A stretch of DNA of 45,131 bases from Candidatus Bathyarchaeia archaeon (GTDB lineage Archaea; Thermoproteota; Bathyarchaeia; Bathyarchaeales; Bathycorpusculaceae). The notes beneath the pieces were generated by a model. That model was not told where the DNA came from and ran no database searches. It saw only the letters and a program-made list of their open reading frames with translations. Where the stretch lies: positions 1-45,131 of the forward strand of contig JBEKSS010000013.1 of the NCBI GenBank assembly GCA_049516875.1. The letters are read 5' to 3'. The position numbers and the translations under genes were made by a program. Numbering within the stretch: the stretch's first letter is position 1; the number at the start of each line of letters is the position of its first letter. This document shows, piece after piece, positions 1 through 45,131 of this stretch.

Positions 1-22
1 TTATGGCTTCAGTCTTCGGCAT
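1..22 (-). CDS. 5' end of a gene running off the left edge (MPKTEAI...)
   Basis: ATG at 22 on the minus strand, preceded by SD-like GTGGTG and AT-rich TATA-like boxes at about 52-71. Only 7 codons are visible. Confidence 0.4.
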
Positions 23-196
23 AAAACACCACTTCTTACAGTGTGGCGGATGCTTAAATACCCTTTATAAAAGCCCTATGTTGCCAGCGTATAGAGGCTT
101 CCCGCGCATCCCTTTTTTCTGTAAGCGCGCGGTTCCGATTCTTCACTGCACCAAACTCATAACATAGAACGTGCCCTTGCTTGCCCTTGGGTTAGA

Positions 197-424
197 ATGC
201 AAATGAGACAAAAACAGAATGTCGTACTTTATCTTGACAAAGAACTAGTCGAGAAGACTCACAAATTGGGGTTTTATCTCACAAAAACCTTTGAAAACCA
301 CTTAAAACAATTTTTAACTCAATTTTCAACAGGTCCTACGGAAAACAACTTCAATTCTACTGAAAAGAGAAGAGAGTGGTGGGGCTGCCCGTCCCCATAC
401 CCAATTGGGTTCAAGTACTGTTAA
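197..424 (+). CDS. CcdA/VapB-like ribbon-helix-helix antitoxin-type small DNA-binding protein
   Basis: NVVLYLDKELVEKTHKLGFYLTKTFENHLK fits the RHH beta-helix-helix pattern of archaeal CcdA-like antitoxins. The C-terminus runs through a tRNA-end fragment. Confidence 0.5.
   Translation: MQMRQKQNVVLYLDKELVEKTHKLGFYLTKTFENHLKQFLTQFSTGPTENNFNSTEKRREWWGCPSPYPIGFKYC
377..391 (-). repeat. Isolated tRNA 3'-end fragment (CGGGCAGCCCCACCA), possible att-site relic
   Basis: Reverse complement of TGGTGGGGCTGCCCG reads as part of the T-stem 3' strand, acceptor strand CAGCCCC, discriminator A and CCA (tRNA-Pro-like). The rest of the tRNA is absent. Confidence 0.5.
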
Positions 425-746
425 TGACCATGTTTGGGACAGATTTTGGATGATGTGTTAAGATAACGAGTGCATACGAAATCATGTATATAGAAATCGC
501 TGAGTATTATAGATTTGAGGTCTCGACGTCTCTAAGAGTCCAACCGGAAAGAAGAAAAAAGGAAGTAAAAAGAAAACTAAGTAGAGAGCTAACAAAGATA
601 TAGGTTATTCTCCTTTTTTTCACATTTTCGGGATGCCTTTACATTAAAGGGAACGATAGTTTGGTGAAGCCGCTGAAAGTCTCCGTGTTGTATAGTTAGA
701 TTTGACTGCTACAGCTTAGAATGCATGCGCAGATTTGAGGCGTAAA

Positions 747-883
747 TTATTTAGCGAACTTCTTTGGATGGCATTTGAATTTTTTCTTGCAACTCGCAGA
801 GCAGAAGTAGTATGTCTCCAGAAATTTATCTTGAATTTTGCTGTTTTTTCGTCGAGCACAGTGCCGCACACAGGATCTCTCAA
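747..883 (-). pseudogene. YHS/TRASH-domain metal-binding protein, frameshifted
   Basis: TTG start gives MRDPVCGTVLDEKTAKFKINF. After a frameshift at about 819-820 it continues ETYYFCSASCKKKFKCHPKKFAK*. DPVCG...YYFCS..C is the YHS signature. Not in the ORF track. Confidence 0.8.
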
Positions 884-1211
884 TCAATAGCCCCTACATT
901 CTTTGATGAAGGTACAACATAAGATAGAATGGTTTCAGTAATGCTTGGCAAATGCGGGATAGAACAATTCTCTAACATTTCAACTCTCACAGAACCTTTA
1001 TCTGTTCAATTTTTCTGGTTAGGATTTCAACACTCAAGTCGTTGTTGATGTGGATCATTGGTTTGTTGCAAGCGGCGCGCGCGCTTTTCGACCCCGTTAT
1101 TTCCTAGATTAGTCCCTTTAGTATTTTGCAAACAATTTCCAAAGCAGAAATGTATCAAAAGGTATCAACTCTTAAATTTTGCAATTTTAACTTCGTTCTG
1201 GAAGGCATAAA

Positions 1212-1493
1212 ATGTTTCAATATTTTGAGGCTGCAAGAGTTGGGAGTTGGCTTGGATGGATTTTCAATTTTGGTTTTGGGAGTGTTCTCTTTGGTGTGCT
1301 TCCTTTTGAGCGTACTGTGATGGTCTTCCCCCTTTCCATACTCATTCTCATGTGTTATGCGGATGTGTTAAAGAACCCGTCAAAAAATGTCATTAACACA
1401 CAGAAAACTACGAGAAAGTATGGAATTATTGGGGTAACAGTGCTATGGGCTTATGCACTACTCGCAAAAATAGCCAGCTTTTATAGGGCTTAG
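1212..1493 (+). CDS. Small hydrophobic membrane protein or remnant
   Basis: 93-aa ORF with about 3 hydrophobic segments in AT-rich sequence. No family recognised. Confidence 0.35.
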   Translation: MFQYFEAARVGSWLGWIFNFGFGSVLFGVLPFERTVMVFPLSILILMCYADVLKNPSKNVINTQKTTRKYGIIGVTVLWAYALLAKIASFYRA

Positions 1494-1641
1494 GACGCAA
1501 GCTTGAAAAGGCATATACGAGTTTGCTGCACCTAATTATAACCCATCACTTAAATGCGAAGTGAATGCTGTGTCTAAAACCGGAATCTAGGATAAGGGAG
1601 CCGCGTAAAAATATCCTTAGGCTGCTCTGTTGTTTAATCGC

Positions 1642-1648
1642 TTTATAA
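1642..1648 (+). promoter_or_regulatory. TATA box of alba
   Basis: TTTATAA about 100 nt upstream of the alba ATG. SD GGAGTGA at about 1738-1744. Confidence 0.55.
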
Positions 1649-1750
1649 GGAAGTTTGCGTATTATGGGGCAGTAGCGTTCTGTTGTTGAAGGACGAGAAG
1701 AACACAGCAACATTGCACGTTACAATCAATGATGAAAGGAGTGATGTAAA

Positions 1751-2038
1751 ATGTCGGAAAAATCGGGAATTGTTTTCATTGGAAGTAAAACACCAATGGA
1801 CTATGTTCTAGCGATTATTACAAGCCTATCGGCGAGCAATGCTAAGGAAGTAATCTTGAAGGCCAGAGGACGAGCAATTGCCACAGCTGTTGACGCAGCT
1901 GAAATAACCAGAGGCCGCTTCCTAAAAGACCTAAAAATAAGCAGAATCACAATAGGGACAGAGGAGATGCCACCGAGAGAAGGCGAAAATAGATCACGGA
2001 TGGTTTCGACAATTGAAATAGCGCTTGCAAAAGAGTAG
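1751..2038 (+). CDS. albA: DNA/RNA-binding chromatin protein Alba
   Basis: Alba motifs VFIG.K..MDYVLA, KARGRAI..AVD, RF and VSTIEIAL. Confidence 0.95.
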   Translation: MSEKSGIVFIGSKTPMDYVLAIITSLSASNAKEVILKARGRAIATAVDAAEITRGRFLKDLKISRITIGTEEMPPREGENRSRMVSTIEIALAKE

Positions 2039-2427
2039 GAAAACCTTGCGAAACACGCGTGCTAAGTAAACATTAAGGCACCGCGGGTCTCTAAATGTTC
2101 CGAAAAATAGGTTTTTGACGATTTTTGTTTTCTCCCGATACCTTAGGCTTTAAGAACTCTAACAGACCCAAACGCCTTTTTGCGAAGCGCAATATGACCC
2201 TATCGGGTTATGTCATTGCGAAGCACATTCAACCTTCCAATTTTCTTTTGTTCTACGAATTGAAAGAAGTGTTTTAAAAACAGGTGAACAAGAACTTTTG
2301 AAAAGATTAGAAGAGATCGAAAAATGGGGGAATGAGAGGCCTGTAGACTTGATGCCTTATGCCTTCTCCACCAACATCGGCTTTACTTGCGGCTTTTTTT
2401 GCCTTTTTTGAGCCGTATTCGGTGTGC

Positions 2428-2598
2428 CTAAATAATCTTCTTGCTTAGTACTTCTCGGAAGGGCTTCTTGCACTTTGGACAGTCGAAAAGGCCGATTTCT
2501 AACTGAGTTCTTTTTCCAGCTTTGGACGGGCGTCCGGCCATTGTCCACTTCTTCTTAGGCGATGAAACAACTGTTCCACATTTTTTACATTTTCCCAT
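2428..2598 (-). CDS. Cren7-like chromatin protein with zinc-ribbon cysteines (56 aa)
   Basis: Manual translation MGKCKKCGTVVSSPKKKWTMAGRPSKAGKRTQLEIGLFDCPKCKKPFREVLSKKII*. Cren7 pattern P.K.W....,IGLF....K.FR. SD GGAGG at 2606-2610. Below the ORF-track size cutoff. Confidence 0.8.
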   Translation of the reverse strand: MGKCKKCGTVVSSPKKKWTMAGRPSKAGKRTQLEIGLFDCPKCKKPFREVLSKKII

Positions 2599-2624
2599 TT
2601 AATTTCCTCCAGTATATCTTGATA

Positions 2625-2637
2625 ACCATCTGATGGT
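2625..2637. promoter_or_regulatory. Palindrome ACCATC-T-GATGGT between the TATA-like box and start of the Cren7-like gene
   Basis: Perfect 6-bp arms directly downstream of minus-strand TTTTATCT (2641-2648). Confidence 0.45.
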
Positions 2638-2874
2638 GATAGATAAAACACTTTCCATCGATATCGTTTGGCAGACTTTTCTTAACAACCGTGATGAAAT
2701 GCGTTATTCAGTAACATTTGAAGGGGTGTGCGCAGTTCCTGCAGAATTAGTCTTCTATTCCACATAACTTCATTGGGTTGACCACTCTTTACATGTTGGA
2801 CATACTTTCCAAAATCCTTTTACCGCGGGGTTTCAAGCTTATTCAATCTGGTTTCGAGGTAGGTTAGGCAAATA

Positions 2875-5754
2875 TTGAAGGATAGTCCGGCAAATGCTTT
2901 TGAGTTGCTTGTAAAGCCTGTGCGAAAGCTTATTGACAAGAAGGGATTTCCGAGGCCGACTGAACCTCAAGAAAAAACTATTCCCCTGATTCTTGAAGGA
3001 AAAAATGTTCTCCTGATTTCGCCTACGGCTACCGGCAAAACTGAAGCTGCGTTCTTGCCGGTCTTAAGCACGCTTCTTCAGGGACAGCAGGGAGTGCCGG
3101 GAATCAAGGTTTTGTACATCACTCCACTGCGGGCCCTAAACAGGGATATGCTTGAGCGGCTTGAATGGTGGTGCAACAATTTGGACATAAAACTGGCCGT
3201 CAGGCACGGAGACACTGAAACGAAAGAGAGAGTGCGACAGTCCAGAAGTCCGCCGGACATTTTGATTACGACTCCTGAGACTCTGCAGGCGATTCTGTCT
3301 GGCTGGATCATGCGCCAACATCTGCAGAGAGTGCAGTGGGTGATTGTCGATGAAGTGCATGAAATGGCAGACAGTAAGCGCGGAAGCCAGCTTGCGTTAG
3401 CTCTGGAACGACTCAGAGCCATGATTGGCAAAGACTTCCAACTGATAGGCTTGTCCGCAACGATCGGCAGTCCAGAAAAAGTCGGCCAGTTTCTCGTTGG
3501 CAAAGGTCGAAATGTCGAGATCGTGCGTGTTCCAGTTGCCAGAATGATGCATTTGAAAATCATTTTTCCAACGCCTGACGACGAAGACATGCGACTGTCG
3601 GCGCAACTCTACACGCATCCGGAGGTTGCGGCTCGATTGCGAATCATTCGCGATTACATCAAAGAACACAAGTCTGTGCTGCTTTTCACGAACACTCGCG
3701 CAGTGTCTGAAGTTCTGGCGAGCAGATTCAAGGTTTGGGACATTGACTTCCCGGTGTCTATACATCACGGTTCGCTTGCAAAGCCATCCCGCATTGCCGC
3801 TGAGAAAGGGTTGAAGAGCGGCGAATTGAAGGGACTTGTCTGCACAAGTTCACTTGAACTGGGCATTGACGTAGGCAGCATAGACCTTGTTATTCAGTAT
3901 ATGAGCCCAAGGCAGGCAACGCGGCTCATTCAACGTGTGGGCAGAAGCGGCCACAGAATCGGCCGAGTAGCTGAGGGAATAATAGTAGCGTTGGACTCCG
4001 ATGATGCGCTTGAGGCTTTAGCCATAGCTAAGAAGGCGTTGAAAGAGGATCTGGAGCCTGTGCAGATTCCCCCCAAGCCCTATGACGTTCTTGCACATCA
4101 AATTGCAGGGCTGTTGCTTAGGAACAGACGGCTTGGGTTCGGCGAGATTTTGGAGCTCTTCAAGAACGCTTATCCCTATGAAGACTTGACGGTCGAAGAT
4201 ATTGAGAAAGTTCTCAGGTACATGCATCAGCGCTTTCCGCGTTTAGCCTGGGTCTCATTCGAGGATAAGATGGTTTTGAAGCCGCGGCAAACCAAAGCCC
4301 TTTTTGAGTATTACTTCGACAACCTGTCCATGATTCCTGAGGAGAAACAGTTCCTCGTCGTTGACGAGACAAGCGACTCCTCGGTCGGGGTTTTAGATGA
4401 GGCGTTCATGGCTGAGCACGGCAAGGCCGGAACGAAGTTCATCATCAGAGGAAGCCCATGGATAATTCAGCACGTTTCCGAGGAGAGGGTACACGTCAAA
4501 CCAATAGATGATCCTACAGGAGCCATACCCAGCTGGATAGGGGAAGAGATTCCAGTACCTTTTGAAGTTTCGCAGGAAGTAGGCGCCATCAGAGGATTCG
4601 TTGAAGAACAATGCAAGAAGAAGGCTTCGCCCGAGGACATCGCCTCCGCGTTAAGTGAACGGTATCCTGCTGACAAGGATGTCATTCTGCGTGCGCTGGC
4701 GGAGACTGTCGAGCATGTAAACGCGGGTCATCCTGTTCCTACGGACAAGCGAATAATCGTCGAAGACTGGGGCGAGTTCGTTCTGATTCAGGCTAACTTC
4801 GGCTCGCTTGCGAACAGGGCGTTGGCTCAATTGCTGGGCCAGTTGCTTTCTGAGAAGATCGGATATACCGCCGTGGTTCAACATGATCCGTACCGAATCT
4901 TTGTGCAGACGATGGGTACAGTCAACGCGGATCAAATTGTCAAGTTGCTCACTGACATGCAAGCCTTGCCCGAACAAGCGGTTAGAGACGGTCTGACAGC
5001 GGCCACTGTGAAAACTGGGCTCTTCAAGAGGCGATTGATACACGTGGGACGCCGTTTCGGGGCGTTGAAAAAATGGGCTGACTTCGGCAGTGTCAGTCTT
5101 CAGAAGTTGGCGAAGAGTTTTGAGGAAACGCCGATTCACGAAGAAGCCTTGAAAGAAGTGTTCACCAAGGACTTGGACTTGGAGAAGCTCATCCGTGTTC
5201 TTGGAGAGATGCGGAAGGGCGAAATTACGGTTCAGAGAATTGAAACTGGCGGAAACGCGTCGCCAATTGCTCGTGCAGGCATTGAACGCATGAGCATGAA
5301 AACCGATTTGATTCCTCCTGAGAGAATGCGAGCCGTGCTCATAGAGTCAGCAAAGGCGAGACTGCTTAACGAGACAAGCAGTTTTCTGTGCACAAACTGC
5401 TGGGGCTACATGGAAATGATGAGAATAAAGGATTTGCCTGACAGGCCGAAATGTCCAAAGTGCGGTTCGTTTGCCATTGGGCTTCTCAAGGTTGAAGAGG
5501 AGAAAGCGCTGCCCATGGTTGAACAGGAAAGCGAAAAGCTGACTAAGAGTGAAGAGAAACTGCACAATCAAGCCTTACAAACAGCTCAGGTGATAGAGAA
5601 GTATGGAAAAGTCGCTGCAGTTGCTTTTAGTGCCAGACGGATGCAACCTTCGGACGTTAGAGCGGTTCTGGAGAAGGAATCTAAGCTCAATGACAGATTC
5701 TATGAACTCGTCCTTGAAGCGGAACGCAAGGCCATGAGCAAGAGATTCTGGTAA
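2875..5754 (+). CDS. lhr: Archaeal Lhr-family SF2 DEAH helicase with C-terminal Cys/Zn motif
   Basis: SPTATGKT, YITPLRALNRD, TTPE, DEVH, SAT, HHGSL, TSSLELGIDVG, QRVGRSGH, PSWIGE; C-terminal CTNC...CPKC. Confidence 0.93.
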   Translation: MKDSPANAFELLVKPVRKLIDKKGFPRPTEPQEKTIPLILEGKNVLLISPTATGKTEAAFLPVLSTLLQGQQGVPGIKVLYITPLRALNRDMLERLEWWCNNLDIKLAVRHGDTETKERVRQSRSPPDILITTPETLQAILSGWIMRQHLQRVQWVIVDEVHEMADSKRGSQLALALERLRAMIGKDFQLIGLSATIGSPEKVGQFLVGKGRNVEIVRVPVARMMHLKIIFPTPDDEDMRLSAQLYTHPEVAARLRIIRDYIKEHKSVLLFTNTRAVSEVLASRFKVWDIDFPVSIHHGSLAKPSRIAAEKGLKSGELKGLVCTSSLELGIDVGSIDLVIQYMSPRQATRLIQRVGRSGHRIGRVAEGIIVALDSDDALEALAIAKKALKEDLEPVQIPPKPYDVLAHQIAGLLLRNRRLGFGEILELFKNAYPYEDLTVEDIEKVLRYMHQRFPRLAWVSFEDKMVLKPRQTKALFEYYFDNLSMIPEEKQFLVVDETSDSSVGVLDEAFMAEHGKAGTKFIIRGSPWIIQHVSEERVHVKPIDDPTGAIPSWIGEEIPVPFEVSQEVGAIRGFVEEQCKKKASPEDIASALSERYPADKDVILRALAETVEHVNAGHPVPTDKRIIVEDWGEFVLIQANFGSLANRALAQLLGQLLSEKIGYTAVVQHDPYRIFVQTMGTVNADQIVKLLTDMQALPEQAVRDGLTAATVKTGLFKRRLIHVGRRFGALKKWADFGSVSLQKLAKSFEETPIHEEALKEVFTKDLDLEKLIRVLGEMRKGEITVQRIETGGNASPIARAGIERMSMKTDLIPPERMRAVLIESAKARLLNETSSFLCTNCWGYMEMMRIKDLPDRPKCPKCGSFAIGLLKVEEEKALPMVEQESEKLTKSEEKLHNQALQTAQVIEKYGKVAAVAFSARRMQPSDVRAVLEKESKLNDRFYELVLEAERKAMSKRFW

Positions 5755-5935
5755 ACCCACAGACCTTCCTCTTGAACAAGAAGAGATTTGAGTTTGGCCG
5801 TCTCCAACATCATATGCGGACAGCATTCTCAGCCAACCTGTCCTGCGTCTTTTGACATTGCAGTCTGCTCAACGTGTGCGTCTTCTGTGAATGGCTGCGA
5901 CCTACAACAAGTTTTAAATGAATGCCTACCTATCT

Positions 5936-5947
5936 GTGCCTAGGCAC
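5936..5947. promoter_or_regulatory. 12-bp perfect palindrome GTGCCTAGGCAC, candidate operator
   Basis: Lies about 17-28 nt downstream of TATA-like TTTTAAAT (5912-5919), upstream of ORF 5977. Confidence 0.4.
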
Positions 5948-5976
5948 CTTACCGCTCATCATGTGAGGAAAACCCT

Positions 5977-6303
5977 TTGGAAATAAGTCGAAAAAAGCTT
6001 CGAGAAGAGGTCCTTGAAAGAATCAAGTATGTCAAGACGTGTGTTTTGGCGAGGGAAGCTTGCCTGCTCGTCCGAACTAACCGAGCCGTGCTCGAACCGA
6101 AGGACGTTCAGGAAATCTGCCTTTCGATATCAAAGCTCTGCAAGGAAGAGGGCTGCCAAGAACAAAGCGAAATGTGCAGTAAGGCTGCTGAGGCTGTAGG
6201 ATCTGGAGAGGAAGAGAAATACCTTGAACTGTGCGCTCAGAGCTGTTTGAAGTGCGGAGAGGCTCGTCAGCCAGCGCCGAAGAAAGCCACGTACGTGGCT
6301 TGA
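5977..6303 (+). CDS. Cys-rich helical hypothetical protein
   Basis: 108 aa with 9 Cys in helical spacing, including CAQSCLKC. Preceded by SD GAGG and a TATA-like box. Confidence 0.75.
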   Translation: MEISRKKLREEVLERIKYVKTCVLAREACLLVRTNRAVLEPKDVQEICLSISKLCKEEGCQEQSEMCSKAAEAVGSGEEEKYLELCAQSCLKCGEARQPAPKKATYVA

Positions 6304-6385
6304 AACATCGAAAGTATTTAAAGCAACAAGACCGTTGGTTAAAGCAAAAAAACAAGAAGCCGCATGGTAACCGAGGTCAGACAGC

Positions 6386-6862
6386 GTGTTCATAGCACCT
6401 TTTGTTCCCAGTCCGCCTCAAGTTGTTCGTCAAATGTTAGTGTTGGCTGAGTTGAAACCCGGCGAAGTTTTCTTCGACTTGGGAGCAGGTGACGGCAGAA
6501 CGGTGATAATGGCCGCAAAGGATTTTGGAGCAAGAGCAGTAGGCGTGGAACTGCGAGAGGACCTAGTCAAGAAGGCTTTAGGCACGGTTTATGAACAGAA
6601 CCTGCAAGACAGGATAACCATAGTAAACGGGGACATGTTCAACGTTGACCTAACCTCTGCGGACGTCATCTTCTTGTACTTGACCACGAGTGCAAACGAG
6701 AAGATCAAGGGAAAGCTTGAGACCGAACTCAAGCGGGGCGTGCGGATCGTTTCTCACGACTACGAGATTGTCGGATGGAAACCCGTGAAAGTCGTGAATT
6801 TCTGTGAAAACCAGACCTTGGGATTTCCTTCACACACGATTTATCTCTACGAGAAACCCTAG
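6386..6862 (+). CDS. Class I SAM methyltransferase, aKMT-like protein-lysine methyltransferase
   Basis: PFVPSPPQVVRQML, DLGAGDGR, GVE, FLYL...N..I..KL, RIVSHDY.I.GW.P, H.IYLY. This matches the crenarchaeal aKMT pattern end to end. Confidence 0.8.
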   Translation: MFIAPFVPSPPQVVRQMLVLAELKPGEVFFDLGAGDGRTVIMAAKDFGARAVGVELREDLVKKALGTVYEQNLQDRITIVNGDMFNVDLTSADVIFLYLTTSANEKIKGKLETELKRGVRIVSHDYEIVGWKPVKVVNFCENQTLGFPSHTIYLYEKP

Positions 6863-6876
6863 TCAGTGGGGATGAT

Positions 6877-7302
6877 ATGCCTACCAATTCTTTCAAGACC
6901 ACGCTAAGAGTGACGTGGGCGGACACTGATGCGGCACAGGTAGTACACTTCTCCAAGTTCTTCGTGTACTTCGAGAGGGCAGAGGAGGAGTTCTACCGAT
7001 CTCTTGGCTTCAACTTCACAGATCTCAGAAACAAAGGATTCTGGCTTCCACGAGTCGAAGCTTTCTGCCAATACAGAAAACCAGCAAGATTCGACGATAT
7101 GCTTGAAGTCGAGTTGACGGTTGAAGAACTGAGGGAAAAGTCGGTGAAATTGGGCTTCAACATTGCTAAGAAAGAAACGGCGGAGTTGCTGACAACCGGT
7201 TACCTGGTGGTTGTGGCGGCCGACAGAAACACTGGGAAAGCCGCGCAGATTCCAAAGGAAATCGGTGACAAGCTGAAGCCTTTTAGCAAGCAGATTTTAT
7301 AA
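6877..7302 (+). CDS. Acyl-CoA thioesterase (YbgC/4HBT hotdog fold)
   Basis: RVTWADTDAAQVVHFSKFFVYFERA and YRKPARFDD. Confidence 0.9.
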   Translation: MPTNSFKTTLRVTWADTDAAQVVHFSKFFVYFERAEEEFYRSLGFNFTDLRNKGFWLPRVEAFCQYRKPARFDDMLEVELTVEELREKSVKLGFNIAKKETAELLTTGYLVVVAADRNTGKAAQIPKEIGDKLKPFSKQIL

Positions 7303-7328
7303 GCCGCGGAGATTCTTGATTCTAAACA

Positions 7329-7871
7329 ATGAACGACACGATGCAGTTTATTCCATGGCGGTACGTTGCAGATTGGAAATGCATTTCATGTGGAGATTGT
7401 TGTAGACTCTACAGTGTGGTCATAGACTTTCGAGAGTGGCTTGGAATCATCAAAAACTACGGCGTGGAGCACACCGTTTCCGGCCTGAATAAGCTGTTCA
7501 TAAACCGAAAAAGCGACGGCTCATGCTTCTTCTTGAACAATGGTTCAAGCGTTTGCCTATGCGGACTACAGCACACAAAGCCTAGGGCCTGTCAACTCTG
7601 GCCGTTCAAAGTTTTGCCAAGACCCCAGTTTGGATACTCAAGCGAGGCCTTGTACCTTTATCGTGGAAAACCGGTTTTTGTGTATGCAGATCCAGTGTGT
7701 AGAGGCCTTAGACTGGGAAGACCCACGTTCGAATTTGCAAATCACACAGTGGAGGAATTTGTGGAAATCGCAGCTGGAATCCGCAGCAACCAGTTCAGAA
7801 CAACTGGTGGCATCGGGTTTTCTCAACCTTCCAGGGACTTCAGAGTTTTGCGCGGCAACTGGTACCTGTAA
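7329..7871 (+). CDS. YkgJ-family CxxCxxCC cysteine-cluster protein
   Basis: CISCGDCC...CFFL...C...KPRACQLWPF...CRG. Confidence 0.85.
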   Translation: MNDTMQFIPWRYVADWKCISCGDCCRLYSVVIDFREWLGIIKNYGVEHTVSGLNKLFINRKSDGSCFFLNNGSSVCLCGLQHTKPRACQLWPFKVLPRPQFGYSSEALYLYRGKPVFVYADPVCRGLRLGRPTFEFANHTVEEFVEIAAGIRSNQFRTTGGIGFSQPSRDFRVLRGNWYL

Positions 7872-7919
7872 CTCTATATCAGTAAAACTTTGTATATCAC
7901 ACTTTTCTTATATAGAGTT
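7870..7919. promoter_or_regulatory. 10-bp inverted repeat AACTCTATAT...ATATAGAGTT upstream of the ArsR operon
   Basis: Perfect arms at 7870-7879 and 7910-7919 with a 30-bp spacer. Internal TATATCA direct repeat. Confidence 0.5.
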
Positions 7920-7961
7920 GCCGTTGGGGATGGCTCGTTGAATGAACTTGAAGCCAGGTAA

Positions 7962-8256
7962 ATGGTGAGAGTGTTGAAGGTATCATCAAATCCGATTAGA
8001 TTGAAAGTGATTGCGTCGCTTAACAGCAAACCCAAAAAACGTTTGCGCGATGGCAAAAGAGCTCGGTCTTCCGTACCCGCTTGCTCATCTTCACTTCAAC
8101 GGTTTAAAGAAACTGGGTTTAGTTAAAGAAATAAGAGAGGAGAAGAAAGTGGAAGGACTTCCAATCGTTAAATATTACGCTCCCTCAGACTTCAAGCTGG
8201 TTCTGACCCCTCGGAATATACAAGAAGTCTTCGGAAAAGAGAAGGAGACGGAGTAG
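7962..8256 (+). pseudogene. ArsR/SmtB-family winged-HTH regulator, frameshifted
   Basis: ATG 7962 gives MVRVLKVSSNPIRLKVIASL. It continues as PKNVCAMAKELGLPYPLAHLH...GLV only after a shift at about 8020-8040 (A6 run 8034-8039). In-frame TAA at 7959 follows LNELEAR. Confidence 0.8.
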
Positions 8257-8257
8257 A

Positions 8258-8659
8258 ATGGCGAGAACATCAATTTTGACCGCTCTCAGCATAATACAAG
8301 GTTTTGGAGTGCCTGCCATCAGCGTCTACTCCTCCGCACAATACGGATTCAACTTTATCGTAGCGGGAATCATCTTCATTTTCGCTCTGATAGTAGCTGG
8401 AATTCTGACAGTCTTGGGCATTGTCCTCGGCGTTCCAGTTTTGGGCAGGCTGTTCCGCAAAGGCAGATTGTACACGACAGACATCGTTGCTGAGGAGAGA
8501 GTTTGCCTTGAAAACGTCGTCTGCGACAATATTTCTGGGAGAGTCATGATTCTTGGCGAAGGCTACGATATCAGCGGCAAAGTCAAGTATTCAGAATCTG
8601 TTTCGACTCGTCCAGCGGCCAAGCTTGCTCATGCTCCAGAGAAGGCCAGCATGAAGTGA
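8258..8659 (+). CDS. Small membrane protein in the ABC operon
   Basis: Two N-terminal hydrophobic segments. Starts 1 nt after the ArsR stop and overlaps the ATPase start. Confidence 0.7.
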   Translation: MARTSILTALSIIQGFGVPAISVYSSAQYGFNFIVAGIIFIFALIVAGILTVLGIVLGVPVLGRLFRKGRLYTTDIVAEERVCLENVVCDNISGRVMILGEGYDISGKVKYSESVSTRPAAKLAHAPEKASMK

Positions 8660-9576
8660 TGGGTATGGAGGCCGTGAAAGCTGAGGACTTGTTCAAAACT
8701 TACAGTGGCAAGGAACCTGTTCAAGCCTTGAAAGGCGTGAATCTTTCGATCAAGAAAGGTGAACTTTTCACGTTGCTGGGCCTGAACGGCGCTGGGAAAA
8801 CGACTTTCCTGAGGATTGTTTCTACTCAGCTTTCGCCCACAAGAGGAAACGCCTGGGTCTTGGGATATGATGTTGTGGCTCAGGCTGATGAGGTGAAGGA
8901 GCACATAGCCGTCGTTCCGCAGGACGTCCAGACTTACAGCAACTTCACGCCTTGGGAGTACTGCTACTATTTTTCGCTGTTGCGCGGGATGTCGAAGCGC
9001 AGGACGATGGAGGTTTCTGAAAGAGCCTTGAAAGCCGTTGAATTGTGGGATTTGAGAAACCGCACGTGTGTTCAGCTATCTGGTGGAGAGAAGAAGCGTG
9101 CGATAATCGCCACGGCCTTGGCTTCGGATGCTGACGTTCTACTTCGGGATGAGCCAACGAGCGGGTTAGATGCTGTTGCGAGGAGGAAGGTGTGGGCTGT
9201 TTTGAGCGAGTTGACAGAGCAGGGTAGGTCGATACTGCTGACCACGCACATCATGGAGGAGGCTGAGATGCTTTCTGACAGGCTTGCCATAATCAACAAG
9301 GGGAATGTGATTGCGGAAGGAACACTTGAGGAAATCAAAGGCTTGGCGAAGGAGAAGTTCCGGGTTGTTGTGGAAGGAAACCTGCATGATCTTACCTTGG
9401 AAAACCATAATCACACTTCAAAGTTTGGCAACAAACAGATAATCTATGTTGCGGGTGAGGACGAGGCGCTGGAGTTTGTTAGAACAGCGTTGAAAAGAGG
9501 GTTAAGAGCTGAGACTGCAAGGATTACGCTTGAAGACGTGTTTGTCAAGCTTGTCGGAGGGACGGAGGAGAATTGA
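8656..9576 (+). CDS. ABC exporter ATP-binding subunit (DrrA-like)
   Basis: GLNGAGKT, LSGGEKKR, DEPTSGLD, LTTH. Walker B reads VLLRDE, with an atypical Arg. Confidence 0.92.
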   Translation: MMGMEAVKAEDLFKTYSGKEPVQALKGVNLSIKKGELFTLLGLNGAGKTTFLRIVSTQLSPTRGNAWVLGYDVVAQADEVKEHIAVVPQDVQTYSNFTPWEYCYYFSLLRGMSKRRTMEVSERALKAVELWDLRNRTCVQLSGGEKKRAIIATALASDADVLLRDEPTSGLDAVARRKVWAVLSELTEQGRSILLTTHIMEEAEMLSDRLAIINKGNVIAEGTLEEIKGLAKEKFRVVVEGNLHDLTLENHNHTSKFGNKQIIYVAGEDEALEFVRTALKRGLRAETARITLEDVFVKLVGGTEEN

Positions 9577-10313
9577 ATTTCAAACCTGTGAAGGACGCAT
9601 TTATCATCGCTGCGCTGAAGTCTATCCCTGATCTCAAGAGAAATCCGTCAATGATGATTCTCATAGGAATGATAAGCTCATTTCCGCTTTTCTTTATTCT
9701 TGTTTTTGGTGGGCAGGTGAGTAACGGACTCGTGGGGGCGATGATAGCCACTATAAGCTTCATCGGTTTGGCGGCGGCAATACAGGACATTTCGTTTGAT
9801 CGGTACGTGAAGATAAGAGAAATGATAGTGGCCATGCCCGTGTCTCCGGTCGCGTACGCTATGGGAGTGGCCATGGCGCCACTTTTGATTTCGGCTCCTG
9901 GCTTGGTCTTCTTCATGGGCATCGCCGTTCTACTAGGTGCCTTACCAGTTCTTTCCATCGGATGGGCGGTTGCATCGTTGATTCTGTGTTGGGCAGCTGG
10001 CAGCAGCATCGGGTTCATAATATCCACTTATCTCCGCAAAGCAAGCGTCTACACGCTGAACAACACCGCGAACATACTCGGACTGGGTCTGGTTTTCCTG
10101 CCGCCAGTGTACTACCCAGAGGAAATACTGGGAAGCTACGCGTGGATATCTATGGTGTTTCCCACGTCAAATGCCGCTGGCCTAGTCAGATCCTACGCTG
10201 GGCTCACACAGCTACCTGCTGAAACGGTTCTTTTGCGCTGGCTCATCCTTGTGGCAACTGTAGTCGTCTCCATAATCATCGTATCATTCAAGACAAGATG
10301 GCGAGAAGAGTAA
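9573..10313 (+). CDS. ABC-2 type permease
   Basis: About 6 TM segments, PVYYP motif, overlaps the ATPase stop. Confidence 0.88.
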   Translation: MNFKPVKDAFIIAALKSIPDLKRNPSMMILIGMISSFPLFFILVFGGQVSNGLVGAMIATISFIGLAAAIQDISFDRYVKIREMIVAMPVSPVAYAMGVAMAPLLISAPGLVFFMGIAVLLGALPVLSIGWAVASLILCWAAGSSIGFIISTYLRKASVYTLNNTANILGLGLVFLPPVYYPEEILGSYAWISMVFPTSNAAGLVRSYAGLTQLPAETVLLRWLILVATVVVSIIIVSFKTRWREE

Positions 10314-10465
10314 CAAACGCACATCGGCTAGTGCACGACGGCTCTTCGGAGCTCTAAACCACTCTTGAAGGCTTTTGTCACTAGAAGTGAAGTCTTGCGA
10401 TCGTTGAATAAATCAAGTTATAAGCGTGAAGCCCAGATTCTTCGACAGCACAGCTGGTTTGCAAC

Positions 10466-11242
10466 GTGGTCAAGCCTGAAATCGGTCTGTCTATGCTCTA
10501 TTGTCTAGGTGAACCCTTCGGGAAAATGGCGGAACAGATTCCTAAAGCAAAGACAACCTATATAGAACTCGTCGATGACGGTTTGCACGCTTTGGACAAG
10601 AAAAAGGTTGCAACACTGAACAGCATAAAACAGTCTTATGACAAGAAGTACGCGGTGCACGCGCCTTTCGTCGGCATAAACATAGCTTTGCCATCAAGTC
10701 CTCTACTGAATACCACGCTGAGGAGAATGAAGAAGTCCATCGTCAACGCCAGTGCTCTAGATTGTGAGATGTGGGTTTTCCATCCTGGCCTGAAAACGGC
10801 CACAAGCATGTTTTATCCGGGCATGGACTGGATCAGAAACCTGGACAGTGTTCGTCTGCTGTTCAAGTTTGCACGCGATCACGGCGTTGAGGCGTGTATT
10901 GAGAACCTCATGGAGGCGTTTGTCATGAAGAACGTGGAGGAGTTCAAGAGGTTTTACAGCGAAGTAGGCGAGAACATAGGGCTGGCTCTTGACACTGGAC
11001 ACGCGAATGTGGTTGGACAACTGGAAGGTTTTCTAACGGATTTCTCGTACAAGATTGTGCACCTTCACGCCCATGACAACCACGGAAAGTCTGATGAGCA
11101 CCTGGGCGTGGGCTACGGCAACATAGACTGGGATATGGTTGCAAGGCATTTGAAAAGAGCGTCTTTTGGCAAGATTGTGGTTATCGAGTCTGTTGAGCAC
11201 ATTGACGAGAGCATTCAGGGGCTGCAACGGCTACTTTTCTAA
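10466..11242 (+). CDS. Sugar phosphate isomerase/epimerase (AP endonuclease 2 TIM barrel)
   Basis: VHAP, FHPG, IEN, LDTGHA, HLHAHDN, DEHL..G.G.IDW, VIE. Confidence 0.9.
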   Translation: MVKPEIGLSMLYCLGEPFGKMAEQIPKAKTTYIELVDDGLHALDKKKVATLNSIKQSYDKKYAVHAPFVGINIALPSSPLLNTTLRRMKKSIVNASALDCEMWVFHPGLKTATSMFYPGMDWIRNLDSVRLLFKFARDHGVEACIENLMEAFVMKNVEEFKRFYSEVGENIGLALDTGHANVVGQLEGFLTDFSYKIVHLHAHDNHGKSDEHLGVGYGNIDWDMVARHLKRASFGKIVVIESVEHIDESIQGLQRLLF

Positions 11243-12154
11243 CAGTGGAATATCCAACTTCATGAAGTCTTCTGCGACAGAGGTGTTCTTGAAGATTTTC
11301 TTCGCTTGTTTCAGCCACACGCTCGTGTCCTCGTATCTTTGACTGATGTGTGTTAGAATCAGCTTCTTGGCTTCCGCTTTCTTCGCAGTTCTGGCTGCTT
11401 GGTTTGGAGTCGAGTGGCCATATTCCTTTGCTCTTTCAGCCAGTTCTTCACCCATTGTGCTGTCATGTATCAACAGGTCTGCGCCAAATGCGAACTTTTC
11501 GAGGAGCCTGAAGGGACGAGTGTCACCCGTGTAAACTATCTTTCTGCCCAGTCTGGAAGGGTCCATGACTTCTTCCGGTTTCACAGCATGTCCACTTGGT
11601 AGTCTGACGTTCTGTCCACGTTGAAGCTTTCCCCACAGGGGACCTTCCGGGACGCCTAGAGCTTCCGCTTTCTTGGGGTGGAATCTTCCGGGTCTCGGTT
11701 TTTCTACATATGCGTATGCAAAGCTTGGAATCGCATGTTTCGACCGAATTGCTTCTACGCAGTACTCTTCTTCTTCACAGACGACGCCTGCTTCTTCGAT
11801 TTCGTGGATTACGACCGGAAACGTTAGGACGAACTGCACTGTTTCTCTGATTCCTTGCAAGAAATCATTGATTCTGGGCGGTCCGTAAACGTCGAGTTTT
11901 CTCTCTCTGTTGAGCAGAGCCATGGTCTGCAGCAGTCCAGGAAGTCCTAGAACGTGGTCGCCGTGCATGTGTGTTATGAAAATCTTCATTTTCCTGTTTA
12001 GACTTCCGTGGGCCAGAAGCATCTGTCTTTGGACGCCTTCGCCGCAGTCAAACATGAGCTGTTCGCCTTCGCGCTGGAGGAGTATCGCGGGCAAGCTTCT
12101 CTTGGGAGTTGGGACGCCCGCGGCGGTTCCTAGGAAAATGATGTGCAAGCTCAA
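11231..12154 (-). CDS. rnz: Ribonuclease Z
   Basis: LGTAAGVPT.KR, DCGEG, THMHGDH, exosite GVPEGP, YTGDT, HST, LTHISQRY. Confidence 0.96.
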   Translation of the reverse strand: MSLHIIFLGTAAGVPTPKRSLPAILLQREGEQLMFDCGEGVQRQMLLAHGSLNRKMKIFITHMHGDHVLGLPGLLQTMALLNRERKLDVYGPPRINDFLQGIRETVQFVLTFPVVIHEIEEAGVVCEEEEYCVEAIRSKHAIPSFAYAYVEKPRPGRFHPKKAEALGVPEGPLWGKLQRGQNVRLPSGHAVKPEEVMDPSRLGRKIVYTGDTRPFRLLEKFAFGADLLIHDSTMGEELAERAKEYGHSTPNQAARTAKKAEAKKLILTHISQRYEDTSVWLKQAKKIFKNTSVAEDFMKLDIPLLEK

Positions 12155-12157
12155 AGG

Positions 12158-13195
12158 TTACACCTTTTCGAACACGACGATTTCCCTTGTTAGGCTTCTG
12201 TGGACATAGACAAAATGGGATTCTAGATGTTTATAGCCTAGGCTTGTACCTACGTGCGCGATGTCCAGTTTCTTGGGTGCGGCCATACAGACTCTCCTTC
12301 CGCTGCTCAGCACGTCATGAACAGCTGTCAGCAATTCTTCGATAATCTGTTTTGTGGTGCGCTTCAAAGTGATTGAAGATATGCCGTATGGGGGGTCGGT
12401 TACGACGCAGTCAACCTTGGTCAGCGGTGGGTCTTTTGCGTCGGCAACGATGATGCCTTCTGGTTTGACTTTGAAGTGCGCCATGTTTCTAATGGTTCCT
12501 TTAGTCATTCGGCGTTGAATGTCTAGGCCGAGGGCTTGGCAACCGATGAGTTTGGCTTCGATGAGCATGGTTCCGGTTCCGCAAAACGGGTCGAGAACCG
12601 TTTCTCCAGCCTTGGGCTTGGCCAAGTTTATCATGCACCTCGCGAGTTTCGCCTGCATTGCCGAGGGATGAAAGAAGGGCTTTTTTCTTGGACGCCTCTC
12701 TACGAAGGGTTTGGCTTGAATCTCTGCGAGTTTCACTCCGAAAATGAACTTGTCTTCGGTGAGTGTCCCTATGAAAGCCTTGTCAGGTGCCTTCAGCTTT
12801 ACTCTTGCCATTGGGCACTTGTCGACTATCAGGGCGCCGAGCGTTCTCTCAAGCGTCATCCCGTTGATTTTGGAGGAGTATTCTTTTACGTGTTTCACGC
12901 GTACGACAAAGCTTTCGCCCTCTTTCAGCACCTCTTCGAGCCTTGCGTGCTGCGTGGCTTTGATTATGCTGCTTGTTTCTGAGCTGCAGGTGAAGAGTTC
13001 GAGTGCGCAGAGTCTTGTGAAGGCTGCTCTGCGTTTGAGGGTTTCCGCGCAGGTGGGGTCTGCTTCTAGTCTCAGAACTTGGTCGAGTCTTTCTGTAATC
13101 TTGTAGGAATGGCCTTCAGCTTCGAGTATTGCTTTTACTTCGGAGAAAGGGAGGTCTGCATGTTCACCTGACAGGAAAAGGAAGAGTTTGGCCAC
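12158..13195 (-). CDS. trm11: tRNA (guanine-10-N2) methyltransferase (THUMP + TRM11-type)
   Basis: LSGEH, THUMP region, RP...PFFHPSAM..KLAR, LDPFCGTG, TDPPYG, VHRSLTR. GTG start chosen just after the prs stop. Confidence 0.9.
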   Translation of the reverse strand: MAKLFLFLSGEHADLPFSEVKAILEAEGHSYKITERLDQVLRLEADPTCAETLKRRAAFTRLCALELFTCSSETSSIIKATQHARLEEVLKEGESFVVRVKHVKEYSSKINGMTLERTLGALIVDKCPMARVKLKAPDKAFIGTLTEDKFIFGVKLAEIQAKPFVERRPRKKPFFHPSAMQAKLARCMINLAKPKAGETVLDPFCGTGTMLIEAKLIGCQALGLDIQRRMTKGTIRNMAHFKVKPEGIIVADAKDPPLTKVDCVVTDPPYGISSITLKRTTKQIIEELLTAVHDVLSSGRRVCMAAPKKLDIAHVGTSLGYKHLESHFVYVHRSLTREIVVFEKV

Positions 13196-13197
13196 AC

Positions 13198-14085
13198 TTA
13201 CGCTCCTTTGTGAACCAACGTTTTGCATATTAGTGGAGCAATTGAGACTTTGCTGACTTTGCTTGGAACACTGTCTGTTCCTATTATTTCCTGAGCCCCG
13301 TTTTCCATGATTTTCCTTTCAGAATCGCCCGTCAGCAATGGATGCACACAGGCTGCGTAAACCTTGCTTGCGCCTCGCTCTTTTGCGAATTTTACGGCTT
13401 TTGCCATGGTTCCTCCACTGCTTATTATGTCGTCAAATACTATTACGTCCCTGTTTTTGACGGGCAACTCTTTCTCTTCAAGCGTCACGTTTCCTGTTCG
13501 CGTGTCCCTCTTGGTGGAAATGCAGTCGTGGCCGCCTTTCAAAATGCTGTCAGCTTCAGCTGCCATGTTTAAGGCCTTCTTGCCTAGAGAAAGTGAAAAA
13601 GGATTCTTCACCAAGTTCTGTGTTTTGAAGTACTGTGCTAAAAGAGGAATTGCAGACACGTCCTCAATTGGGGTTTCCAAGGACTTCAAAACTGGAGGGC
13701 TGTGGGCGTTAACGGTTATTATTCTGTTTATGCCGCAGTTTCTGAGCAGTTTTGTGATGGTTTTTATGCTGAAGGCTTCACCGGGTAGGAAGCGTTTGTC
13801 CTGTCGGCTGTACGCGAAGTAGGGCACCACGGCCGTGATTTTCCTTGCTTTCATGTCTGCAGCGTTGTCGGCCATGAGCAGAAGCTGGATGAGTCTTTGA
13901 TCTTGAGGCGGGCTTGTGGTTTGCACTATTATGACGTCTTCGTTTCTGAGAGTTTCTGCTTCGAATCTGATGTATGATTCGCCGTCTGGAAAAGTCTTAT
14001 TGAACACGGGTAGTACCTTGCACTCAAGAAGATCGCCTATCTTTCGGCCGAGCTCTGCGGATGCTGGTCCGGGTATTATTATCAT
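13198..14085 (-). CDS. prs: Ribose-phosphate pyrophosphokinase
   Basis: FPDGE, PYFAYSRQDK, DDIISSGGT, CVHP, TDSV. Confidence 0.96.
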   Translation of the reverse strand: MIIIPGPASAELGRKIGDLLECKVLPVFNKTFPDGESYIRFEAETLRNEDVIIVQTTSPPQDQRLIQLLLMADNAADMKARKITAVVPYFAYSRQDKRFLPGEAFSIKTITKLLRNCGINRIITVNAHSPPVLKSLETPIEDVSAIPLLAQYFKTQNLVKNPFSLSLGKKALNMAAEADSILKGGHDCISTKRDTRTGNVTLEEKELPVKNRDVIVFDDIISSGGTMAKAVKFAKERGASKVYAACVHPLLTGDSERKIMENGAQEIIGTDSVPSKVSKVSIAPLICKTLVHKGA

Positions 14086-14119
14086 GGTATCTCCGTCTAA
14101 GTGCGGTTACTGTTTCCTT

Positions 14120-15403
14120 TTAGGTTTTTCCAGTCTGTTTGTGCTGTCCTATCAGTTCTTTGGCTCTGTCCACGCGGATTTTGCGTTCTTCAACCATTCT
14201 CGCGGCTACTTTGTCGATGAGGTCTCCGGTTGCCCCTGCCATGACTGCTATGTTTCTGGCGTGAAGCGACATGTGGCCTCGCTGTATGCCCTCATGTGCT
14301 AACGCGCGCAGTGCACCGAGGTTCTGAGCTAAGCCCACGGCTGCGAGGACTTCGCCGAACTCGTTGGCGGTTTTTACGCCTAGGATTTTCACGGCCACTT
14401 TGGCTATTGGATGTGTCTTAACTGCGCCGCCTATTAGGCCGACGGCCATTGGCAGTTCAATGGAGCCGACTAGGTCGCCGTTTTCGTTCTTCTCCCACGT
14501 TGAAAGCGACGTGTAATGGCCCGTTCTCGCCGCGTAGGCGTGGGCTCCGGCTTCAATTGCCCGATGATCGTTGCACGTTGCAAGTATCACTGCTATTATG
14601 CCGTTCAATATGCCCTTGTTGTGCGTGGCCGCCCTGTAGGGGTCTGCCGCTGCGAAAGCATAGGCGTTCACGATACCGTCCACGATGTCTTCTCCGCCGA
14701 CCGAGGCCTTGGGCACGAGGCACGAGGCTCTGACCAAGCGTTTTGTAGCCAGATTGGATATTATTCGCAGGTAAACATGACCGCTTGCTATGCGTTCTAT
14801 CATGGGAGCTACTGCCTCGGCCATCGTGTTCACTGCGTTGGCGCCCATGGCGTCGCGGCAGTCCACCTGCATTTCTACAATCAGCATGGGCCCTTGGGTT
14901 GTGTTGATTATCTTCGCGTCGAGGTCTTTTGCTCCGCCGCCGGCTGAAACAAGTACGGGGTCCTGCTCATTCGCTTTCTCCAAGATTTCCTCTTTTGACT
15001 GTATCACTCGCATTCTGGCAGCGTAGGGGTCTTTGACGTTTACAACTTGAATCTGGCCGATCATGATGGGCGGCGTGCTACTCGTGTAAAATCCCCCGCC
15101 GTCTCTTGCCATCTTAGCGGCGTGGCTGGCCGCGGCCACTACTGAGGGCTCTTCGATGGCCATGGGGATCAGGTAGTCGCGCTTGTTTATGAGAAAGTTA
15201 GTGCCTATGCCTAATGGTACTGGAAAGGCTCCGATGACGTTTTCTATCATGCGGTCAGCCAAATCCATGGACAAAGAACCCATGTTCTGTAACAACGTGG
15301 TGTCTTCGTCAGTCAGATCGGCAAATTCCTTAACGACGGCTAAACGTTGTTTGGGGCTTAATTTGTGAAAGCCTGAAATCAACGAGGACTTGTGCATACT
15401 CAC
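14120..15403 (-). CDS. mvaA: HMG-CoA reductase, class II
   Basis: ENVIG, EEPSVVAAAS, DAMGAN, RIISNL, RAATHNKG, GLAQN, GIQRGHMSLH. Confidence 0.95.
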   Translation of the reverse strand: MSMHKSSLISGFHKLSPKQRLAVVKEFADLTDEDTTLLQNMGSLSMDLADRMIENVIGAFPVPLGIGTNFLINKRDYLIPMAIEEPSVVAAASHAAKMARDGGGFYTSSTPPIMIGQIQVVNVKDPYAARMRVIQSKEEILEKANEQDPVLVSAGGGAKDLDAKIINTTQGPMLIVEMQVDCRDAMGANAVNTMAEAVAPMIERIASGHVYLRIISNLATKRLVRASCLVPKASVGGEDIVDGIVNAYAFAAADPYRAATHNKGILNGIIAVILATCNDHRAIEAGAHAYAARTGHYTSLSTWEKNENGDLVGSIELPMAVGLIGGAVKTHPIAKVAVKILGVKTANEFGEVLAAVGLAQNLGALRALAHEGIQRGHMSLHARNIAVMAGATGDLIDKVAARMVEERKIRVDRAKELIGQHKQTGKT

Positions 15404-15483
15404 CTTTTTCTCCTAACTTGTGATTCAAAACATGGTTCACTCTGAGCTTTTTAAGTTTTGGCAGAATCGACGCGTCTAGGGCT

Positions 15484-15684
15484 TCAGCTTCTGTTCCACG
15501 GTGGAAGGATCTTGAGCCAATCTGTTTTCTTGCGGGCACTGTGCGTAGATGCGAGGGGAAGGACCACGCATGGAGGCCGACTCCTACCCCGACGCGTGCA
15601 CGTGTCGCACGTGCAGAAGCGTATTCGACTGTGGCCTTCTTATCAAACGTGTTTCCACAGTTAAGGGCACTTGAGTTTGGCCAT
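15484..15684 (-). pseudogene. Degenerate small zinc-ribbon protein
   Basis: ATG 15684 gives MAKLKCP, then NCGNTFDKK... after a frameshift. Later fragments IYAQCP and KKTDWLKILPPWNRS* lie in shifted frames. Confidence 0.45.
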
Positions 15685-15765
15685 CAAAATCCACCAAGGC
15701 TAGGCTATTGCTATGCTCTAATCGGTTTTTTTGTTGAGCCAGCAAACCGTTTTTTCTGCATCTTT

Positions 15766-16788
15766 CTAGGAGATGTTTCTCTTTGGTAGTGCCACGGCGG
15801 ATATTCCTAGGGATTTACGAATTTCTTTTGCTAGGGTTTCGCCGTTGCTCACGCGGGAGTTGTCGGTTATGACGTGTTCAGGTTTTGAGCGCCTCACGTA
15901 TTCGAGCAACCCGTTGAAGTCTGAGTGGTCGCTGAGGGCTACCACGTATTCTTTGCTGTCGGTCTGGCGGATTGCTGAACTGAATTCCCATCCGCTTAAT
16001 AGAACACGAAAGCTGTTGAGACCGACGTTGCTCCTGGATTCCATGTGATAGAAGGCTATGCAGGGTGCGCTGCTGTCCAGCAGTTTTTCCGCTTCTGGCT
16101 CGGTTGAGAGCATCAGCCGACCTAGACACATGCCGTGTTTTTCGCAGACCTTTGAGACTTGAAACACCCTTTCGGGTGTGATGAAAGGAACGCTCAAGTC
16201 GGCCTTGTGGAGGATCTGCATGACTTCTTGAAGTTTCCCGTGATAACCGAAAACATAGACTGCTCCCTGTTTCAACCCTTTTTCTACCAAGGAAACTAAT
16301 GAACTTTTGACGTCTGTTCCGAAAGAGCGTTTGCAGGTTGGGCTTCCGTAGGTGGCTTCGATGACCAGAACGTCTGATTCGAGGACGGGAGTGTCGTCGA
16401 TTCTGAAGTCCCCTGTGAAGACGATTCGTTTTCCCTCAAAATCTTCAACCAAAACCTGAGTCGCACCTAAGATGTGGTCGGCCTTGAAGAAAGTTATCCT
16501 CTCTTCATCATACTGAATTGTTTGGCCGTAGTCAAGGGTTTCTACCAAGCCGCCCATAAGAAAAAGCGGGGTTCGCATGACGTCTATCATGTCTTTCGTA
16601 GCTTTTGTCATCAAGACTTTTTCGCATGTTCTCAGGCTCTGCCTCAACCCCACCATGTGGTCGGCGTGAGCGTGAGTGACGACTCGCAAGGGCTTCGTCT
16701 CTTCAAAAGCGTCGCACGCGACGTTCTTGCCGAGAAGAACGGCGCCGCGATCTGTTACAGTAGCTCTTACAGACAAAGCCAATACCAC
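15766..16788 (-). CDS. MBL-fold (beta-CASP-like) nuclease
   Basis: THAHADH, HILGA, FTGDF, IEATYG, LSGW, LSDHSDF. Confidence 0.88.
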   Translation of the reverse strand: MVLALSVRATVTDRGAVLLGKNVACDAFEETKPLRVVTHAHADHMVGLRQSLRTCEKVLMTKATKDMIDVMRTPLFLMGGLVETLDYGQTIQYDEERITFFKADHILGATQVLVEDFEGKRIVFTGDFRIDDTPVLESDVLVIEATYGSPTCKRSFGTDVKSSLVSLVEKGLKQGAVYVFGYHGKLQEVMQILHKADLSVPFITPERVFQVSKVCEKHGMCLGRLMLSTEPEAEKLLDSSAPCIAFYHMESRSNVGLNSFRVLLSGWEFSSAIRQTDSKEYVVALSDHSDFNGLLEYVRRSKPEHVITDNSRVSNGETLAKEIRKSLGISAVALPKRNIS

Positions 16789-16798
16789 CCATAAATTC

Positions 16799-17200
16799 CT
16801 AACCTATTCTTGGGGCAAGCCACTCGACGAGTTCTCGGGGGTCTCTGCATTCTATTTTGACTTTTATTGGTCCTAGGGGAGATTCTGCCCTTTCTTTGGA
16901 GAAGGATATGTGTCCAATGTATGCCACCTGTTTGTTCAAACAGAATCTGATTGTCTTTTTGTCCATGCCTTCCAGAAAGACGGCTCGGGCGGCGCTGCGG
17001 ATATGCTCTCGGCGAAGTAGATCACACAGTCTGGTTAGCGATTCCTTTCCATTGCCTTCGCCGACCAGCAGGCTTGCCTTGTGGAGGGGCTTCAAATGCA
17101 GGTCTATGTCTCCGAAAATGTTTCTGACGGCCTGTTCCACTTTCTCTCGAGACTCTGTGGGGCTGATATCGGTTTCGACGTGAAGGCTTATCTCTTCCAT
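16799..17200 (-). CDS. DUF54/UPF0201 putative RNA-binding protein
   Basis: PTES.EKV..AV.NIF, I..AAR, LNKQ.A..G, ESPLGPI. Confidence 0.9.
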   Translation of the reverse strand: MEEISLHVETDISPTESREKVEQAVRNIFGDIDLHLKPLHKASLLVGEGNGKESLTRLCDLLRREHIRSAARAVFLEGMDKKTIRFCLNKQVAYIGHISFSKERAESPLGPIKVKIECRDPRELVEWLAPRIG

Positions 17201-17754
17201 TTCTCCTCGACCTTCCTTAAGACGTGCTTGACCCTGTTTCTCACGACGTCTAATGCTTCCTCGTTGACCACGGTGTACTCGGCCATGGCGATGGCATTGC
17301 CGAGTCCGACACTCAGCTCGCGCATGTCTCTTTTATGAAAAACATCCCAGCAGCCAGCATCGTCGTTTCTTCGCCGTCGGTAAAGCCGTTGGAACCGCGT
17401 TTCTGGAGAAGCGCAGATGGCTGTAAGGCTGAACTTTGGGAAACGTTTTTTGAATTCTTCAACTTCGTCCAGGCTTCTTATCCCGTCCACCACTACTCTC
17501 TGTTTTTTTGATTCTTCTATTTTTGGGATGCATCTTTTTGCTATGACGCTTTTTCCTTCCTTTTCTCTTAGTTCGAGCATGGTTTTTCCTATGTTTTCTG
17601 GGTTTGGCTCTAGGTTTTTGCTTTGTGCTTCTTGTCTCACGATGTCGCCCATCACCACTGCGTCGTAGCCGTTCTCTTTTGCGACTTTGACTACGAGAGA
17701 TTTTCCTGACCCTGGCATTCCTGCCACGCCTAGTACGAGTTTTTCGTCGGCCAT
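17188..17754 (-). CDS. UPF0200/COG0237 P-loop kinase (dephospho-CoA-kinase-like)
   Basis: GMPGSGKS, MGDIVR, VDGIRS..E, RD.REL..G.G.AIAMA. Confidence 0.88.
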   Translation of the reverse strand: MADEKLVLGVAGMPGSGKSLVVKVAKENGYDAVVMGDIVRQEAQSKNLEPNPENIGKTMLELREKEGKSVIAKRCIPKIEESKKQRVVVDGIRSLDEVEEFKKRFPKFSLTAICASPETRFQRLYRRRRNDDAGCWDVFHKRDMRELSVGLGNAIAMAEYTVVNEEALDVVRNRVKHVLRKVEEKWKR

Positions 17755-17859
17755 CTTCTTGCCCTTGCAAATGTTTAGTGTGTGCTGTTAACAGATAGTT
17801 TTTTTACATTAAAAGCGTTTATCACTAAAAACAGTGGGAGAGCACTCGGAGGATTAGGC

Positions 17860-18429
17860 GTGTCAGAGTCGGTCAGGAGTTTTGTGGCCTTCGACATCGA
17901 CAGCGAGTCTGTTATGAAGAGGTTAACGGAAGTGCAGGGACTGCTGGTGGGGACCGGCGCGGATTTGAAGGTTGTTGATCCTAAGAACATTCACATAACC
18001 CTCAGGTTCCTCGGAAACGTTAGGACAGACACGGTTGAGAACATTTTTGATGGCATGAAGAAAGTGCAGTTTGTTCCTTTCGATGTCAAGATCTGCGGTG
18101 TGGGCGCTTTTCCAGACATACGCTATCCACGGGTCGTGTGGGCAGGAATAACTGAAGGCGCTGACAACTTGCGCAAAATCTTTGGTCAACTAGAGCCTCA
18201 TCTCCGCAGTTTGGGGTTTGCGCCCGACCCGAAGGGCTTTAGCCCGCACCTCACGATTGCCAGAGTAAGGTCTGGAAGGAACAAGGCTGAACTTGCCAGA
18301 TTCATCTCAGAAAACGTAGATTGCGAGTTTGGGACTATCAGGGCTGCGTGTTTGCGGCTTAAGAGAAGCGACTTGACGCCGAAGGGACCCATTTACTCCA
18401 CACTTAAAGAAGTTTGTCCGCAGGGATGA
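17860..18429 (+). CDS. thpR: RNA 2',3'-cyclic phosphodiesterase (2H family)
   Basis: RSFVA, HITL.FLG, PRVVWAG, PHLTIAR, S.LTP.GPIY. GTG start with SD GGAGG. Confidence 0.94.
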   Translation: MSESVRSFVAFDIDSESVMKRLTEVQGLLVGTGADLKVVDPKNIHITLRFLGNVRTDTVENIFDGMKKVQFVPFDVKICGVGAFPDIRYPRVVWAGITEGADNLRKIFGQLEPHLRSLGFAPDPKGFSPHLTIARVRSGRNKAELARFISENVDCEFGTIRAACLRLKRSDLTPKGPIYSTLKEVCPQG

Positions 18430-18445
18430 GAAGAAGGACCTTTTG

Positions 18446-19876
18446 ATGCAGGAGAGAACGGAGAGAGTCCTTGCAGTCGTTCTGAAACGGGTCACGCCTA
18501 GAGCGGATGAACGCGCCAAGATGAAGGCGTTGGCCGAGAAGCTGAACAGGAGAGTTGCTTCTGCGTCAGAGCGTTTGGGTGTGAAGGCTGAAGTGCGTGT
18601 GGAGGGGTCGCTTGCAAAGGACACGTGGCTGAGCAAGGAGCCAGACATTGATGTTTTCATGCGGGTTTCTCCTTCGGTTCCGCGCGAGTCGCTGGGCGAT
18701 GTTTGCTTGAGGGTTGCCAGGTCGGCGACGAAGGGTTCGGTGCAGATTGAGAGGTTTGCTGAACATCCGTACCTTGAGGCCATAGTTGATGATGTCAGAG
18801 TGAACGTTGTGCCGTGCTACGCTGCCAAACGTGGGCAGTGGTTGAGCGCTACTGACAGGACCCCTTATCATACGGACTACATGAAAAAGCACTTGGCAGT
18901 GAAGATGCGGGGCGAAGTGAGGCTGCTGAAAAAGTTCATGAAGGGCATAGGCGTATACGGCGCCGAAATCAAGGTTGGCGGTTTTAGCGGTTACCTCTGC
19001 GAGCTCCTGATCCTACACTACAAGACTTTTGTGAAGACGCTGGAAGCCTTCGCGAGACACAGGCAGAGAATCATCGTGGACATTGAGCAACATTACAAAA
19101 ACAGAGAGAGTGAGCTTGTTCTTCTTTTTGGTGAACCGCTGGTCATTGTTGATCCTGTGGATAGGGGAAGAAACGTGGCTTCCGCCGTGCAAACACAGAA
19201 GCTCTACAGTTTCACAGCTGCCGCGCAAGCTTTCCTGAAAAGGCCAAGCACTGAATTTTTCTATCCGCCAAAGACGACGGCGTTGAGCGGAAAGGAAATG
19301 CGGAAGAGATTGAAGGATCGTGGCTCGAAAATCGTTTTTGTAGTTTTTGATGGCGTTAAGGCTGTTCCTGACGTGTTGTGGGGTCAACTCTACAAGAGTC
19401 AGCGTTCTCTGCGCAAGCTTGTGCAACTGAACGACTTCAAGATTCTTCGAGACCTTGCTTGGAGTGACGAGAAAGATCTGAACATGTTTGTGTTTGAGCT
19501 TGAGCACTGCTGTATTTCGCCTGTCAGGAAGCATTTGGGACCGCCGCTGGACAAGGAAAAGGAATGTGAGAAGTTCGTCGCGAAATATTTGGACAGCCCT
19601 GACGCGGTCTGTGGGCCTTATGTGGAAGATGACAGATGGGTGGTTCTGGTTCGGAGGAAGTTCACTGATGCATGTGAGCTTTTGAGGGAGAGGTTGAAGG
19701 ATGGGGGAAGGAACGCGGGTGTGGCTGAGGGAATCTCGCAGGTTCTTGGAAAAAGTTTCAAGGTTCTAGTCAGCGAGGAAATCGCCGAGGTCTGCGAGAG
19801 GAATCGCGGGTTCGCCGTGTTTTTGACGGAGTTTTTGCGGGGAAGACCTAAGTGGTTAGAAGCCCACTCAGTGTGA
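18446..19876 (+). CDS. cca: Archaeal class I CCA-adding enzyme
   Basis: GSLAKDTWL...DIDVF, AEHPY, VVPCY, DRTPYH, YGAE..VGGFSGYLCELL, DPVD..RNVASA. Confidence 0.96.
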   Translation: MQERTERVLAVVLKRVTPRADERAKMKALAEKLNRRVASASERLGVKAEVRVEGSLAKDTWLSKEPDIDVFMRVSPSVPRESLGDVCLRVARSATKGSVQIERFAEHPYLEAIVDDVRVNVVPCYAAKRGQWLSATDRTPYHTDYMKKHLAVKMRGEVRLLKKFMKGIGVYGAEIKVGGFSGYLCELLILHYKTFVKTLEAFARHRQRIIVDIEQHYKNRESELVLLFGEPLVIVDPVDRGRNVASAVQTQKLYSFTAAAQAFLKRPSTEFFYPPKTTALSGKEMRKRLKDRGSKIVFVVFDGVKAVPDVLWGQLYKSQRSLRKLVQLNDFKILRDLAWSDEKDLNMFVFELEHCCISPVRKHLGPPLDKEKECEKFVAKYLDSPDAVCGPYVEDDRWVVLVRRKFTDACELLRERLKDGGRNAGVAEGISQVLGKSFKVLVSEEIAEVCERNRGFAVFLTEFLRGRPKWLEAHSV

Positions 19877-20654
19877 GCGCGATTATCGTTATCCCGAGTA
19901 GCCAGGTGTATATTGCGAAGTAATGGAACTTCTTGCTCCTCACGAATTTTGAGACGAGTTTTATGGCAATGTAGCCTGCAATCATTGCTACGATTATTCC
20001 GCTCAGGAGTTCTATGGGGCTAATGGTTTGAAGGGCCAGTTGGCCGCGTTGTTTGTAGGCTTCGACGGCTAGGTCTCCGATTATGGCTGGGATAGAGAGC
20101 AGGAAGGAGAATTTGAATGCTTTTTCCCTTTTCAACCCCAGCAACAGTGCAGTTGAGATTGTTATTCCGCTTCTTGACAGCCCCGGGAAGGTTGCGAGAC
20201 CTTGGGCTACGCCCATGATGAGCGCTATCGTGATGGTTATGGTGTCTGTGTTTTCTTTTCCAATTCTCGAGGTGTAGAGTATAGTTGCGCCGATTAGGAA
20301 GGTTATTCCGATTGCCAAGAATGTTTGGAGGGTGTCTTCGAGGAATTTTACGTAAAGCAGACCGATTATTCCTGTGGGGATGGTTGCCACGATTATGAGG
20401 GGTATGAGTTGGCCGTATTCTGATTTGAAGTCTAGATGTGCCAGGGCTTTGAGTATGTTTTTAACATCTTTTCTGAAGTAGAACACGACTACGACGAGTG
20501 TTCCGAGGTGTAGTGTGACGTCGAAGAGCGGTGTGGCTGCAAAGCCTAGGAGTTGTTGAGCTATTTTGAGGTGTGCAGTACTTGAGATTGGAAGCCATTC
20601 TGCCAGGCCTTGGATTAGGCCCAGGATTATCGTTTTTATCAACTGCTCCAGCAA
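19848..20654 (-). CDS. uppP: Undecaprenyl-diphosphate phosphatase (BacA)
   Basis: QGLAEWLPISSTAHL, HLGT, PGLSRSG.TI, FSFLLSIP. Confidence 0.93.
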   Translation of the reverse strand: MLEQLIKTIILGLIQGLAEWLPISSTAHLKIAQQLLGFAATPLFDVTLHLGTLVVVVFYFRKDVKNILKALAHLDFKSEYGQLIPLIIVATIPTGIIGLLYVKFLEDTLQTFLAIGITFLIGATILYTSRIGKENTDTITITIALIMGVAQGLATFPGLSRSGITISTALLLGLKREKAFKFSFLLSIPAIIGDLAVEAYKQRGQLALQTISPIELLSGIIVAMIAGYIAIKLVSKFVRSKKFHYFAIYTWLLGITIIALTLSGLLTT

Positions 20655-20736
20655 TAGTGTCCGCCGCTTGCTCAGCTTTTTTTGCCTGAAATGTTAATTA
20701 GTGTAGGTTTATTAACCTTCTAGGTTGGTGCGAGTT

Positions 20737-21309
20737 ATGGGTGAGTACCCGCTTGGAAGCGTTGAAGATCGTAAAATGCTTGAAGAGATGCCGACTCGAA
20801 GGTTGCTGGATTATCTGTTTTTGCAGGTTCGAAATCTGTGGAGGGTTGACGGCTTGTATTTTTTAGGTATCGAGAAGAAGTTTGGGACTGAAGCGGCAAC
20901 CGAAATTGATGCAGGCGTGTGGGAAGCTATGGCTGCGATTGAAGCTAAGAGCCTGCAGAAAATGTTTCAAGTCGACGAAAATCCCACTGTTTCAAAGATT
21001 ATAGGTCTCCTGTGCAAGTCAAGCTGGGCTCTGGATCAACCGTTCAAAACCGTTGAAGTAAACAGCAAGCGGGCGGTGTTATGGGTGAATCGTTGCAGGA
21101 CACAGGAAACACGCTTGAACAAAGGACTACGCGAATTTCCATGCAAAAAAGTCCGATTTGGCTATCTGAAAAACTTTGCAAAAGCACTGAACCCAGGAGT
21201 GGAAGTAAACTGTTTGGTTTGTCCACCAGACCAGCATCCTAAAGACTCGTGGTGCAAATGGGAAATAACATTAGCATTTTCAGAATCTACACTAAACAGC
21301 GCGCGCTAG
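20737..21309 (+). CDS. DUF6125-type hypothetical protein (V4R/ATC-hydrolase-like)
   Basis: W.VDGLYF..IE..FG.E.A..ID..VW, CRTQ..R, FPC, C..CPPD.HP...WC.W. Confidence 0.75.
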   Translation: MGEYPLGSVEDRKMLEEMPTRRLLDYLFLQVRNLWRVDGLYFLGIEKKFGTEAATEIDAGVWEAMAAIEAKSLQKMFQVDENPTVSKIIGLLCKSSWALDQPFKTVEVNSKRAVLWVNRCRTQETRLNKGLREFPCKKVRFGYLKNFAKALNPGVEVNCLVCPPDQHPKDSWCKWEITLAFSESTLNSAR

Positions 21310-21360
21310 TCTTTATTAGTCATTACGCGTAGACTAGTTAGAAAAGGGTGAGCATACAAA

Positions 21361-22632
21361 ATGAAGTCTTTTGACGCAGGTTCGGCGTATCGCTTTATGG
21401 AAAAGCTTGTCAAAGAGATTGGAAACCGAGAATCAGGAACGGACTCGGAGCGCAGAGCAGCGCAGCAAATAAAGATGTGGTTTGAGGAGCTTGGACTTGC
21501 CAACGTTAAAATGGAAGAGTTTGATGTCCAGACAAGTCTTGTCTTAAGAGAAGAAGCCTCGCTTCCAGACGGCACGCGAGTTGCATGTGCAGCTGTCGGC
21601 AATTCGCTGTCAACCACGCCGGAGGGCGTCGAAGGGGAAGCGGTTGTGCTGGAGTCAACGTCACAGGAAGCGCTGAGAAAAATCGAGAACAAGATCGCCG
21701 TTTTGAGCATAGTTCTCAATCAGAAAGATTTCTTCAAGATCTTGAAGACTAAGCCTCTAGCTTTGATCTATCCTTCTCGAACACCCTTGGCGCCCACCAC
21801 TTACCGTTCTGTCAGTGCTGAATTTGTTGAAAAGGAGAACGTCCCGGCCGTATCGATGGCCCACGATGACGTGCTGGACATGTTGAAAGGCCCGAAAAAA
21901 CTGAAAATAGTCACAGAATTGAAGAAAGTGACCGCTAAGAGCCAAAACGTTTTGGGCGAAGTGCCCGGCGTTCTTGAAGACGAGGACATACTCGTAGGCG
22001 GGCATTATGACACTGTGAGAAGTGTCGTGGGCGCACATGACAACGCTGCGGGAACAGGCCTCGTGCTCGAACTGGCCAGAATTTTTGCCGGTGAAAAACC
22101 GAATCGCACGCTTAGGATTGTAGCGTTTGGCTCCGAGGAGCTTGGACTGCGCGGTTCGTTCCATCATGCCGAGAACCCCGAGAACACCAAGAATCTCAAG
22201 CTCTGCCTTGACTTCGATGTTCACGGAATACTTCTGGGAACGTTGAGCGCCGTCGTTTTGGGCCCAGAAGAGTTAAAGTCGTATCTGTGTTTCACGGCAA
22301 AGGAGCTTGGAATACCTCTCCAAGCCACTAGCGACTTGGGAATGGGAGGCTCAGATCATATGCCCCTGGCCTTTTACGGTGTTCCTTCCATCATGCTGTC
22401 ACGTGTAGGAGGGGCGGCCCAAATAATGCACACGAACCTCGAAGACCTGCGATGGTGCGGTCCGGAAGCGTTTATCCCTGCGGGTAAGCTGAGCCAAACA
22501 CTCTTGGATCGTTTGCTGAGAGCTGAGGAACTGCCGTTTGAGAAAAAGATGCCGGACAACGTTGCCAAAGCGCTTGAAAAGAGGTTCGAAGATTCAGGCA
22601 TCAAGAAGAAGGTAAGAGAAGGAGCACGGTGA
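21361..22632 (+). CDS. M28-family aminopeptidase with PA insert
   Basis: GGHYD, GAHDNAAG, FGSEELGL.GS, D, SDH, H. Confidence 0.9.
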   Translation: MKSFDAGSAYRFMEKLVKEIGNRESGTDSERRAAQQIKMWFEELGLANVKMEEFDVQTSLVLREEASLPDGTRVACAAVGNSLSTTPEGVEGEAVVLESTSQEALRKIENKIAVLSIVLNQKDFFKILKTKPLALIYPSRTPLAPTTYRSVSAEFVEKENVPAVSMAHDDVLDMLKGPKKLKIVTELKKVTAKSQNVLGEVPGVLEDEDILVGGHYDTVRSVVGAHDNAAGTGLVLELARIFAGEKPNRTLRIVAFGSEELGLRGSFHHAENPENTKNLKLCLDFDVHGILLGTLSAVVLGPEELKSYLCFTAKELGIPLQATSDLGMGGSDHMPLAFYGVPSIMLSRVGGAAQIMHTNLEDLRWCGPEAFIPAGKLSQTLLDRLLRAEELPFEKKMPDNVAKALEKRFEDSGIKKKVREGAR

Positions 22633-22672
22633 CGCGCGCGACACAAATCCTCAGATAAAGAGGATGTAGATA

Positions 22673-23728
22673 TTGACCGATGATGTTTATGAGCGACTTG
22701 CGAAAGCCTTGGACAGACTGCCGAATGGATTTCCAAGAACACCTTCGAACGTTGAGATACGAGTTTTGAAGAAGATATTCTCACGTGAGGAGGCGGAGCT
22801 GGCAGGCCAGCTAAGCGGGTCCGTGGAACCAGTCAACGTGATAGCAAAACGCATCGGACTCTCGGCCGAAGAAACACAGGAGAAGTTGACTGGAATGGCT
22901 AAACGCGGGCTCTTGTGGCACGATGAGCAAGACAGAAAGTTGTTCTTTAGGCTGGCTCCCTTTGTTGTCGGAATTTACGAGGCACAGCTAGAAAGCATGG
23001 ATCACGAACTGGCACACTTGATCGAAGAATACTTGGCAAACGGCGGAGCAGCCGGAATCATGAAGCCTCAACCAGCCATACACAGAGTCATCCCCGCACA
23101 AAAAGCCGTAAAGTCGGAGTGGATACTCCCCTACGACGATGTCAAAGCTATACTCCTCAAGGCTAAAACGTTTCGCTTACGCGATTGCATCTGTCGGAAG
23201 CAACAGGATCTAATCGACCGCAAATGCACTTTTCCGCTCAGAACCTGCCTGGGATTCTCCTCGTTCGAAAGCCCTCCTAGCCAGTACACCATTTCAAGAG
23301 AAGAAGCATTGGCCTTTCTCGACAAGGCCGAGGAAATGGGCCTTGTTCACACGGTCAGCAACGTGATGAAAGGGATAGGCTACGTCTGCAACTGTTGCGG
23401 CTGCTGCTGCGGCATACTCAGAGGAATCAACGAGTGGGGCATAGAATACTCTGTAGCTCACGCCAACTACTACGCTGTCATCGACCCAGATGAATGCGTG
23501 GGATGCGGAACGTGCAGAAAAAGGTGCCAAGTGCACGCCATCTCCGAACAAGACGAAGTGTCAGTCGTGGACACAAAAAGGTGCATCGGCTGTGGCCTGT
23601 GCGCTACAGGATGCCCAAACGGTGCAGCAAGACTCAGGCGAAAACCCGAAGACGAAACCGTCAATCCCCCACAGGACTTCGCCACATGGGAGCATGAACG
23701 CCTGCACAATCGAGGCCTGAGCGCTTGA
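22673..23728 (+). CDS. 4Fe-4S dicluster protein with N-terminal HTH and CNCCxCCC motif
   Basis: CICR, CNCCGCCCG, CVGCGTC...C, CIGCGLC...CP. Confidence 0.88.
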   Translation: MTDDVYERLAKALDRLPNGFPRTPSNVEIRVLKKIFSREEAELAGQLSGSVEPVNVIAKRIGLSAEETQEKLTGMAKRGLLWHDEQDRKLFFRLAPFVVGIYEAQLESMDHELAHLIEEYLANGGAAGIMKPQPAIHRVIPAQKAVKSEWILPYDDVKAILLKAKTFRLRDCICRKQQDLIDRKCTFPLRTCLGFSSFESPPSQYTISREEALAFLDKAEEMGLVHTVSNVMKGIGYVCNCCGCCCGILRGINEWGIEYSVAHANYYAVIDPDECVGCGTCRKRCQVHAISEQDEVSVVDTKRCIGCGLCATGCPNGAARLRRKPEDETVNPPQDFATWEHERLHNRGLSA

Positions 23729-23769
23729 ACTTAGCGCGTGGTTCACAGAAGAGGGAAAGCCTGTTTTTT

Positions 23770-24591
23770 CTATGAGCTCTGGCTGATTTTTGCTATTGCC
23801 ACCAAGCCGGTTAAGACACTGCTGTTTAGAAAAGTGAGTTCTTTACCAGAATCCAGCAGAATCCTCGTGTGAAACGGCGTGAGTTCCTTGACCACACCTT
23901 CCTGATTCATGTAGGTCGTGTATATTCTGTCGCCCAGAGAGTATGGAAGTCTGCCTCGTACAGGTGCATCGGAGGCGGGATACGTCGTGACAATCACTCC
24001 TCCCTGAACTATAGCTGTGTTTGGAATTACTATCAGACCTCCGATGTCATTCTTTATTCTAGTTACCATGGCCGTTATCTCTTCCACCTTGCCGGGAACA
24101 TTGTTCACCGTAACAATGTCTCCTACTTTGAACGGATGTGTCATCAGCACCAGTGTCCCTGCAAGAATGTTGCCGACAAACGTGGATATGACTAGACCGA
24201 TAACTATTGACGCGATACCTCCTCCCAGTAACAACGTGGTTGGTGAGACCTGAAATATGTCAAGCGAAGCCAAAACCATCACGATGGCGACGATAAGAAT
24301 CATGAAGATTTGGAAGATTGTGGCGACATGGACGCCGACATATCTTGACAAAAGGGGTCTGTACCGCCTGATCAAAAAAATGATAATGAAGCCGAAAGCA
24401 ACAACTATCACCGTCTTTGCAGTCTGGGCAATCAACGTGGCTAGTTGTATCCTTTGGGCAATCAATCGGGCAGCAATCAATTGATCAAACGTGAGCACAA
24501 GGCCAAACGCCACGACTATAAGTAGTGCAACAACCAGCACAAGCCTTCTTACGGAGCTTACAAAGTCTGCCAACTCTATTCCACCGAACAA
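23770..24591 (-). CDS. MscS-family mechanosensitive channel
   Basis: GL....VGNILAG, PFKVGD, G.VEEI, IPN. Start codon uncertain. Confidence 0.85.
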   Translation of the reverse strand: MFGGIELADFVSSVRRLVLVVALLIVVAFGLVLTFDQLIAARLIAQRIQLATLIAQTAKTVIVVAFGFIIIFLIRRYRPLLSRYVGVHVATIFQIFMILIVAIVMVLASLDIFQVSPTTLLLGGGIASIVIGLVISTFVGNILAGTLVLMTHPFKVGDIVTVNNVPGKVEEITAMVTRIKNDIGGLIVIPNTAIVQGGVIVTTYPASDAPVRGRLPYSLGDRIYTTYMNQEGVVKELTPFHTRILLDSGKELTFLNSSVLTGLVAIAKISQSS

Positions 24592-24777
24592 ATCTATGAT
24601 GCATCTCTTGTTCTATAGTTTTTCTGTGGAGCAGATGCGCATATCTTCCAGAGCGGCTTCTAAGAAGCTCAGAAGGAAGATAGCCTTGCCTCGGATGTCT
24701 TCACATGCACGCAATTCTATGATATGTCGTTCTAAGAGTCTGGAAAAGACAGGCATGAGAAAGAGAAGAGGGAGGCT

Positions 24778-25308
24778 TCAATATTCTCCGATATCTTCTC
24801 CAACTTTATGATAGAAGCCTTTTTCGCCGACCCATTTGAGAAGGAGTCCATCCTTCCAATCGTAGCCCTCGCGAACATGGGTTGCAAGAACCTCTCCAAT
24901 GAACCAAACATGGTCTCCGACTTCTACCACTTGAACAACTTTGCACTCAATGTTCAAAGGGCTTTCCTCGATAAGCGGCGCGGAGACCCTGCTCCCTGGA
25001 ACCGCAGTTAGCTTCGCCAACTCGAACTTGTCCACGTCCTGTCCAGAGTTTTCCCCGCAAATCCTGACAGCTTCAACCAGCTTCTCATCAATCACGTTGA
25101 CAACGAAAGCCATGCTTTTTTGAATGAGCCCATAAGAGAATCTTGATGGTGCTATGCCTATGCCAACCAGAGTCGGTTTTCCAGAGAAGTAAGCAAACAT
25201 GCCGATGCTGATTATATTTTTCTTCCTAGAATGTTCACACGATACCAGGTACACGGGCCGAATCGGCAACTTTCCAAGACTTTCTTGGACCGAAGTCTCG
25301 CTCTTCAT
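24778..25308 (-). CDS. Flavin reductase family protein
   Basis: PVYLVS, FVVN, CG..SG..VDKF, APLI.E.P..IECKV, GDH..FIGEV. Confidence 0.9.
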   Translation of the reverse strand: MKSETSVQESLGKLPIRPVYLVSCEHSRKKNIISIGMFAYFSGKPTLVGIGIAPSRFSYGLIQKSMAFVVNVIDEKLVEAVRICGENSGQDVDKFELAKLTAVPGSRVSAPLIEESPLNIECKVVQVVEVGDHVWFIGEVLATHVREGYDWKDGLLLKWVGEKGFYHKVGEDIGEY

Positions 25309-25497
25309 AATACATCAAAACCTCCAGTTTGTTTTATCTTGAATTCTTTATAAAGGGCTTCGGCTGTCGATTTTCCCTTTTGGCTGGAAAAATGTCAACC
25401 TCGACCGCGGGCAGAGACCCACTAGCGCGCGTTGCGGCTGTTAGCTTTGAATACCTTGGAGAAGGCTATATTTACCTCTCTTACAAGTCTTTGGCCT

Positions 25498-26478
25498 ATG
25501 AGTACTATCATCAGCAGGTATTTCACGTCGCTAATCGTGGTTTTAAGCATAGTTTTGGGCTTCGCTCTTCCAGATGTTGGAATGATTTGGAAACAGTATC
25601 TGGCTCTTCTGTTAATGTTCTTGATGTTCTTTGTCACGCTGAGCATGGAACCGAAAGAAATCGCACACACAATGAGTAACTATCCAATCTTAGTAGTGGG
25701 CCTGTTCACCACGTTTGTCTTAGTACCGGTGCTGGCGCTTTTCACCAAACCCTTTTTCTCATCCATAATCTACGCTGGAGCTGTGCTTGCTCTCTGCTGT
25801 CCGTCTGCGATCGTTTCTGCGTTCTGGGCCAAGGTGTTCAAGGGAGACGTTGCCACCGCTCTGGTCATGAGTATAATCACGAATCTGCTTTCGATAGTCA
25901 CGATACCTGCAACGATGCTTATCGCCGTTGGCACAGTCTTAAACGTTGACATTCCGAGCATGATGGTGAATCTGGCAGAAATAATTCTAGTTCCCATGAC
26001 CGCCTCCTTCTTGTTGAGAAGATTTGTCCACATTGACTGGAACAGAGCCAGCAGTTACGGCTCTAGAGTGGAGCTGGGCATACTCGTTCTTGTGGTCTGG
26101 GGGTCTGTCGCGCCAGGAGTCAAAAACGTGAGAAACAACATTGCAGAATTTGTTTTGTTGAACGCTTTCATGCTCGGAATACTCGCATTCGCCTTCACTT
26201 CGACCCATTTTCTCACCCAGAGATTCGGACACAGAAAAGCAATATCAATTGAGATCGCAACAACAGTGAAAAATGCAGCTCTCTCCTTGGTCATAGGCCT
26301 CACAGCGTTTGGCCCGCAGATACTCCCACCGTTAATTGCAAACATCATCGCACAAAACCTGCTTCTCATCCCAGCAAAGGCACTAACAGAAAGAGGACTA
26401 GTACACGCTACGCCGGCTCGCAAGAAAGACGAAAGAACAAAGAAGGAGATTAATGATGTTTCATTGATTGGTTCGTGA
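25498..26478 (+). CDS. Bile acid:sodium symporter (BASS) family transporter
   Basis: Multi-TM protein with CCPSA..S, GDVA.AL, IE...KNAAL. Confidence 0.85.
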   Translation: MSTIISRYFTSLIVVLSIVLGFALPDVGMIWKQYLALLLMFLMFFVTLSMEPKEIAHTMSNYPILVVGLFTTFVLVPVLALFTKPFFSSIIYAGAVLALCCPSAIVSAFWAKVFKGDVATALVMSIITNLLSIVTIPATMLIAVGTVLNVDIPSMMVNLAEIILVPMTASFLLRRFVHIDWNRASSYGSRVELGILVLVVWGSVAPGVKNVRNNIAEFVLLNAFMLGILAFAFTSTHFLTQRFGHRKAISIEIATTVKNAALSLVIGLTAFGPQILPPLIANIIAQNLLLIPAKALTERGLVHATPARKKDERTKKEINDVSLIGS

Positions 26479-26544
26479 AAATGGAAGATGGGAGTTCTCA
26501 GATAATCATATATGAAGGCTCTGTCATACGGTTGGAGGATGGAT

Positions 26545-26922
26545 ATGAAATCCAATTTTACATATGTTGGGATAAGAGTCACGAATCTACAAAGATCTAT
26601 TGATTTTTACACGAAAGTGCTCGGCATGAAGGTTAAAGGTCGGGGCAAGATTGACCAAACCAAAGGCGAAACCGTTGGTCTCGAAAGCGAGAAAGACGGT
26701 TTCGTTCTGGAGCTCAACTATTACGAAAAAGACAGCCCTTTCAACACAAAATACGTCGTGGGAGAAGGATTAGACCATCTTGCCTTCAAAGTCGACAACT
26801 TGGAAAAAGCCCTGGAAGAAGCAAAGAACGCAGGATATAGAACTATCCTAGAAATGAAAGCAGACGGTGGCCGATGGGCCTACATAGAGGACCCAGACGG
26901 AATCTGGATAGAACTCTTCTAG
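26545..26922 (+). CDS. VOC/glyoxalase family protein
   Basis: IRVTNL.RSI.FYT.VLG, LELN, HLAF.V, EDPDG.WIEL. SD GGAGG. Confidence 0.92.
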   Translation: MKSNFTYVGIRVTNLQRSIDFYTKVLGMKVKGRGKIDQTKGETVGLESEKDGFVLELNYYEKDSPFNTKYVVGEGLDHLAFKVDNLEKALEEAKNAGYRTILEMKADGGRWAYIEDPDGIWIELF

Positions 26923-27007
26923 AACTATGATGCGCATGAAGCACTAACCCCTATTACTGGTCTTGGGTCCAAGTTGGGAGAACTTCAATCCAGGCGCGCG
27001 CCGGGGC

Positions 27008-27514
27008 CTAGTATACCGTCAATATCTTCCCAAAATACAATGTGTGATAGTCATCTTTCGGGTAGAAAAGTCTCTTCACATCAGCTGGAACCATATCAGG
27101 CTTTACTTCAAGTTTGTGGATGACCTTGCACTCGTAATGAATCTTGCATTCCTTGATCACTGGCGCGTTTACCTTCTTCCCTTTGATAGGATTCAATTTG
27201 CACTCCTTGAACTTGTCATGCTCCCTGCCGCTAACTTCGCCGCAAGTGCTTACAGTCTTATCCAGCCCTTCACCAGGAACATTCACCGTAAACTCGTCAC
27301 TATCCTCAATAAACTCGTGCGTGAACCGCGAATGCCTCACAGCCACCAAAAAGACAGGCATCCCCCAAAAAACTCCAACAAACCCCCAACCAATCGCCAT
27401 CACATTACACGCGCCATCTTTCTTCGCACCCACCAACAAACAACCAGGATCCTCCAACTTCGCCAGTGTCTCGACAGCAAACTTATCAAGCTTGACGCTC
27501 ATACCGTTCACCAT
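27008..27514 (-). CDS. Flavin reductase family protein (second copy)
   Basis: NVMAIGWG, R.SRFT, FTVN, CG..SGR..DK, ECKV, H.LY.G.I. Confidence 0.9.
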   Translation of the reverse strand: MVNGMSVKLDKFAVETLAKLEDPGCLLVGAKKDGACNVMAIGWGFVGVFWGMPVFLVAVRHSRFTHEFIEDSDEFTVNVPGEGLDKTVSTCGEVSGREHDKFKECKLNPIKGKKVNAPVIKECKIHYECKVIHKLEVKPDMVPADVKRLFYPKDDYHTLYFGKILTVY

Positions 27515-27549
27515 AAATCTCTTATTCTAAATCAATTTCGCCTACCATT

Positions 27550-27867
27550 CTAAAGTGGTTTTCCACATTTGACACACTTGGGACCGATGGGCGGCTGAAC
27601 TGTGTGACATTTCTTGCATTCCACGACCAATTGGGCTCCGCAGTTTTGGCAGTAGTCACCGAAGAAAGTGGGTTTTCCGCATTTCGGGCAGTTGATAGAT
27701 AGCGAGAGTCCGCAGGTGTTGCATCTTACCCAGTTGGGTTGGATTGGTGCGCGGCATTTGGGGCATCTGGTTTCCAGCGGGTTCACTTTGCCACATATTG
27801 GGCAGACGTTTGAATTTGGAGGAACCAGCTGACCGCAGTATTTGCACGGCTTCTTGAAACTTGACAT
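27550..27867 (-). CDS. Multi zinc-ribbon (DZR) protein, 8 CxxC
   Basis: CKYC, CPIC, CPKC, CNTC, CPKC, CQNC, CKKC, CVKC in 105 aa. Confidence 0.88.
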   Translation of the reverse strand: MSSFKKPCKYCGQLVPPNSNVCPICGKVNPLETRCPKCRAPIQPNWVRCNTCGLSLSINCPKCGKPTFFGDYCQNCGAQLVVECKKCHTVQPPIGPKCVKCGKPL

Positions 27868-27998
27868 AGAGTGCCACCGTTGAGTAGTTCTTGCCGGTAC
27901 TTCGGTAATATAGTTTTGCACAGAATGTCTTCTGAACATAAGATTCTTATAATCGTGGATTCAATCTCTAAACTGTCAAGAGCAAAGAGTTGTTTAAG

Positions 27999-28658
27999 AT
28001 GTCGTTCATACCCTTTACAAGAAACTTCGCCGACAACAGCACGGAAGCAGGATTTCAATTCACATTCTTCTGCGACGTCTGCCAAGACGGATACAAAACA
28101 GCCTTCGCCGAGTCAAAAACCTACAAGAAAGCAGGTCTCCTGCGTGGCTTGGGCAGAGCCGCATCCTTAGGCTCATCAGTCCTGGGCCGAAGCGGAGGAT
28201 ACGAAGCCGAAAGCGGGGCCGACATCATCGCCGAAAGATTCCAAGGGATGTCCCCTGCATGGCACAAAGAGCACGAGGAAGTCTTCAAACTGGCCCAAAA
28301 CGAAGCCATGGGACACTTCCACAAATGCCCTAAATGCCAAAAATACGTAGATGACACGTGCTGGAACGACGAAGACGGACTCTGCATAGAAGACGCTCCA
28401 AGAGTCGCCACCGAAATAGCGGCCGCAAGAGCCAACCAGATGAAAGAGCAAATATGGAAAAAGGCAGAAGAAACCCAAGTCTTCACAGGCGAAATCAAAC
28501 CCACACAAACAATATGTCCCCAATGCGGAAAACCAGCAGGAGCAGGCAAGTTCTGCACAAACTGCGGAGCCCCACTTGACATGTTAAAGTGCTCAAAATG
28601 CGGAGCACAGAACCCACCAGGCACCAGATTCTGCGGAGAATGCGGAAACAAACTCTAG
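27999..28658 (+). CDS. Zinc-ribbon domain protein with C-terminal double zinc ribbons
   Basis: GFQF.F.CDVC, CPKC...CWN...LC, CPQC, FCTNCG, CSKC, FCGECG. Confidence 0.88.
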   Translation: MSFIPFTRNFADNSTEAGFQFTFFCDVCQDGYKTAFAESKTYKKAGLLRGLGRAASLGSSVLGRSGGYEAESGADIIAERFQGMSPAWHKEHEEVFKLAQNEAMGHFHKCPKCQKYVDDTCWNDEDGLCIEDAPRVATEIAAARANQMKEQIWKKAEETQVFTGEIKPTQTICPQCGKPAGAGKFCTNCGAPLDMLKCSKCGAQNPPGTRFCGECGNKL

Positions 28659-28714
28659 ACCATAACAGCAATTGCAAAAACACGCGCGCAACAAAAGGCC
28701 AGAAAGAGATAAAA

Positions 28715-30055
28715 TTGGAAAATAAGGACGAGGAAGAAGACAAAAGTGTAATTCAATGCTCCATGAGCTATACGCTTCTCGACGAAAACGGTAAACAAAC
28801 AGCCGCTGGCGATTGTAAAGGAACACTAAATAAGGAATATCTCACTGTATATCCAAAATTCGGCGACATTCTACCTTTTCACCTGAGAGACATAAACCTG
28901 ATCGAAACAGAAAACTACCGAATCACATTATTGATGTCTTCAAGAGAGGAGCTTATCCTATCCAATTTGGGCTATTGCTTCGAAGACTTCCAGAGAGTTC
29001 TTTCGGATCTTAGGAATGAAGTGATAATCAAGGACCTGCTAATGAACGAGACTGTCCGAAAACCTGATGTCAACATGGAATTCACTTGCACCGATGAAGA
29101 GGGAAAAGAAAAGCAAAAAGGCCCCGGGAAAATTCGCCTCTACGAAACCGGCCTAGTTATAATCCCTCAAAAGGGCGAAGTTCAACGAGTGCCCTACAGC
29201 GACATCATTAGCGTTTCGGAAGAAAACTACACCATCAAGGTCGGAACAGAACAGGAAGAACAATTCCTCTTCCAGAAAATGGGCTCCGAATTCGACCCCT
29301 TCCTCAAACAACTCTCAGACATCTACAACGAACTGCAAACCAAAGCAGTTTCCTCGCTAAAAACGCTCTATCCAGCAATAGATTCTGTCTCGCTCAGAAA
29401 GGTAGCAGCAATCATGAGGGAAGGAAAAGCCGCCAAACGAGCAGACATAGAAGCAATTAATCCAAAATTGTGGCGAGAACTGGAGAAGAAAATAACCTCC
29501 GCTGGACTGAATGACGCGTACACTTTCTTGAAGGAATTAGGCAGGCAAGAGAAAATAGCCATAGGCTTCAAACGCGGCCTAATGGGCGACCTAACCGGCG
29601 AATACATCTGGTTTTTAATACCCATTTACGGCACGGTTGAGAAGGGTTACGGGAACGCTGTCGCCATGGAGGCAACAGAAGCAAGCGGCGAGGAGAGCAC
29701 TGGAAAAGCCACTTACTTCTTCAGAATAGTCAGCAGAAAGGACTATCCAACTCTCAAAACGCCTGAGCAGCTCGACAGCGAGGTGGACAAACTCATCAGA
29801 ACAATAAACAGGTGCATGCTCGACATCAACTTTCGAAGAGAACCCATATACCTCCCGGACGAGAGGCTGGACGACGCCGACTACGTCAAATATAGAGTGG
29901 CTCTGAGGAGAATCCCATCAGTACAGCTTCTCAGAAACCTCTACGTAGGAAGAGTAATACACGCCTCGCTCGAACAGTGGAAAAACGACGTCAAGGACCT
30001 TCTCAATTTGAGCGTGACAACCCAAGACGACTCGACGAAGTGGAAAAAACAATAA
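28715..30055 (+). CDS. Hypothetical protein with two tandem PH-like repeats
   Basis: Long ORF with a visible internal repeat of about 104 aa. TTG start chosen downstream of the previous stop. Confidence 0.8.
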   Translation: MENKDEEEDKSVIQCSMSYTLLDENGKQTAAGDCKGTLNKEYLTVYPKFGDILPFHLRDINLIETENYRITLLMSSREELILSNLGYCFEDFQRVLSDLRNEVIIKDLLMNETVRKPDVNMEFTCTDEEGKEKQKGPGKIRLYETGLVIIPQKGEVQRVPYSDIISVSEENYTIKVGTEQEEQFLFQKMGSEFDPFLKQLSDIYNELQTKAVSSLKTLYPAIDSVSLRKVAAIMREGKAAKRADIEAINPKLWRELEKKITSAGLNDAYTFLKELGRQEKIAIGFKRGLMGDLTGEYIWFLIPIYGTVEKGYGNAVAMEATEASGEESTGKATYFFRIVSRKDYPTLKTPEQLDSEVDKLIRTINRCMLDINFRREPIYLPDERLDDADYVKYRVALRRIPSVQLLRNLYVGRVIHASLEQWKNDVKDLLNLSVTTQDDSTKWKKQ

Positions 30056-30193
30056 CAAGACCCATCCTCGGCTCATCTGAAAGCGCGCACACCAATGTGG
30101 CGCTTTCAAAGAGAACAAATCAACTAGCTTCATCTTCTGATCCAAAGCAAGTGTTAATAGGAACAGAGAAGAACTGAATTTTGTTGATGGACT

Positions 30194-30667
30194 TTGGCGA
30201 AAAGGAAGACGTGGTGTGAAAAACTTCAAGACAGCAAAGACCTGCCCAGAGTCGAGAAAATCACTGAGAGGATGAGCAAGAAATGGGGAACAGGCACAGT
30301 GGTCATTCCAGCACCCATAGAAGTTGATGAACTAATGAAAAAAGTGCCTGAAGGAAAGTTAACCAACATAAACCACATTCGAGAGGCACTGGCCAAAAAA
30401 CACGAAGCCACAATCGGCTGCCCTATCACCACTGGTATCTTCGCTTCGATCGCAGCCCACGCAGCAGAAGAACAGAAACAAAAAGGACAAAAGAACATCA
30501 CGCCTTACTGGCGCACTCTCAAAGTCGGCGGTGTCATAAACGAGAAATATCCTGGCGGCACTGAAGAACAGAAGAAACTCCTAACAGAAGAAGGGCACAA
30601 AGTTGTGCACAAAGGCAAGAAATGTGTTGTAGTCGACTACGAGAAATCGCTGACAAGATTCCTCTAG
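30194..30667 (+). CDS. MGMT-family alkyltransferase-like DNA-binding protein
   Basis: VPEGKL.....R, CPITTGIF, PYWR in place of PCHR, YPGG...Q..LL..EG. Confidence 0.82.
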   Translation: MAKRKTWCEKLQDSKDLPRVEKITERMSKKWGTGTVVIPAPIEVDELMKKVPEGKLTNINHIREALAKKHEATIGCPITTGIFASIAAHAAEEQKQKGQKNITPYWRTLKVGGVINEKYPGGTEEQKKLLTEEGHKVVHKGKKCVVVDYEKSLTRFL

Positions 30668-30774
30668 TGCTTACCTGCGCCTGCACTAAAGAACAGGAAA
30701 GTGGGTTGTGCGGGAGAAATCGCCTCAGTATCAGGTTTTGAGACATGTTTAATGCATGAAAACGGGAAAACTCT

Positions 30775-30960
30775 TCATATTTTTCTTTCAGAAATAGCGG
30801 TTGCTACACTTTTGATGAGTTGTGGCAATTTCTTGTAGATTCTGCGTTTTCTTTCAGCATCATAATCAGGCATTTCGTCAAGGAAGCTCTTATGCGCAAC
30901 TGGATTGTCAGAAACAACGTGAGAAGATGAGACTTTGAAACCTGCTTTAGTAGCTTCCCG
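30775..30960 (-). pseudogene. C-terminal gene fragment, possibly nucleoside-phosphorylase-like, cut at a GCGCGCGC motif
   Basis: EATKAGFKVSSSHVVSDNPVAHKSF...helical tail resembles the V-V-S-D C-terminal strand and helix of PNP/UDP-family enzymes. No matching N-terminus is present. Confidence 0.35.
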
Positions 30961-31118
30961 GCGCGCGCTACGTGCAAAGGTTCCGAAGTTCCTGAAAAAT
31001 GTCCAGTTTGCGTACATCCAAGCTACTATGAGGTCTGGTGCGAGAACTAATGAACAGACAATCTAGAAGTTCAAAATTCGAAAGTCGCAGATTAAGAAAC
31101 TAATGGATACAGCGCGCG

Positions 31119-31388
31119 TTAGCCGACCAATTGAACGGTTGTTCCGATGGCCCACCCAGGCACTCCTTTGCGGAACTTGGCTTCGACCACGCCGTTCTTG
31201 CCGTGCAAACCCGTAATTTTCCCGATAAGCTCTTTCTTTCCTTCTTTCCAAACCACTTTTCGCCCGACAAGTTGACCAGCCTTGGAGACGGAATTTGCGT
31301 CCGCAAACCGTATCAGACACCACTTTGACATTTGCGTCCTGATACCTATCCGATAATTCGCTATTGTTCCATAAACGGGTTGAGGCAC
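31119..31388 (-). CDS. rpl35ae: 50S ribosomal protein L35Ae
   Basis: G.I..YR.G..TQ, LVGRKVVW, GKI...HG.NGVV.A.F..G.PG.A.G. SD GGTGA. Confidence 0.95.
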   Translation of the reverse strand: MPQPVYGTIANYRIGIRTQMSKWCLIRFADANSVSKAGQLVGRKVVWKEGKKELIGKITGLHGKNGVVEAKFRKGVPGWAIGTTVQLVG

Positions 31389-31577
31389 AAGCTTTCACCG
31401 TTGCAACACTCCCTTTAAGACACGCAACTGGCTTTTAAACCTGCTTCGCATCAGCGCCCGTCTGCCACCCTTTGACAATTCATACACTTCGCTCATATCC
31501 AACCCGTCCACAAAGAGCCCTTTCCGACTGGGAAATCGCCACGTAATCAGCCCCGATTGCGCACATCCGTACATATC

Positions 31578-31684
31578 TTAATATGCGACCAAGCACATCA
31601 TGTTAATGGGTAGAATTCTCTTAGAGAAGAATGCGGACAAAAGAGCTTAAAAAAGGATTTTGTCGTTTTTCTTGACCATTCTAC
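31578..31684 (+). promoter_or_regulatory. TATA box followed by a long stem-loop 5' leader
   Basis: TTAATA 31578-83. GTAGAAT(31610-16) pairs with ATTCTAC(31678-84), AGAAGAA with TTTTTCT, and GACAAAA(31636-42) with TTTTGTC(31658-64). Confidence 0.5.
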
Positions 31685-31706
31685 TGAAAAATGTTCGGTG
31701 AAAACT

Positions 31707-31898
31707 ATGGAATCAGCAAGCAAGCAGGCAAGCACACCTGCGCGATCATGGAACAACAGAGTGGAAAGAAGACATCTGCCTAAAGTGGATTACCATGCTG
31801 AACTGAATACTTGGGTGCAACGTGCCATACTAGAAGCAGAAAAGAACAAAGACTTCAACAAGAAAAACCAGTTCTTAATCCTTCTAGAAGATCTTTGA
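31707..31898 (+). CDS. Small hypothetical protein (63 aa)
   Basis: ATG with SD GGTGA. Amphipathic helix DYHAELNTWVQRAILEAEK. First gene of a plus-strand unit. Confidence 0.65.
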   Translation: MESASKQASTPARSWNNRVERRHLPKVDYHAELNTWVQRAILEAEKNKDFNKKNQFLILLEDL

Positions 31899-31956
31899 GA
31901 CTGTCCAAGAATGGATTCTACAAAGAAAGACAAACTAGAAAAAGAGTAGAAAAACC

Positions 31957-32601
31957 TTGAGAAACGGAGTATCAGTTGGCGAATATCTCGCTTTTCTTTC
32001 GGTAAAATATGAAATTGACCCTGACGTTCTTTTCAATGCACTGGTCTCATCAGGAGAAAGTCGAAAATCCAAATGTGGGAGCCTTTCAGTCGAACGTCGC
32101 AGCGAAACACGAGACAAAGCCGTCTTTCTGATTTTGAAAGATTCTAGAGTTGTTGCACAGTTTCCCATATTCAAGGAATTCCTCTTGGAACGAGACAATC
32201 CAGTTAAAAGATTCATGAAGACCGATATGATCCGCAGACATTTAATTAGGAAAAATAGGACAGGGCATTCCCTTCCAATCAGAGATTTGCGAACTGGAAT
32301 GAGCCAGATTAATCTGAAGGCTAAAGTCTTGGAAATTCCAACGCCAAAACTCGTTTTCACCCGGTTCGGAAACTACGCTAGCGTGGCAAACGCTTTGATA
32401 GCGGACGAAACCGGTACGATCAAACTATGTCTGTGGAATGAACAGATAGACTCTATCTCCATAGGAGACACCATTCAGGTCGAGAATGCGCGAGCTTCCA
32501 CGTTCAGAGGCGAAAGACAACTGAACATTGGAAGAAAAGGAACCCTCAGCAATATGAAAAGCATGGGTTCCCAACAACTAGAAGAGTTGCATAGCTCATA
32601 A
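31957..32601 (+). CDS. OB-fold single-stranded nucleic-acid-binding protein (SSB/RPA-like) with N-terminal extension
   Basis: I.DLR.GM..INL.AKVL, VA.A.IADETG.IKL.LW, GD.I.V.N, FRGE.QL.IG..G. Confidence 0.88.
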   Translation: MRNGVSVGEYLAFLSVKYEIDPDVLFNALVSSGESRKSKCGSLSVERRSETRDKAVFLILKDSRVVAQFPIFKEFLLERDNPVKRFMKTDMIRRHLIRKNRTGHSLPIRDLRTGMSQINLKAKVLEIPTPKLVFTRFGNYASVANALIADETGTIKLCLWNEQIDSISIGDTIQVENARASTFRGERQLNIGRKGTLSNMKSMGSQQLEELHSS

Positions 32602-32724
32602 GACGTGCCCAATCAAAAGGTATTGATGGAGAAAATAGGCAGCAAAGAGACTTGGAACAGAAAAGGACTATGGAGTGGCGAACGGAAAGAGCAATCTAAC
32701 ATTAACGCGAACGGGGAATGGTTT

Positions 32725-33003
32725 ATGAAAATAGTGGAAGGCTGGAGAAGAATAGACAACCAGAGAGGATACATAAATGCGATAACAGGACAGAATCTTG
32801 TTGTCACAAAGAAACAGTATGGAGAACATTACTTGGCACTGCTGTTTCCTGAGGTAAAAGATGATTGTGAGGGAAAGAAAATATCGCCCGAGTTTCCGAC
32901 GGAATCCAAAGCGGAATCATTTGCTATGGATTGGATGAACAAACATCCAAGGGGACTAAATGAACTGCACGCGCTGTCAAGTGACCAGCGTCAGCACTCT
33001 TAA
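32725..33003 (+). CDS. Hypothetical protein
   Basis: MKIVEGWRRI...A..FA.DWM.KHP.G. Overlaps the feoB 3' end by 27 nt. Confidence 0.65.
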   Translation: MKIVEGWRRIDNQRGYINAITGQNLVVTKKQYGEHYLALLFPEVKDDCEGKKISPEFPTESKAESFAMDWMNKHPRGLNELHALSSDQRQHS

Positions 33004-34908
33004 TGCGACTCCGCCTAGAATTATTGCAAAAGCTATTTCAAACAGGGTTATGAACAGGGCTTTCTTCCCGCCAAACTCTCTGACCAGAGCGGAGATAGTC
33101 GCCACACAGGGTATGTAAAACATTGCCACCAGGGTGAAGACGACCATCTGAACCGGTGTCAAAGCCTGCAAGCCCGTTGGAGCAAGAAGGGCGGCGAGCA
33201 AAATCAGCGATAGTTCCTTCCTCAGCACACCGAATATCAACGTTATGCCCGTGATAACCGGCAATCCGAGCCACGCAACAGTGACGGGGCTGAGCAGGTT
33301 TGCAACCGGGTTCAACAAGCCAAAAACATCCGCGGCCTTTATCACAAGGCTCCCAACAACTATCAACGGAAAAGCTATCTTTATGAATTCGGCCAACCTG
33401 AACCACGTCTCCTTCAACACCGTCTTCAGGTCAGGCATCCTGTAATCAGCCATCTCCATTATCAGAGCGCTCGGTTCACCCGGCAGTACTCTGAAAGCCA
33501 ACCGACCAAGAGCAAAGATGACGAAGAGGTCAAAGACATAGAGGACCAAGGCCCACTGAATGCCGATAAACCGACCCACTAAACCAAGTATGATGACCGT
33601 TCGCGCGGCGCACGGCACGAGCGTCGTCACAAACGCGGCGAGGGTCCTTTCTCTTTGCGTTTCCATTATCCTACAGCCGAGGCACGCGGGAACGTTGCAG
33701 CCGTAGCCAAGCATGATTGGAATGAACGCTTTTCCGTGCAGCCCTATCTTGTGCATAGCGTTGTCCATGAGAAACGCTATCCGGCTCAGGTAACCCGAGT
33801 CCTCCAAGAAGTACAGCACGATGTAGAATGGAATTATGTAGGGCAAGGCCACAGTCACGCCTGCTATGAGCCCCTCTGCGACGCCGCCCCAGACGAGGCT
33901 GCCCACGATTCCTGTTCCAAACAGGTTCGTGGACAGGGGCTCCAGTCTGTTAAGGAGGTTGCTCAGAAGGCCTGAGGTGTAATTCCCGAAGGTGAAGATT
34001 GCGTAAAAAATCAGAAGCAGCGAAGAAACCATGATTAGGTATCCTGCGATTCTGTGGGTTGTGAGGTTGTGAAGTCTCTCCTCCGCAGTTGGTTTCAGCG
34101 GGGGCACGAGCTTCTGAGCTTGTCGGGCAACGCGGCCAGCGGCTTCGTACCGCTCGGAGGTTATTACAGTTGAGCACGCGTGGCCGTGGAGATTTTCGAT
34201 TTCGCCAGCAAGCTCTTTTGCTGTGTTCACAACCTGGGGGGCCAGTTTGGCTATCTCTCTTGCGATCTCCTCGTCACCCTCCAGCAGTTTGATCGCCACG
34301 TATCTCCTCGGATAGTAGAATTGAACGCCTTGAAGCGTTTCGGTGATCTTTGCGATTCTTTCTTCGACTTCCTCCCCGTACCTCACCTCGCGTCTCGTGG
34401 TCTGTCCCTTTTCGATGACCTTAATCGCCATTTCCAGAAGTTGGGATATGCCTATTCCTTTTGTGGCAACGGTTTGTACCACTGGCACTCCCAGTAGCTG
34501 CTCCAGCTTCTCAGTGTCGATTTCTATGCCCTTCCTCTTAGCGATGTCCATCTGATTCAAAGCCACGATCATTGGAGTCTCGAGTTCCATCAACTGCAGG
34601 GTGAAGAACAGGTTTCTCTCGAGGACCGAGGCGTCCACGACGTTTATCACGAGGTCGGGCCTCTCAACCGCTATGTATTTTCTGGAGACCAGTTCCTCCA
34701 GAGAATAGGTGGAAAGAGAGTATATGCCTGGAAGATCAACTATGTCTATCGTGTAACCTTTGAAGCTGAGCGTCCCCTCCGCCCTTTCAACGGTTTTCCC
34801 AGGCCAGTTCCCGATGTGCTGATGCAAACCGGTGAGATAGTTGAATATGACGGATTTTCCGACGTTCGCGTTTCCTGCCAACGCGAAAATCAGTTTCTTC
34901 TGGGTCAC
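32977..34908 (-). CDS. feoB: Ferrous iron transporter B
   Basis: [58 protein letters not shown]. Confidence 0.97.
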
Positions 34909-35621
34909 TCTTTTTCAGCCTCAACGAAGATTATCTCGGTCATGCCCCTGCCAAGGGCCAGTCTTGAGCCCCTTACGAGGATTTCCAGGGGGCCGTGAAA
35001 CGGGGCTGACTTCACAACAGTCACCTCCGTGCCAGGGGTAAGGCCCATGTCAGAGAGCCTTTGCAGAACCTTGTGCTCTCCTCGTATGAAGGATACTTTG
35101 CCACGCTCGCCCTTCTTGAGTTGGTCTATCGAGACAGGGATAAGCTCTCGTTTTCCAGATTCCTCAAGGTCCTTCTTGTGCAGTTCTACGCATTCCTCGC
35201 AGGTCGAAAATGGCAGGTCACAGGCTGGAATAATCTTGTCGTCGTCTGGGCACCGGTCGGGGTGTTTTAGAAATCGGCAGAGGGACTCTTCGGCCTCATC
35301 AGAGAGGGCGTGTTCCATCTCACATGCTTCTGAGTGAACTCTATCCTCCCTTATTCTTAGGATGTCATGCAGAAACCGTTCCAGCAACCTGTGCTTTCTT
35401 GTGACTTTCTCGGCGACTTGAAAACCCTTGCGAGTAAGGCGGGCCCCGCGATACGGTGAATATCTCACATAACCTTTGTTGGCAAGCTTCTGCAACATCT
35501 CAGTCACACTTGCAGGTGCAATCTTGAAATGCTCTGCAATCTCGGTCGTGGATGTAGATTTTCCGTTTCTAGAAAGAATGTAAATCGCCTTCAAATAGTC
35601 TTCAAGGCTCTTGCTCGACAT
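34905..35621 (-). CDS. DtxR/MntR-family metal-dependent repressor fused to a FeoA domain
   Basis: EDYLKAIY, PASVTEML, R.HRLLE.FL, EAC.MEH.LS; C-terminal FeoA RL.DMGL.PG...AP..GP...VRG..LAL. Confidence 0.94.
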   Translation of the reverse strand: MSSKSLEDYLKAIYILSRNGKSTSTTEIAEHFKIAPASVTEMLQKLANKGYVRYSPYRGARLTRKGFQVAEKVTRKHRLLERFLHDILRIREDRVHSEACEMEHALSDEAEESLCRFLKHPDRCPDDDKIIPACDLPFSTCEECVELHKKDLEESGKRELIPVSIDQLKKGERGKVSFIRGEHKVLQRLSDMGLTPGTEVTVVKSAPFHGPLEILVRGSRLALGRGMTEIIFVEAEKE

Positions 35622-35636
35622 CGCATCACCGACGTT

Positions 35637-35695
35637 GTTTAGGCATACCTAAACTTCTTACGCAGCCTAATAGACATTTAGGCATGCCTAAATGT
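35637..35695. promoter_or_regulatory. Tandem DtxR-type operators
   Basis: GTTTAGG-CATA-CCTAAAC (35637-54), degenerate TTACGCAGCCTAA (35658-70) and perfect 22-bp ACATTTAGGCATGCCTAAATGT (35674-95), directly upstream of the DtxR-feoB operon. Confidence 0.85.
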
Positions 35696-36053
35696 TTTCT
35701 ACCTTATTGGGAGGAGCATTTTGCAGAAAAAGAGGAGTTCTGCGAAAGATATCTCCATTTACCAGGCAAAAGGGAATTTGCAACATGATTTTAGGAGATT
35801 ACACGTGTTTTCTCTTTCTGAAGAGCCCAATGCCAAAAGAAGGGATTCGCGTGAAATCTGGCCGATTGTTGCTTGTCCACGTTCTAGCGGCGGGCCACAA
35901 GCACTACATGTGCTTTTTGCTCGTCATCTTCGTTAGTTCAGTCACAACAGTTAATAACATGATTGGAGAAATCTTTGAGTCTTATTATACTCGAGGGAAT
36001 GAGAAACGAGCGGTTCAGGGATTAAGATAGTTCTGACTTCTTCAGCTACTGAA

Positions 36054-37565
36054 ATGAGCGACTACTACAACAGTCCCTTTCACGCCTTTGTGGCGGGATT
36101 TTCGAAAGGTCCATTGCCCCTGTGGATTCTAAGGAAATATCTTTATCCATCTGTTGAAAGCGACTGCGACGGAAGTGCCAAGTACGCGCCTTATGGTCTG
36201 AGAAAAGTTGAAGCCTTGCTGCTAGCAAACGGTTTTGCGGATTCAGATGTGGCCGTGGTTCACCCGTCGAACCTCGATGATTTCATCGGGCCCAACACAA
36301 AGGTTGTTGGCATTTCCTCTATGGATCCAACAGGGATGGGATACGTCAGCAAGACATACTCTTCCCTGGTCGGCGGTGGAGCGCCATTGAACGCCATCGA
36401 ATTCGAAGCACTAGTAAGACATCGGAGCATACAAAGATACAAACCTAAGATAATTGTCGGCGGCTATGGTTCCTGGCAGCTTCAGCGGAAAAAAGTGGCA
36501 GAAAGCTATGGAATAGACTGTGTCCTTATCGGCGGAGCTGCAGAGACTATCATTGATGTTTTCGACAAAGCAGTCAGCGGAGAACCTCTGCCCAAAGTAG
36601 TGCGCTCCGGAAACGGGTCAAGAGAGCGACCTATGCCTCTTATTAGACATGCGGCTATTCACGGTGGCGTAGAGATCTCCAAGGGATGCGGTCGAAATTG
36701 CCAGTTTTGCACGCCAACCGTGCAAGACAAGTGCGACGTGCCCTTGGACAAGATCATGAATGAAGTTGAGACGACTATCCGAGAAGGCGCGTCTCGAATA
36801 ACATTGATAACTGAAGACTTGTTTCTGTACGGCGCGAAAGACAAGTGTTTCATACCAAACAAGGAGGCCGTGCTCAAGCTCGTCAGGAGCATAGCAGACT
36901 ATCCGGGCGTCGGGGCGGTACAGCCTTCGCACATGTCTCTGGCTCCGGTTGTTTATGATCCCGGTTTGGTCAAAGAAGTAGCCGAGATTCTTATCGCTCA
37001 TAACTGGTATTTCCATGGGAAGAAGCCTATAGTGACTTCCGAAACTGGAATTGAGACCGGAAGTGTTAGGCTCATACGGAAGTATATGGCTGGAAAGCCT
37101 CTGCCCTTCAAGCCTGAACAGTGGAAGGAAGTCGTCACTCAAGCCTTCGGGATATTGAACGACAATAGTTGGTATCCTCTTGCCACGTTGATAGTTGGTC
37201 TCCCCGACGAAAAAGAGGAAGATGTTACCGAAACACTTGAATTGATGGATGATCTGAAAGACTATGACGCTTTCTATGTTCCTCTGTTCTTCGTCCCGCT
37301 CGAAAACTCTCTCTTGATGAACAAACACGGAGCTGAGCTTGATTCTCTCTCCAAAATCCGCTGGGAACTTCTGACTCGTTGCTGGCAATACAACGTTCGA
37401 ATCTGGCGAGACACTTTCCTCGAGGCCAGAATCACCAACCCCGTCCTCTACAAACTCGTAAAGCGAATGCTAATACCATACGCCGCCAGAGTTGCCGGAA
37501 TCTACTACAGAATAAAGCACGGGGAAGCGATGGAGGAAGCCATCTGGAAAATGGCAAGCGCCTAG
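36054..37565 (+). CDS. Radical SAM protein with B12-binding-like N-terminal domain; 5' end appears frameshifted
   Basis: APYGLRKVEA.L, MDP.G.G, GCGRNCQFC, G.ETGS. The in-frame upstream stretch GIKIVLTSSATE has no standard start codon. Confidence 0.88.
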   Translation: MSDYYNSPFHAFVAGFSKGPLPLWILRKYLYPSVESDCDGSAKYAPYGLRKVEALLLANGFADSDVAVVHPSNLDDFIGPNTKVVGISSMDPTGMGYVSKTYSSLVGGGAPLNAIEFEALVRHRSIQRYKPKIIVGGYGSWQLQRKKVAESYGIDCVLIGGAAETIIDVFDKAVSGEPLPKVVRSGNGSRERPMPLIRHAAIHGGVEISKGCGRNCQFCTPTVQDKCDVPLDKIMNEVETTIREGASRITLITEDLFLYGAKDKCFIPNKEAVLKLVRSIADYPGVGAVQPSHMSLAPVVYDPGLVKEVAEILIAHNWYFHGKKPIVTSETGIETGSVRLIRKYMAGKPLPFKPEQWKEVVTQAFGILNDNSWYPLATLIVGLPDEKEEDVTETLELMDDLKDYDAFYVPLFFVPLENSLLMNKHGAELDSLSKIRWELLTRCWQYNVRIWRDTFLEARITNPVLYKLVKRMLIPYAARVAGIYYRIKHGEAMEEAIWKMASA

Positions 37566-37703
37566 CGCACGTAAGCATAATCAACTCTTGAGGGGAGCAA
37601 TGCATGGAAGAAAGAGGATTGCGGGAGATATCTCCACTTGTTGATGGAAATGGGAATTTACACTCTGATTTTGATTTTCAGGCACATTTTTCCGTATCGC
37701 TCG

Positions 37704-38717
37704 CTAGTGTCCGCCGGCCCCATCAAGAATCTGCTGAAGAAGGGCGCGGCCCGCGTCGTCTTCTGAAACTAGGCCTGCCTTTGGCAAGCGCTTTAACACC
37801 TCAACCCAGTTCTTGTCCGCTGAAAAGACTTTCTTGAAGATCGGCAAGGCTTGATCGACCTTCCCTTTCATGGCCAGCGTTAACGCACTCCAAAACGCTA
37901 TCTCCACGTTGTCCCCAGCCAGCTTCATTGCTTCAGCGTACTCTTTCATGGCGCTCTCCACATCATTCTTCTCCATCGCAGCGTCGCCCGCGTTCATGTG
38001 GTCGTATGCACGCGCAACGTTGAGCAGGCGCCGTAGCTCTCTAAGAGGCTCCGGATGGTCTTCCACTCGCAGATCCACCGCGCGATCCGCCCAAGGCTTG
38101 CCGGAAGACTGCGCCTTGACCACTATCATCGCTGCTGACTGCTTGCCCCGGATGTCACCGCCCACTTCCTGCGCCGCTTCGAGAGCCGCCATCATCCGAT
38201 CAGCCAAATCGCCTCGGGTCATTTCAAACGCCTTGGCCATCGCCGGCGGCACCCTGTCATTCAGCATGAAGTTTGCTTGGACACTGTAACAGTCACCCGT
38301 CCTGTGTCCTGCGAACTCGACGCAACGTTTCCCAGTGTGAACTGCCACGCCACCCTTAGCATCGACCATAGCCACCTGTCGAACAGCCTCCCCGGAGTCG
38401 GCAGCGATCAGCTCCTTCAGTGCCTCAGGTGCAGACTTTCCGAGGCGCATGAGGCCCAATCCCTTCGGCCCGTATGATGGGTTCACAAAAGACTGCGTCG
38501 CCACAGCGCCCACACCAGCCTCAGCCCAGGACACGTCCGCTCCCACACTGAACCAGTGCGATTGCACGGCAACGCCCATCTCCCCGCTCTTCGGGTCACG
38601 CGCCACGATCGAAAAAGTGTGCAAAGGTCGCCCGAACCTCATCGGTTTCTCGTTTCGCACGCACGTGCGACCGCTCTTTTTTGTTTTGTGTTTCTCGTTT
38701 TCCTTACAATTTGGCAT
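37704..38717 (-). CDS. DUF1028 (Ntn-hydrolase-like) protein with C-terminal TPR
   Basis: TFSIVARD, GVAVQS, GVGAVATQS, RQV, HTG, GGD.RG.QSAA, DLRV.DH..PL.EL.RL. Start could be 38642. Confidence 0.88.
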   Translation of the reverse strand: MPNCKENEKHKTKKSGRTCVRNEKPMRFGRPLHTFSIVARDPKSGEMGVAVQSHWFSVGADVSWAEAGVGAVATQSFVNPSYGPKGLGLMRLGKSAPEALKELIAADSGEAVRQVAMVDAKGGVAVHTGKRCVEFAGHRTGDCYSVQANFMLNDRVPPAMAKAFEMTRGDLADRMMAALEAAQEVGGDIRGKQSAAMIVVKAQSSGKPWADRAVDLRVEDHPEPLRELRRLLNVARAYDHMNAGDAAMEKNDVESAMKEYAEAMKLAGDNVEIAFWSALTLAMKGKVDQALPIFKKVFSADKNWVEVLKRLPKAGLVSEDDAGRALLQQILDGAGGH

Positions 38718-38828
38718 AACGAAGACGACTCCTAGACACTTCAATACTTAACTTCTTTTCTTAAGGTTTAGTGAGCCGTTAACACAGTTTTAATGTTCAC
38801 CTAGGCTAACATGATGTTTGTGGAGTCA

Positions 38829-39305
38829 ATGATGGTTGATGTCAGAAAACTCTTGGAATACAATGAGAGTGTGAGACACAGATATTTTAGAAAACTCGCC
38901 AGACTGTCTTGGGAAGAGTTCACCAGAAATAGGGAAGCGAGCTTTCACTCAATCAGGAACATATTTGTCCACACTCTGGGCGCGATAGACTACTGGTTGG
39001 ATTTCCTGCAAAAAGAAAACCTTCATTCCAAAAGAAAATTCGAAGAATACAAAACCTTCGAAGAAGTCAGAGCATACATGGAACACGTTGAGAAACGAAT
39101 GCATGAATACCTTGACTCATTGCTGACTGAAGGACTCAACAAAACCTATACGGCCACGGGCGATGATGGCAAGACATTCGAAATAACAGCCGAAGACGTT
39201 CTAATTCACGTATTCGAAGAGGAGGTTCATCACAGAGGCGAATTGATTGCACTTCTTTGGCAAATGAACGTTGAACCGCCGCCGATGGGCTGGAAGGGAC
39301 TTTAG
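38829..39305 (+). CDS. DinB-family protein
   Basis: SIR..F.H, W, L.HV..EE.HHRGE...LL.Q....P. Confidence 0.9.
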   Translation: MMVDVRKLLEYNESVRHRYFRKLARLSWEEFTRNREASFHSIRNIFVHTLGAIDYWLDFLQKENLHSKRKFEEYKTFEEVRAYMEHVEKRMHEYLDSLLTEGLNKTYTATGDDGKTFEITAEDVLIHVFEEEVHHRGELIALLWQMNVEPPPMGWKGL

Positions 39306-39346
39306 ATGTGCGCATGCCATGCTGTGTTTGAGCGCTTGGGAATGTT

Positions 39347-39880
39347 TTAAAGAAAAGTGGAGGTTTTTGGCAGCGCTTTTCTCTGAGAACGTTTTGTCCT
39401 GTAAACAATGGCGGCCAGCAACGTCGCCACTGCAAAGAGCGGCAGGATGATAAGGGATGGAAACTCTGGCACCGTCTGGTTCACTGTAAACATGCCGAAC
39501 ATTATCGAGGGGTGAAAATTACAGCGGTACGTGAAGTTTCCGCTATTGGTTGCGTTAAATCCGAAAACAATGGTTCCTGAAAACTGTTGAGACGTGGGTT
39601 CACCCGCATCGGCAACGCTGTTATTGTTGTAATCGACAAAGAATTGATGCGGGAAGCCGTCTTGGCTTACGAGAGTTAAGTTCACATAATCGTTTTGAGT
39701 AACCGTGATAGTGGGTCCTGGACTACTGATATTATTGCTTGCAAAAGCCCAACCTCCGCCCGCAGAGCCGTAAAGCCTGAAATTCACTGTGTCTGCCTTC
39801 ACTTTTTCAGTATTGCCTGCCATCCCCAACGTTGCTGCAACAAGTGCTACAATCACAAGGAGTATAATCTTTCGAGACAT
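39347..39880 (-). CDS. Secreted type-1 blue-copper (cupredoxin) protein with PEF-type C-terminal sorting signal
   Basis: Signal peptide; PGPTITV; ligands H (PHQF) and YRC..H...M; VPEFP followed by a TM helix and basic tail. Confidence 0.85.
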   Translation of the reverse strand: MSRKIILLVIVALVAATLGMAGNTEKVKADTVNFRLYGSAGGGWAFASNNISSPGPTITVTQNDYVNLTLVSQDGFPHQFFVDYNNNSVADAGEPTSQQFSGTIVFGFNATNSGNFTYRCNFHPSIMFGMFTVNQTVPEFPSLIILPLFAVATLLAAIVYRTKRSQRKALPKTSTFL

Positions 39881-40109
39881 GTAATCACACCCTCTTTTGT
39901 AATCAAATGCACTGCGTGTGCTCTATCCAAGTTGCCTAATAGAATTCTATGGAATCGAGAATATAAATCTGTGTGACTGCTGGCCCACTGCAGCAGGCTT
40001 GCCAGTTCAGAGTTCGACGAAAATGTAGTACTCCTTCACAGTGTGTCATTATACTCCACGCGGACTTTTGGTCGGTTCTTTGAGCGCGCTCTCGAAACGC
40101 TGAGCGCCG

Positions 40110-41381
40110 TCAAGGTCTTCTCCTTAGCAGATACAAGAGCGAGACGGCAACGATGGCGGCTGCTGAAACAATCCATGATTCCATGGGTAATGAGAACATC
40201 AGAATGACGCAGCTAGCCAGTCCGAGAGAAGGAACCAGAGGGTACAAGGGAACTTTGAATGTCTTCAGGTTGGGAATCTTCTTTCTGAGTCTTATCGCGG
40301 CAGAGTGTAGGATTATATGAGTGGTGAGCATTGAGAAACTCGTTATTGCGGCCGCTTGTCTCAGATCTGAGACGAATGCTAGGACCGCCATCAACGCTCC
40401 AGTGATAAGGATGGAAAGGTACGGTGTTCCAAGTTTCGAGTGGATTTTCGCCAAGGATTTTGGGAACTGCCCGTTTCTTGCCATCGCAAACGAAACTCTG
40501 GATAGACCAAGCAGGTTTGTCAAAAGCACGCTTACAGTGGCAACAAGGGCTCCAAACGAAACGGTTGCAACTACCGCGAAGTTTCCAGTCGCCTTCGCAG
40601 CATAAGCAATCGGTGAGCCCGATCCAAATTTCGCAAGATTTCCGGAGTCCACCAAACCCGTCGCGACGAGGCCTGTCACGACGTACAGGATCATGGACGC
40701 TGCCAACGCGAGGAGTATCGCTAGGGGCAGCGTTCTCTTCGGGTTCTCTACTTCCTCGCCGAGGGCCGCTATTCTTCCGAAACCCAAGTACGCGAAGAAA
40801 ATAAATCCGGCCCCCTGAAGGATTCCGAAGAAGCCGTTCGGGGCAAAATTAGAATAGTTCTGTGGGTTCACATGAAAGACTCCGACCCCGACAAAAAAGC
40901 AGAGGATCACGATTTTTATCACGACTAAAACGTTGTTGACTCTGGCTGAATGTTTCATTCCCATGAGGTTCAAAACCGTCAAAGCCAACGCGGCTGAAAC
41001 AGCAACGATTTTCACCGGAAAGAACGGAAACAAACCTACAAAGTAGCTTGCCAATCCCAAGCAGACAGCTGCCCCTGCCACGGTTTGTGCAAACAGCCAC
41101 ATGCAACCCGAAATAAACCCTGCGAAAGGATGGATCATTTCATACGCAAACTCGTATGTTCCTCCTTCTTTCGGAATCGCCGAGCTGAGTTCGGAGAAGC
41201 TGAGCGCAGTGAACAAGGCGACCGTTCCTGCGATAATCATCGAAACGATAACCGCCGGACCCGCATAGCCCACGGCAATGCCCAGCACGACGAAAATTCC
41301 TGCACCGATTATTGCTCCGATGCCAATCGAGGTGGCATCGAAAAGGTTAAGAGTCCTCTTTAACTCCACCGTTTTCCCCAC
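40110..41381 (-). CDS. APC-family amino acid permease
   Basis: GAIIGAGIF, EL.S.IP..GG.Y, FFAY.GF, EE..NP.R.LP, SR..FAMAR.G..P. Confidence 0.93.
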   Translation of the reverse strand: MGKTVELKRTLNLFDATSIGIGAIIGAGIFVVLGIAVGYAGPAVIVSMIIAGTVALFTALSFSELSSAIPKEGGTYEFAYEMIHPFAGFISGCMWLFAQTVAGAAVCLGLASYFVGLFPFFPVKIVAVSAALALTVLNLMGMKHSARVNNVLVVIKIVILCFFVGVGVFHVNPQNYSNFAPNGFFGILQGAGFIFFAYLGFGRIAALGEEVENPKRTLPLAILLALAASMILYVVTGLVATGLVDSGNLAKFGSGSPIAYAAKATGNFAVVATVSFGALVATVSVLLTNLLGLSRVSFAMARNGQFPKSLAKIHSKLGTPYLSILITGALMAVLAFVSDLRQAAAITSFSMLTTHIILHSAAIRLRKKIPNLKTFKVPLYPLVPSLGLASCVILMFSLPMESWIVSAAAIVAVSLLYLLRRRP

Positions 41382-41695
41382 AACGAATCTGAAAACGGTT
41401 GTACTTATAACACATTCTGTGACCAGCGCGCTAATTTCGGAATTTGCTTTAAGCCTTTCTGAAGTGACTCGCGATTAGTTTTTTGCTGCTGGATTCCTAT
41501 CTCCTGATGGTTGCCCAAAAAAAGTCTATAACATTATGGTTGTCAATAACAATAACCCGAAACTGCGTATTCAGGTACATACTATTGAATTTTGAATCCA
41601 AGTCTGGGTTTAGGAGCAGAAATCAGGTCAATTGAGCCTCATCTTGAATACGTAAAAGGTTTATACTAAGAACTTGCAATGGTGAAGACACACAA

Positions 41696-42004
41696 ATGAA
41701 GGATTCCACTATGAGACGTTCTAAACTCGAGATGTACGTTGACATTCTCAAAGCGTTGGCTCATCGAGGACCCTTGAAACTAACGCATATAATGTACAAA
41801 GCAAACGTGAATTGTAGCGTTCTGAGAGAGTATCTGGACTTCTTAATCAAACAGAATCTTGTTGAAGAAAGAAATGTGGGAAAAAGTAGAACAGTCTTTG
41901 CTATAACTCAAAGAGGCATAACGGTACTCAAGTACTTCAGGGAACTGCAACAAATATTGCCAATCATTGAAGAAACAAGAAATATGGTCTCAACACCTAT
42001 TTGA
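41696..42004 (+). CDS. Archaeal winged-helix transcriptional regulator
   Basis: RRSKLE...DIL, T.IMYKAN.N, YL..L....L, IT.RG. BRE/TATA AAAAGGTTTATAC at about 41654-41666. Confidence 0.88.
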   Translation: MKDSTMRRSKLEMYVDILKALAHRGPLKLTHIMYKANVNCSVLREYLDFLIKQNLVEERNVGKSRTVFAITQRGITVLKYFRELQQILPIIEETRNMVSTPI

Positions 42005-42235
42005 TTTCATTCGGATCCAGCATTCAGCGCGCGCTTATCCTAGCGGTTCAAGATTTCACGTTGCTCTCATAAGTCTTAATCACATGCTCTCTTAGATTTC
42101 TGCACACTGGGATAGCCGGCTCAAACGATAAGTGCCGATTCTGCCTGAATAAGCCTTCTGATATCAGCAGATATTACCAGCGCGCGCAAAAAAGCATGGA
42201 ACGTTAATTGGCTTTTTAGGAATTACTAAAAAATG

Positions 42236-42299
42236 GTTTGGAACAGGTTTGTAACAATATTTTGGAACAAAAGCATGGGAAAAGCCGTTGTTTGTAACT
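42236..42299. repeat. Four TTTG(G/T)AAC direct repeats
   Basis: GTTTGGAACA 42236, GTTTGTAACA 42247, TTTTGGAACA 42260, GTTTGTAACT 42290. Confidence 0.55.
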
Positions 42300-42480
42300 T
42301 AGCGCGCGCGAAGCTAGAAAAGATCTTGGTTTTGCTGTGGATAAGATTATGCCTGCTTGTTGCGGTATACTTCGAAAACGAAACGCTGTTGAGGAAATAG
42401 CTGGGGGCATGATGGCCAACGGATCGTGACCCCAAATGCTATTAGGGGCTCGTAAAATACTTTGAGAACAGGTGGCCTGT

Positions 42481-43419
42481 TTGGCGTCGCATCCTGTCTT
42501 GAACGTTTCCACCCTGACGAAGTATTACGGGAACTTCAAGGCCTTGGACTCGGTTTCCTTCACGATCGACGAAGGCTGTGTGTACGGTTATCTCGGGCCA
42601 AACGGGGCTGGCAAAACAACCACTATAAGAATTATGCTGGGGCTCCTTAAGCCAAGTCAAGGGGAAGTTCAGATAGCTGGAGCAAATCCATCGAAGGATC
42701 CTGTTCATGCGCTCCGATCTGTTGGGTACGCTTCGGAACTTCCTGTGCTTCAACCTTTCTTCACTGCAGAGCAGCTGCTTGACCTTATGGGTAGAATGTT
42801 CGGGTTGCCTTCGCAGATCAGAAAAGAAAAGGCCAAGTCGCTCCTCGATCTTGTAGGTCTGAAAGAGTGGGCCAAGAAGAAGATAGGGAGCTACAGCAAG
42901 GGGATGGTTCAGAGACTTTCTGTCGCCGTTGCCCTCATCAACGATCCAATTATCCTGATTATGGACGAGCCTACCATAGGCATGGATCCAGAGGCTACAG
43001 CTCACTTCAGAAGTCTTTTCACAAGTCTTTCAAAGGAGGGCAAGACCATCTTTATTTCGTCTCATCTTTTGGACGAGGTTCAGCGAATCTGCACTCACAT
43101 TGGAATGATAAACAAGGGAAAAATCGTTTTCAGCGGCCCAATCGAACAGGTTTTGGACGCTTTCACTCAGCGATGGGTGGTGGAGGCCGAGCTCGAAAAA
43201 GTGACCGAAAACATAGTTTCAAGTCTCAAAGAGCTCGAGTCTGTAAACGACGTTAGAGTAGAAGAAAACAAACTGATAATAGAGCTGAAGGAGAAAAAGG
43301 ATGTGAGAGGCGAAATTTCTTCTGAAATCTTCAAGCAACAAGGCGTGTTGCTGAGCCTAAACCTCCACAAGGTTACGTTAGAAGACGTTTATTTCCAAGC
43401 TCTAAAAGGAGGTCAATAG
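42481..43419 (+). CDS. ABC transporter ATP-binding protein
   Basis: GPNGAGKTT, YSKGM.QR, DEPT.G.DP, SSH.L.EV. Confidence 0.93.
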   Translation: MASHPVLNVSTLTKYYGNFKALDSVSFTIDEGCVYGYLGPNGAGKTTTIRIMLGLLKPSQGEVQIAGANPSKDPVHALRSVGYASELPVLQPFFTAEQLLDLMGRMFGLPSQIRKEKAKSLLDLVGLKEWAKKKIGSYSKGMVQRLSVAVALINDPIILIMDEPTIGMDPEATAHFRSLFTSLSKEGKTIFISSHLLDEVQRICTHIGMINKGKIVFSGPIEQVLDAFTQRWVVEAELEKVTENIVSSLKELESVNDVRVEENKLIIELKEKKDVRGEISSEIFKQQGVLLSLNLHKVTLEDVYFQALKGGQ

Positions 43420-43420
43420 C

Positions 43421-44233
43421 ATGGGTGCGCTTGGAAGGATTGGCACTATTATTGGCTATGAGTGGAGGAGAGCCCTAGCCAAAAAGAAAATTCTCGCTCT
43501 TGTAATTCTGGCCATAGCATTTCAAACATTGGTAACAGTTGGTATTTATGAGGCGTATCGGTTTATAGGCACGACGTTCTTGGGCAGTGAGAATGTCTTC
43601 GTGTGGATTTTAGTCGTGCTGGAAGGCCTGCTGTTTGTTCAGTTAATAGCCATCATAGTTGCTGGTGGTTCAATGTCTGAAGAATATGAACACGGAACTG
43701 CTGACGTGTTGCTCTCCAAACCGATTACTCGGCTTGAGTACATTCTCGGGAAGTTCTTGGGCGGATTCTCTTTGTTGGCCATGGTTGAAGCCTTGATAAC
43801 CTTTGTAGGCGTAGCCCTTTCACTCGTGTTCTTTGGTGCACAGAGCGGTCTGCAATTTGCTCCGTTAATGTTTTTGGCCATTGTGTATTCTTCTCTCATT
43901 TTCTTCTGTTTATCGTTCATGTTCAGCGAAGTCTTCAGAGGAACTACTCTCGCAATGCTGTTAGCCTTGGCAATACTTTTCGCTTCATATATTATAAGCC
44001 CGATCTTAACCTTTGTCTACGGCATAAGCACACGGGCCATTCCAATATGGGCCGCAACAAGCTTCCCATCGCTTGTCATGAGTGAACTGGTAACTGCATC
44101 CAGTGTGCTTCCTGCAGCTGACCTTGGGGCTCTTTCCCAAGCGGCGTTGATTATAGCCCTCTACACTATTGCATTTGTTCTAATAGCAGTGTACAGGCTT
44201 CTCAAGTCGGATGTTGCAAAGAAAACAGCCTAA
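43421..44233 (+). CDS. ABC-2 type permease
   Basis: SEEYE.GT...LLSKP.TR....LGKF; about 6 TM segments. Confidence 0.9.
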   Translation: MGALGRIGTIIGYEWRRALAKKKILALVILAIAFQTLVTVGIYEAYRFIGTTFLGSENVFVWILVVLEGLLFVQLIAIIVAGGSMSEEYEHGTADVLLSKPITRLEYILGKFLGGFSLLAMVEALITFVGVALSLVFFGAQSGLQFAPLMFLAIVYSSLIFFCLSFMFSEVFRGTTLAMLLALAILFASYIISPILTFVYGISTRAIPIWAATSFPSLVMSELVTASSVLPAADLGALSQAALIIALYTIAFVLIAVYRLLKSDVAKKTA

Positions 44234-44480
44234 ATGCGCGCGCTAGAGTGAAAGCCCCAACAATCTGGATATGCCCAAAGGTCCAGAGCATTCTCCAAAA
44301 AAAGTCACTAGGTCAAAAATGCCCGAAGGATCGACATGTTTTACGGTCGATTCAAGGTCAGCCTTATAAGAAGCTCCTCTTCTTAGGCAAGGGGCAAGGC
44401 TACAGTATGAAAGGGAAAGAAGACGCGACCAACTGTTTTGCCAGACATCATTAAGGTGCGCGCGCGTGTAAGGAATTGCT

Positions 44481-45131
44481 ATGGCAGATCCACTCCTGTT
44501 TGCTTTCGTGGTTGGGATGATTGCCATTTTGGTGGCGTCATATATTACTCGTTGGATTCTCAAACGTGATTCTGGTAGCGCTCGTATGCAAGAGGTGAGC
44601 AGGTATATTGTGATAGGAACAAGCGCTTACATCAAGAGACAATTAGGGACAATCATTCTTGTCATTCCCTGGTTGGCGTTAATAATTCTCTTTCTTTTCA
44701 ATTGGACTACTTCATTGGCTTTCGTGTGCGGTGTCCTTCTCTCTCTATTGGCGGGGTACGTTGGCATGAACGTCGCAGTTAGAGCCAACGTGAGAACCGC
44801 GAGTGCCGCTACGCGTTCACCTGGGGCAACTCTGAGAACAGGCTTTTTGGGGGGTGCGGTTATGGGTCTGGCAGTTCCAGGGATAAGTTTGGTTGCGTTG
44901 TTCCTATTGCGAGTAGCCTTGAATGATATTCCGGCGCTTGTTGGATTTGGATTTGGAGCAAGCCTAGCGGCATTGTTTGCGCAAATCGGAGGTGGCATAT
45001 ATACAAAGTCGGCTGACATTGGGGCCGATTTGGTGGGTAAGATCGAAATGGAGATCCCTGAGGACGACCCAAGAAATCCGGCTGTGGTCGCTGATTTGGT
45101 TGGCGACAACGTGGGCGATTGCGCGGGGCGA
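44481..45131 (+). CDS. hppA: Membrane H+/Na+-translocating pyrophosphatase, partial (runs off the window)
   Basis: Manual translation: GM..AVRAN.RTA, GGAVMGL, GFGFGASL.ALFAQ.GGGIYTKSADIGADLVGK.E..IPEDDPRNPAV.ADLVGDNVGDCAG. Absent from the ORF track because there is no stop. Confidence 0.96.
   Translation, partial: MADPLLFAFVVGMIAILVASYITRWILKRDSGSARMQEVSRYIVIGTSAYIKRQLGTIILVIPWLALIILFLFNWTTSLAFVCGVLLSLLAGYVGMNVAVRANVRTASAATRSPGATLRTGFLGGAVMGLAVPGISLVALFLLRVALNDIPALVGFGFGASLAALFAQIGGGIYTKSADIGADLVGKIEMEIPEDDPRNPAVVADLVGDNVGDCAGR

Follow-up and report, generated by a model that had tools for sequence, protein, structure and literature searches.

Introduction

Insertion sequences of the IS4/IS5/IS1182 group and their miniature derivatives (MITEs) place a single DDE_Tnp_1 transposase gene between terminal inverted repeats, and a preference for short palindromic targets is typical of IS5-type elements. 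REPs, which are 20-40-nt imperfect hairpins, are tied to Y1 transposases. Elements of the Tc1/mariner/IS630 type duplicate a TA target, and their donor site keeps a few terminal bases (2-3 nt) of each end, which gives a short palindrome between TAs (PMC2170065). HIP1 of cyanobacteria (GCGATCGC), a GC-rich palindrome of 8 nt, is lineage-specific and hugely over-represented; as described in PMC4390886 and PMC5861425, it occurs inside genes as well as between them, is conserved across genomes and is paired with cognate methyltransferases.

Here we analysed a window of 45,131 nucleotides from a Bathyarchaeia genome (G000; G001-G004 are among the genomes compared) in which GCGCGC palindromes lie between genes. 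The elements that we found to carry GCGCGC at their ends share with the IS4/IS5/IS1182 group the gene organization, a length of about 1.1 kb, non-autonomous derivatives of 165-240 bp, 2-bp TA flanks and many lineage-specific insertion sites, here confined to one genus. They differ in that the family falls under the NCBIfam cut-offs, the tip is a 6-nt alternating GC palindrome, and solitary tips exceed recognisable ends by about 25 to 1. The scar form TA(GC)nTA recalls the Tc1/mariner/IS630 footprints covered by PMC2170065, but the transposase is not of the DDE_3 (IS630) type, each end would have to leave 3-5 bases instead of 2-3, and TA is missing from a given side of most solitary runs. With HIP1 and other highly iterated palindromes, the motif shares its 8-nt GC-rich form, over-representation and lineage specificity; unlike HIP1, it is 13-fold intergenic, decays neutrally and matches transposon ends, and no C5 cytosine methyltransferase partner was found in G000-G004 except one 19-bit sub-threshold match. 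Like integron attC sites, it is a short repeat at gene boundaries in accessory DNA, but it lacks their extended imperfect palindrome, and gene indels are mostly unbracketed by it. REP/BIME elements with RAYT transposases are likewise abundant extragenic palindromes tied to a transposase family; here the palindrome measures 6-10 nt without extension, and the linked enzyme is a DDE transposase.

Results

GCGCGC runs are abundant between genes

GCGCGC(GC) palindromes between genes are real and far more frequent than chance. The window holds 28 overlapping GCGCGC matches, compared with 11.09 ± 3.02 in dinucleotide-preserving shuffles, and 10 matches of GCGCGCGC, compared with 0.58 ± 0.82; none of 100 shuffles reached either count, which confirms what a preliminary description had observed. 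GCGCGC is the most over-represented hexamer of the whole genome, and its density between genes is 13 times that inside genes (768 intergenic runs in 478,604 bp), coding and intergenic DNA being delimited by our own crude gene caller. Such an excess is unusual because alternating GC runs are generally under-represented in prokaryotes (PMC4060949).

Among maximal GCGCGCGC runs genome-wide (n=212), the preceding base is A in 72% and the following base T in 64%, in line with the flanks first described, and T and A occupy positions -2 and +2 in 41% and 43%. The phase that starts with G and ends with C prevails (212 GCGCGCGC versus 28 CGCGCGCG), and odd lengths (108, 96 and 28 of 577 runs) are as frequent as they should be if a 6-nt core is lengthened by random bases beside it. 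Intergenic runs of 8 and 10 nt number 198 and 43, compared with 6.4 and 0 expected under an order-1 model, and lengths fall sharply beyond 10 (3 runs of 11 nt, 1 of 12 nt). TA flanks 19 of 280 8-nt cores on both sides, an enrichment over its background of 5.1% per side, and stands on a given side of 17-26% of solitary cores; the genome has only 9 TAGCGCGCTA sites. Around the run, no palindromy was detected beyond ±1. The 0-40 nt before start codons are depleted of runs, a mild excess lies 0-60 nt past stop codons, and runs are found alike in divergent, convergent and tandem intergenic regions. The suggestion that they are terminators was not supported, since of 248 oriented runs 22 have a T5+ tract within 40 nt on the upstream side and 19 on the downstream side, and all intergenic orientations are alike.

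Runs and their neighbours in the window

A regular-expression search returned 18 maximal runs with GCGCGC rather than the 17 initially counted; the 10 runs of at least 8 nt lie where they had been placed. The runs and associated features are:

125..131, GCGCGCG run, outside the range first described
1075..1084, GCGCGCGCGC run; the blastx match of a gene remnant stops 1 nt away
14303..14309, CGCGCGC run inside coding ORF 14120-15403 (minus strand)
21299..21306, GCGCGCGC run in the last codons of a DUF6125 gene, then TAG; the G004 alignment ends 13 nt before
22633..22640, CGCGCGCG run directly 3' of the TGA of an M28 peptidase gene; the G004 alignment restarts 8 nt after; same in L128
25425..25431, GCGCGCG run; G004 and G002 alignments begin at or just past it
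26994..27001, GCGCGCGC run between convergent genes; the same gap has a run in G002 and none in G004
28683..28689, CGCGCGC run in the 5' part of ORF 28589-30055
30083..30088, GCGCGC run past ORF 28589-30055
30316..30966, plus strand, 651-nt stretch: the 3' two thirds of gene 30194-30667 and intergenic DNA
30961..30968, GCGCGCGC run that borders the replaced stretch on its right; cut-off point of the remnant to its right
30969..31050, plus strand, C-terminal gene remnant truncated at the run; full 195-aa ORF in G004
31112..31118, GCGCGCG run; a contig of run X12 matches the window from 31112 onward only
40084..40089, GCGCGC run (AGCGCGCT) past the 3' end of the minus-strand permease gene 40110-41381; GCGCGT in L128
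41426..41431, GCGCGC run (AGCGCGCTA) upstream of the permease gene; the G002 alignment stops 3 nt earlier
42027..42034, GCGCGCGC run 23 nt past the stop of winged-helix gene 41696-42004 (Pfam HTH_45)
42180..42187, GCGCGCGC run; a contig of run X5 agrees with the window from the next base on and not before
42188..42301, non-coding DNA from one run to the next; member of a dispersed repeat family (8 flanks in G000) that has TGTAACA-like repeats
42302..42310, GCGCGCGCG run (TTAGCGCGCGCG) at the end of that dispersed repeat
44236..44243, GCGCGCGC run 3 nt past the stop of gene 43421-44233; GCGTGCGC in L128
44458..44466, GCGCGCGCG run 15 nt before ORF 44481-45131

The runs reported to adjoin stop codons at 21299 and 22633 were found as described, as was AGCGCGCT at both 40083 and 41425. 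At 30316..30966, the 98.3%-identical strain L128 and a contig of run X5 carry about 251 unrelated nt instead, which start with CGCGCGCGC and hold a second GCGCGCGC, and gene 30194-30667 is cut by a run in L128 and intact in the window, G004 and G002. The remnant to the right corresponds, at 30979-31047, to residues 171-194 of the G004 ORF with 83% identity. The repeat at 42188..42301 weakly matches the interior of an element end (see below), and a duplicated gene fragment begins 4 nt after the run at 44236..44243, where a contig of run X4 diverges at 44244.

As had been noted by eye, the housekeeping block (2.8-20.7 kb) has a single run, at 14304 inside a gene. With the crude gene calls it holds no non-coding run in only 1085 non-coding bp, and 20.7-45.1 kb holds 13 in 4765 bp. 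At the genome's intergenic density about 1.7 runs are expected in 1085 bp, and the contrast within the window is therefore not significant alone; the core/accessory contrast is significant only genome-wide.

Runs are concentrated in variable DNA

Comparison with relatives placed the runs in variable DNA, often precisely where inserted, deleted or replaced segments begin or end. In keeping with the breakpoint association that the preliminary description predicted, DNA at synteny breaks contains 149 runs in 87.6 kb and intergenic DNA of conserved adjacency 15 in 23.8 kb, an enrichment that holds in all three gene orientations. Run positions are not conserved between relatives. Non-coding DNA of G004 has 0.65 runs per kb where it aligns to G002 and 2.96 in variable segments (4.6-fold); 14 of 144 structural-variant junction sides touch a run, compared with 1.6% of random intergenic positions (about 6-fold), and 12 of 65 gene remnants end within 6 nt of one. 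A 6.9-kb G004-specific segment has runs at both junctions, a 146-nt G002 segment is replaced in G004 by exactly GCGCGCGC, and one clean pure-run indel, of the 10-nt AGCGCGCGCG, occurred at a site without TA. When only runs away from alignment ends were counted in alignments of about 95% identity, 44 of 69 G002 runs were identical in G004, compared with a neutral expectation of 0.95^8 = 66%.

The proposed bracketing of gained and lost genes was rarely seen. Among 54 simple gene indels between G000 and G004 (A-X-B versus A-B), many of which are gene-calling differences rather than true indels, 35 lacked a run at the left junction, the right junction and the empty site; runs on both sides were seen in only 3. 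Likewise, a run lies within 2 nt of any junction in only 13 of 36 G002-G004 structural variants.

A genus-specific transposon family has GCGCGC tips

Inverted ends that start with exactly GCGCGC, mostly flanked by TA, bound an insertion sequence of about 1.1 kb with a DDE transposase and its MITEs. The terminal inverted repeats read GCGCGC-ATGCKTGTTCCKAAAWT or GCGCGC-TGGCTTGTCCCTAAA. In G000, 34 run-bearing termini match a 60-nt element end, 27 of them preceded by TA; every one of the 34 has a tip of exactly 6 nt, and TA stands on both sides in 7 of 8 short complete pairs. A 1093-bp copy in L245 encodes a 328-aa transposase (DDE_Tnp_1 plus DUF772), with TA before GCGCGCATGCGTGTTCC at one end and after GGAACAGGCATGCGCGC at the other. 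An 88%-identical full-length copy lies on G002:C7 (end matches at 99619 and 100700), and G000:C7:36835-37806 encodes a 46%-identical paralog between ends GCGCGC-TG(G/C)CTTGTC, so that the 6-nt tip is unchanged between variants with transposases only 46% identical. The transposases are IS5/IS1182-like (Pfam DDE_Tnp_1 plus DUF772) and score below every NCBIfam family cut-off (IS1182, 149 of 270 bits; IS5, 99.7 of 140 bits). The single IS630-type transposase found, on G004:C58, has no GCGCGC-type ends. With DDE transposases between GCGCGC inverted ends encoded elsewhere in G000 and in relatives, the idea of an undescribed system without a recombinase is not supported in the form first given.

The elements share the distribution of the motif, which among 31 relatives searched is abundant in only the five genomes of this genus: AGCGCGCGCT has 29-115 copies in each of them and 0-9 in each of the 26 others, and the 17-mer element end GCGCGCATGNNTGTTCC occurs in 5 of 5 and 0 of 26. 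Only 44 of 1123 runs are joined to a recognisable element end, and our literature search returned no report of solitary transposon tips outnumbering recognisable ends so strongly. Beyond 17 recognisable MITEs, run pairs at element-like spacing showed a small excess (46 versus 25 in the 160-200 nt bin).

At G000:C9:90883-93943 lies a complete PolDom-Ku-ligase/phosphoesterase end-joining operon. This operon, rare in the group, is present in 3 of 5 genus genomes; none turned up in G003 (93% complete, 69 copies of the 10-mer) or in G001 (77% complete), and G010, with 1 copy of the 10-mer, has it.

Elements and solitary runs occupy the same sites

A genome holding an element end often faces a related genome with a solitary run at the same place. 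In the examined parts of G004 and G002, the outer flank of 7 of 27 termini matched the sister genome, and in 3 of these 7 a solitary run stood at the end of homology. For the more distant pair G000/G004, a run lay within 15 nt at 3 of 11 informative termini versus 10 of 251 control positions. At flank identities of at least 93%, nine distinct comparisons comprised three with the element shared, three with a solitary run at the exact site and three with none; two of the latter are a single allele in which 8 nt similar to the element tip (ACGCGCAT) persist, and remnants therefore do form. Single GCGCGC alleles stand exactly opposite GCGCGC-element-GCGCGC, for example in the comparisons of L073 with G000:C15:6345 and G000:C15:11591 with L131; the L073 copy lacks TA at its right flank. 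At G002:C6 ~103,268, G002 has an element end and both G004 and the outgroup G000 have a run, a pattern in which parsimony favours a pre-existing run that received the insertion. Conversely, G004:C1:117494 is occupied, and the orthologous place in G002 or G000 has no run. Junctions keeping at least 8 nt from each element end gave 0 matches, and the 2+2 form TAGCGCTA was not enriched (13 versus 27 for the control).

Discussion

We think it somewhat probable that the (GC)3-5 runs are the outermost GCGCGC hexamer of genus-specific cut-and-paste DNA transposons, and that solitary runs were left after element loss or rejoining. The anatomy of the runs fits tips joined head to head, the element tip itself having only six alternating bases. 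Several observations speak against this reading. As so few runs lie on recognisable ends, some 700 intergenic solitary runs need many past events; TA is far rarer beside solitary cores than at element ends; and neither junctions with long remnants of both ends nor an excess of TAGCGCTA was found. The G002:C6 site and the 10-nt AGCGCGCGCG indel without TA also run counter to it, as does the patchy occurrence of the end-joining operon. We know of no IS5/IS1182-type element shown to leave behind, at the donor site, 3-5 nt from both of its ends. An unlikely but substantial alternative reverses the direction: the runs would be the preferred target of the same IS/MITE family, duplicated when insertion into a (TA)GCGCGC(TA) palindrome by a 6-bp staggered cut puts GCGCGC at both ends, and they would multiply as each insertion adds a copy that outlasts the decayed element, solitary runs being empty or restored targets. 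The target habits of IS5-type elements count for it, as do the single GCGCGC alleles opposite complete elements, the run in G004 and the outgroup at the G002:C6 site and the missing right TA of L073. It leaves the 8- and 10-nt runs, the most specific class, unexplained and gives no origin for the runs; it also sits poorly with a tip of fixed length in all variants, the scarcity of TAGCGCGCTA targets, the occupied site at G004:C1:117494 and the small excess of run pairs at element-like spacing.

We see only a slim chance that a dedicated recombination system, integron-like in outcome, crosses over at the run to take up and give off entire gene cassettes, as the preliminary description proposed. 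Single genes bracketed by runs in the window, the 6.9-kb and 146-nt segments and the enrichment at synteny breaks in all gene orientations would suit it; the mostly unbracketed indels and structural variants, the lack of attC-like palindromy and the appearance of runs at junctions that were free of them in the intact ancestral sequence (L128, gene 30194-30667) would not, and an ordinary transposon family with these ends explains the sequence. What stands of that proposal is a non-chance, intergenic scar or site of mobile DNA. That the runs are selected signals, whether transcription-unit boundaries, Z-DNA supercoil buffers, chromatin or regulator sites or HIP1-like methylation-repair palindromes, has a very slim prospect: intergenic enrichment, the pattern around starts and stops and the unusual GC-run excess (PMC4060949) are what one might expect, but the positions are unconserved with nearly neutral decay and rare in conserved intergenic regions, T-tracts and orientation specificity are lacking, no cytosine methyltransferase beyond the sub-threshold match accompanies them, and HIP1, by contrast, is conserved and also lies within genes (PMC5861425). 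Least probable to us is filler made at double-strand breaks by an end-joining polymerase, whose GC tails, being self-complementary, would allow any pair of ends to anneal, IS ends carrying the motif from the sealing of insertions. Runs at junctions of deletions, insertions and gene truncations, the pure 10-nt insertion and the rare operon point that way; against it, the tip is fixed at 6 nt on every element end and copied along with the element, and the operon is not found in motif-rich G003 and present in motif-poor G010. No end-joining polymerase activity that adds such GC filler is known to us.

If the runs are indeed transposon tips, a solitary run would be what an element left on its loss, or what remained once a break at its end had been rejoined, consisting of one tip or of two partial tips joined to a 6-, 8- or 10-nt palindrome. 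Element loss would make the run, rather than the run draw the element. We infer that self-complementary GC overhangs could anneal in 2-nt registers, yielding the 6/8/10 series, and the Ku/LigD operon of G000 may heal the breaks. Insertions would be tolerated chiefly in accessory DNA that changes fast, in the gaps separating transcription units, and DNA broken at an element end would be rejoined to other DNA, so that scars would gather at gene boundaries and segment edges and afterwards decay at about the neutral rate. The motif behaves as a scar or site of mobile DNA, a conclusion that our data support, and an insertion-sequence family is its most likely cause, rather than an integron-like system or a new gene-capture signal.

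GCGCGC runs are enriched between genes throughout the genome

The window is contig C13, a complete 45-kb contig of a 2.43-Mb genome in 20 contigs (G000). It holds 28 overlapping matches to GCGCGC, compared with 11.09 ± 3.02 in shuffled sequence, and 10 matches to GCGCGCGC, compared with 0.58, and none of 100 shuffles reached either count. Eighteen maximal runs, i.e., alternating G/C stretches containing GCGCGC, are present, 10 of them of at least 8 nt, and they lie where the preliminary description had placed them. Genome-wide, GCGCGC is the most over-represented hexamer (2824 on both strands versus 1848.5 expected under a maximal-order Markov model, z = 22.7), and by the gene calls of our own crude caller (2275 genes, 80% coding) it is 13 times denser in intergenic than in genic DNA (1067 intergenic, 335 coding and 10 on a boundary), while five GC-rich control hexamers gave ratios of only 0.5-1.6. 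The shuffles, together with the genome-wide Markov and coding/intergenic check that had been proposed, confirm the original observation that palindromes lie at gene boundaries beyond chance.

With a minimum length of 6 nt, G000 contains 1123 maximal alternating G/C runs in total. Its 478,604 bp of intergenic DNA hold 198 runs of 8 nt (an order-1 model predicts 6.4 and an order-3 model 47) and 43 of 10 nt (0 and 8 predicted, respectively), with only 5 longer ones. The phase is specific (212 GCGCGCGC versus 28 CGCGCGCG, and 48 GCGCGCGCGC versus 8 CGCGCGCGCG), and other dinucleotide alternations showed no enrichment, e.g., 9 (AT) runs of 8. The 8-mer is preceded by A in 72% and followed by T in 64% of cases, in agreement with the flanks described from the window, with T at -2 in 41% and A at +2 in 43%; beyond ±1 there is no complementarity outside the run, which is at background level (0.24-0.30) from position 2 outward. 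Because alternating GC runs are described as generally under-represented in prokaryotes in the available part of one survey (PMC4060949), the excess found here is unusual.

Runs are densest in convergent intergenic regions (2.19 per kb), followed by tandem (1.61) and divergent ones (1.38), with a mild excess 0-60 nt past stop codons and a depletion 0-40 nt ahead of start codons. A terminator, which had been offered as an alternative function, does not fit: there is no association with T-tracts (at least five T within 40 nt upstream of 22 and downstream of 19 of 248 runs), and runs also occur in divergent regions. We therefore rejected an intrinsic or oligo-T terminator. No extended hairpin surrounds the runs.

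Two other palindromes are also over-represented in G000, about 10-fold in intergenic DNA: GATCGATC, with 33 copies between genes and 13 within them, and GAGTACTC, with 47 and 18, respectively. Other elements may have these palindromes as their tips or targets. In addition, 15 run flanks in G000 (for example at C1:80887, C9:112827 and C12:69713) contain a dispersed motif, GGGG(T/A)AAAGTTTTATC with (GGTTT)n-like flanking repeats; its 8-10-mers rank among the most over-represented words of the genome, and a promoter or a further small repeat family are possible identities.

GCGCGC forms the tips of an insertion sequence and MITE family

Alignment of run flanks revealed a recurrent sequence behind GCGCGC. 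G000 contains 34 such run-bearing termini, which read GCGCGC-ATGCKTGTTCCKAAAWTGG or GCGCGC-TGGCTTGTCCC, with TA ahead of 27 of them, and the elements carry terminal inverted repeats (GCGCGCATGCKTGTTCCKAAAWT... at both ends, inverted). Short inverted pairs of 181-185 bp are MITEs, flanked by TA on both sides in seven of eight. Among 162 run pairs 100-300 nt apart, the inner arms were at least 60% complementary in 17, compared with none for the outer control. The longer members encode a transposase:

L245:5668-6654: 328-aa ORF (DDE_Tnp_1, 84.4 bits; DUF772, 39.7 bits; both above cut-off) in a full-length element of 1093 bp, TA|GCGCGCATGCGTGTTCC...GGAACAGGCATGCGCGC|TA
G002:C7:99693-100676: open frame 88% identical to the L245 transposase, between two end matches
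G000:C7:36835-37806: paralog (DDE_Tnp_1, 52.5 bits) with GCGCGC-TG(G/C)CTTGTC ends

In these copies the transposase gene lies between inverted ends, as in an insertion sequence, and paralogs at 44-50% identity or better are present in all five genomes of the genus (G000-G004). Against NCBIfam, the L245 transposase scored 149 bits for IS1182 (cut-off 270) and 99.7 bits for IS5_4 (cut-off 140); these nearest families are related, and it can be filed in neither. We rejected an IS630/Tc1/mariner identity, since the transposase linked to the ends is of the DDE_Tnp_1 type; only 2 of the 31 genomes searched had a DDE_3 transposase, and its copy on contig C58 of G004 has no GCGCGC ends. This small contig (L165, 1927 bp), which carries a high-GC, 348-aa IS630-type (DDE_3) ORF, looks unlike the rest of its genome; it begins and ends with the same 127 nt and is thus apparently circular or repeat-collapsed, and could represent either contamination or a mobile element of its own. 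We found no single TA in a clean occupied-versus-empty pair, and one site had no TA on its right flank; the hexamer itself could be the target-site duplication.

Larger end-bounded segments (G000:C1:76833-78803 and others on G000:C4, G004:C3 and G004:C2) contained no transposase among the ORFs examined. They encode one HTH_45 protein, one helicase-like ORF (recognised by eye alone) and unnamed others. Small HTH_45 winged-helix genes adjoin a run in the window (41696-42004) and the element end at G000:C1:78803 (L161:2411-2806). A 6-kb G004-specific insertion that opens with a complete MITE contains a 245-aa zinc-ribbon protein (G004:C1:117884-118621, L025:17884-18621) with a sub-threshold Phage_integrase match (18.5 bits), adjoined by a 1393-aa ORF; we found no homolog of the zinc-ribbon protein in G000 or in the examined parts of G002.

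The motif and the element end have the same taxonomic distribution. G000-G004 contain 98, 29, 87, 69 and 115 copies of AGCGCGCGCT, compared with 0-9 in 26 genomes of 25 other genera (reversed control, 0-6), and the exact 17-mer end GCGCGCATGNNTGTTCC is present in all five (34, 4, 22, 3 and 43 termini) and in none of the 26 others. A scan of species genomes detected the element end in over 116 stretches, and Bathyarchaeia was the label of nearly every one. No publication dealing specifically with the motif in archaea or Bathyarchaeia came up in literature searches. We conclude that the runs are quite probably tied to this insertion sequence and MITE family, a link that explains their unusual excess.

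Runs are enriched at the boundaries of variable DNA

We compared G000 with 814 kb of G004 (reciprocal best hits for 499 of 780 genes, median amino-acid identity 86%). Intergenic regions of G000 with conserved gene adjacency held 15 runs in 23.8 kb, a run being present in 4.6% of them, whereas regions at synteny breaks held 149 runs in 87.6 kb, with a run in about 35%. When only regions of 60-400 bp were considered, the contrast had the same direction in each gene orientation, with 0.41 (conserved) versus 2.13 (break) runs per kb in tandem (Fisher p = 7e-5), 0.38 versus 1.78 in divergent (p = 0.11) and 1.52 versus 3.70 in convergent regions (p = 0.27). The proposal that whole gene cassettes bounded by the motif are gained and lost did not hold: among 54 simple gene indels (A-X-B versus A-B), many of which are gene-calling differences, 35 lacked a run at the two junctions and at the empty site alike, and 3 were bracketed by runs.

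The closer pair G002 and G004 aligns at about 95% identity across 259 kb. Runs touched 14 of 144 junction sides of 36 collinear gaps, against 1.6% for random intergenic positions and 0.6% for gene ends, and a run lay within 2 nt of a junction in 13 of the 36 events. A 146-nt stretch of G002, for example, is replaced by exactly GCGCGCGC in G004, and a 6.9-kb segment of G004 has a run at each of two junctions. Non-coding DNA of G004 that can be aligned to G002 contained 0.65 runs per kb (26 in 40,257 bp), compared with 2.96 per kb (58 in 19,576 bp) within gaps. Inside alignments and away from their ends, 44 of 69 G002 runs are unchanged in G004, close to what neutral change predicts for 8 sites at this identity (0.95^8). 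G000 polarises few of the 36 variants because its intergenic DNA is too diverged.

Remnants of protein genes were found on 80 flank sides of 479 intergenic runs of G000; in 65 the remnant lay wholly on one side of the run, and 12 of these ended within 6 nt of it. Run flanks were similar to another locus in only 79 of 772. Across all sequences examined, 57 distinct comparisons at identities of 90% and above yielded no run-versus-gap allele of 6 nt or longer. The conserved sides of one variable segment (G004:C3:163347-165370, compared with G002:C6) are apparently tRNA-gene halves (...GGTTCAAATCCGG...CCA), which suggests an element inserted in or beside a tRNA gene.

Breakpoints in the window coincide with runs

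A metagenome contig from a close strain (L128) is 98.3% identical to window 22578-44915, with a single structural difference: 30316-30966 is replaced by about 251 nt, for which we found no source in G000. The left junction in L128 (...CAGCAC|CGCGCGCGC...) cuts short the gene at 30194-30667, which can be aligned over its full length in the window, G004 and G002. At the right junction of the window (...CCCG GCGCGCGC|TACGTGC...), the run is followed by the last ~24 codons of a gene that is an intact 195-aa ORF in G004. A contig of data run X5 has the same joint as L128, and contigs of other data runs leave the window at 31112, 42187 and 44244, all three run edges.

Other parts of the window recur elsewhere. 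A 75-nt piece (32722-32796) is common to contigs of data runs X4, X5 and X17, with both sides differing from the window; ARAGORN found no tRNA gene in the window. The feoB-feoA pair (32977-35621) is 84-93% identical in many metagenome loci (L060, L061, L064, L065, L066, L069 and L073) with flanks dissimilar to the window, and several of these loci have runs 4-73 nt from the homology ends. Window 42188-42301 and seven other flanks in G000 form a ~120-nt repeat family with several copies of TGTAACA / TTGTAACAG, ending in CTTA beside a run; the family could represent a further non-autonomous element or, alternatively, a group of operator sites.

Element ends and solitary runs occur at the same sites

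For seven of the 27 termini in the examined G004 and G002 DNA, the outer flank could be matched in the sister genome, and in three of these seven a solitary run, i.e., one to which no recognisable element end is attached, was located where homology stops; at the G002:C6 site, the G004 run is at the exact place of the element tip. In a more distant pair, a run lay within 15 nt at 3 of 11 informative termini, compared with 10 of 251 control positions. At flank identities of at least 93%, nine distinct comparisons gave three shared elements, three solitary runs at the exact site and three runless sites; two of the latter are the same allele, in which 8 nt similar to the element tip, ACGCGCAT, persist. 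Insertions are polymorphic between related genomes: at the corresponding position, the other genome had an element end for 0 of the 7 flank-matched and 0 of the 11 informative termini, and the element was shared in 3 of the 9 close comparisons. Long two-end junctions (GCGCGCAT...ATGCGCGC) had no match, and the short form TAGCGCTA was not enriched (13 versus 27 in the control).

Origin of the solitary runs

We lean towards the view that the runs are scars of lost elements, in preference to the rival model, in our judgement unlikely, in which they are a preferred and duplicated insertion target of the same family. The tip is a constant 6 nt and travels with diverged element variants, and TA, not the hexamer, looks like the duplication. 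Moreover, runs of 8 and 10 nt, the most specific class, match two partial tips, one allele keeps bases resembling the element tip, and runs occur at breakpoints within formerly intact genes. On the other side, TA adjoins a given side of the solitary cores in no more than 17-26% of cases, there are about 25 solitary runs for every recognisable end, and one site is more simply explained by insertion beside an older run. Scar formation also requires a cleavage chemistry for which we know of no example in this transposase type. Given such cleavage, self-complementary GC overhangs annealing in 2-nt registers would join partial tips into runs of 8 or 10 nt.

Breaks left by excision could be healed by end joining. 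G000 has a complete bacterial-type non-homologous end-joining operon (G000:C9:90149-93943; L160:6149-9943), in the order:

LigD primase-polymerase, 285 aa
Ku, 269 aa
ATP ligase-3'-phosphoesterase fusion, 466 aa
DUF72 protein

We propose that this Ku/PolDom/ligase-phosphoesterase machinery could act in such healing. The operon is present in three of the five genus genomes (G000, G002 and G004) and also in G010, and was not found in G003 or G001; Ku was found in only 4 of 31 related genomes, namely these four. Because this distribution does not match that of the motif, Ku/LigD is a candidate helper only. No PolX polymerase match above cut-off was found within the genus.

Each solitary palindrome resembles two abutted tips and may therefore have remained a substrate for the transposase or for the end-joining machinery. 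If so, DNA between two runs could be excised, inverted, swapped or joined to foreign DNA, which comes close to the idea of the preliminary description. That the solitary (GC)3-5 palindromes are still-usable minimal recombination sites genome-wide, driving accessory gene gain and loss, appears highly improbable to us. The earlier interpretation is partly right, in that mobile DNA has its scars or sites in the runs, at gene boundaries that vary. It is wrong in kind, since the runs are not a new system for cassette capture that lacks a recombinase.

Relation to known repeat systems

The palindrome system is not an integron. An integron attC site is an imperfect palindrome of tens of nucleotides at each cassette end, whereas complementarity here is at background from position 2, and cassette-style bracketing with one copy at the empty site was not seen among the 54 indels. 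The runs resemble HIP1 in being a hyper-abundant 8-nt palindrome. In the available part of the HIP1 literature, however, that repeat occurs inside genes as well as between them, shows conservation across genomes and has cognate methyltransferases, while the runs show near-neutral conservation and a 13-fold intergenic bias, and no C5 methyltransferase (PF00145) above cut-off was found in G000-G004. By this account, they are unlike HIP1 in distribution and conservation and, as far as C5 enzymes are concerned, probably also in methyltransferase link. The runs behave like transposon ends and footprints.

Discussion of hyper-abundant short palindromes usually centres on methylation, chromosome structure or DNA uptake, and transposon tips provide a concrete, testable origin for one. 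In metagenomes from peat and wetlands, the motif could mark this genus, and it could guide breakpoint finding in comparisons of its genomes. If the runs are indeed scars, each would be a record of a past insertion or break; together they would chart the places at which mobile DNA is tolerated and rearranged in an uncultured genus of archaea, and would suggest that rejoining of double-strand breaks shapes its accessory genome.
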